Shown here: positions 1 through 30,595 of the stretch, piece by piece | Layout: every line of letters starts with the position of its first letter | How positions within the stretch are numbered: position 1 is the first letter of the stretch | Assembly: GCA_008632985.1 (NCBI GenBank) | Contig: QPGO01000055.1 | Location: 411,100 to 441,694 of the forward strand | Length of the DNA: 30,595 nt | From: Psammoneis japonica | Taxonomy: Eukaryota | Reading direction: 5' to 3' | Translations under genes and position numbers: made by a program | Notes under the pieces: model-generated | Database searches by the model: none | What the model saw: the letters and a program-made list of their open reading frames with translations, nothing else | Told to the model about the DNA's origin: nothing

Positions 1-356
1 GAGTTTTTTCGAAAGGCGGGAGGCGGCTTCAAGTCAGTGCCAAACACTGACTTGCTCCTTGTGTTCATTGTCACCATCGTGTGTGTGTTGGTCACTGTTC
101 TCAATTTTATGACGAGGCAAGCTGCAAATCCTCTGAATGCGTGTTGCTCACTCGGCACACTACGGCAAGGTTCGCATCGAATCCCGAACTCCGATTTGAA
201 TTGTTCACGACCGTCTCAACTCTCTCTTTATGTGGGACAGTCAATCCCACACATGCAAGTCCCGGCAAATTTGAAATTGCCACAACCGCCAAAACCAAAA
301 AAAGGCCCATCGGGGGGGGCTGTTGTGAAGTGTTGGAGCTCAAGATTCCCTTGCAC

Positions 357-405
357 ACCGTTCCAAAAGCGTTCCAAAAGCGTTCCAAAACCGTTCCGAG
401 AACGT
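357..405 (+). repeat. Short 11-bp tandem repeat (CGTTCCAAAAG-like)
   Basis: ccgttccaaaag cgttccaaaag cgttccaaaa ccgttccgagaa; shares the 13-mer CCAAAAGCGTTCC with 785-838. Confidence 0.8.
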
Positions 406-784
406 TCTCGATTGCACCAATTCGCGCGGAAATCAAACTTTGGAGCCTCTTAATCTGGCAATGAGACACATGATGCATTGCAGTTGGTGCACTGTTGTTA
501 GAACCATTTGAGCATGGCACAATGGTGTAAAAGTTTAACAGATTAGATGGATTTATTGCAAAAAGGTGCACCCGTCAAAACAGGTCACCATTTTCTCTAA
601 GAAAAAGAACGGCTGTTAGAAGTCTCAATGATTTTGATTTACAGTGGCTGTGAGTTGAACTGCAAAGTGTTGTTGTAACTGCTGGCATTGTTTGACACTA
701 AACCACATCTACAACAACCGCCAATGGCTCCAACACGGAAATGCCATTCGACGAAATGGGCATTTCATCATTCCCGTGTTTCCA

Positions 785-838
785 CCGTTCCGGGACCGCA
801 CCAAAAGCGTTCCGAAACCGCACCAAAAGCGTTCCCGA
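785..838 (+). repeat. Short 22-bp tandem repeat containing CCAAAAGCGTTCC
   Basis: ccgcaccaaaagcgttcc occurs twice at 22-bp spacing (13-mer at 801 and 823). Confidence 0.8.
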
Positions 839-1032
839 AGGGAATCTCTCTAAAAGGCCTGACATCAGAGCATTGTTTTTAGACGTTGGAAACGAATGAG
901 AACCCCACCCGACCATCAATCCACCTGTGATGCGGCAACAAAAACACTGCTGCACGGAACTGGCGCCGCAGCAATCTTGTCAGCATGTGACATGAAACAT
1001 CATGCGCGCAACACACGTCTGTGTTGCTCACC

Positions 1033-1966
1033 ATGCAAATGCGCCTGCCCAAAGCCACAGCAGATTATCTTGCGGGGACAGTCATCCAGAGGCCGATGAG
1101 GTCACAACGGATTTGGAACCGCAGATTTGCCTCGTGCTTCTGCTCTCCGCGAGACGCAGTGTGTGAGTTGTGGGGCCTTCTTGAAGATGATGGCAACATC
1201 CCACGCGGATTTCTGCCCACTCATTTGTTGCACACATTTTGTTTTCTGAAACTGCATGACACTGAAACCACAATGGCCAGAATCTGCGGTGGCACACACG
1301 AGGATACGTTGAGAAAATGGGTGTGGGTTGGGATGGCGCTAATTGCGAATTTGAACTTGGTGCGTGCCATGACTCCAATTTCTCTTTGAAAATCAATGCA
1401 CTGACATTTGATTCACCATAATTTCATCACAGATTGATTGGGAGAACAGGTTTGTGGATGACAATGGCAGTGCATGCAAGGTGACGGTGGACGGCACTGA
1501 CTTTCGCATCAACGAACCATCGCCGTTCGATCCCATCTGGCATTCGCATGAATTCAACGGCGCAGGGCTCAGGTGCGAAATCGCCACATGCATTCAGACA
1601 GGTTGGACAGTTTGGGTGAATGGCCCCCACCCAGCTGGCATTCCTGATTTGAGCATGGCACGAGAGGCGATCAATTGTGAACTTCAAGATGGAGAGTTTT
1701 GCTCAGCTGATGGGGCATGCAGTGACGGACACCAGTGTTGTGTGGCCCCGACCGGCCTGCGCAATGCCGACCAACACATGAAGACCGTCGCTCGCGCCCG
1801 CCACGAAGCTGTCAACGGTTGGTTCAAGCGCTTCCAAATGATGACAAGAACGTGTCGTCATGATCGATTGACGCATCACCTTGCCTTCCAAGCAGTGGCG
1901 AACATCACACAGCTTTCCATTGTGATGGGACACACACCCTTTGAAGTGGAATGCTCAGATGAACAG
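1033..1966 (+). pseudogene. PIF/Harbinger (IS5-like, DDE_Tnp_4-type) transposase, two exons, degraded by Tyr->His/Cys changes
   Basis: Exon 1 (ATG 1033-1359) has an HTH-like HLLHTFCFLKLHDTE...EDTLRKWVW. Exon 2 (from 1433) reads IDWENRF...VTVDGTDFRINEP...WHSHEFNGAGLRCEI...VNGP...ADGAC...RARHEAVNGWFKRF, with the D-D-E triad in VDGTD / ADG / RHE. End set at CAG 1964-1966, an inferred former TAG; the ORF now reads on to 2077. Confidence 0.85.
1360..1432 (+). other. 73-bp spliceosomal intron in the transposase
   Basis: GTGCGT donor at 1360, CTGAC branch site at 1401, CAG acceptor ending 1432; removal joins ...ANLNL to IDWENRF in frame. Confidence 0.85.
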
Positions 1967-2968
1967 GAACCCATTGAGAAATTAGGACATTTTGCAACAT
2001 TTGTTGTGACATTTCTTTGGTCACAGCTGCAAGAGAGCCAGTTTGTCTTGTCTGCAAAAAATTTTCGTTGGGCTTAGTAATGCATGAGCAAAACAGCAAA
2101 ACTTTGTCCAGCAGTTCGGTCTCAGCGTTAAAAGTTACAATGACTGAGGCTGCTGCTGAATCACCAGACGTGAAGACAACAATGATGTCTCCCACCCAGC
2201 ACGTCAGCTCGTTGGTGGGTCGAATGATGAGCGAGACCAACAGCGATTGAGACGAGAGCACTGACGTCAGGGGTGCGAGCAGTGAGCTTCTGATGCGCAC
2301 GTCACAAGGCGCGACATTTGGCTGCCCCCTCTCTGACTCGCACTCACGTGGTGCCATCCATTGCATGCTCGAGATGATGGACGACCGACATCAGTTGTGC
2401 CCCCCTTTCTCTGCACGACGACTTTTCTTCAGTCAAAATGTTTGAAAACACGTGAAAAACAGGGGAAAATGAAAATTTTGATTTTTCATGCAACCCCCTG
2501 ACAGCGCCTTCGCGTCGTTCACGCCCCGCTTCCCTGAATCGTGTGCATCGCGCACGATGCACACCGATTCAGACCTCTCGTGCTTTTCCCTCGGCAAGAA
2601 CTGCTGCCAGATTCAGCACCACTTGGCGACCGGTTGCCTCCGATGACGTTGACTTTGCCACGAGGTGGGGGGAATGAGAGTTTTGTTCCAAAGTCATGTT
2701 TTAAAACAGAAGAGGAGACACATGCCACAGCAGTGGTCCGTGCACATGAAGAAAAGGTTGCAGATGAAACAAAAAATCAAGAGCATGTTCTCCAATCCAC
2801 CTGTGGTCTTCTGCTGAACTCAAGAGGCACAATCTCGGCAGTGACTCAAAGCTTGCACAATGCCGCAAAGCTTGTTTGATGATTGAGAAACTTGGAATGC
2901 TGCCACATGAGATCAGTCTCAAGCAGGCAGAAATGTTGTCAAAATGCAGCGAGCTGAAGACCGAAGCT

Positions 2969-3358
2969 GGCACGTCCCAGGTCCAGGTGGAGCCTCGCAC
3001 CGCTGAGCTGTGACATCGACAGTTTTTTGAATCGCGTCGCATGTCACGCACGCAGATTTCTGCATGATTTTTGCAACATTTTGCATCATTTTACAGTGCA
3101 CTTGTTGAGCGATCCATCCAACAACTTTTGACATTTTTTGTTGCAGCGCGATTCTACAATGTCTTGAGAGTCACGCGGGGCAGGCGCATTTGCAAAAACA
3201 TCAAGTGGCATGAGGCACAATTGTGCCACAAACTTGGCCATTCATTTGATGTTGAAGACAAATGTGTCCATCGATTAAATTCTCGCACTGCGGAGCTTGC
3301 ACACAGAATTCTGCGGGCCCAACGTCACACGGAGTCCCGCCCAGGGCTGGAGCGCATC
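2969..3358 (+). mobile_element. MITE family A, full copy (~390 bp)
   Basis: Imperfect TIRs (GGCACGTCCCAGGTCCAGGTGG ... CCCGCCCAGGGCTGGAGCGCATC); AGCT on both sides (2965-2968, 3359-3362); homologous to 14676-15064. Confidence 0.85.
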
Positions 3359-3461
3359 AGCTCAGATTCAAAAACCAGGCTGGGAGAAGCTTGTGGCTGC
3401 GGGTGACTCCGCGAATCAAGAAAGCCAGCGAGCAGCCAATGTCTGAAGTGGGCTGTGTTGC

Positions 3462-6400
3462 CACTTTTGCGCCCTTTGCGATTTTGCGCCCTTGGCCATT
3501 TTGTGCCCTTTGTGGTTTTGCACCCTTTGTGATTTTGCACCCTTTGTGATTTTGCGCCCTTTGCGATTTTGCACCCTTTGTGATTTTGCACCCTTTGTGA
3601 TTTTGCGCCCTTTGTCATTTTGCACCCTCTGTGATTTTGCACCCTTTGCCACCATTTTGCGCCCTTTGTGATTTTGCACCCTTTGTGATGTTGCGCCCTT
3701 TGTGATTTTGCGCCCTTTGTGATTTTGCACCCTTTGCTGCCATTTTGCGCCCTTTGTGATTTTGAGCCTTTTGCGATTTTGTGCCCTTTGCGATTTTGCA
3801 CCCTTTGTGATTTTGCAAACTTTGCCACCATTTTGTGCCCTTTGTGATTTTGCACCCTTTGCTGCCATTTTGCACTCTTTGCCGCCATTTTGTGCCCTTT
3901 GTGATTTTGCACCCTTTGATGTTTTGCACTCTCTTTGTGATTTTGCACCCTTTGCTGCCATTTTGCGCCCTTTGTGGTTTTGCACACTTTGCCGCCATTT
4001 TGCACCCTTTGCAATTTTGCGCCCTTGGCCATCTCAAGCCCTTGGTCATTTTGCGCCCTTTGTCATTTTGCGCCCATTGTGCCCTTTGTGATTTTGCACC
4101 CTTTGCTGCCATTTTGCGCCCTTTGTGATTTTGAGCCTTTTGCGATTTTGTGCCCTTTGCGATTTTGCACCCTTTGTGATTTTGCACCCTTTGCCGCCAT
4201 TTTGTGCCCTTTGTGATTTTGCACCCTTTGCCGCCATTTTGCACCCTCTGTGATTTTGCGCCCTCTGCGATTTTGCACCCTCTGTGATTTTGCACCCTTT
4301 GCTGCCATTTTGCGCCCTTTGTGGTTTTGCGCCCTTTGCTGAAATTTTGTGCCCTTGGTGATTTTGAGCCTTTTGCGATTTGCACCCTTTGTGATTTTGC
4401 ACCCTTTGCTGCCATTTTGCGCCCTCTGCGATTTTGCACCCTCTGTGATTTTGCACCCTTTGCTGCCATTTTGCGCCCTTTGTGATTTTGCGATTTTGCG
4501 CCCTTTGCGATTTTGCACCCTTTGTGATTTTGCACCCTTTGTGACTTTGCACACTTTGCTGCCATTTTGTGCCCTTTGTGATTTTGAGCCTTTTGCGATT
4601 TTGCGCCCTTTGTGATTTTGCACCCTTTGCTGCCATTTTGTGCCCTCTGCGATTTTGCACCCTCTGTGATTTTGCGCCCTTTGCTGCCATTTTGCGCCCT
4701 TTGTGATTTTGTGCCCTTTGCGATTTTGCACCCTTTGTGATTTTGCACCCTCTGTGACTTTGCACCCTTTGCTGCCATTTTGCACCCTTTGTGATTTTGC
4801 ACCCTTTGCTGCCATTTTGCGCCCTTTGTGATTTTGAGCCTTTTGCAATTTTGCGCCCTTTGTGATTTTGCACCCTTTGCTGCCATTTTGCGCCCTTTGT
4901 GATTTTGCGCATTTTGCGATTTTGCACCCTCTGTGATTTTGCGCCCTTTGTGGCTTTGCACCCTTTGTGGCCATTTTGAACCCTTTGTGATTTTGCACCC
5001 TTTGTGATTTTGCGCCCTTTGCGATTTTGCACCCTTTGCCGCCATTTTGCACCCTCTGTGATTTTGCACCCTTTGTGATTTTGCGCCCTTTGTGATTTTG
5101 CACCCTTTGTGACTTTGCACCCTTTGCTGCCATTTTGCGCCCTTGTGATTTTGAGCCTTTTGCAATTTTGCGCCCTTTGTGATTTTGCACCCTTTGCTGC
5201 CATTTTGTGCCCTTTGCAATTTTGTGCCTTTTGCGATTTTGCACCCTTTGTGATTTTGCACCCTTTGCTGCCATTTTGCGCCCTTTGTGATTTTGCGCAT
5301 TTTGCGATTTTGCACCCTCTGTGATTTTGCGCCCTTTGTGGCTTTGCACCCTTTGTGGCCATTTTGAACCCTTTGTGATTTTGCACCCTTTGTGATTTTG
5401 CGCCCTTTGCGATTTTGCACCCTTTGCCGCCATTTTGCACCCTCTGTGATTTTGCACCCTTTGTGATTTTGCACCCTTTGTGATTTTGCACCCTTTGTGA
5501 TTTTGCACCCTTTGCCGCCATTTTGTGCCCTTTGTGATTTTGCACCCTTTGCCGCCATTTTGCACCCTCTGTGATTTTGTGCCCTCTGCGATTTTGCACC
5601 CTCTGTGATTTTGCACCCTTTGCTGCCATTTTGCGCCCTTTGTGGTTTTGCGCCCTTTGCTGAAATTTTGTGCCCTTGGTGATTTTGAGCCTTTTGCGAT
5701 TTGCACCCTTTGTGATTTTGCACCCTTTGCTGCCATTTTGCGCCCTCTGCGATTTTGCACCCTCTGTGATTTTGCACCCTTTGCTGCCATTTTGCGCCCT
5801 TTGTGATTTTGCGATTTTGCGCCCTTTGCGATTTTGCACCCTTTGTGATTTTGCACCCTTTGTGACTTTGCACACTTTGCTGCCATTTTGTGCCCTTTGT
5901 GATTTTGAGCCTTTTGCGATTTTGCGCCCTTTGTGATTTTGCACCCTTTGCTGCCATTTTGTGCCCTCTGCGATTTTGCACCCTCTGTGATTTTGCGCCC
6001 TTTGCTGCCATTTTGCGCCCTTTGTGATTTTGTGCCCTTTGCGATTTTGCACCCTTTGTGATTTTGCACCCTCTGTGACTTTGCACCCTTTGCTGCCATT
6101 TTGCACCCTTTGTGATTTTGCACCCTTTGCTGCCATTTTGCGCCCTTTGTGATTTTGAGCCTTTTGCAATTTTGCGCCCTTTGTGATTTTGCACCCTTTG
6201 CTGCCATTTTGCGCCCTTTGTGATTTTGCGCATTTTGCGATTTTGCACCCTCTGTGATTTTGCGCCCTTTGTGGCTTTGCACCCTTTGTGGCCATTTTGA
6301 ACCCTTTGTGATTTTGCACCCTTTGTGATTTTGCGCCCTTTGCGATTTTGCACCCTTTGCCGCCATTTTGCACCCTCTGTGATTTTGCACCCTTTGTGAT

Positions 6401-8782
6401 TTTGCACCCTTTGTGATTTTGCACCCTTTGTGACTTTGCACCCTTTGCTGCCATTTTGCGCCCTTTGTGATTTTGAGCCTTTTGCAATTTTGCGCCCTTT
6501 GTGATTTTGCACCCTTTGCTGCCATTTTGTGCCCTTTGCAATTTTGTGCCTTTTGCGATTTTGCGCCCTTTGTGATTTTGCACCCTTTGCTGCCATTTTG
6601 CGCCCTTTGTGATTTTGCGCATTTTGCGATTTTGCACCCTCTGTGATTTTGCGCCCTTTGTGGCTTTGCACCCTTTGTGGCCATTTTGAACCCTTTGTGA
6701 TTTTGCACCCTTTGTGATTTTGCGCCCTTTGCGATTTTGCACCCTTTGCCGCCATTTTGCACCCTCTGTGATTTTGCACCCTTTGTGATTTTGCACCCTT
6801 TGTGATTTTGCACCCTTTGTGATTTTGCACCCTTTGCCGCCATTTTGTGCCCTTTGTGATTTTGCACCCTTTGCCGCCATTTTGCACCCTCTGTGATTTT
6901 GTGCCCTCTGCGATTTTGCACCCTCTGTGATTTTGCACCCTTTGCTGCCATTTTGCGCCCTTTGTGGTTTTGCGCCCTTTGCTGAAATTTTGTGCCCTTG
7001 GTGATTTTGAGCCTTTTGCGATTTGCACCCTTTGTGATTTTGCACCCTTTGCTGCCATTTTGCGCCCTCTGCGATTTTGCACCCTCTGTGATTTTGCACC
7101 CTTTGCCACCATTTTGCACTCTTTGCCGCCATTTTGTGCCCTTTGTGATTTTGCACCCTTTGATGTTTTGCACTCTCTTTGTGATTTTGCACCCTTTGCT
7201 GCCATTTTGCGCCCTTTGTGGTTTTGCACACTTTGCCGCCATTTTGCACCCTTTGCAATTTTGCGCCCTTGGCCATCTCAAGCCCTTGGTCATTTTGCGC
7301 CCTTTGTCATTTTGCGCCCTTTGTGCCCTTTGTGATTTTGCACCCTTTGCTGCCATTTTGCGCCCTTTGTGATTTTGAGCCTTTTGCGATTTTGTGCCCT
7401 TTGCGATTTTGCACCCTTTGTGATTTTGCACCCTTTGCCGCCATTTTGTGCCCTTTGTGATTTTGCACCCTTTGCTGCCATTTTGCACCCTCTGTGATTT
7501 TGCGCCCTCTGCAATTTTGCACCCTCTGTGATTTTGCACCCTTTGCTGCCATTTTGCGCCCTTTGTGGTTTTGCGCCCTTTGCTGAAATTTTGTGCCCTT
7601 GGTGATTTTGAGCCTTTTGCGATTTGCACCCTTTGTGATTTTGCAACCTTTGCTGCCATTTTGCGCCCTCTGCGATTTTGCACCCTCTGTGATTTTGCAC
7701 CCTTTGCTGCCATTTTGCGCCCTTTGTGATTTTGTGATTTTGCGCCCTTTGCGATTTTGCACCCTTTGTGATTTTGCGCCCTTTGTGACTTTGCACACTT
7801 TGCTGCCATTTTGTGCCCTTTGTGATTTTGAGCCTTTTGTGATTTTGTGCCCTTTGTGATTTTGCACCCTTTGCTGCCATTTTGTGCCCTCTGCGATTTT
7901 GCACCCTCTGTGATTTCGCACCCTTTGCTGCCATTTTGCGCCCTTTGTGATTTTGCGCCCTTTGCGATTTTGCACCCTTTGCGATTTTGCACCCTCTGTG
8001 ACTTTGCACCCTTTGCTGCCATTTTGCACCCTTTGTGGTTTTGCACCCTTTGTGATTTTGCACCCTTTGTGATTTTGCACCCTTTGTGACTTTGCACCCT
8101 TTGCTGCCATTTTGCGCCCTTTGTGATTTTGAGCCTTTTGCGATTTTGCGCCCTTTGTGATTTTGCACCCTTTGCTGCCATTTTGCGCCCTTTGTGATTT
8201 TGCGCCCTTTGCGATTTTGCACCCTTTGTGATTTTGCACCCTTTGTGACTTTGCACCCTTTGCTGCCATTTTGCGCCCTTTGTGATTTTGAGCCTTTTGC
8301 GATTTTGCGCCCTTTGTGATTTTGCACCCTTTGTGATTTTGCACCCTTTGTGACTTTGCACCCTTTGCTGCCATTTTGCGCCCTTTGTGATTTTGAGCCT
8401 TTTGCAATTTTGCGCCCTTTGTGATTTTGCGCATTTTGCGATTTTGCACCCTCTGTGATTTTGCGCCCTTTGTGGCTTTGCACCCTTTGTGGCCATTTTG
8501 AACCCTTTGTGATTTTGCACCCTTTGTGATTTTGCGCCCTTTGCGATTTTGCACCCTTTGCCGCCATTTTGCACCCTCTGTGATTTTGCACCCTTTGTGG
8601 CCATTTTGCACCCTTTGTGATTTTGCGCCCTTTGTGATTTTGCGCCCTTTGTGATTTTGCCCCCTTTGTGATTTTGCGCCCTTTGTGATTTTGCACCCTT
8701 TGTGACTTTGCACCCTTTGCTGCCATTTTGCGCCCTTTGTGATTTTGAGCCTTTTGCGATTTTGCGCCCTTTGTGATTTTGC
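3462..8782. repeat. Satellite 1, array 1 (17-bp TTTTGCACCCTTTGTGA and 20-bp TTTTGCACCCTTTGCTGCCA units) with higher-order repeats
   Basis: Continuous tandem units; a landmark variant recurs at 1321/1322-bp and 3244-bp spacing (ORF starts 4349, 5670, 6992, 7593). Confidence 0.97.
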
Positions 8783-10073
8783 ATGATCAGAGACCCGCGG
8801 AAAAGGCCATGAGTCACAGGTCATCGAACCCCGCCATCACATGGTGTGCGCACACACGCAAACATTGGCCAACCCAGCTCCAGAATGGAGTCGACATTGC
8901 TTGTTGGGGGCGCAATGTTTTTGTTTGTTTTTGCTGCACTGATCGGCACATTTCACACTCATTGCTCCCAGGTGCATTTTGTTCAATGTGCACTCATTGA
9001 CTTGCATGCCAACACACCAAGCAACACGGCAGAATTGCTCCTTTGCATCTGAGCAACTGCACTTCGTTCAAACTGAAACATGTTCATTTTCACATTGTGC
9101 GCGCACTTGCGCTGAAAGTGTGGCATTTCCGTCTTCATGACGAACGCCAGTCATTCAGCGAAATTTTCATTTTTTTTGTTTCCCTTTGTGCAAAAAAAAC
9201 CATCCTCGCTGCCAACTCACAATGTTCCTTTTGTGCAGCATTCATCCGGCCAATCGTGCGTGAGGCATTTGACCCCTCCACTTGTGGTCTGCGGACCCAA
9301 TCCCCTGTGCATTTTGTGAGTCAGTGCAGAGCCGCGAAAGTGACATGATGAGGAGTCCATGGATTCTCTGCGCAAGACTGCGCGGGTTCTCCACAAATCA
9401 ATGTTTTAAAGCCCGCTGCGTGCATCATCAAGAGCTGCCAAACAACTCGGCCCCACCATGACAATGAAACGCGACGGCATTGATGCTCACCCCGCCTTTT
9501 GTGAAGCATGTGTGGCCGCCAAGAAACAACAACCAACAGCAAAAAAAAAAGAACAGGCTCCTTCCTTTTGATGCAAGTGGCAAGTTCGTGATTGATCGTT
9601 GATGTGACTGGCCGATGAGTTTGCAGCAAAACACACCTTCAGCATGGGACACACTGCTTCTGATGACATGCGTTCATTGTTGTGGTTGCATCACATGACT
9701 CATTGGTGATTTTTGCTCTGCGAGACTCGGAAGTTGACCCGAATGTGCCGCGTCATGGTCATCGCGGTCGATGACTCGAGAGGTTGGCGAAAGCACATTT
9801 TCCTCGTGCGTGAGCCACGTGGAAATCACTCAGAAAAATGGCTCTTGTTTTTGGATGGAGGGTCTGTTTGAATTCGAGCGCAGGTGTGCAGCCAAATGAA
9901 AAAACGTGCGGGGAGCACTCTTTTCAGGCAAGCAAAAAAACACAAAGAGGGGAAAGGCGCGCAGCACAAAAACAAGTTTTGCTGCAAGTTTTGCTGGGGG
10001 GCTGATGTTGCAAACGGCCGATGATCAAAAGTCTGATGGAGGCATCTTCAAGGCAAGAGATCTCGTGTCAAAG
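8783..10073 (+). repeat. Block B copy 1 (unclassified repeat, internally deleted)
   Basis: Colinear with 11326-12899 (starting offset 2543); lacks ~285 bp present near 12495-12780 and the 12899-13577 tail. Confidence 0.9.
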
Positions 10074-11325
10074 CTGCCATTTTGCGCCCTTTGTGATTTT
10101 GAGCCTTTTGCAGTGTTGCGCCCTCTTTGTGATTTTGCACCCTTTGCTGCCATTTTGCGCCCTTTGTGATTTTGAGCCCATTGCGATTTTGCGCCCTCAG
10201 TGGTTTTGCACCCTTTGCCACCATTTTGCGCCCTTTGTGGTTTTGCGCCCTTTGCGATTTTGCGCCCTTTGTGACTTTGCGCCCTTTGTGATTTTGCGCC
10301 CTTTGCGATTTTGCACCCTTTGTGGTTTTGCACCCTTTGTGGTTTTGCACCCTTTGTGGCCATTTTGCGCCCTTTGTGATTTTGCGCCCTTTGTGATTTT
10401 GCACCCTTTGCGATTTTGCACCCTTTGTCGCCATTTTGCACCCTTTGTGATTTTGAACCCTTTGTGATTTTGCGCCCTTTGCGATTTTGCACCCTCTGTG
10501 ATTTTGCGCCCTTTGTGATTTTGCGCCCCCTGTGATTTTGCGCCCTTTGTGATTTTGCACCCTTTGCCACCATTTTGCACCATTTGTGATTTTGCACCCT
10601 TTGCCGCCATTTTGTGCCATTTGTGATTTTGAGCCTTTTGTGATTTTGCACCCTCTTTGTGGTTTTGCACCCTTTGCTGCCATTTTGTGCCCCATGTGAT
10701 TTTGCACCCTTTCTGATTTTGTGCCATTTGTGATTTTGTGCCCCCTGCGATTTTGCACCCTTTGTGATTTTGCAACCTTTGCCACCATTTTGCGCCCTTT
10801 GTGATTTTGCGCCCTTTGCCGCCATTTTGTGCCCTTTGTGATTTTGAGCCTTTTGCGGTTTTGCACCCTCTTTGTGATTTTGCACCCTTTGCTGCCATTT
10901 TGCGCGGTTTTTGATTTTGGCCCTTTGCAACTTTGTGCCCTTTGTGGCTTTGCACCCTTTGTGGTTTTGCACCCTTTGTGGCCACTTTGCGCCCTTTGTG
11001 ATTTTGCACCCTTTGTGGCTTTGCGCCCTTTGCAACTTTGCACACTTTGTCACCATTTTGCACCCTTTGTGATTTTGCGCCCTTTGCGATTTTGCACTCA
11101 TTGTGATTTTGCACCCTTTGCCCAAATTTTGCACCCTTTGCCGCCATTTTGTGCCCTTTGTGATTTTGAGCCTTTTGCGATTTTGCACCCTTTGTGATTT
11201 TGTGCCCTTTGTGATTTTGTGCCCTTGGCCTTTTTGTGCCCTTTGTGATTTTGCACCCTTTGCCACCATTTTGCGCCCTTTGTGATTTTGCACCCTTTGC
11301 GATTTTGCACCCTTTGTGATTTTGC
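10074..11325. repeat. Satellite 1, array 2
   Basis: Same 17/20-bp units, more diverged than array 1. Confidence 0.95.
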
Positions 11326-13580
11326 GTGATCAGAGACCCGCAGAAAAGGCCAAGAGTTGCAGGCCATCGAACCCCACCATCACATGGTGTGCACACGCAC
11401 GCAAACATTGGTTGGCCCCACTCCAGATTGAAGTTGACATTGCTTGTTGCAGGCGCAACATTTTCGTTTGTTTTTGCTGTCCTGATGGCACATTTCGCAC
11501 TCATTGCTCCCAGATGCATTTTGTTCAATGTGCTTTCATTGACTTGCATGCCAACACACCAAGCAACATGGCAGAACTGCTCCTTTGCATCTGAACAACT
11601 TCACTTCATTCCAACTGAAACATGTTCATTTTCACATTGTGCGCGCATTTGCGCTGAAAGTGCAGCATTTCTGTCTTCATGACAAGTGCCAATCATTCAG
11701 CGAAATTTTCATTTTTTTGTTTCCCTTTGTGCAAAAAAAAACCATCCTTGCCGTCGACTCACAATGTTCCTTTTGCAGCATTCATCCGGCCAATCGTGCA
11801 TGGGGCACTTGTCCCCCCTCCACTTGTGATCTGCAGATCCAATCCCCTGTGCATTTTGTGAGTCGGCGCAGAACCACGAAAGTGGCATGACGAGGAGCCC
11901 GTGGATTCTCTGCGCAGGACTGCACGGGTTCTCCACAAATCAATGTTTTAAAGCCCGCTGCGTGCATCATCAAAAGCTGCCAAACAACTCGGCCCCACCA
12001 CGACAATGAAGCGCGATGGCGTTGGTGCTCACCCCGCCTTTTGTGAAGCACGTGTGGCCGCCAAGAAACAACAACCAACAGCAAAAAAAAAGAACAGGCT
12101 CCTTCCTTTTGATGCAAGCGGCAAGTTCGTCATTGGTCGTTGATGTGACTGGCCAGTGAGTTTGCAGCAAAACACACCTTCAGCATGGGACACGCTGCCT
12201 CTGATGACATGCATTCATTGTTGTGGTTGTCTCACATGACTCGTTGGTGATTTTTGCTCTGCGAGACTTGGAAGTCAACCCGAATGTGCCGCGTCATGGT
12301 CATCGTGGTCGACAACTCGAGAGGTTGGCAAAAGCACATTTTCTTCATGCATGAGCCACATGAAAATCATGCAGAATGACGGCTCTTGTTTTTGGATGGA
12401 GGGTCTGTTTAAGTTCAAATGCAGGTGTGCAGCCAAACAAAAAAAAACGTGTGGGGAGCACTCTTTTCAGGCAAGCAAAAAAACACAAAGAGCGGAAAAA
12501 TGCAACTGTCGCTCCGCAAGACTCGAGAAACAACACAAAAAAGTGAGGGCCGGCTTGCAGTGGCATGCAAAGCAGTGCGACCACGGCACGGTGAGTGCAG
12601 GCAAACACACAACACAAAAAACACAACAAAGAATTGCTGCAGCTGTGCCTTGGAGACAGACCAATCTGAGCAAGTGGATGGCTGATGATCAAAAGGCCTT
12701 CAGAGACATCATCAAGGCAAAAGATCGTGTCAAAGAAGAGGCTTTTCTGAGCATCGCACTCACACTTTGTGCAACAAAACAGGCGCGCTGCACAAAAACA
12801 AGTTTCGCTGCGAGTTTTGCTGGGGGATTGATGTGGCAAACGGCCGATTTTCAAAAGTCTGATGGAGGCATCTTCAAGGCAAGAGATCTCGTGTCAAAGA
12901 AGAAGCTTTTCTGAGCGCCGCACTCATGCTTGGCACAAAATGACCAGATGAAGCAGGCAAGCCACAAAAAAAAAAGCTTTGCCACAAGCTTCATTGGAGA
13001 ACCAATGTTGCGCAAGATTCAAAACTCACACCAGCAGTGTGGCCATTTCCAGTGACACAGGGGTGGGACAAGACGAGAGAGTGGCTCTCAGCTCTGGCGG
13101 GTGCTGCAAACGAGCTTGAGAGCATCGCCGACAAGGGGCTCATGCAAAAGGAGGACATCGCAAAGAAAAGAAAGTGCACAAGATGACTCAAGCACTTTGT
13201 GCCAAGCAACTCGTGCCCGGCAAAGGAGGGCGCAGGAGGAGACGACACATGGCGCCAAGGAAGAGCAGCGAGGGAGGGGATGGTTGCTGAGAGCCAACAA
13301 GTTCTTCAAAGAGCCGGTCATGGATTGTTGCCCAACTCGAGCATTCTCACATTGCAGAAGCTGCGCTTTAGACGGCCACTTGAACATTTCGTGTGGGTGC
13401 AAACTTCTTGAATTTTGCCGTGCAGATTGGGAGCATCTCCCTGGATTCGAACCCGCGGACATTTGTTGGAGGTGTGCAACATTTTGTTCGAACCAGCGGA
13501 CATTTGTTGGTTGGTGTGGACATTCATTTGTCATCAATCACGGCTGTTTGTGGCAAACAGTTGTGGCTCGTGTCAAATGG
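11326..13580 (+). repeat. Block B copy 2 (longer form)
   Basis: Starts with the same TGATCAGAGACCCGC junction after satellite 1; has an internal ~75-bp direct repeat (near 12683-12760 and 12846-12927); no recognisable protein. Confidence 0.8.
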
Positions 13581-13582
13581 CC

Positions 13583-14675
13583 ATGATTTGTGATTTTGCA
13601 CCCTTTGTGGCCATTTTGCACCCTTTGTGGCCATTTTGCACCCTTTGCCACTGTTTTGCACCCTTTGTGATTTTGCGCCCTTTGTGATTTTGTGCCCTTT
13701 GCGATTTTGCACCCTTTGTGATTTTGCACCCTTTGTGGTTTTGCACCCTTTGTGGCCATTTTGTGCCCTTTGTGATTTTGCACCCTTTGCAATTTTGCGC
13801 CCTTTGCAGTTTTGCACCCTTTGCCGCCATTTTGCACCCTTTGTGGTTTTGCACCCTTTGTGGCCATTTTGCACCCTTTGCGATTTTGCGCCCTTTGCAA
13901 CTTTGCGCCCTTTGCGATTTTGCACCCTTTGTGATTTTGCACCCTTTGCTGCCATTTTGCGCCCTTTGTGATTTTGCACCCTTTGTGAATTTGCGCCCTT
14001 TGAGATTTTGCACCCTTTGCCGCCATTTTGCACCCTTTGTGACTTTGCGCCCTTTGTGATTTTGCACCCTTTGTGATTTTGCACCCTCTGTGATTTTGCA
14101 CCCTTTGCTGCCATTTTGCGCCCTTTGTGATTTTGCACCCTTTGTGATTTTGCGCCCTTTGCGATTTTGCGCCCTTTGCCGCCATTTTGTGCCCTTTGTG
14201 ATTTTGTGCCCTTTTTGATTTTGCGCCCTCTGCGATTTTGCACCCTCTGTGATTTTGCGCCCTTTGCCGCCATTTTGCGCCCTTTGTGATTTTGCACCCT
14301 TTGTGATTTTGTGCCCTTTGCTGAAATTTTGTGCCCTTGGTGATTTTGAGCCTTTTGCGATTTGCGCCCTTTGTGATTTTGCACCCTTTGCTTCCATTTT
14401 GCGCCCTTTGTGATTTTGCAACCTTTGTGATTTTGCAACCTTTGCCGCCATTTTGCAGCCCATGTGGCTTTGCACCCTTTGCTGCCATTTTGCGCCCCTT
14501 GTGATTTTGAGCCCTTTGCGATTTTGTGCCCTTGGCCACTTTGCACCCTCTGTGATTTTGCACCCTTTGCCGCCATTTTGCACCCTTTGTGATTTTGCGC
14601 CCTTTGTGGTTTTGCACCCTTTGTGGTTTTGCACCCTTTGTGGCCATTTTGCGCCCTTTGTGATTTTGCACCCAT
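13583..14675. repeat. Satellite 1, array 3 (left of MITE insertion)
   Basis: Tandem 17/20-bp units. Confidence 0.95.
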
Positions 14676-15064
14676 GGCGTGTTCCAGGTCTAGGTGAGAC
14701 CTTGCACTGCTGAACTGTGACATCGACAGTTTTTTGAATCACGTCGCATGTTGCGCACGCAGATTTCTGCGTGATTTTTTTGACATTTTGTGTCATTTCA
14801 TGGTTCACTCATTGAGCGATCGTCCAAAAACTTTTGACATTCATTGTTGCAGCGCGATTCTACAATGTCTCAAGAGCTGTGCAGGGCAGGTGCATTTGCA
14901 AAAACGTTGAGTGGCGAGAGGCACAATTGCACCACAAACTTGGCCATTTGTTTGATGTTGAAGACAAGTGCATCCATCAATTAAATTCTCACACTGTGGA
15001 GCTCGCACGCAGAATTCCATGGGCCCAATGTCACACGGAGTCCCACCTGGGGCTGGAACGCACC
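14676..15064 (+). mobile_element. MITE family A, full copy inserted in satellite 1
   Basis: TIRs GGCGTGTTCCAGGTCTAGGTGAGAC ... GTCCCACCTGGGGCTGGAACGCACC; CCAT duplicated (14672-14675, 15065-15068); removal restores a 17-bp satellite unit. Confidence 0.9.
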
Positions 15065-15530
15065 CCATTGTGATTTTGCGCCCTTTGTGATTTTGCACCC
15101 TTTGCCGCCATTTTGCACCCTTTGTGATTTTGCGCCCTTTGCAATTTTGCACCCTTTTTGATTTTGCGCCCTTTGCAACTTTGCGCCCTTTGCGATTTTG
15201 CACCCTTTGTGATTTTGCACCCTTTGCTGCCATTTTGCGCCCACTGTGATTTTGCGCCCTTTTCGATTTTGCACCCTCTGTGATTTTGCACCCTTTGCCG
15301 CCATTTTGTGCCCTTTGTGATTTTGCGCCCTTTGCGACTTTGCACCCTTTGCCGCCATTTTGCGCCCTTTGTGATTTTGTGCCCTTTGCAATTTTGCACC
15401 CTTTGTGGTTTTGCACCCTTTGCAGCCATTTTGAACCCTTTGTGATTTTGCGCCCTCTGCAATTTTGCACCCTCTGTGATTTTGCACCCTTTGCCGCCAT
15501 TTTGCGCCCTTTGTGATTTTGTGCCCTTTG
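15065..15530. repeat. Satellite 1, array 3 (right of MITE insertion)
   Basis: Tandem 17/20-bp units; abuts satellite 2 directly. Confidence 0.95.
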
Positions 15531-16107
15531 CATGTTTGTTTTCATTGAAAAGACATGTTTGATTTCCTTGAAACGACATGTTTGTTTTCCTTGAAACGAC
15601 ATGTTTGTTTTCCTTGAAAAGACACATTTGTTTTCCTCAAAACGACATGTTTGTTTTCCTTGAAATGGCATTTTTGTTTTCCTTTAATCGACATGTTTGT
15701 TTTCCTTGAAACCACATGTTTGTTTTCCTTGAAATGACACGTTTGTTTTCCTTGAAACGACATGTTTGTTTTCATTGAAAAGACATGTTTGTTTTCTTTG
15801 AAACGAAATGTTTGTTTTCCTTGAAAAGACATGTTTGTTTTCCTTGAAAAGACATGTTTGTTTTCTTTGAAACAACATGTTTGTTTTCCTTGAAACGACA
15901 TGTTTGTTTTCATTGAAAAGACATGTTTGATTTCCTTGAAACAACATGTTTGTTTTCCTTGAAACGACATGTTTGTTTTCCTTGAAAAGACACATTTGTT
16001 TTCCTTGAAACAACATGTTTGTTTTCCTTGAAATGGTGTGTTTGTTTTCCTTGAAACAACATGTTTGCTTTCCTTGAAAACACACATTTGTTTTCCTTGA
16101 AATGACA
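15531..16107 (+). repeat. Satellite 2 (23-bp CATGTTTGTTTTCCTTGAAAAGA)
   Basis: Tandem 23-bp units. Confidence 0.96.
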
Positions 16108-16296
16108 GACGCATTCCAGGTCTAGGTGGGACCTTGCACTGCTGAACTGTGACATCGACAGTTTTTTGAATTGCGTCGTGTGTCGCGCACGCACATTTCT
16201 GCGTGACTGTGGCGAAATTTTGTGTGATTTTACACTGCAATTGTCAGGCCATGCATTGATCAACTTTTGGCATTTTTTTCTTCTGCGCCATTCTCG
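16108..16296 (+). mobile_element. MITE family A, truncated copy (left end only)
   Basis: GACGCATTCCAGGTCTAGGTGGGACC followed by family A internal sequence; satellite 2 on both sides. Confidence 0.8.
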
Positions 16297-16393
16297 CTCC
16301 TTGAAAAGACATGTTTGTTTTTTCTGAAACCACATGTTTGTTTTCCTTGAAACGACACGTTTGTTTTCCTTGAAAAGACGTGTTTGTTTTCCT
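16297..16393 (+). repeat. Satellite 2, short array
   Basis: About four 23-bp units. Confidence 0.9.
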
Positions 16394-17355
16394 GCCAGTG
16401 AGTGATCCCGAGAACGACGCATGCGAACAACACGACTTTCACATTCGCTGCCATGGGGCCAACGCTGTTGCTCCGGATTGGGACATTTTGAATGAGATCC
16501 TCCACACCCAGCAAGCTTTGACGCAGCTGTCGGATGCAGCCGATCTTGCTCTGCCTCCAGTGCGATGGGCAAAAGGACATCAAAACAGGCAATCTCCCGT
16601 CCACTCATTGCCGTCAAATGCCAGAGTTAACATCCGAGTGGACAAATTGGCAGGAGCTTGCCAAGGACATTGCCTGCATGACACGAATCAGGTCAAGCAC
16701 CTGCCACATTGCCACTCGCATCTGGAGATCGACGGGGGTGCAATCACGATGAATTGCAAGAAACAAATTCGGTGCGCTGCTGCTGCTCCTGAATTGATGC
16801 AACATGTTGTCGAACGGAACAGATGGGATCCTTCAGCGGCTGACCTTGTTGGCTGGAATGCTCGCGCGGCTCTGGTGAAACGTCACTCACAACAGCATGT
16901 TGACACAGTCAAACTGGTCCATGACTTGCTGCCGACTGACAAGATTGCAAATCAACACAACCCAGTTCGACCGCGCCAATGCATCACATGCGAGCATCCG
17001 ATGGAAGACAGGGACCACATGCTTCGGTGTCCAAACAACGAACAGTGGAGAAGGAAGTTCCTGCAGGGTCTTTGATGCTGCTGCGACAAGATCGATGCTG
17101 TGCCTGCTCTCCGAGACTTCCTCCTGGACATGCTTCAAGCCTGGTTTGATGACGAAATGACGTGCTTCGACAATGTGGACTGTCGATGCAAGGAACTTTG
17201 GCGAGCTCAATTGGATGTTGGTTGGAGACAGGTTTTCAACGGCAGATGCTCGCACATGTGGAATCTTTTACAATCCGGACACCTGCGCGATTCTGGCATT
17301 CTACGACAATGTCAGGAAGAAAACAAACAGCCACCAGATTGGACGGTTCAGATCG
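16394..17355 (+). mobile_element. Non-LTR (LINE, Ambal-like) retrotransposon 3' fragment: RNase H end plus CCHC zinc finger
   Basis: PDWDIL...WAKGHQN...NIRVDKLA (RNase H C-terminus), CITCEHPMEDRDHMLRC (C-x2-C-x8-H-x3-C), QLDVGWRQVFNGRCSHMW; stop at 17073-17075. Confidence 0.8.
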
Positions 17356-17365
17356 GGTCTTTCAA

Positions 17366-17663
17366 TGTGTTTGTCTTCAACATCAAACAAACGGCCAAGT
17401 TTGTGGCACAATCATGCCTCTTGCCACTCAACATTTTTGCAAATGCACCTGCCCTGCACGATTCTTAAGACATTGTAGAATCGCGCTGCAACAAAAAATG
17501 TCAAAAGTTGTTGGATGGATCGCTCAACAAGTGCACCGTAAAATGACACAAAATGTCAAAAAAATCACGCAGAAATCTGCGTGCGCGACATGCGACGTGA
17601 TTCAAAAAACTGTCGATGTCACAGTTCAGCAGTGCGAGGTCCCACCTGGACCTGGAACGTGTC
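17366..17663 (-). mobile_element. MITE family A, truncated copy
   Basis: Reverse complement of 2969 to ~3265; ends GTCCCACCTGGACCTGGAACGTGTC. Confidence 0.85.
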
Positions 17664-17806
17664 AAACATGTCATTCAAAGGAAAACAAACATGTTGTTTC
17701 AAAGAAAACAAACGTGTCTTTTCAAGGAAAACAAACGCGTTGTTTCAAGGAAAACAAACATGTCTTTTTGACAAAAACAAACATGTCTTTTCAAGAAAAA
17801 CAAACA
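17664..17806 (-). repeat. Satellite 2, inverted short array
   Basis: TCAAGGAAAACAAACATG units. Confidence 0.9.
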
Positions 17807-18733
17807 ACTTGGAGCACGCCAAGAAAGCCTTGATGACAGTTGGCCGTTTTGGCATTTAACTCAGGTGAGCCATCCAGTTCAGGCCTGTTTCCCAAGCTCA
17901 AGGGCGTCGACGCATTTGTCGGAAGACACCTGTCAATTTGCTTGAGCTCCAACTCAACATCAGCCAATGCCCATTTGACTCAAAGGTCAGAGGACATGGC
18001 CCAGCGTGCCTTGCTTTCCAAGTCAGACAACTGGCACTTTCTGATCTGGGTGCCCAAGTGCTCCTCCGGCTCGCGAACACTTCTGTCCGTGAGCGTGCAC
18101 CCAGTGCTCACTCAACCCATGATCTTGAAGTTGCGGACCCCTGCCTGGGCGTCACTCTGAGGGTGTTCTTGGCAGCCGTCAGACCAATGATCCACCTCTT
18201 GGAGAGCATCTCTGGCGTGACAGTTGATGCACGACTCAAGGTCAACAGTGCATGCACCCCTTTCCACTTGGCACAATCCAGGTGGACGTCCAGATTGTTC
18301 CGTTCATGTGGCCGGTCTCCCCCAGTGTCATTGTGAGATGCGCTGGCCTGAGCAGCCAAGCAGCGATGCAGAGAATCGTCGTCATTTGCACCCACAATGA
18401 CGCTCTCATTGTGATGGGATGTCTGACACGAACAAGCCGAAGCAATGCACCTGGTTGCACTCATCATTGTCACCCTGATTTTCAAGTCAAGGAAAACAAC
18501 AGAGTGCATGCTGTTGGGATCAAACTGGCGAGGGGTGTCGTGGACAGTTGGCTCACTTGCTCACAGTTGGCTGGGGCACAGCAGGGTGTCAGTCATTCTT
18601 TCCCTGAAAAAAACAGCCTTGTGGGCTGGCAGTGGGCGTGGCTGTCCATTGGCTGGATCAACCCACATGGCAGCAGCCACACAAATGGGGACATTCCTCA
18701 TTGGCGCACACTCTTCGGAGCAAGGATGCACTG
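17807..18733 (-). mobile_element. Ty1/copia (CoDi-like) deletion derivative: protease/pre-integrase piece fused to an RT piece
   Basis: 18130-18733 is homologous to ~21713-22510. Minus-strand 17807-18120 translates as ...CTLTDRSVREPEEHLGTQI...WAMSSDL*VK...TPLSLGNRPELDGSPELNAKTANCHQGFLGVL, matching copia RT (YLG, YRPELD, YYQ..IG). Confidence 0.85.
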
Positions 18734-18734
18734 C

Positions 18735-19347
18735 AGCCCGAGACTTCAGGCAGTGTTGAAGAGAACGGGCACGCAGGCAGTGCATGGTGTGCTGAAACCA
18801 GAAGAGGAGAAGGTGGCTGGAAATGATCTCTTTCCACAGGTGAAGTTTCTCAGCCCGTCAGAATTGGCAAGCAATGGGAGCATCTCAATGTTTGTCAAGA
18901 AACAGATTGCTGGTGGCAACATGGACACTTCAAATTGGTCAGGAACTTGGGAGGAATGGGCAAAAAAGGTGGCAAAAAGGCAGGTTGACAATCTCAGAAA
19001 CACGGTGTGTTCGGCTGTTGGGGCGGAGGCAATGGCCCGCAAGTTGGGTGACCAATGTGTGTGACTCGAGAGTTGCGCGCATCTCACAAGAAGATGACAG
19101 TGATGCTTTGTCTGTGCAGGCTTGTCACCAAGGAAGAGGGAAAGGAAAAAGAAAAGAAACTCAAGGCGGCAGTCAAGAGGAAAAAGCAAGGCAGGAAAAA
19201 GTCAAGCCATGACAAGAATGAAAAGAAAGACATCCCGATTGTGCCGACATGGGATCCGCCCAGCCCAGACACTGTGGCCGGCAGCAAATGAAGGAACAAG
19301 CAGGCACGCAAGCGGTTCTGTGATCACACCCCTGTTTGCAAAAATTG
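18735..19347 (+). pseudogene. 5'-truncated copy of the unknown two-exon gene at 29439
   Basis: RLQAVLKR...LFPQVKFL...WEEWAKK...LRN, an intron-like segment, then KEEGKEKEKK; internal TGA near 19288. Confidence 0.6.
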
Positions 19348-19593
19348 ACAAACCAAGGATTGTGCGGCAATGCAATCACAGATTGGCACATGGCAACAAG
19401 GTGGAGGCAGAAATGGCGATGTGGACACAGTGAAAAATGGCACACATGATTCTCAACAAGTTGTTGTGACATTGGCACAGCAAACTTGCAACCAGTGGTT
19501 GGCCTGTCATTGTGCGACAACACTTTTTTGCAACATTTTGACAAATTGTCGTCATGCAAATCCACACATTTTTAACATTTCGTGCACTCTGAT

Positions 19594-20460
19594 GCGTGTG
19601 TTGTGCACAGCATCATCACACAGCATTTGTCCAACTCTCCCTCTCATTGCAGGATGGGTTGTTGCCATGTGGCGCATCTGCACAGTGGACTTGCGAATTT
19701 GACCATGCACTCCCTCTGTCAGGCAGGATGGGTTGGTGCCATGTGGCGCATCCGGCCAAGGGAGGAGTGGGTTCAAAGCCCAGCCGCCCACCCCGGATGG
19801 GGTTGGAAAGGGGCAGGCCGAGAAAGAAAAGGAGGCTTGGATTTGAGGCCAATTCGAGCCAGCGACCTCAGGAAGCACAAAGACTCACAACCACTCAGAA
19901 CGCTGCACACTGTCCTGGCGAGTGCAGGAGGTTCTCAACAACCCAAGAGGCAAAGAAGTTGCCACTCGGCTGGCTGTTGAGTCCCTTCTCCGCGCACACA
20001 TTTGGGCGTGTGTTGTGCACAGCATCGTCACACAGCATTTGTCCAACTGTCCCTCTTGTTGCAGGGTGGGTTGTCACCATGTGGCGCATCCGCACGGAGG
20101 ACTCATGAATTTGACCATGCACTCCCCATGTTGGCAGGATGGGCCAGCGCCATGTGGCGCATCCGGCCAAGGGAGGAGCGGGCTCAAAGCCCAGCCGCCC
20201 ACCCTGGATGGGGTTGGAAAGGGGCAGGCTGAGAAAGAAAAGGAGGCTTGGATTTGAGGCTGATTCAAGCCAGCGACCTCAGGAAGCGCAAAGACTCACA
20301 ACCACTCAGAGCACTGCACACTGTCCTGGCGAGTGCAGGAGGTTCTCAACAACCCAAGAGGCAAAGAAGTTGCCACTCAGCCAGCTGTTGAGCCCCTTCT
20401 CCGCACACACATTCAGGCATGTGTTGTGCACAGCATCATCACACAGCATTTGTCCAACTG
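19594..20460 (+). repeat. ~412-bp tandem repeat (about 2.1 units)
   Basis: GCRTGTGTTGTGCACAGCATC starts at 19594, 20006 and 20417. Confidence 0.9.
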
Positions 20461-21148
20461 AACATGTCCTTTCAAGGAAAACAAGCATGTTTTCCTTGAA
20501 AAGACATGTTTGTTTTCCTTAAAAAGACATGTTTGTTTTCAGGACATGTTTGTTTTCATTGAAAAGACATGTTCGTTTTCCTTGAAACCACATGTTCGTT
20601 TTCCTTGAAACAACACGTTTGTTTTCCTTGAAAAGACACATTTTTTTCCTTGAAACGACACGTTTGTTTTCCTTGAAAAGACATGTTTGTTTTCCTTGAA
20701 ACGACATGTTTGTTTTCCTTGAAAAGATGTGTTTGTTTTCCCTGAAAAGACACACTTGTTTTCCTTGAAAACACATGTTTGTTTTCCTTGAAACAACATG
20801 CTTGTTTTCCTTGAAAAGACATGTTTGTTTTCCTTAAAAAGACATGTTTGTTTTCAAGACATGTTTGTTTTCATTGAAAAGACATGTTTGTTTTCCTTGA
20901 AACCACATGTTTGTTTTCCTTGAAATGACACGTTTGTTTTCCCTGAAACGACGTGTTTGTTTTCTTTGAAATGACATGTTTGTTTTCCTTGAAATGACAT
21001 GTTTGTTTTCATTGAAAAGACATGTTTGTTTTCCTTGAAAACACACGTTTGTTTTCCTTGAAACGACATGTTTGTTTTCCTTGAAAAGACATTTTTTTCC
21101 CCTTGAAACGACATGTTTGTTTTCCTTGAAAAGACATGTTTGTTTTCA
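20461..21148 (+). repeat. Satellite 2 array
   Basis: Tandem 23-bp units. Confidence 0.96.
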
Positions 21149-23332
21149 CCAATCAAAGAGAGAGAGGGAAGAGATGTCGGGTGTTGAACCTGTCACCTCC
21201 TCTTCTGGGACTCGTCCTCCCATGTCTGACACACTGGCTGCAATCATGCATCGGATGTCACATGCCCATTTGGCACTGTGTGACCAAAGTCGTCTGTGAG
21301 CGCCAGTCCAGCGCAGAGTCACACGGACTCTTTTCTTCAACTCACGAATGGATGCCTCGGCCAGGTTCTGCCAGGGGCTGCATGGAGTGAACACCTCCTG
21401 GTGCATCCTGCATTCCTTGCAGATCTCCTTGGTCTGGCCTTCTGCCATTTCCGGCGCGCCATCCGACACAAGGACCTGCGGTGTGCCAACGTCATGCACA
21501 AATGACATGACGGCATCTGGGTGGTCCTGTTTCCTCTTCCAAGGATGGAACCTGTCACACCCTCTTCCGTTGGCAAGTGCGCTTCCTCCCATCTTGCCAT
21601 GTGTCGATTTGACCTTTGAAAACATCTGGTCGGAGTGGAGTCGTCCCTTGACAGCAGGGAACTTGAGCCAAGGGGCTTTCTTCCGGACTTTCCGTTCGGA
21701 TGGTGTGCAGACATTGCGGACCCCTGCCTGGGTCATCACTCTGATGGTGTTCTCAGCAGCCGTCAGGCCAATGTTCCACCTTTTAGAGAGTGTCTTGGGC
21801 GCGACAGTTGATGCACGACTCAAGGTCGACAGTGCATGCACCCGTTTCCGCTCGGCACAATCCAGGTGGACATCCAGGTCATGCCGGTCGTGTGGCCCCT
21901 CTCCCTCAGTGTCGTTGTGGGAGACATTCGCCTGAGCAACCATGCGGCGATGCAATGAATTGTCGTCATCAGTGTCCACAATGACGCTCTCGTCATGACA
22001 GGACATTTGGTTTGAATGAATGGAAGCAACACACCTGGCCACATTCATTGTCGTCGACCATCCGCCCGACTTTGCTGATCCTTGGCGCACACTGGCACAT
22101 GCACGCGCTTCCTCCTTTTGCGCCATGGCATCAGCAGAAGGCTCCCATCTCGGGGGTGATGTGAGTTCCAGCCAGGGGAGGTTCTCCAGATCCTCATTTG
22201 TTGGCTCGTGTGAATCAAAGACAGAAGCAACGCCTCTTGTTCGCAGCGGCACCCTGATCTTCAAGTCAGGGAAAGCAGTGGAGTGCGTGCCAGTCGGATC
22301 AAACTGGCAAGGGGTGTCGTGGACAATCAGCCCATTTGCTCGCAGTTGGTTGGGGCACAGAAGGGTGTTGGTCATCTTGTCCCCAAAAAACATGGCCTCG
22401 TGGACTGGCAGCAAGCGCGGCTGTCCATCAGTTGGATCAACCCACACGGCAGCAGCCATGCAAACAGGAGTGTTTTCCATTGGCGCGTGCTCTTCGGAGT
22501 GGGGGTGCACCACGACAGTTCTGTCGATGTCAGAGCACATCACAAAATTGGACCCAACAGCACACGTGTCAGCGCGCGAGTCTAAGTCAGTGGTGGCTTC
22601 GTCATCTGAATTTCCAGCAGATGACAAAGAGACACGCACATCCTTTGAGAATCACCCAGACAAACAAACAGTGCCAGCAGGTTTGGCGACATTTGGTTCT
22701 GTGCCTTTCAGTGCTGGCGCAACTGTTCATTCCTCATTCTGAGGTTTCTCATGTGCGCTGCATCCAAACTGGGTGCCTGCATTGGCGGCAGGTTCATCAG
22801 GCTCGTCGGAGTCTTTCGGTGCATCAGCAGGTTGAGTGGCAGGCTCGGCAACAGCCGCTTTCTTTACAGCGAGAGTTTCGGCATCGACCGACTCAGCTTC
22901 CAAGGACACAGCAGCAGCTTTGCATTTCTTTTTGGCCTTCTTGGCGTCGCGGAGCTTTTGGACTTGCTCTTGCTCGGGACCGTCAAGAGCACTCCGGTCA
23001 GAGATGCCCTTCAGAAAGTCAGAGACCTTCTTGGTCTCGGCCACCAGTTCATCAAGCTCAGACAAGTCGTTGCGAGCCTTTTGATGACGCTGAATGTGCT
23101 GGTCAAATGCAAATCGACCCCGTCCGGTGCAATTCGCGGCAGCAATCTGTGCATGAGCACGGTTCTTTTGGGTGGTGGTGGCAGCTGATCCTTCCGCCTG
23201 CCTCTCAAGTGCAAAGAAAGCAGTGCGACCATCGCGGCTGCGATTGGAAGGTTTGACAAAAGCCCATCCGGGCCCCCCCCCATCACTGACTTCTTCAGGA
23301 GATCATGCAGACGTTGCCTGTCCTGCGCATGC
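21149..23332 (-). mobile_element. Ty1/copia (CoDi-like) fragment: gag, protease, integrase; no RT or LTR
   Basis: Gag PGWAFVK...DGRTAFFALERQAEG...ETKKVSDFLKGISD...NAGTQFG; protease DLDSRADTCAVGSN; TLLCPNQLRANG; LSKRWNIGL; integrase LHSDQMF...DVGTPQVLVSDGA...PCSPWQNLAEASIRELK...TPDIS; cut by satellite 2 on the left and the LINE duplicate on the right. Confidence 0.92.
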
Positions 23333-23838
23333 TGGCTGGAATGCTCGTGCGGCTCTGGTGAAACGTCACTCACAACAGCATGTTGACACAGTCAAACTGG
23401 TCCATGACTTGCTGCCGACTGACAAGATCGCAAATCAACACAACCCAGTTCGACCGCGCCAATGCATCACATGTGAGCATCCGATGGAAGACAGGGACCA
23501 CATGCTTTGGTGTCCAAACAACGAACAGTGGAGAAGGAAGTTCCTGCAGGGTCTTTGATGCTGCTGCGACAAGATCGATGCTGTGCCTGCTCTCCGAGAC
23601 TTCCTCCTGGACATGCTTCAAGCCTGGTTTGATGACGAAATGACGTGCTTCGACAATGTGGGCTGTCGATGCAAGGAACTTTGGTGAGCTCAATTGGGCG
23701 TTGGTTGGAGACAGGTTTTCAATGGCAGATGCTCGCACATGTGGAATCTTTTGCAATCCGGACACCTGCGTGATTCTGGCATTCTACGACAATGTCAGGA
23801 AGAAAACAAACAGCCACCAGATTGGACGGTTCAGATCG
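23333..23838 (+). mobile_element. LINE 3' fragment (duplicate)
   Basis: CITCEHPMEDRDHMLWC zinc finger; copy of 16850-17355. Confidence 0.8.
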
Positions 23839-23848
23839 GGTCTTTCAA

Positions 23849-24146
23849 TGTGTTTGTCTTCAACATCAAACAAACGGCCAAGTTTGTGGCACAATCATGC
23901 CTCTTGCCACTCAACATTTTTGCAAATGCACCTGCCCTGCACGATTCTTAAGACATTGTAGAATCGCGCTGCAACAAAAAATGTCAAAAGTTGTTGGATG
24001 GATCGCTCAACAAGTGCACCGTAAAATGACACAAAATGTCAAAAAAATCACGTAGAAATCTGCGTGTGCGACATGCGACGTGATTCAAAAAACTGTCGAT
24101 GTCACAGTTCAGCAGTGCGAGGTCCCACCTGGACCTGGAACGTGTC
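23849..24146 (-). mobile_element. MITE family A, truncated copy (duplicate)
   Basis: Copy of 17366-17663. Confidence 0.85.
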
Positions 24147-24316
24147 AAACATGTCGTTTGAAGGAAAACAAACATGTTGTTTCAAAGAAAACAAACGTGT
24201 CTTTTCAAGGAAAACAAACATGTCTTTTCAAGGAAGGAAAACAAATGCGTTGTTTCAAGGAAAACAAACATGTCTTTTTGACAAAAACAAACATGTCTTT
24301 TCAAGAAAAACAAACA
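24147..24316 (-). repeat. Satellite 2, inverted short array
   Basis: As 17664-17806 with ~27 extra bp. Confidence 0.9.
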
Positions 24317-25243
24317 ACTTGGAGCACGCCAAGAAAGCCTTGATGACAGTTGGCCGTTTTGGCATTTAACTCAGGCGAGCCATCCAGTTCAGGCCTGTTT
24401 CCCAAGCTCAAGGGCGTCGACGCATTTGTCGGAAGACACCTGTCAATTTGCTTGAGCTCCAACTCAACATCAGCCAATGCCCATTTGACTCAAAGGTCAG
24501 AGGACATGGCCCAGCGTGCCTTGCTTTCCAAGTCAGACAACTGGCACTTTCTGATCTGGGTGCCCAAGTGCTCCTCCGGCTCGCGAACACTTCTGTCCGT
24601 GAGCGTGCACCCAGTGCTCACTCAACCCATGATCTTGAAGTTGCGGACCCCTGCCTGGGCGTCACTCTGAGGGTGTTCTTGGCAGCCGTCAGACCAATGA
24701 TCCACCTCTTGGAGAGCATCTCTGGCGTGACAGTTGATGCACGACTCAAGGTCAACAGTGCATGCACCCCTTTCCACTTGGCACAATCCAGGTGGACGTC
24801 CAGATTGTTCCGTTCATGTGGCCGGTCTCCCCCAGTGTCATTGTGAGATGCGCTGGCCTGAGCAGCCAAGCAGCGATGCAGAGAATCGTCATCATTTGCA
24901 CCCACAATGACGCTCTCATTGTGATGGGATGTCTGACACGAACAAGCCGAAGCAATGCACCTGGTTGCACTCATCATTGTCACCCTGATTTTCAAGTCAA
25001 GGAAAACAACAGAGTGCGCGCTGTTGGGATCAAACTGGCGAGGGGTGTCGTGGACAGTTGGCTCACTTGCTCACAGTTGGCTGGGGCACAGCAGGGTGTC
25101 AGTCATTCTTTCCCTGAAAAAAACAGCCTCGTGGGCTGGCAGTGGGCGTGGCTGTCCATTGGCTGGATCAACCCACATGGCAGCAGCCGCGCAAATGGGG
25201 ACATTCCTCATTGGCGCACACTCTTCGGAGCAAGGATGCACTG
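24317..25243 (-). mobile_element. Ty1/copia deletion derivative (duplicate)
   Basis: Copy of 17807-18733 at offset 6510. Confidence 0.85.
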
Positions 25244-25244
25244 C

Positions 25245-25858
25245 AGCCCGAGACTTCAGGCAGTGTTGAAGAGAACGGGCACGCAGGCAGCGCATGGTGT
25301 GCTGAAACCAGAAGAGGAGAAGGTGGCTGGAAATGATCTCTTTCCACAGGTGAAGTTTCTCAGCCCGTCAGAATTGGCAAGCAATGGGAGCATCTCAATG
25401 TTTGTCAAGAAACAGATTGCTGGTGGCAACATGGACACTTCAAATTGGTCAGGAACTTGGGAGGAATGGGCAAAAAAGGTGGCAAAAAGGCAGGTTGACA
25501 ATCTCAGAAACACGGTGTGTTCGGCTGTTGGGGCGGAGGCAATGGCCCGCAAGTTGGGTGACCAATGTGTGTGACTCGAGAGTTGCGCGCATCTCACAAG
25601 AAGATGACAGTGATGCTTTGTCTGTGCAGGCGTTGTCACCAAGGAAGAGGGAAAGGAAAAAGAAAAGAAACTCAAGGCGGCAGTCAAGAGGAAAAAGCAA
25701 GGCAGGAAAAAGTCAAGCCATGACAAGAATGAAAAGAAAGACATCCCGATTGTGCCGACATGGGATCCGCCCAGCCCAGACACTGTGGCCGGCAGCAAAT
25801 GAAGGAACAAGCAGGCACGCAAGCGGTTCTGTGATCACACCCCTGTTTGCAAAAATTG
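25245..25858 (+). pseudogene. 5'-truncated copy of the unknown two-exon gene (duplicate)
   Basis: Copy of 18735-19347. Confidence 0.6.
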
Positions 25859-26104
25859 ACAAACCAAGGATTGTGCGGCAATGCAATCACAGATTGGCAC
25901 ATGGCAGCAAGGTGGAGGCAGAAATGGCGATGTGGACACAGTGAAAAATGGCACACATGATTCTCAACAAGTTGTTGTGACATTGGCACAGCAAACTTGC
26001 AACCAGTGGTTGGCCTGTCATTGTGCGACAACACTTTTTTGCAACATTTTGACAAATTGTCGTCATGCAAATCCACACATTTTTAACATTTCGTGCACTC
26101 TGAT

Positions 26105-26972
26105 GCGTGTGTTGTGCACAGCATCATCACACAGCATTTGTCCAACTCTCCCTCTCATTGCAGGATGGGTTGTTGCCATGTGGCGCATCTGCACAGTGGA
26201 CTTGCGAATTTGACCATGCACTCCCTCTGTCAGGCAGGATGGGTTGGTGCCATGTGGCGCATCCGGCCAAGGGAGGAGTGGGTTCAAAGCCCAGCCGCCC
26301 ACCCCGGATGGGGCTGGAAAGGGGCAGGCCGAGAAAGAAAAGGAGGCTTGGATTTGAGGCCAATTCGAGCCAGCGACCTCAGGAAGCACAAAGACTCACA
26401 ACCACTCAGAACGCTGCACACTGTCCTGGTGAGTGCAGGAGGTTCTCAACAACCCAAGAGGCAAAGAAGTTGCCACTCGGCTGGCTGTTGAGTCCCTTCT
26501 CCGCGCACACATTTGGGCGTGTGTTGTGCACAGCATCGTCACACAGCATTTGTCCAACTGTCCCTCTTGTTGCAGGGTGGGTTGTCACCATGTGGCGCAT
26601 CCGCACGGAGGACTCACGAATTTGGCCATGCACTCCCCATGTTGGGCAGGATGGGCCAGCGCCATGTGGCGCATCCGGCCAAGGGAGGAGCGGGCTCGAA
26701 GCCCAGCCGCCCACCCCGGATGGGGTTGGAAAGGGGCAGGCTGAGAAAGAAAAGGAGGCTTGGATTTGAGGCCAGTTCAAGCCAGCGACCTCAGGAAGCG
26801 CAAAGACTCACAACCACTCAGAGCACTGCACACTGTCCTGGCGAGTGCAGGAGGTTCTCAACAACCCAAGAGGCAAAGAAGTTGCCACTCAGCCAGCTGT
26901 TGAGCCCCTTCTCCGCACAAACATTCAGGCATGTGTTGTGCACAGCATCGTCACACAGCATTTGTCCAACTG
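26105..26972 (+). repeat. ~412-bp tandem repeat (duplicate)
   Basis: Copy of 19594-20460. Confidence 0.9.
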
Positions 26973-28697
26973 AACATGTTTGTTTTCCTTGAAATGACAC
27001 GTTTGTTTTCCTTGAAAAGACATGTTTGTTTTCCTTGAAAAGACATGCTTGTTTTCTTTGAAACGACATGTTTGTTTTCCTTGAAACGACATGTTTGTTT
27101 TCATTGAAAAGACATGTTTGATTTCCTTGAAACGACATGTTTGTTTTCCTTGAAACGACATGTTTGTTTTCCTTGAAAAGACACATTTGTTTTCCTTGAA
27201 ACAACATGTTTGTTTTCCTTGAAATGGTGTGTTTGTTTTCCTTGAAACAACATGTTTGTTTTCCTTGAAACGACATGTTTGTTTTCCTTGAAAAGACACA
27301 TTTGTTTTCTTTGAAACAACATGTTTGTTTTCCTTGAAATGGCACGCTTGTTTTCCTTGAAACGACATGTTTGTTTTCCTTGAAAACACACAATTGTTTT
27401 CCTTGAAACAACATGATTGTTTTCCTTGAAATGGCATGTTTGTTTTCTTTGAAATGACGTGCTCATTTTCCTTGAAACAACATGTTTGTTTTCCTTGAAA
27501 AGACGTGTTTGTTTTCCTTGAAACCACATGTTTGTTTTCCTTGAAACCACATGTTTGTTTTCCTTAAAATGACATGTTTGTTTTCCTTGAAACGACATGT
27601 TTGTTTTCATTAAAAAGACATGTTTGTTTTCTTTGAAACGAAATGTTTGTTTTCCTTGAAAAGACATGTTTGTTTTCCTTGAAAAGACATGTTTGTTTTC
27701 CTTGAAACGACATGTTTGTTTTCATTGAAAAGACATGTTTTATTTCCTTGAAACGACATGTTTGTTTTCCTTGAAACGACGTGTTTGTTTTCCTTGAAAA
27801 GACACATTTGTTTTCCTTGAAACAACATGTTTGTTTTCCTTGAAATGGCATGTTTGTTTTCCTTGAAACGACATGTTTGTTTTCCTTGAAACCACATGTT
27901 TGTTTTCCTTGAAATGACACATTTGTTTTCCTTGAAACGACATGTTTGTTTTCATTAAAAAGACACGCTTGTTTTCTTTGAAACGAAATGTTTGTTTTCC
28001 TTGAAGAGACATGTTTGTTTTCCTTGAAAAGACGTGTTTGTTTTCTTTGAAACCACACGTTTGTTTTCCTTGAAATGACATGTTTGTTGTCCTTGAAAAG
28101 ACATTTTTTTCTCCCTTGAAACGACATGTTTGTTTTCCTTGAAACAACATGTTTGTTTTCCTTGAAAAGACACGCCAGTTTTCAAGACATGTTTGTTTTC
28201 CTTGAAATGACATGTTTGTTTTCATTGAAAAGACATGTTTGTTTTCCCTGAACAGACGTGTTTGTTTTCCTTGAAACGACGCGATTGTTTTTTTTGAAAT
28301 GACACATTTGTTTTCCTTGAAAAGACATGTTTGTTTTCCTTGAAAAGACATGTTTGTTTTCTTTGAAATGACACATTTGTTTTCCTTGAAAAGACATGTT
28401 TGTTTTCCTTGAAACGACACGTTTGTTTTCCTTGAAAAGACATGTTTGTTTTCCTTGAAACGAAGTGTTTGTTTTCCTTGAAAAGACACGTTTGTTTTCC
28501 TTGAAACGACACACTTGTTTTCCCAGAAAAGACGTGGTTGTTTTCATTGAAACCACGTGTTTGTTTTCCTTGAAACGCCGCACTTGTTTTCCTTGAAAAG
28601 ACATTTTTTTCCCTTGAAGCGACACGCTTGTTTTCCTTGAAACGACACGTTTGTTTTCCTTGAAAAGACATGTTTGTTTTCAAGACATGTTTGTTTG
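26973..28697 (+). repeat. Satellite 2, longest array
   Basis: ~1.7 kb of 23-bp units. Confidence 0.97.
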
Positions 28698-28754
28698 ACC
28701 TTGACACTGAAGTCTTCTCTGCAGACAGGCCCAAGCCCCGCTCTGGCACTCAAC

Positions 28755-29040
28755 TCACCTTGCGCGTGCAAAAGCACCCTGATTTTCAAGTCAGGGAAAA
28801 CAACAGAGTGTGCGCTGTTGGGGTCAAACTGGCGAGGGGCGTCGTGGACAGTCAGCTCACTTGCTCACAGTTGGCTGGGGCACAGCAGGGTGTCAGTCAT
28901 TCTTTCCCTGAAAAACACAGCCTCGTGGGCTGGCAGTGGGCGTGGCTGTCCATTGGCTGGATCAACCCATGTGGCAGCAGCCACGCAAATGGGGACATTC
29001 CTTGTTGGCGCGCACTCTTCGGAGCAAGGATGCGCTGCAG
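28755..29040 (-). mobile_element. Ty1/copia protease-region fragment
   Basis: HPCSEECAP...WVDPANGQP...HEAVFF...TLLCPSQL; homologous to ~18470-18733 and ~22250-22510. Confidence 0.8.
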
Positions 29041-29161
29041 CAGCGTGGTTGCTGACAACAATTTGTTCAATGTTGTGGAGAAAAATGGAGTGGCTGGCTG
29101 TCTCAACATGACCCAAATGACAGCTGCGCTGTCGAGCAGCAATGCTCCTCTCATTGTTGCT

Positions 29162-29420
29162 GGCCTGTTCCAGCTCCAGGTGCTCTGCTTTTCATCACGC
29201 GAGAGGCCCATTTTCTGCGCAGTTCAGTGCAATTGACTCCTTCAATTTTGATCGTTTCGAAAATCAAAAGGTGAGTGCACACCCGAAAATGCACGCAAAG
29301 TGCACACTCACCCTTTGATTTGGCAAAAAACGGATTTGGAAAAGTCAATTGCGCCAAATGCACAAATTTCCAAATGGCGGGAATCGAACCCGCGCGGAGC
29401 ACCTGGAGCTGGAACAGGCC
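29162..29420. mobile_element. MITE family B (259 bp)
   Basis: Perfect 24-bp TIR GGCCTGTTCCAGCTCCAGGTGCTC (29162-29185, 29397-29420); TGCT on both sides. Confidence 0.88.
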
Positions 29421-29438
29421 TGCTGTGAAAAGATCAAG

Positions 29439-30094
29439 ATGTCGTCTCCAGCACCACCGGCAAAGAAGAGAAAGAAAAATGAGGCTGTTGAGCCAATGAG
29501 CCTGAGACTTCAGGCAGTGTTGAAGAGAATGGGCGTGCAGGCAGCACGTGGTGCGCTGAAGCCAGAAGTGGAGAAGGTGGCTGGAAGTGATCTCTTTTCA
29601 CAGGTGAAGTTTCTCAGTCCATCAGAATTGGCAAGCAGTGGGAGCGCCTCAATGTTTGTCAAGAAACAGATTGCTGGCGGCAATGTGGACACTTCAAATT
29701 GGTCAGGAACTTGGGAGGAATGGGCAAAAGAGGCGGCAAAAAGGCAAGTTGACAATCTCAGAAACATGGTGTGCTCGGATGTTGGGGCGGAGGCAATGGC
29801 CCGCAAGTTGGGTGACCAATGTGTGTGACTCGAGAGTTGCGCGCATCTCGCAAGAAGATGATGGTGATGCTTTGTCTGCACAGGCGTTGTCGCCAAGGAA
29901 GAGGGAAAGGAAAAAGAAAAGAAACTCAAGGCGGCAGTCAAGAGGAAAAAGCAGGAAAAAGTCAAGCCGTGACAAGAGCGAAAAGAAAGACGTCCCGATT
30001 GTGCCGACATGGGACCCGCTTGGCCCAGACACTGTCGCTGGCAGCAAACGAAGGAACAAGCAGGCACGCAAGTGGTTCTGTGATCACACCCCTG
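29439..30094 (+). pseudogene. Unknown two-exon gene with N-terminal basic NLS-like motif, truncated by the telomere-like array
   Basis: ATG 29439 MSSPAPPAKKRKK...LFSQVKFL...WEEWAKE...LRN; intron 29803-29883 (GCAAGT...CAG) splices in frame to RVVAKEEGKEKEKK; frameshift near 29950 relative to the other copies. Confidence 0.6.
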
Positions 30095-30595
30095 GGGGGG
30101 TCAGGGTTGGGGTCAGGGTTGGGGCCAGGGTTGGGGTCAGGGTCAGGGTCAGGGTTGGGGCCAGGGGTCAGGGTTGGGGGTTGGGGTTGGGGCCAGGGTT
30201 GGGTTGGGTTGGGGTTGGGGTCAGGGTTGGGGTGGTTGGGGCTGGGGTTGGGGCCAGGGTTGGGGCCAGGGTTGGGGCTGGGTTGGGGCCAGGGGTTGGG
30301 GTTGGGGTTGGGGGTGGGGTCAGGGTTGGGGTTCAGGGTCAGGGTCAGGGTTGGGGTTGGGTTGGGGTTGGGGTTTGGGGCCAGGGCCAGGGTTGGGGTT
30401 GGGGTTTGGGGTTGGGGTTGGGGCCAGGGTTGGGGTTGGGGTTGGGGTTGGGGTTGGGGTTGGGGTTGGGGTGGGGTTGGGGTCAGGGTCAGGGTTGGGG
30501 TTGGGGGTTGGGGTCAGGGTTGGGGTCAGGGTTGGGGTCAGGGTTGGGGTTGGGGTCAGGGTGGGGTTGGGGATTGGGTTGGGGGTTGGGGTCAG
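30095..30595 (+). repeat. Degenerate telomere-type hexamer array (GGGTTG / GGGTCA / GGGCCA)
   Basis: G-rich strand runs 5'->3' toward the window end; ~6-bp period; no GGGTTA unit. Confidence 0.88.

Follow-up and report, generated by a model that had tools for sequence, protein, structure and literature searches.

Near-erasure of TpA over 30,595 bases of a probably subtelomeric locus and its likeness to the TpA hypermutation of Bigelowiella natans

Features of the locus

The window, meaning the whole stretch of 30,595 bases that was analysed, is composed of dead mobile elements, satellites and segmental duplicates, and is probably the subtelomeric end of a eukaryotic, likely protist, chromosome (Table 1). 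No tRNA or Rfam match was found in the window.

Table 1. Coordinates of the features recognised in the window
Feature	Position	Strand	Remarks
TA-erased domain	1..30595	.	TA observed/expected 0.033 overall
Harbinger/PIF-type DDE transposase remnant (DDE_Tnp_4)	1412..2074	+	homologues, alignment, sub-cut-off Pfam match
17-base satellite	3465..8783	+	~302 copies, zero TA
Non-satellite part of repeat unit 7509-9955	8784..9955	+	
Further 17-base satellite arrays	10079-11326, 13587-14673, 15064-15530		
Further 23-base satellite arrays	15531-16107, 20488-21147		
Segmental duplicate, copy 1	16847..21147	+	95.8% identical to 23330-27677
Short inverted 23-base satellite arrays	17663-17806, 24146-24316		
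Integrase-like retroelement frame, 501 codons, open	21149..22651	-	homologues; zero Tyr
Segmental duplicate, copy 2	23330..27677	+	
23-base satellite	26974..28681	+	~75 copies
Telomere-like array	30096..30595	+	G-rich strand to window end

The transposase remnant has 113 homologues with E-values down to 9e-75, many of them carrying PF13359, which places it among the Harbinger/PIF DDE transposases, and its alignment with these proteins holds 33 invariant columns. Its own match to DDE_Tnp_4 (PF13359) lies below the cut-off (E 0.0025; 17.9 bits versus 24.8). The integrase-like frame, which contains no stop codon, gave no Pfam match in a search of 96 window frames; rve was found in four of five of its homologues at weak, below cut-off E-values of 0.007-0.15, a profile matched the PFV integrase (E 0.007), and an atlas lead at 0.89 pointed to rve/gag_pre-integrs clusters. 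Its atlas neighbours are Bacillariophyta, and the named homologues of both frames are diatom proteins with 30-44% identity; no protein named from B. natans appeared among the 24 hits of the integrase-like frame or the 113 of the transposase. An integrase-like retroelement frame is confirmed, and the evidence for the copia label of the first-pass annotation is weak. The LINE label found no confirmation: no reverse-transcriptase Pfam match at E<=0.01 was obtained among the 96 frames, and a zf-RVT match was weak (E 0.043). TA-erased regions defeat profile-based annotation, as seen in a transposase below the Pfam cut-off and an unmatched integrase-like frame. Long open reading frames also arise spuriously in such DNA, since TA is part of all stop codons but one.

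Among the repeats, the unit at 7509-9955 is duplicated at 10074-12498 with 85.9% identity, and six CA/TG doublets separate 8784-9955 from 11327-12498. The segmental duplicates differ by 12 CA/TG doublets over 4.1 kb and by 37 places with CG in one copy and CA or TG in the other; a high-copy repeat inside 23853-24130, in the second copy, has many copies elsewhere that keep TA and CG. A few monomers of the 23-base satellite still have TA where the consensus has TG, and a 411-bp tandem unit is TA-erased as well.

Loss of TA and gain of CA and TG

Only 64 TA dinucleotides were counted where base composition predicts 1954.6, which gives the ratio listed in Table 1, and CA (observed/expected 1.65) and TG (1.56) are in an excess that matches the deficit. 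CG stands at 0.62, and AT (0.79), AA (1.46) and TT (1.54) are all still plentiful. The first 1-kb bin has a TA ratio of 0.25, the next two 0.08 and all others about 0-0.085; the ratio for CA+TG runs from 1.4 to 1.9, except over the terminal array in the last, incomplete bin, where it drops to 1.21. With the satellites excluded, 57 TA are left in 18.6 kb (ratio 0.052). Even if the true ratio were 0.35, the lowest value among 80 control loci (described below), a count of 64 TA or lower would have a Poisson probability of about 1e-205. The first-pass annotation had estimated by eye about 40 TA after position 2200 and none in 3462-8782 or in the last ~2.6 kb; the count gives 38, an absence of TA from 3276 to 9407 that spans the proposed interval, and no TA after 27956, which leaves the last 2.6 kb empty. 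The tetranucleotide TTAA is relatively resistant to the loss.

Both strands and unrelated sequence classes are affected. The earlier statement that every class had been hit holds for the DNA transposase, the integrase-like retroelement frame, both satellites and the telomere-like array; a LINE was not confirmed by the reverse-transcriptase search of the 96 frames. Avoidance of TA under selection, as a nuclease or transposon target, or GC-biased gene conversion in subtelomeres could be proposed for such a skew, since biased conversion is usually strong at subtelomeric positions and the window has a GC content of 48.6%. We regard this as extremely improbable: AA, TT and AT remain abundant while TA alone is lost, a TpA-only pattern that refutes conversion, satellites and dead elements are under no codon-level selection, and the destruction of conserved tyrosine codons in the elements' own genes, described in the following section, is damage, not adaptation.

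Tyrosine codons of the mobile elements

Neither transposon frame retains a tyrosine, although the homologues contain 2-4.6% of this residue. In the transposase remnant all five conserved Tyr columns are occupied by Cys (TGC or TGT), and at the nine conserved Tyr columns of the integrase-like frame there are six His, one Cys, one Arg and one Asn. Taken together, Tyr is kept at 0 of 14 columns, with His or Cys at 12, whereas other conserved columns are identical in 263 of 333 (Fisher p 1e-9). The former Tyr codons now read CAC, CAT, TGC or TGT, which bears out the proposed direction of change, TA to CA or TG, that is A to G (or T to C) at TpA on both strands. The chromosome end carries mobile-element genes without any tyrosine codon and with the rest largely intact, and the process as seen here is near saturation.

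Editing of adenosine to inosine in double-stranded transcripts, by an ADAR-like enzyme with U before the edited A and with fixation through retroelement reverse transcription, would account for the Tyr to His and Cys changes of the integrase-like frame, and the upstream-U preference of ADAR is noted in the discussion of the B. natans preprint (Mettrop et al., bioRxiv 10.64898/2026.01.13.699255). It is nevertheless very improbable as an account of the window, in which both strands are affected and in which the erasure extends to a DNA transposon, two satellites, the 411-bp unit and the telomere-like array, sequences that do not pass through RNA.

Related copies in reads and public sequences

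Four public runs (X1-X4) were compared with the window. All four derive from a single sample and possibly supplied the assembly or its polishing, so they do not count as independent support. In X1, 1304 of 8684 aligned contigs are at least 99% alike to the window, and contigs of 150-430 bases in X2-X4 carry 1-16 differences from it; these three runs also have loose ends rich in TA. The word share, 0.49, is not decisive alone, as by estimate about a quarter of the 31-mers would be without a converted site anyway. The reads differ from the window at 554 substitution places and 25 indel places, proportions that fit an accurate platform. Among the 40 listed X1 rows of the 554, the reads have TA against CA or TG in the window at 10 sites and the reverse at none, and CG against CA or TG at 12 sites with the reverse at three. 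At these ten sites TA makes up 14-98% of the X1 depth; at position 21637, for instance, the reads have TAC (Tyr) in 3941 of 4022 depth units and the window has CAC (His).

In this sample, then, paralogous copies keep TA where the window has CA or TG; together with the TA-rich loose ends, this is indirect support for a loss that depends on the locus and is probably not genome-wide. TA loss is not a trait of the element family either: the TA ratios of 80 related loci from metagenomes lie between 0.35 and 0.99, in a control search whose peptide patterns need Phe or Tyr at one position and are thus biased against erased copies. As many copies of the same repeats keep TA, being repeated is not sufficient for targeting, and the repeat-directed "reverse RIP" suggested in the first-pass annotation is not supported; in B. 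natans, a single-copy region is targeted (Mettrop et al., 2026).

Tyr-free and half-converted relatives among public ENA proteins are independent sightings of the process. P0094 and P0108, public proteins from short ENA contigs of ~1 kb, contain no Tyr, and in the cluster of P0108 the same column is His in some members and Cys in others. Between P0028 and P0146, 13 of 170 residues are different, 7 of them through a change of Tyr to His or Cys (p 3e-7). This suggests that the process could be tracked in the environment by a simple Tyr-to-His/Cys screen.

An artefact of long reads would leave a similar picture, if base modification at TpA, with 5mC at CpG, were miscalled in heterochromatin; the true DNA would then keep TA, with an ordinary TTAGGG telomere and possibly intact mobile elements. 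A strand-specific miscall of the palindromic TpA would yield exactly CA for one strand and TG for the other, the window does have CA or TG where other copies have CG, and the supporting runs are of one sample with no platform on record. We consider this quite unlikely. X2-X4 hold TA-rich contigs next to near-identical TA-free ones, so that the platform can read TA; substitution places far outnumber indel places; tiny runs give contigs of 6-9 kb, unlike noisy reads; and the internal duplicates agree at most sites, with only the 12 CA/TG doublets mentioned above. Converted Tyr-to-His/Cys copies are also met in proteins from ENA contigs of ~1 kb, and in B. natans the same mutations were confirmed by Illumina and, for a subset of the single-nucleotide mutations, by Sanger sequencing (Mettrop et al., 2026).

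The terminal telomere-like array

The array at the window end comprises 83 units, 47 of TTG type, 17 TCA, 9 CCA, 10 of other kinds and none TTA. CCA makes up 9 of the 26 YCA units and CTG 2 of the 49 xTG units (p 8e-4). It is here that the long-read artefact has further points in its favour: the units are irregular, with indels, as is typical of a noisy consensus, and nanopore basecallers miscall CCCTAA arrays as CCCTGG, to which the CCA units are equal, the current profile of TTAGGG resembling that of TTGGGG. The converted array may accordingly be either real or a nanopore artefact. Canonical TTAGGG repeats have been found in B. natans (PMC13746701), and the rate given for that species, ~1e-6 per site per generation (Mettrop et al., 2026), is far too slow for a telomere renewed by telomerase, which leaves a fully converted terminal array unexplained by it.

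A bolder reading takes telomeric DNA itself as a target of the mutator, acting far faster at chromosome ends than in B. natans, so that true telomeres would combine TTGGGG, TCAGGG and CCAGGG at random in place of TTAGGG. Adjacent A on the same strand would be co-converted, and A to G would be favoured on the lagging-strand template, whose 5' to 3' direction leads to the chromosome end; such features combined would point to a single-strand-specific DNA adenine deaminase at replication forks or telomeric overhangs in heterochromatin. We put this forward as speculative, and its probability as low.

Proposed process

The direction of the change, its specificity, its dependence on the locus and its independent sightings in public data are demonstrated by this analysis, and the window is probably best explained as a whole by a locus-targeted process that converts nearly every TpA to CpA or TpG, of the same kind as the TpA hypermutation of B. 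natans. Under this explanation, A:T would change to G:C at the A or the T of TpA on either strand, with ordinary CpG decay proceeding alongside, until all Tyr codons were destroyed and the frames left otherwise largely intact. The chemistry would most likely be enzymatic deamination of an A preceded by T, and a role in defence, with targeting by chromatin state or foreignness, may be supposed. The substrate of tRNA deaminases is U33-A34, an A after U, a context that fits TpA.

The mutation could be real and of another chemistry, in which a JBP/TET-type enzyme oxidises the thymine of TpA and the product, 5-hydroxymethyl- or 5-formyluracil, mispairs with G, or in which repair at TpA is error-prone, with adenine deamination uninvolved. 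Thymine-modifying enzymes prefer TpA in some protists, and the T to C and A to G routes yield an identical spectrum of TA to CA/TG that nothing in the window separates. This alternative is fairly unlikely, as none of the present data favour it, the U-A context of tRNA adenosine deaminases suits TpA, and an ADAT2-like candidate is described in the B. natans preprint (Mettrop et al., 2026). Strict TpA dependence, the relative resistance of TTAA, co-conversion of adjacent A and a possible strand polarity are candidate guides to the enzyme. Should the explanation hold, eukaryotes would have in the targeted hypermutation of DNA from A:T to G:C a principle of genome defence distinct from RIP and APOBEC, one so far supported by a single preprint on one alga (Mettrop et al., 2026).

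Comparison with known systems

The first-pass annotation knew of no named system of this kind; one preprint does describe it. Mettrop and others report that NCLDV, virophage and transposon-like DNA integrated in B. natans is hypermutated from TpA to TpG/CpA. Two viral regions gathered 231 mutations in mutation-accumulation lines; 230 of them were A to G or T to C, all on TpA. Across the genome there are 124 clusters depleted in TpA, and DDE and reverse-transcriptase domains are enriched among the coding sequences low in TpA. The authors propose adenine deamination and genome defence, and cite DNA activity of ADAT2 in amphioxus and trypanosomes (Mettrop et al., 2026).

The window shares with that account the exclusive TpA to TpG/CpA change on both strands, the rise of CA+TG as TA falls, a probably local and not genome-wide extent, and the hits on DDE-transposase and retroelement sequences. 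The A:T to G:C change on TpA reported there recurs here in 12 of 14 conserved Tyr codons turned into CAY or TGY, and in the 10 TA-bearing sites against none in reverse among the 40 listed read rows. The preprint defines a cluster as at least three consecutive 1-kb windows with a TpA ratio <=0.43 and a CpA+TpG ratio >=1.52; in the window, TpA is <=0.25 in 31 of 31 bins and CA+TG, by a formula that may differ slightly from that of the preprint, is >=1.52 in 25 of 31, with an unbroken run of 24 bins at 3001-27000. A subgroup of B. natans coding sequences, with a TpA frequency of 0.0018 versus 0.041, is as extreme as the window. In the window the erasure comes close to saturation along a subtelomere of at least 30 kb and takes in satellites and a telomere-like array, which, like TTAA survival, possible strand polarity and co-conversion of adjacent A, find no mention in the available part of the B. 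natans account (Mettrop et al., 2026).

Fungal RIP is similar: it too is a hypermutation by transitions at one dinucleotide, it inactivates mobile elements, it skews dinucleotide frequencies strongly and it mutates copies of one family unequally. It is triggered by duplication in the sexual cycle and needs cytosine methyltransferase-like enzymes. RIP, however, turns CpA into TpA and so creates TA, whereas the window loses it. Many repeat copies escape here, and a single-copy region is hit in B. natans (Mettrop et al., 2026). With a TA ratio of 0.033 and CA at 1.65, the window shows the direction opposite to that of fungal RIP.

Editing of retroelements and viruses by the cytosine deaminases APOBEC3/AID (PMC4866542; Mettrop et al., 2026) likewise deaminates DNA of foreign elements in a specific context and leaves fossil hypermutated copies in genomes, but its target is C, with G to A or C to T changes in TC or CC contexts and mostly on single-stranded reverse-transcription intermediates. 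In the window, by contrast, A:T becomes G:C at TpA, also in DNA that was never reverse-transcribed. An A after U or T is what ADAT2/3, TadA and the DNA-editing enzymes derived from them deaminate, matching the need for TpA. To our knowledge, natural chromatin-targeted deamination of adenine in DNA has never been demonstrated. The window is a new, near-saturated example of a process reported once before, in the 2026 preprint on B. natans, and extends it to satellites and a telomere-like array.

TA depletion across the window

The dinucleotide TA occurs 64 times in the window, against 1954.6 occurrences predicted from base composition, which corresponds to an observed/expected ratio of 0.033. 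Both CA (1.65) and TG (1.56) exceed expectation and CG falls moderately short of it (0.62); AT, AA and TT are all common. The manual tally of TA in the first-pass annotation was borne out by exact counting, with 38 occurrences downstream of position 2200 and TA-free stretches between 3276 and 9407 and beyond 27956. Taken in 1-kb bins, the TA ratio starts at 0.25, drops to about 0.08 for the second and third bins and stays at 0–0.08 from there on; the CA+TG ratio lies at 1.4–1.9, except for 1.21 in the last partial bin, which holds the terminal array. When the satellites are excluded, 18.6 kb with 57 TA remain (ratio 0.052), so the depletion is not a product of TA-free tandem units. Even assuming a ratio of 0.35, the lowest among 80 related metagenome loci used as a control, a count of at most 64 TA would have a probability of about 1e-205. 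The density climbs leftward (17, 5, 5 and 3 TA per kb, counted from the left end), suggesting that the affected domain has its border just beyond the left end of the window.

The surviving TA favour the context TTAA, which surrounds 13 of the 31 non-satellite TA after position 2200, compared with 7% of CA/TG sites so flanked (odds ratio 9.6, p = 8e-8). This bias suggests that the mutator disfavours TpA with a 5' T and a 3' A.

The plus strand carries 33 TAA and 13 TAG, compared with 782 TGA. There are 91 open frames of at least 120 codons, spread over all six frames; these long spurious frames arise because TAA and TAG are nearly absent, and gene callers would over-predict in the window.

Sequence content

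Features of the window, with positions and strand where applicable
Feature	Position	Description	Basis
Transposase frame	1412-2074 (+)	DDE remnant	Pfam, homologues
17-base satellite	3465-8783	plus three smaller arrays	tandem-repeat analysis
tRNA T-arm-like stretches	13430-13500; 29375-29400	short, reversed; possibly SINE-like remnants	
Integrase-like frame	21149-22651 (-)	501 codons	homologues
High-copy repeat	23853-24130		
Terminal array	30104-30592	period 6	tandem-repeat analysis
23-base satellite		three arrays and two short inverted arrays	tandem-repeat analysis
411-base unit		repeated twice at each of two places	tandem-repeat analysis

Self-comparison revealed segmental duplications of 4.3 kb at 95.8% identity and 2.4 kb at 85.9%. 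Across 96 stop-to-stop frames outside the satellites, Pfam gave a weak DDE_Tnp_4 match in the transposase frame alone, plus one spurious DUF, and a looser threshold applied to 12 further frames returned nothing usable. The transposase frame has 113 homologues (best E 9e-75), many of them with PF13359, and is a remnant of a Harbinger/PIF-type transposase.

For the integrase-like frame, 24 homologues were found, with identities up to 51%. The integrase core domain was matched below cut-off by four of five homologues tested, the homologue profile matched the PFV integrase (E 0.007), and a protein-atlas lead pointed to rve/gag-pre-integrase clusters (0.89). The first-pass annotation had named a copia element in the window; these three lines of evidence reach no further than an integrase-like retroelement, which is possibly copia-type. 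A LINE, also proposed there, found no confirmation in the Pfam search of the 96 frames. Named relatives of both elements are diatom proteins at 30–44% identity. No tRNA genes (ARAGORN) and no Rfam families were found in the window. AC/GT-type repeats amount to six short runs of 4–5 units.

Direction of change at tyrosine codons

In an alignment of the integrase-like frame with 14 homologues, tyrosine columns were taken as those with Tyr in at least 60% of the homologues. At the nine such columns the frame carries six His, one Cys, one Arg, one Asn and no Tyr, while 169 of the 216 other conserved columns are identical. In the transposase frame, Cys stands at all five conserved Tyr columns, with 94 of 117 other conserved columns identical. 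Pooling both frames, Tyr is kept at 0 of 14 columns, compared with 263 of 333 other conserved columns identical (p = 1e-9), and both frames are devoid of Tyr, which makes up 2–4.6% of their homologues. The His and Cys codons now found at former Tyr columns, CAC, CAT, TGC and TGT, each differ from TAC or TAT by a single transition, which means that the ancestor carried TA where CA or TG now stands, the direction that had been proposed from the dinucleotide counts. The 501-codon frame runs without a stop and shows little other decay. Such a profile is that of a specific hypermutation and not of age.

Comparison with sequencing runs

Four public sequencing runs (X1-X4), from one sample and one study and with no platform on record, were compared with the window over 21148-26104; the share of sampled words present in X1 is 0.49. 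The X1 contigs that align number 8684, with 1304 reaching at least 99% identity. Contigs of 150–430 bases from X2-X4 show 1–16 differences from the TA-free window, and TA-rich loose ends are present in the same runs. Between X1 and the window there are 554 difference places, 466 of which are transitions, and 25 indel places are listed. From the predominance of substitutions, and from contigs of 6–9 kb out of very small runs, we infer that the platform was accurate. The runs may be the assembly's own data and are therefore not counted as independent support.

Of the 40 listed among the 554 places, ten carry TA in the reads and TG (8) or CA (2) in the window, and none shows the reverse; 12 carry CG in most other copies and CA/TG in the window, with 3 in reverse; and one is a CA/TG doublet. 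Of 4022 depth units at 21637, in a conserved Tyr column, 3941 carry TAC (Tyr). TA-bearing variants account for 14–92% of depth at eight sites of the high-copy repeat. The presence of TA-bearing reads together with near-identical TA-free contigs means that the sample contains the same repeats in both converted and unconverted form. The window's copy ranks among the most converted, and in it CpG loss accompanies TA erasure, as would be expected were this locus methylated heterochromatin. Of the repeat-directed process first proposed, what stands is a directional, TpA-specific and locus-dependent A:T to G:C change; a repeat trigger stays hypothetical, as being repeated does not suffice when the same repeats occur in both states.

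Possible strand polarity

On the plus strand, TG exceeds CA by 11 to 1 at the Tyr columns of the two oppositely oriented genes (p = 0.006). Tyr became Cys in the plus-strand transposase gene and mostly His in the minus-strand integrase-like gene, both of which correspond to A to G on the plus strand. The same strand shows TG over CA by 47 to 26 in the terminal array and by 8 to 2 in the read comparisons; bulk non-satellite counts show no TG excess (TG 1762, CA 1969). As a lead, A to G is favoured on the plus strand, that is, toward the chromosome end, at polarised sites.

The terminal telomere-like array

The 83 units of the array (30096-30595) comprise 47 of TTG type, 17 TCA, 9 CCA, 10 others and no TTA. 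It is a near-random mixture of TTGGGG-, TCAGGG- and CCAGGG-type units from which TTAGGG is absent, and such a mixture would be the expected outcome of converting TTAGGG repeats. CCA co-occurs with same-strand conversion (9 of 26, compared with 2 of 49; p = 8e-4). C-type units are followed by 18 G and 6 C, and G-type units by 22 G and 16 C. With an order this close to random, the idea of a 12-base alternating telomerase template was given up.

Given renewal by telomerase and the mutation rate reported for Bigelowiella natans, full conversion of a telomere is not expected. It is possible that the process acts much faster at chromosome ends, or that the array is maintained by recombination between ends already converted. 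It is also possible that the array is, at least in part, a nanopore CCCTGG/TTGGGG miscall: nanopore basecallers are known to render CCCTAA arrays as CCCTGG, and TTAGGG and TTGGGG are alike in current profile. At another locus, a loose end in X1 shows the 23-base satellite running into the same mixture of TTGGGG and TCAGGG units; this speaks for real conversion only on condition that X1 consists of short reads.

Converted relatives in public data

Among 140 proteins, two transposase relatives from short ENA contigs, P0094 and P0108, lack Tyr altogether, with His or Cys in the Tyr columns. In the cluster of P0108 at 90% identity, some members have His and others Cys at one and the same column, and Tyr persists at another column in one member; such a mix is predicted if TA to CA and TA to TG changes arose independently in different copies. 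P0028 and P0146, which share one cluster, differ at 13 of 170 residues, and in seven of these Tyr is replaced by His (6) or Cys (1), so that 7 of 10 Tyr are altered compared with 6 of 160 other residues (p = 3e-7). P0094, P0108 and P0141-P0146 (ENA contigs of 558–1115 bases) appear as Tyr-free or half-converted Harbinger transposase copies. A Tyr to His/Cys screen could therefore survey the process in environmental data.

In the 80 control loci, which encode relatives, TA ratios range from 0.35 to 0.99. No erased relative was found among them, an absence that means little because one of the two search patterns demanded Phe or Tyr at one position and so biased the scan against erased copies; the set is usable only as a normal-TA control. 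The lowest ratios, 0.35 and 0.37, belong to L063 and L040 (CA+TG 1.38–1.42), which may be partly converted copies.

Comparison with known systems

The first-pass annotation knew of no named system of this kind. The process it proposed is, however, already in print: Mettrop et al. described TpA hypermutation in B. natans (bioRxiv 10.64898/2026.01.13.699255), and the literature search found TpA-specific A:T to G:C hypermutation in no other paper. In this preprint, 231 of 302 nuclear point mutations in mutation-accumulation lines fell in integrated giant-virus and virophage regions, and 230 of these 231 were A to G or T to C, all on TpA. Rates were about 6e-7 per site per generation, a thousand times background; the hypermutation was confined to some lines, and Sanger sequencing bore out a subset of the single-nucleotide mutations. 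The genome holds 124 clusters of TpA-poor, CpA+TpG-rich windows, and 324 predicted coding sequences have a TpA frequency of 0.0018, with DDE-endonuclease and reverse-transcriptase domains enriched. The authors propose that an ADAT2-like enzyme deaminates adenine as a defence against foreign DNA (bioRxiv 10.64898/2026.01.13.699255).

No protein named as B. natans was found among the 24 integrase-like and 113 transposase homologues. B. natans, like some other Rhizaria, is reported to have unusually many AC/GT dinucleotide repeats (PMC13746701), and the turning of (TA)n microsatellites into (CA)n/(TG)n through TpA conversion could contribute to this excess.

By the preprint's sequence-level criteria, the window matches the B. 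natans regions, and it adds a new, extreme case to a type of system that has been described a single time, in 2026. As far as the available preprint text goes, saturation over at least 30 kb, satellites included, extends beyond what was reported in B. natans, and TTAA survival, the unit mix of the array with CCA co-conversion, and strand polarity are further leads that the window adds.

Follow-up and report, generated by a model that had tools for sequence, protein, structure and literature searches.

The window analysed here, a stretch of 30,595 bp taken whole, is made up of transposon, satellite and telomere repeat, with no host gene within it for contrast, and open frames are present in all six of its phases. 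Its features are given below, with the strand where one applies; X1, here and later, is a public run (platform not on record), possibly from the sample that gave the window itself.

1..30595: TpA-depleted, CpA+TpG-enriched block (TA count, one-kb bins)
349..928: island keeping TA, 14 of the window's 64, at positions 451-880 (TA positions, X1 contig depth)
1034..1050, plus strand: left arm of a perfect 17-nt inverted repeat, candidate terminal inverted repeat
1039..1383, plus strand: N-terminal part (first exon or frame) of a PIF/Harbinger-type transposase (tblastn, P0028 residues 1-113)
1412..2074, plus strand: DDE_Tnp_4-type transposase core, Tyr-less pseudogene (homologues, DDE_Tnp_4 matches)
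3178..3194, minus strand: right arm, partner of 1034-1050, inside a very high-copy repeat (inverted-repeat pair)
3465..8783: 17-bp satellite array, TA-free at 0 TA per kb (repeat scan, TA counts)
10079-11326, 13587-14673 and 15064-15530: further 17-bp satellite arrays
15531..16107: 23-bp satellite array (repeat scan)
16847..21148: copy 1 of a 4.3-kb segmental duplication (95.4% identity to 23330-27724)
18138..18731, minus strand: truncated N-terminal copy of the integrase-like element (tblastn)
20488-21147 and 26974-28681: further 23-bp satellite arrays
21149..22651, minus strand: distant rve-like (integrase-type) protein, Tyr-less 501-aa open frame (homologues)
23330..27724: copy 2 of the segmental duplication (alignment to copy 1)
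24648-25241 and 28748-29032: sister copies of the truncated integrase-like element (tblastn)
30104..30592, plus strand: terminal telomere-type hexamer array, no TA (unit counts)

The transposase core has 2049 homologues at E<=0.001, and its assignment to a PIF/Harbinger-type DNA transposon rests on these relatives, DDE_Tnp_4 being matched by 21 of 41 aligned homologues (best E 4e-15); the window copy itself scores 17.9 bits, below the cut-off of 24.8. No target-site duplication (3 bp for PIF/Harbinger) is recognised at the 17-nt inverted repeat, the right arm of which lies in repeat so abundant that X1 contigs reach depths of 42000-139000 over 2901-3364. The integrase-like protein is more distant, with 24 homologues at 30-51% identity. 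Its open frame has no rve match, sub-threshold matches are found in 6 of 18 aligned homologues (best E 2e-4) and its profile aligns, at E about 0.02, with the cores of retroviral integrases; an Atlas cluster carrying rve and gag_pre-integrs scores 0.89 to it, which we take as a lead only. Seminavis robusta and Phaeodactylum are the named sources of relatives, Bacillariophyta make up most of the nearest Atlas cluster, and the 113 + 24 homologue hits include no named B. natans protein.

An initial annotation had proposed that conserved tyrosines were replaced by His or Cys in unrelated transposon proteins, among them copia reverse transcriptase and gag. Its peptide strings, all ten of which recur at or near their assigned places, its Tyr columns and the loss of TA hold up; its copia RT and gag labels do not. 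The supposed RT motifs EHLG (18052-18063) and ANCHQG (17827-17844, with its codons TGT CAT confirmed on the minus strand at 17838-17833) stand in ORFs with no RVT_2 match even at E up to 10, and they lie beyond detectable homology because tblastn with four integrase-like homologues stops at 18138. Likewise the ORF bearing the supposed gag motifs RAH and DQH (22730-23302) has no gag match even at E up to 10, and the search of these ORFs against other Pfam families gave nothing better than E 0.47. RVT_2 and gag families are absent from all 96 scanned window ORFs (>=90 aa), and no reverse transcriptase family appears in the 18 homologues of the integrase-like protein, so that two domains of a Ty1/copia LTR retrotransposon, RVT_2 and gag, are not found.

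The two recognisable proteins, which are unrelated, have both lost tyrosine completely, with 0 Tyr in the 221 aa of the transposase ORF and 0 in the 501 aa of the integrase-like ORF, against an average of about 3.4% in homologues; 7 of 150 representative homologues likewise have none. All four Tyr-majority columns of the transposase hold His or Cys (H1 C3), as do 8 of the 10 positions at which its closest homologue has Tyr, and the 13 such columns of the integrase-like protein read H6 C3 R1 F1 N1 L1, with Tyr retained at 0/13. The motifs first singled out indeed fall on Tyr-majority columns: Tyr occupies the WHSH position in 24/40 homologues, GLRCEI in 36/40 and ADGAC in 32/40 for the transposase, and LHSD in 10/16, FHP in 14/16 and PCSPWQN in 10/14 for the integrase. 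Conversely, where the window has His (32 positions) the homologues have a mean Tyr fraction of 0.19, and where it has Cys (25 positions) one of 0.20, compared with 0.01-0.08 at seven other residues. Other columns conserved at >=60% are largely intact, 64 of 77 non-Tyr columns being retained in the transposase, while the integrase-like protein retains K at 7/7, W at 6/6, N at 6/6, G at 17/18 and D at 12/13. Retention of Lys and Asn columns is 17/18, compared to 0/13 for Tyr. Among the 70 conserved columns that have changed, 19 are explained by a single TpA->TpG (11) or TpA->CpA (8) step, and CpG-type steps account for six.

Since Tyr gives way to His or Cys in two unrelated proteins, the direction of change is from TA to CA or TG. 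DNA alignments agree, as 65 TA sites of relatives appear in the window as CA (26), TG (20) and TA (2), where other dinucleotides in the same alignments are retained at 30-62%, and paralogous copies in X1 have TA opposite a window CA or TG at 15 of 40 listed variant places. The direction first proposed is thus supported by Tyr columns, DNA alignments, X1 paralogues and copies within the window alike, and these sequence comparisons show that TA was ancestral and not the reverse. Intact, active homologues with His or Cys at these columns, which would have argued otherwise, are not what was found: the few His/Cys carriers are themselves Tyr-less, TA-poor copies. By the same comparisons the change is shown to be restricted to TpA, with the ApA-containing Lys and Asn codons spared. 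TA across codon boundaries gives no significant difference (9/96 versus 11/143, p = 0.64).

The loss extends over the whole window. TA occurs 64 times in 30595 bp, 17 times within the first kb and 47 times past it, where base counts (A 6440, T 9286 for the window) lead to an expectation of ~1950, an observed/expected ratio of ~0.03. Past the first kb the ratio per kb is 0.00-0.09. CA and TG are in excess (observed/expected 1.2-2.0) and AA (0.5-1.9), TT and AT show no depletion; across 80 related metagenome loci TA observed/expected ranges from 0.12 to 0.95. The remaining TA become sparser toward the telomere-type array (17 in 1-900, 13 in 1000-3300, 34 in 3300-30595) and are not a random sample, 20 of the 47 standing in TTAA as against 8.2% in reference loci. 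The island at 349-928 departs from this pattern. Depth of X1 contigs rises to about 2500-3500 exactly across these 580 bp, marking a highly repeated sequence that is probably a younger insertion, and as it is repeated and still holds 14 TA, repetition by itself would not trigger instant conversion. At the other end the terminal array comprises the units TTGGGG (40), TCAGGG (16) and CCAGGG (7) plus length variants, with no TTAGGG unit between 30104 and 30592; the CCAGGG units require T->C outside TpA.

Among copies within the window, one ancestral TA could end as CA in one and as TG in another. Between the two copies of the 4.3-kb duplication, which agree at nearly all CA/TG sites, there are 12 CA-versus-TG doublets, and the older, diverged pair of truncated and full integrase-like copies has 58 mismatches in 261 bp, 13 such doublets among them. 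The two outcomes, CA and TG, are interspersed along the copies, strand runs being absent. These alignments show that events were independent between copies and that the process went on after the internal duplication. Given random strand choice, on which the estimate rests, the duplication-copy alignment yields a relative TpA rate about 250x the non-CpG, non-TpA background and about 10x the CpG rate, CpG-type differences being one-sided at 37 sites and shared at 121. Several A/G differences at ApA set the telomere-proximal copy apart from its sisters.

The nearest parallel, and the single prior description of TA-directed DNA hypermutation in the literature searched, is from the unrelated alga Bigelowiella natans, for which a 2026 preprint that is not peer reviewed (bioRxiv 10.64898/2026.01.13.699255) reports hypermutation of genome-integrated DNA of giant viruses and virophages, A:T->G:C and at TpA only. 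According to that preprint, de novo TpA->TpG/CpA changes arise in internal virus-derived regions of some lines but not others, each site changing at a rate of about 1e-7 to 1e-6 per generation, and long-term depletion is seen as clusters of TpA-depleted, CpA+TpG-enriched 1-kb windows; DDE endonuclease and RT are over-represented among low-TpA coding sequences, and an ADAT2-like enzyme is proposed, as a candidate only. The window shows the same specificity, with TpG and CpA produced at TpA (the 65 TA sites, the Tyr columns) and other A/T contexts spared, a few ApA A/G differences being unexplained. It passes the preprint's two thresholds together in 26 of 30 one-kb bins (Rho TpA <=0.43 with Rho CpA+TpG >=1.52) and the TpA threshold in all 30, and its TpA frequency of roughly 0.0016 (47 TA in about 29.6 kb) is close to the mean of 0.0018 in the low-TpA coding sequences of B. 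natans. It differs in being nearer saturation (Rho 0.00-0.09 versus 0.45 in the active viral region), in its targets, which are DNA transposons, satellites and a telomere-type array rather than virus-derived DNA, and, as far as can be discerned, in lineage, its element relatives being diatom-like; moreover, the B. natans events were seen de novo, whereas the window's footprint is known from sequence alone. None of the terms telomere, TTAA, tyrosine, diatom and 'other species' appears in the main text of the preprint.

The footprint also invites comparison with better known processes. Like RIP it combines transition hypermutation directed at a dinucleotide, ruin of repeated or mobile DNA and a strong dinucleotide skew. 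RIP of ascomycete fungi, which needs duplication and a RID-type DNA methyltransferase, changes C to T at CpA and leaves TpA in excess and CpA/TpG in deficit. Its direction is exactly opposite to that of a process that destroys TpA and makes CpA and TpG, and RIP itself is rejected on the skew (TA at about 0.03, CA and TG at 1.2-2.0). APOBEC3 (C->U on DNA) and ADAR (A->I on double-stranded RNA), both animal families that hypermutate viruses and retroelements, similarly inactivate invading sequence by enzyme-driven, context-dependent transitions. ADAR prefers a 5' U (or A) neighbour, however, and the window spares ApA; as the affected sequences range from a cut-and-paste DNA transposon to satellites and to telomere repeats, the change would have been made at the DNA level, and RNA hyperediting fixed by retro-copying is rejected on the same grounds. 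With decay of 5-methylcytosine at CpG the window shares the loss of a symmetric dinucleotide site by site, on either strand, to TG or CA and in no strand runs, but the target here is TpA, the direction AT->GC and the rate about ten times that of CpG.

We consider it likely, at a probability of about 0.7, that the window is a chromosome or contig end run near completion by a TpA-specific, enzyme-driven transition process of the B. natans kind. In such a process each TA would become CA or TG, that is, A->G on either strand, by site-by-site action over many generations and not in a single processive sweep, and the enzyme would be directed against DNA that is silent, foreign or repeated, by the logic of RIP with other chemistry. 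The most likely chemistry would be an ADAT2/TadA-type deaminase acting on the adenine of 5'-TA-3' DNA. In the tRNA substrate of ADAT2/TadA an invariant U precedes the edited A.

Among the alternatives the strongest, although clearly the less probable reading, is an untargeted regional mutational bias, arising from repeated error-prone repair or break-induced synthesis (Pol-eta-like) or from thymine modified symmetrically at TpA and mispairing with G. Oxidised thymines are able to mispair with G, the block adjoins a telomere-type array toward which TA density drops, and site-by-site events with no strand runs resemble CpG decay. The hotspot of Pol-eta is WA, with A->G, and the ApA differences that mark the telomere-proximal copy would suit it, but ApA is undepleted and Lys/Asn codons are retained, a misfit to such a hotspot. 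Nor does proximity to a telomere account for Tyr-less, TA-poor copies on metagenome contigs that are short and show no telomere, or for the B. natans signature, found in internal regions and in some lines only (bioRxiv 10.64898/2026.01.13.699255). Among papers listed on 5-hydroxymethyluracil and diatoms, all concern dinoflagellates by their titles. Selection against TA in place of a mutational drive, for instance to escape a nuclease that cuts at TA or transposons that insert at TA/TTAA, is very improbable. It could claim the non-random survivors, yet avoidance of TTAA-targeting insertion would remove TTAA first, and here TTAA goes last; dead transposon genes and satellites that have lost every conserved Tyr, with open frames in six phases, fit neutral decay, and the rate is some 250 times background.

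Scarcely more credible is an artefact of reads or assembly, in which a modified base at TpA was systematically miscalled as CA or TG. The telomere array units are length-noisy, typical of long-read consensus, X1 contains just 52% of the 31-mers sampled from 1000-3400, and every X1 contig contradicts the window at some places, e.g. 1550. The authors of a PacBio diatom assembly with degenerate G-rich telomeres themselves wanted Illumina confirmation (PMC8329260). Against this, X1 contigs, 284 of 2289 of which are >=99% alike to the window, reproduce the TA-free region 2175-2478 with 1 and 0 differences, depths being 339 and 247 and the TA-free stretches so matched being 137 and 168 bp long, and the two duplication copies agree at nearly all CA/TG sites, with 12 discordant doublets in 4.3 kb, as random per-site miscalls would not. 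The same footprint is shown, again in sequence, by separate environmental contigs, the transposase of 3 of 80 metagenome loci having 0 Tyr and a TA observed/expected of 0.05-0.22, and in B. natans de novo events of the kind were identified with Illumina sequencing (bioRxiv 10.64898/2026.01.13.699255).

If TpA-specific editing is indeed responsible, it might, far from being confined to one chlorarachniophyte, be a widespread algal genome defence, in at least Rhizaria and diatoms, that silences any repeated or silent DNA (cut-and-paste transposons, satellites, even the TTAGGG repeats added by telomerase) by mutation and for which TTAA is the poorest substrate, a proposal we advance tentatively and think rather less probable than not. 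Were it true, it would account for the 'degenerate G-rich' telomeres of a pennate diatom, Nitzschia inconspicua, in whose long-read assembly TTGGGG is mixed into TTAGGG-type repeat (PMC8329260); this connection is conjecture on our part, and that report does not raise it. The commonest unit there is a 12-mer retaining one TTAGGG, whereas the array described here has no TTAGGG and includes TCAGGG and CCAGGG; TTGGGG units are common to both.

The base composition of the window is unremarkable (A 6440, C 7519, G 7350 and T 9286 in 30595 bp) and would predict about 1950 TA dinucleotides; there are 64, with 17 in the first kilobase and 47 across the other 29.6 kb. Beyond 1 kb the observed/expected ratio of TA per kilobase is 0.00-0.09 and that of CA and TG 1.2-2.0, and the TpA frequency past the first kilobase is about 0.0016. 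Since TA occurs in two of the three stop codons, frames are open in all six phases, giving 125 stop-to-stop frames of at least 100 aa. The features of the window are as follows.

349-928: TA-retaining island (580 bp) holding 14 of the 64 TA, with a step in contig depth at the same place
1034-1050 and 3178-3194: 17-nt perfect inverted repeat flanking the transposase element
1039-1383: transposase N-terminal piece, matching the N-terminus of a homologue
1412-2074 (+): transposase ORF, DDE_Tnp_4 type
2901-3364: very high-copy repeat (aligned-contig depth 42000-139000, against hundreds elsewhere)
3465-8783, 10079-11326, 13587-14673 and 15064-15530: 17-bp satellite
15531-16107, 20488-21147 and 26974-28681: 23-bp satellite
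16847-21148 and 23330-27724: 4.3-kb segmental duplication, 95.4% identity
18731-18138, 25241-24648 and 29032-28748: three truncated N-terminal copies of the integrase-type protein
21149-22651 (-): 501-aa frame of the integrase-type protein
30104-30592: terminal telomere-type hexamer array (TTGGGG 40, TCAGGG 16, CCAGGG 7, and length variants)

The initial annotation held that tyrosines replaced by His or Cys in unrelated transposon proteins fix the direction of change as TA to CA or TG, and both the protein and the DNA alignments support it. Neither window ORF contains a single Tyr, which makes up 2.0-4.9% of the integrase-type homologues and on average 3.4% of the transposase homologues. The Tyr-majority columns read one His and three Cys in the transposase (n=4), and six His, three Cys and one each of Arg, Phe, Asn and Leu in the integrase-type protein (n=13). 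The transposase homologue nearest to the window, at 69% identity, has ten Tyr, and at eight of these positions the window reads Cys (6) or His (2). At columns at least 60% conserved Tyr is retained at 0/13, compared with 17/18 for Lys and Asn together, 9/9 for Trp, 24/26 for Gly and 17/18 for Asp, and the mean homologue Tyr fraction is 0.19-0.20 at window His and Cys positions as against 0.01-0.08 at seven other residues. A single TpA to TpG (11) or TpA to CpA (8) step accounts for 19 of the 70 conserved columns changed, out of 289, and CpG-type steps for six. Across codon boundaries no significant signal of this kind was found (T|G.. codons with an A-start counterpart in the homologues, 9/96 vs 11/143, p = 0.64). 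Six DNA alignments were pooled in which TA-bearing relatives are set against the window or three TA-poor metagenome loci; in the TA-poor copies the relatives' 65 TA sites read CA at 26, TG at 20 and TA at 2, whereas other dinucleotides are each retained at 30-62%. The Tyr columns speak against the reverse direction, in which the window would be unmutated and its relatives all mutated in a RIP-like manner, and so do the CA-versus-TG doublets between copies within the window; that reading is rejected.

Such doublets are what one would expect to see where an ancestral TA has been resolved on different strands in different copies. In the old integrase-type copies 26 of the 58 mismatched bases in 261 bp form 13 adjacent CA-versus-TG doublets, and the young duplication has, over 4266 aligned bp, 12 such doublets, five TA present in one copy, six common to both, and just 49 mismatches of other kinds. 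Assuming random strand choice, with concordant conversions as frequent as discordant ones, we estimate about 35 TA at the time of duplication, of which some 76% have since been lost per copy, and a per-site TpA rate about 250 times the non-CpG background and about 10 times what CpG sites show in that alignment. CA and TG outcomes are intermixed along the sequence and no strand-coordinated runs of them were found, so the footprint is one of single events accumulated, and a single processive sweep is rejected. What the window records is a heritable transition process, restricted to TpA and symmetric between the strands; it has proceeded one site at a time, much faster than background, and has long continued. 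It is accompanied by CpG-type decay or its reverse, which is unpolarised: over the window CpG stands at 0.4-0.9 of expectation, and the duplication copies show 37 one-sided CpG versus CpA/TpG differences and 121 common CpG.

The surviving TA sites are not a random sample. Beyond 1 kb 20 of the 47 lie within TTAA, a context that accounts for 8.2% of the 6643 TA in related loci with normal TA (p ~2e-10); without the duplicate block the count is 15 of 38. ATA contexts are almost missing among the survivors. These figures suggest that the process prefers certain flanks. Flanking bases gave no prediction of CA or TG as the outcome at a site, and a rule that TAA is slow was dropped, as four of six polarised sites ran contrary to it in a hand tally of their contexts. 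The TA-retaining island is edged by short arrays of 11-mer and 22-mer repeats (359-407 and 786-835) and is probably a younger insertion into a region already TA-free.

The chief artefact considered, that the loss is a misreading of a modified thymine of the 5-hydroxymethyluracil or base J type, is very improbable. We aligned to the window the contigs of X1, a public run of unrecorded platform that is possibly the window's own source sample; 52% of sampled 31-mers of 1000-3400 are present in it, and 284 of 2289 aligned contigs are at least 99% alike. For 1000-3400 the 31-mer search listed no RNA run. The TA-free stretch 2175-2478 is reproduced by two X1 contigs with one and zero differences (depths 339 and 247), which counts against the artefact, as do the agreement of the 95.4%-identical duplication copies at nearly all CA/TG sites and the existence of separate metagenome contigs with Tyr-less, TA-poor transposase copies; nor was any report of 5-hydroxymethyluracil in diatoms found in the literature searched. 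Most aligned X1 contigs are paralogues, and their differences from the window are chiefly transitions (C>T at 58 places, G>A at 64, A>G at 39, T>C at 31); they restore TA at 15 of 40 listed variant places where the window reads CA or TG, among them position 3243 (T in 135883 of 156013 depth units), and at some places, such as 1550, every aligned contig contradicts the window. Tyr-less transposase homologues number seven among 150 representatives, all metagenomic. In a scan of 80 metagenome loci related to the transposase, based on A3, a smaller transposase alignment than A2, three loci (L023, L047 and L006) have no Tyr and, over the part that matches the transposase, an observed/expected TA ratio of 0.05-0.22, and this ratio follows Tyr content over the 80 loci (Spearman 0.49, p = 4e-6).

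We regard targeted TpA hypermutation as the most probable reading, at about 70%. A passive regional bias, through error-prone synthesis or a thymine modification that mispairs, is unlikely, and selection against TA is the least probable explanation of all. TA-poor zones over elements in longer metagenome loci, a candidate sign of targeting, were excluded from the evidence because in at least one of them, L007, the zone proved to be coding and is flanked by 152-nt terminal repeats rich in TA. In another locus, L018, a 262-aa Tyr-less open frame (266-1054, minus) lies in a 700-bp TA-free stretch, and the transposase copy beside it on that contig has TA close to normal; depletion appears patchy.

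In a mechanism consistent with hypermutation, an enzyme would drive the process, its targets would be silent, foreign or repeated DNA, and its chemistry would be deamination of the adenine in 5'-TA-3'. In tRNA, A34 is edited by ADAT2/TadA enzymes after the invariant U33, from which a 5'-T rule would follow.

A Pfam scan of 96 stop-to-stop ORFs of at least 90 aa outside the satellites gave one relevant match, DDE_Tnp_4 for the transposase ORF (17.9 bits, below the 24.8 cut-off); at E<=0.001 a representative library yielded 2049 homologues of this ORF, and in alignment A2 DDE_Tnp_4 is matched by 21 of 41 members. Longer homologues of the transposase were sought and none found. Contigs of X2, a second run from the sample of X1, whose sizes resemble a transcriptome profile, carry TA-bearing versions of the transposon 5' part over 747-1283. 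The 501-aa frame has 24 homologues, which share 30-51% identity with it and carry no precomputed Pfam domain; among 18 aligned members six give rve matches, all sub-threshold, and the profile reaches retroviral integrase cores at E ~0.02, and we therefore take it to be a distant integrase-type protein. As a lead only, rve and gag_pre-integrs occur in an Atlas cluster that scores 0.89 against it. Neither RT nor gag was detectable in the window or in the integrase-type homologues, and these two labels of the initial annotation are not confirmed: the supposed copia RT motifs EHLG and ANCHQG lie outside the integrase-type homology, in ORFs without a family match up to E 10, and the gag assignment is unsupported. 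With these exceptions its observation of Tyr loss in transposase and integrase-type proteins is confirmed. Named relatives of the window proteins are diatoms only, Seminavis robusta (44%) and Phaeodactylum (30%); the nearest Atlas cluster is mostly Bacillariophyta, and Bigelowiella natans is named in none of 137 matches. The window is probably not from B. natans, and its elements would point, indirectly, to a diatom lineage.

The comparison with B. natans rests on a 2026 preprint (10.64898/2026.01.13.699255), which reports de novo mutations almost exclusively A to G or T to C, all on TpA, at ~6e-7 per site per generation in integrated giant-virus and virophage regions and confined to some mutation-accumulation lines. 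It also describes 124 clusters of 1-kb windows with TpA depletion and an enrichment of CpA+TpG, 324 coding sequences of low TpA (mean frequency 0.0018) in which DDE endonuclease and RT domains are enriched, and an ADAT2-like adenine deaminase as candidate enzyme (10.64898/2026.01.13.699255; preprint). Of the 30 window bins, 26 lie beyond both of its thresholds. The process is reported there from virus-derived DNA only, whereas the window consists of transposons, satellites and a telomere-type array. Within the literature searched, the process in the window joins a kind described once, in this preprint; the present case goes further and affects other kinds of sequence. Among the papers listed, none besides it described hypermutation of TA to CA/TG (RIP-like, TpA or A-to-G). 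The window represents an end state, TA being nearly extinct over 30 kb, satellites and telomere-type array included. If the lineage assignment holds, the process would be common to two eukaryotic supergroups, a span that would render the idea of a conserved genome-editing immunity testable in transformable diatoms. In practice, the six-phase open frames of TA-free blocks confuse gene callers and their proteins drop under family thresholds (both window ORFs miss the Pfam cut-offs), while Tyr to His/Cys at conserved columns offers a simple detector.

The repeats show further peculiarities. In the 17-bp satellite (3465-8783 and its sister arrays) the two strands differ extremely in composition, with an AT skew of about -0.63 and a GC skew of about -0.17, and there are periods of higher order at 71 and 88 bp. 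Each duplication copy contains 2.1 repeats, 91% identical, of a 411-412-bp unit (19594-20460; 26105-26972). The high-copy repeat has inverted copies at 17370-17664 and 23853-24147, and most of its copies in run X1 retain TA at the window's CA/TG sites. Besides the sparing of TTAA, two points fall outside a simple TpA model. The terminal array has no TTAGGG units, and its CCAGGG units require an additional T to C not at TpA; they may be a single variant propagated by unequal exchange. There are also a few ApA A/G differences in the telomere-proximal copy (28775-30094, compared with 18471-19334), which hint that a second, weaker context exists or that strand matters close to the end: it reads G at six or seven plus-strand ApA sites where both sisters have A, with one site reversed.
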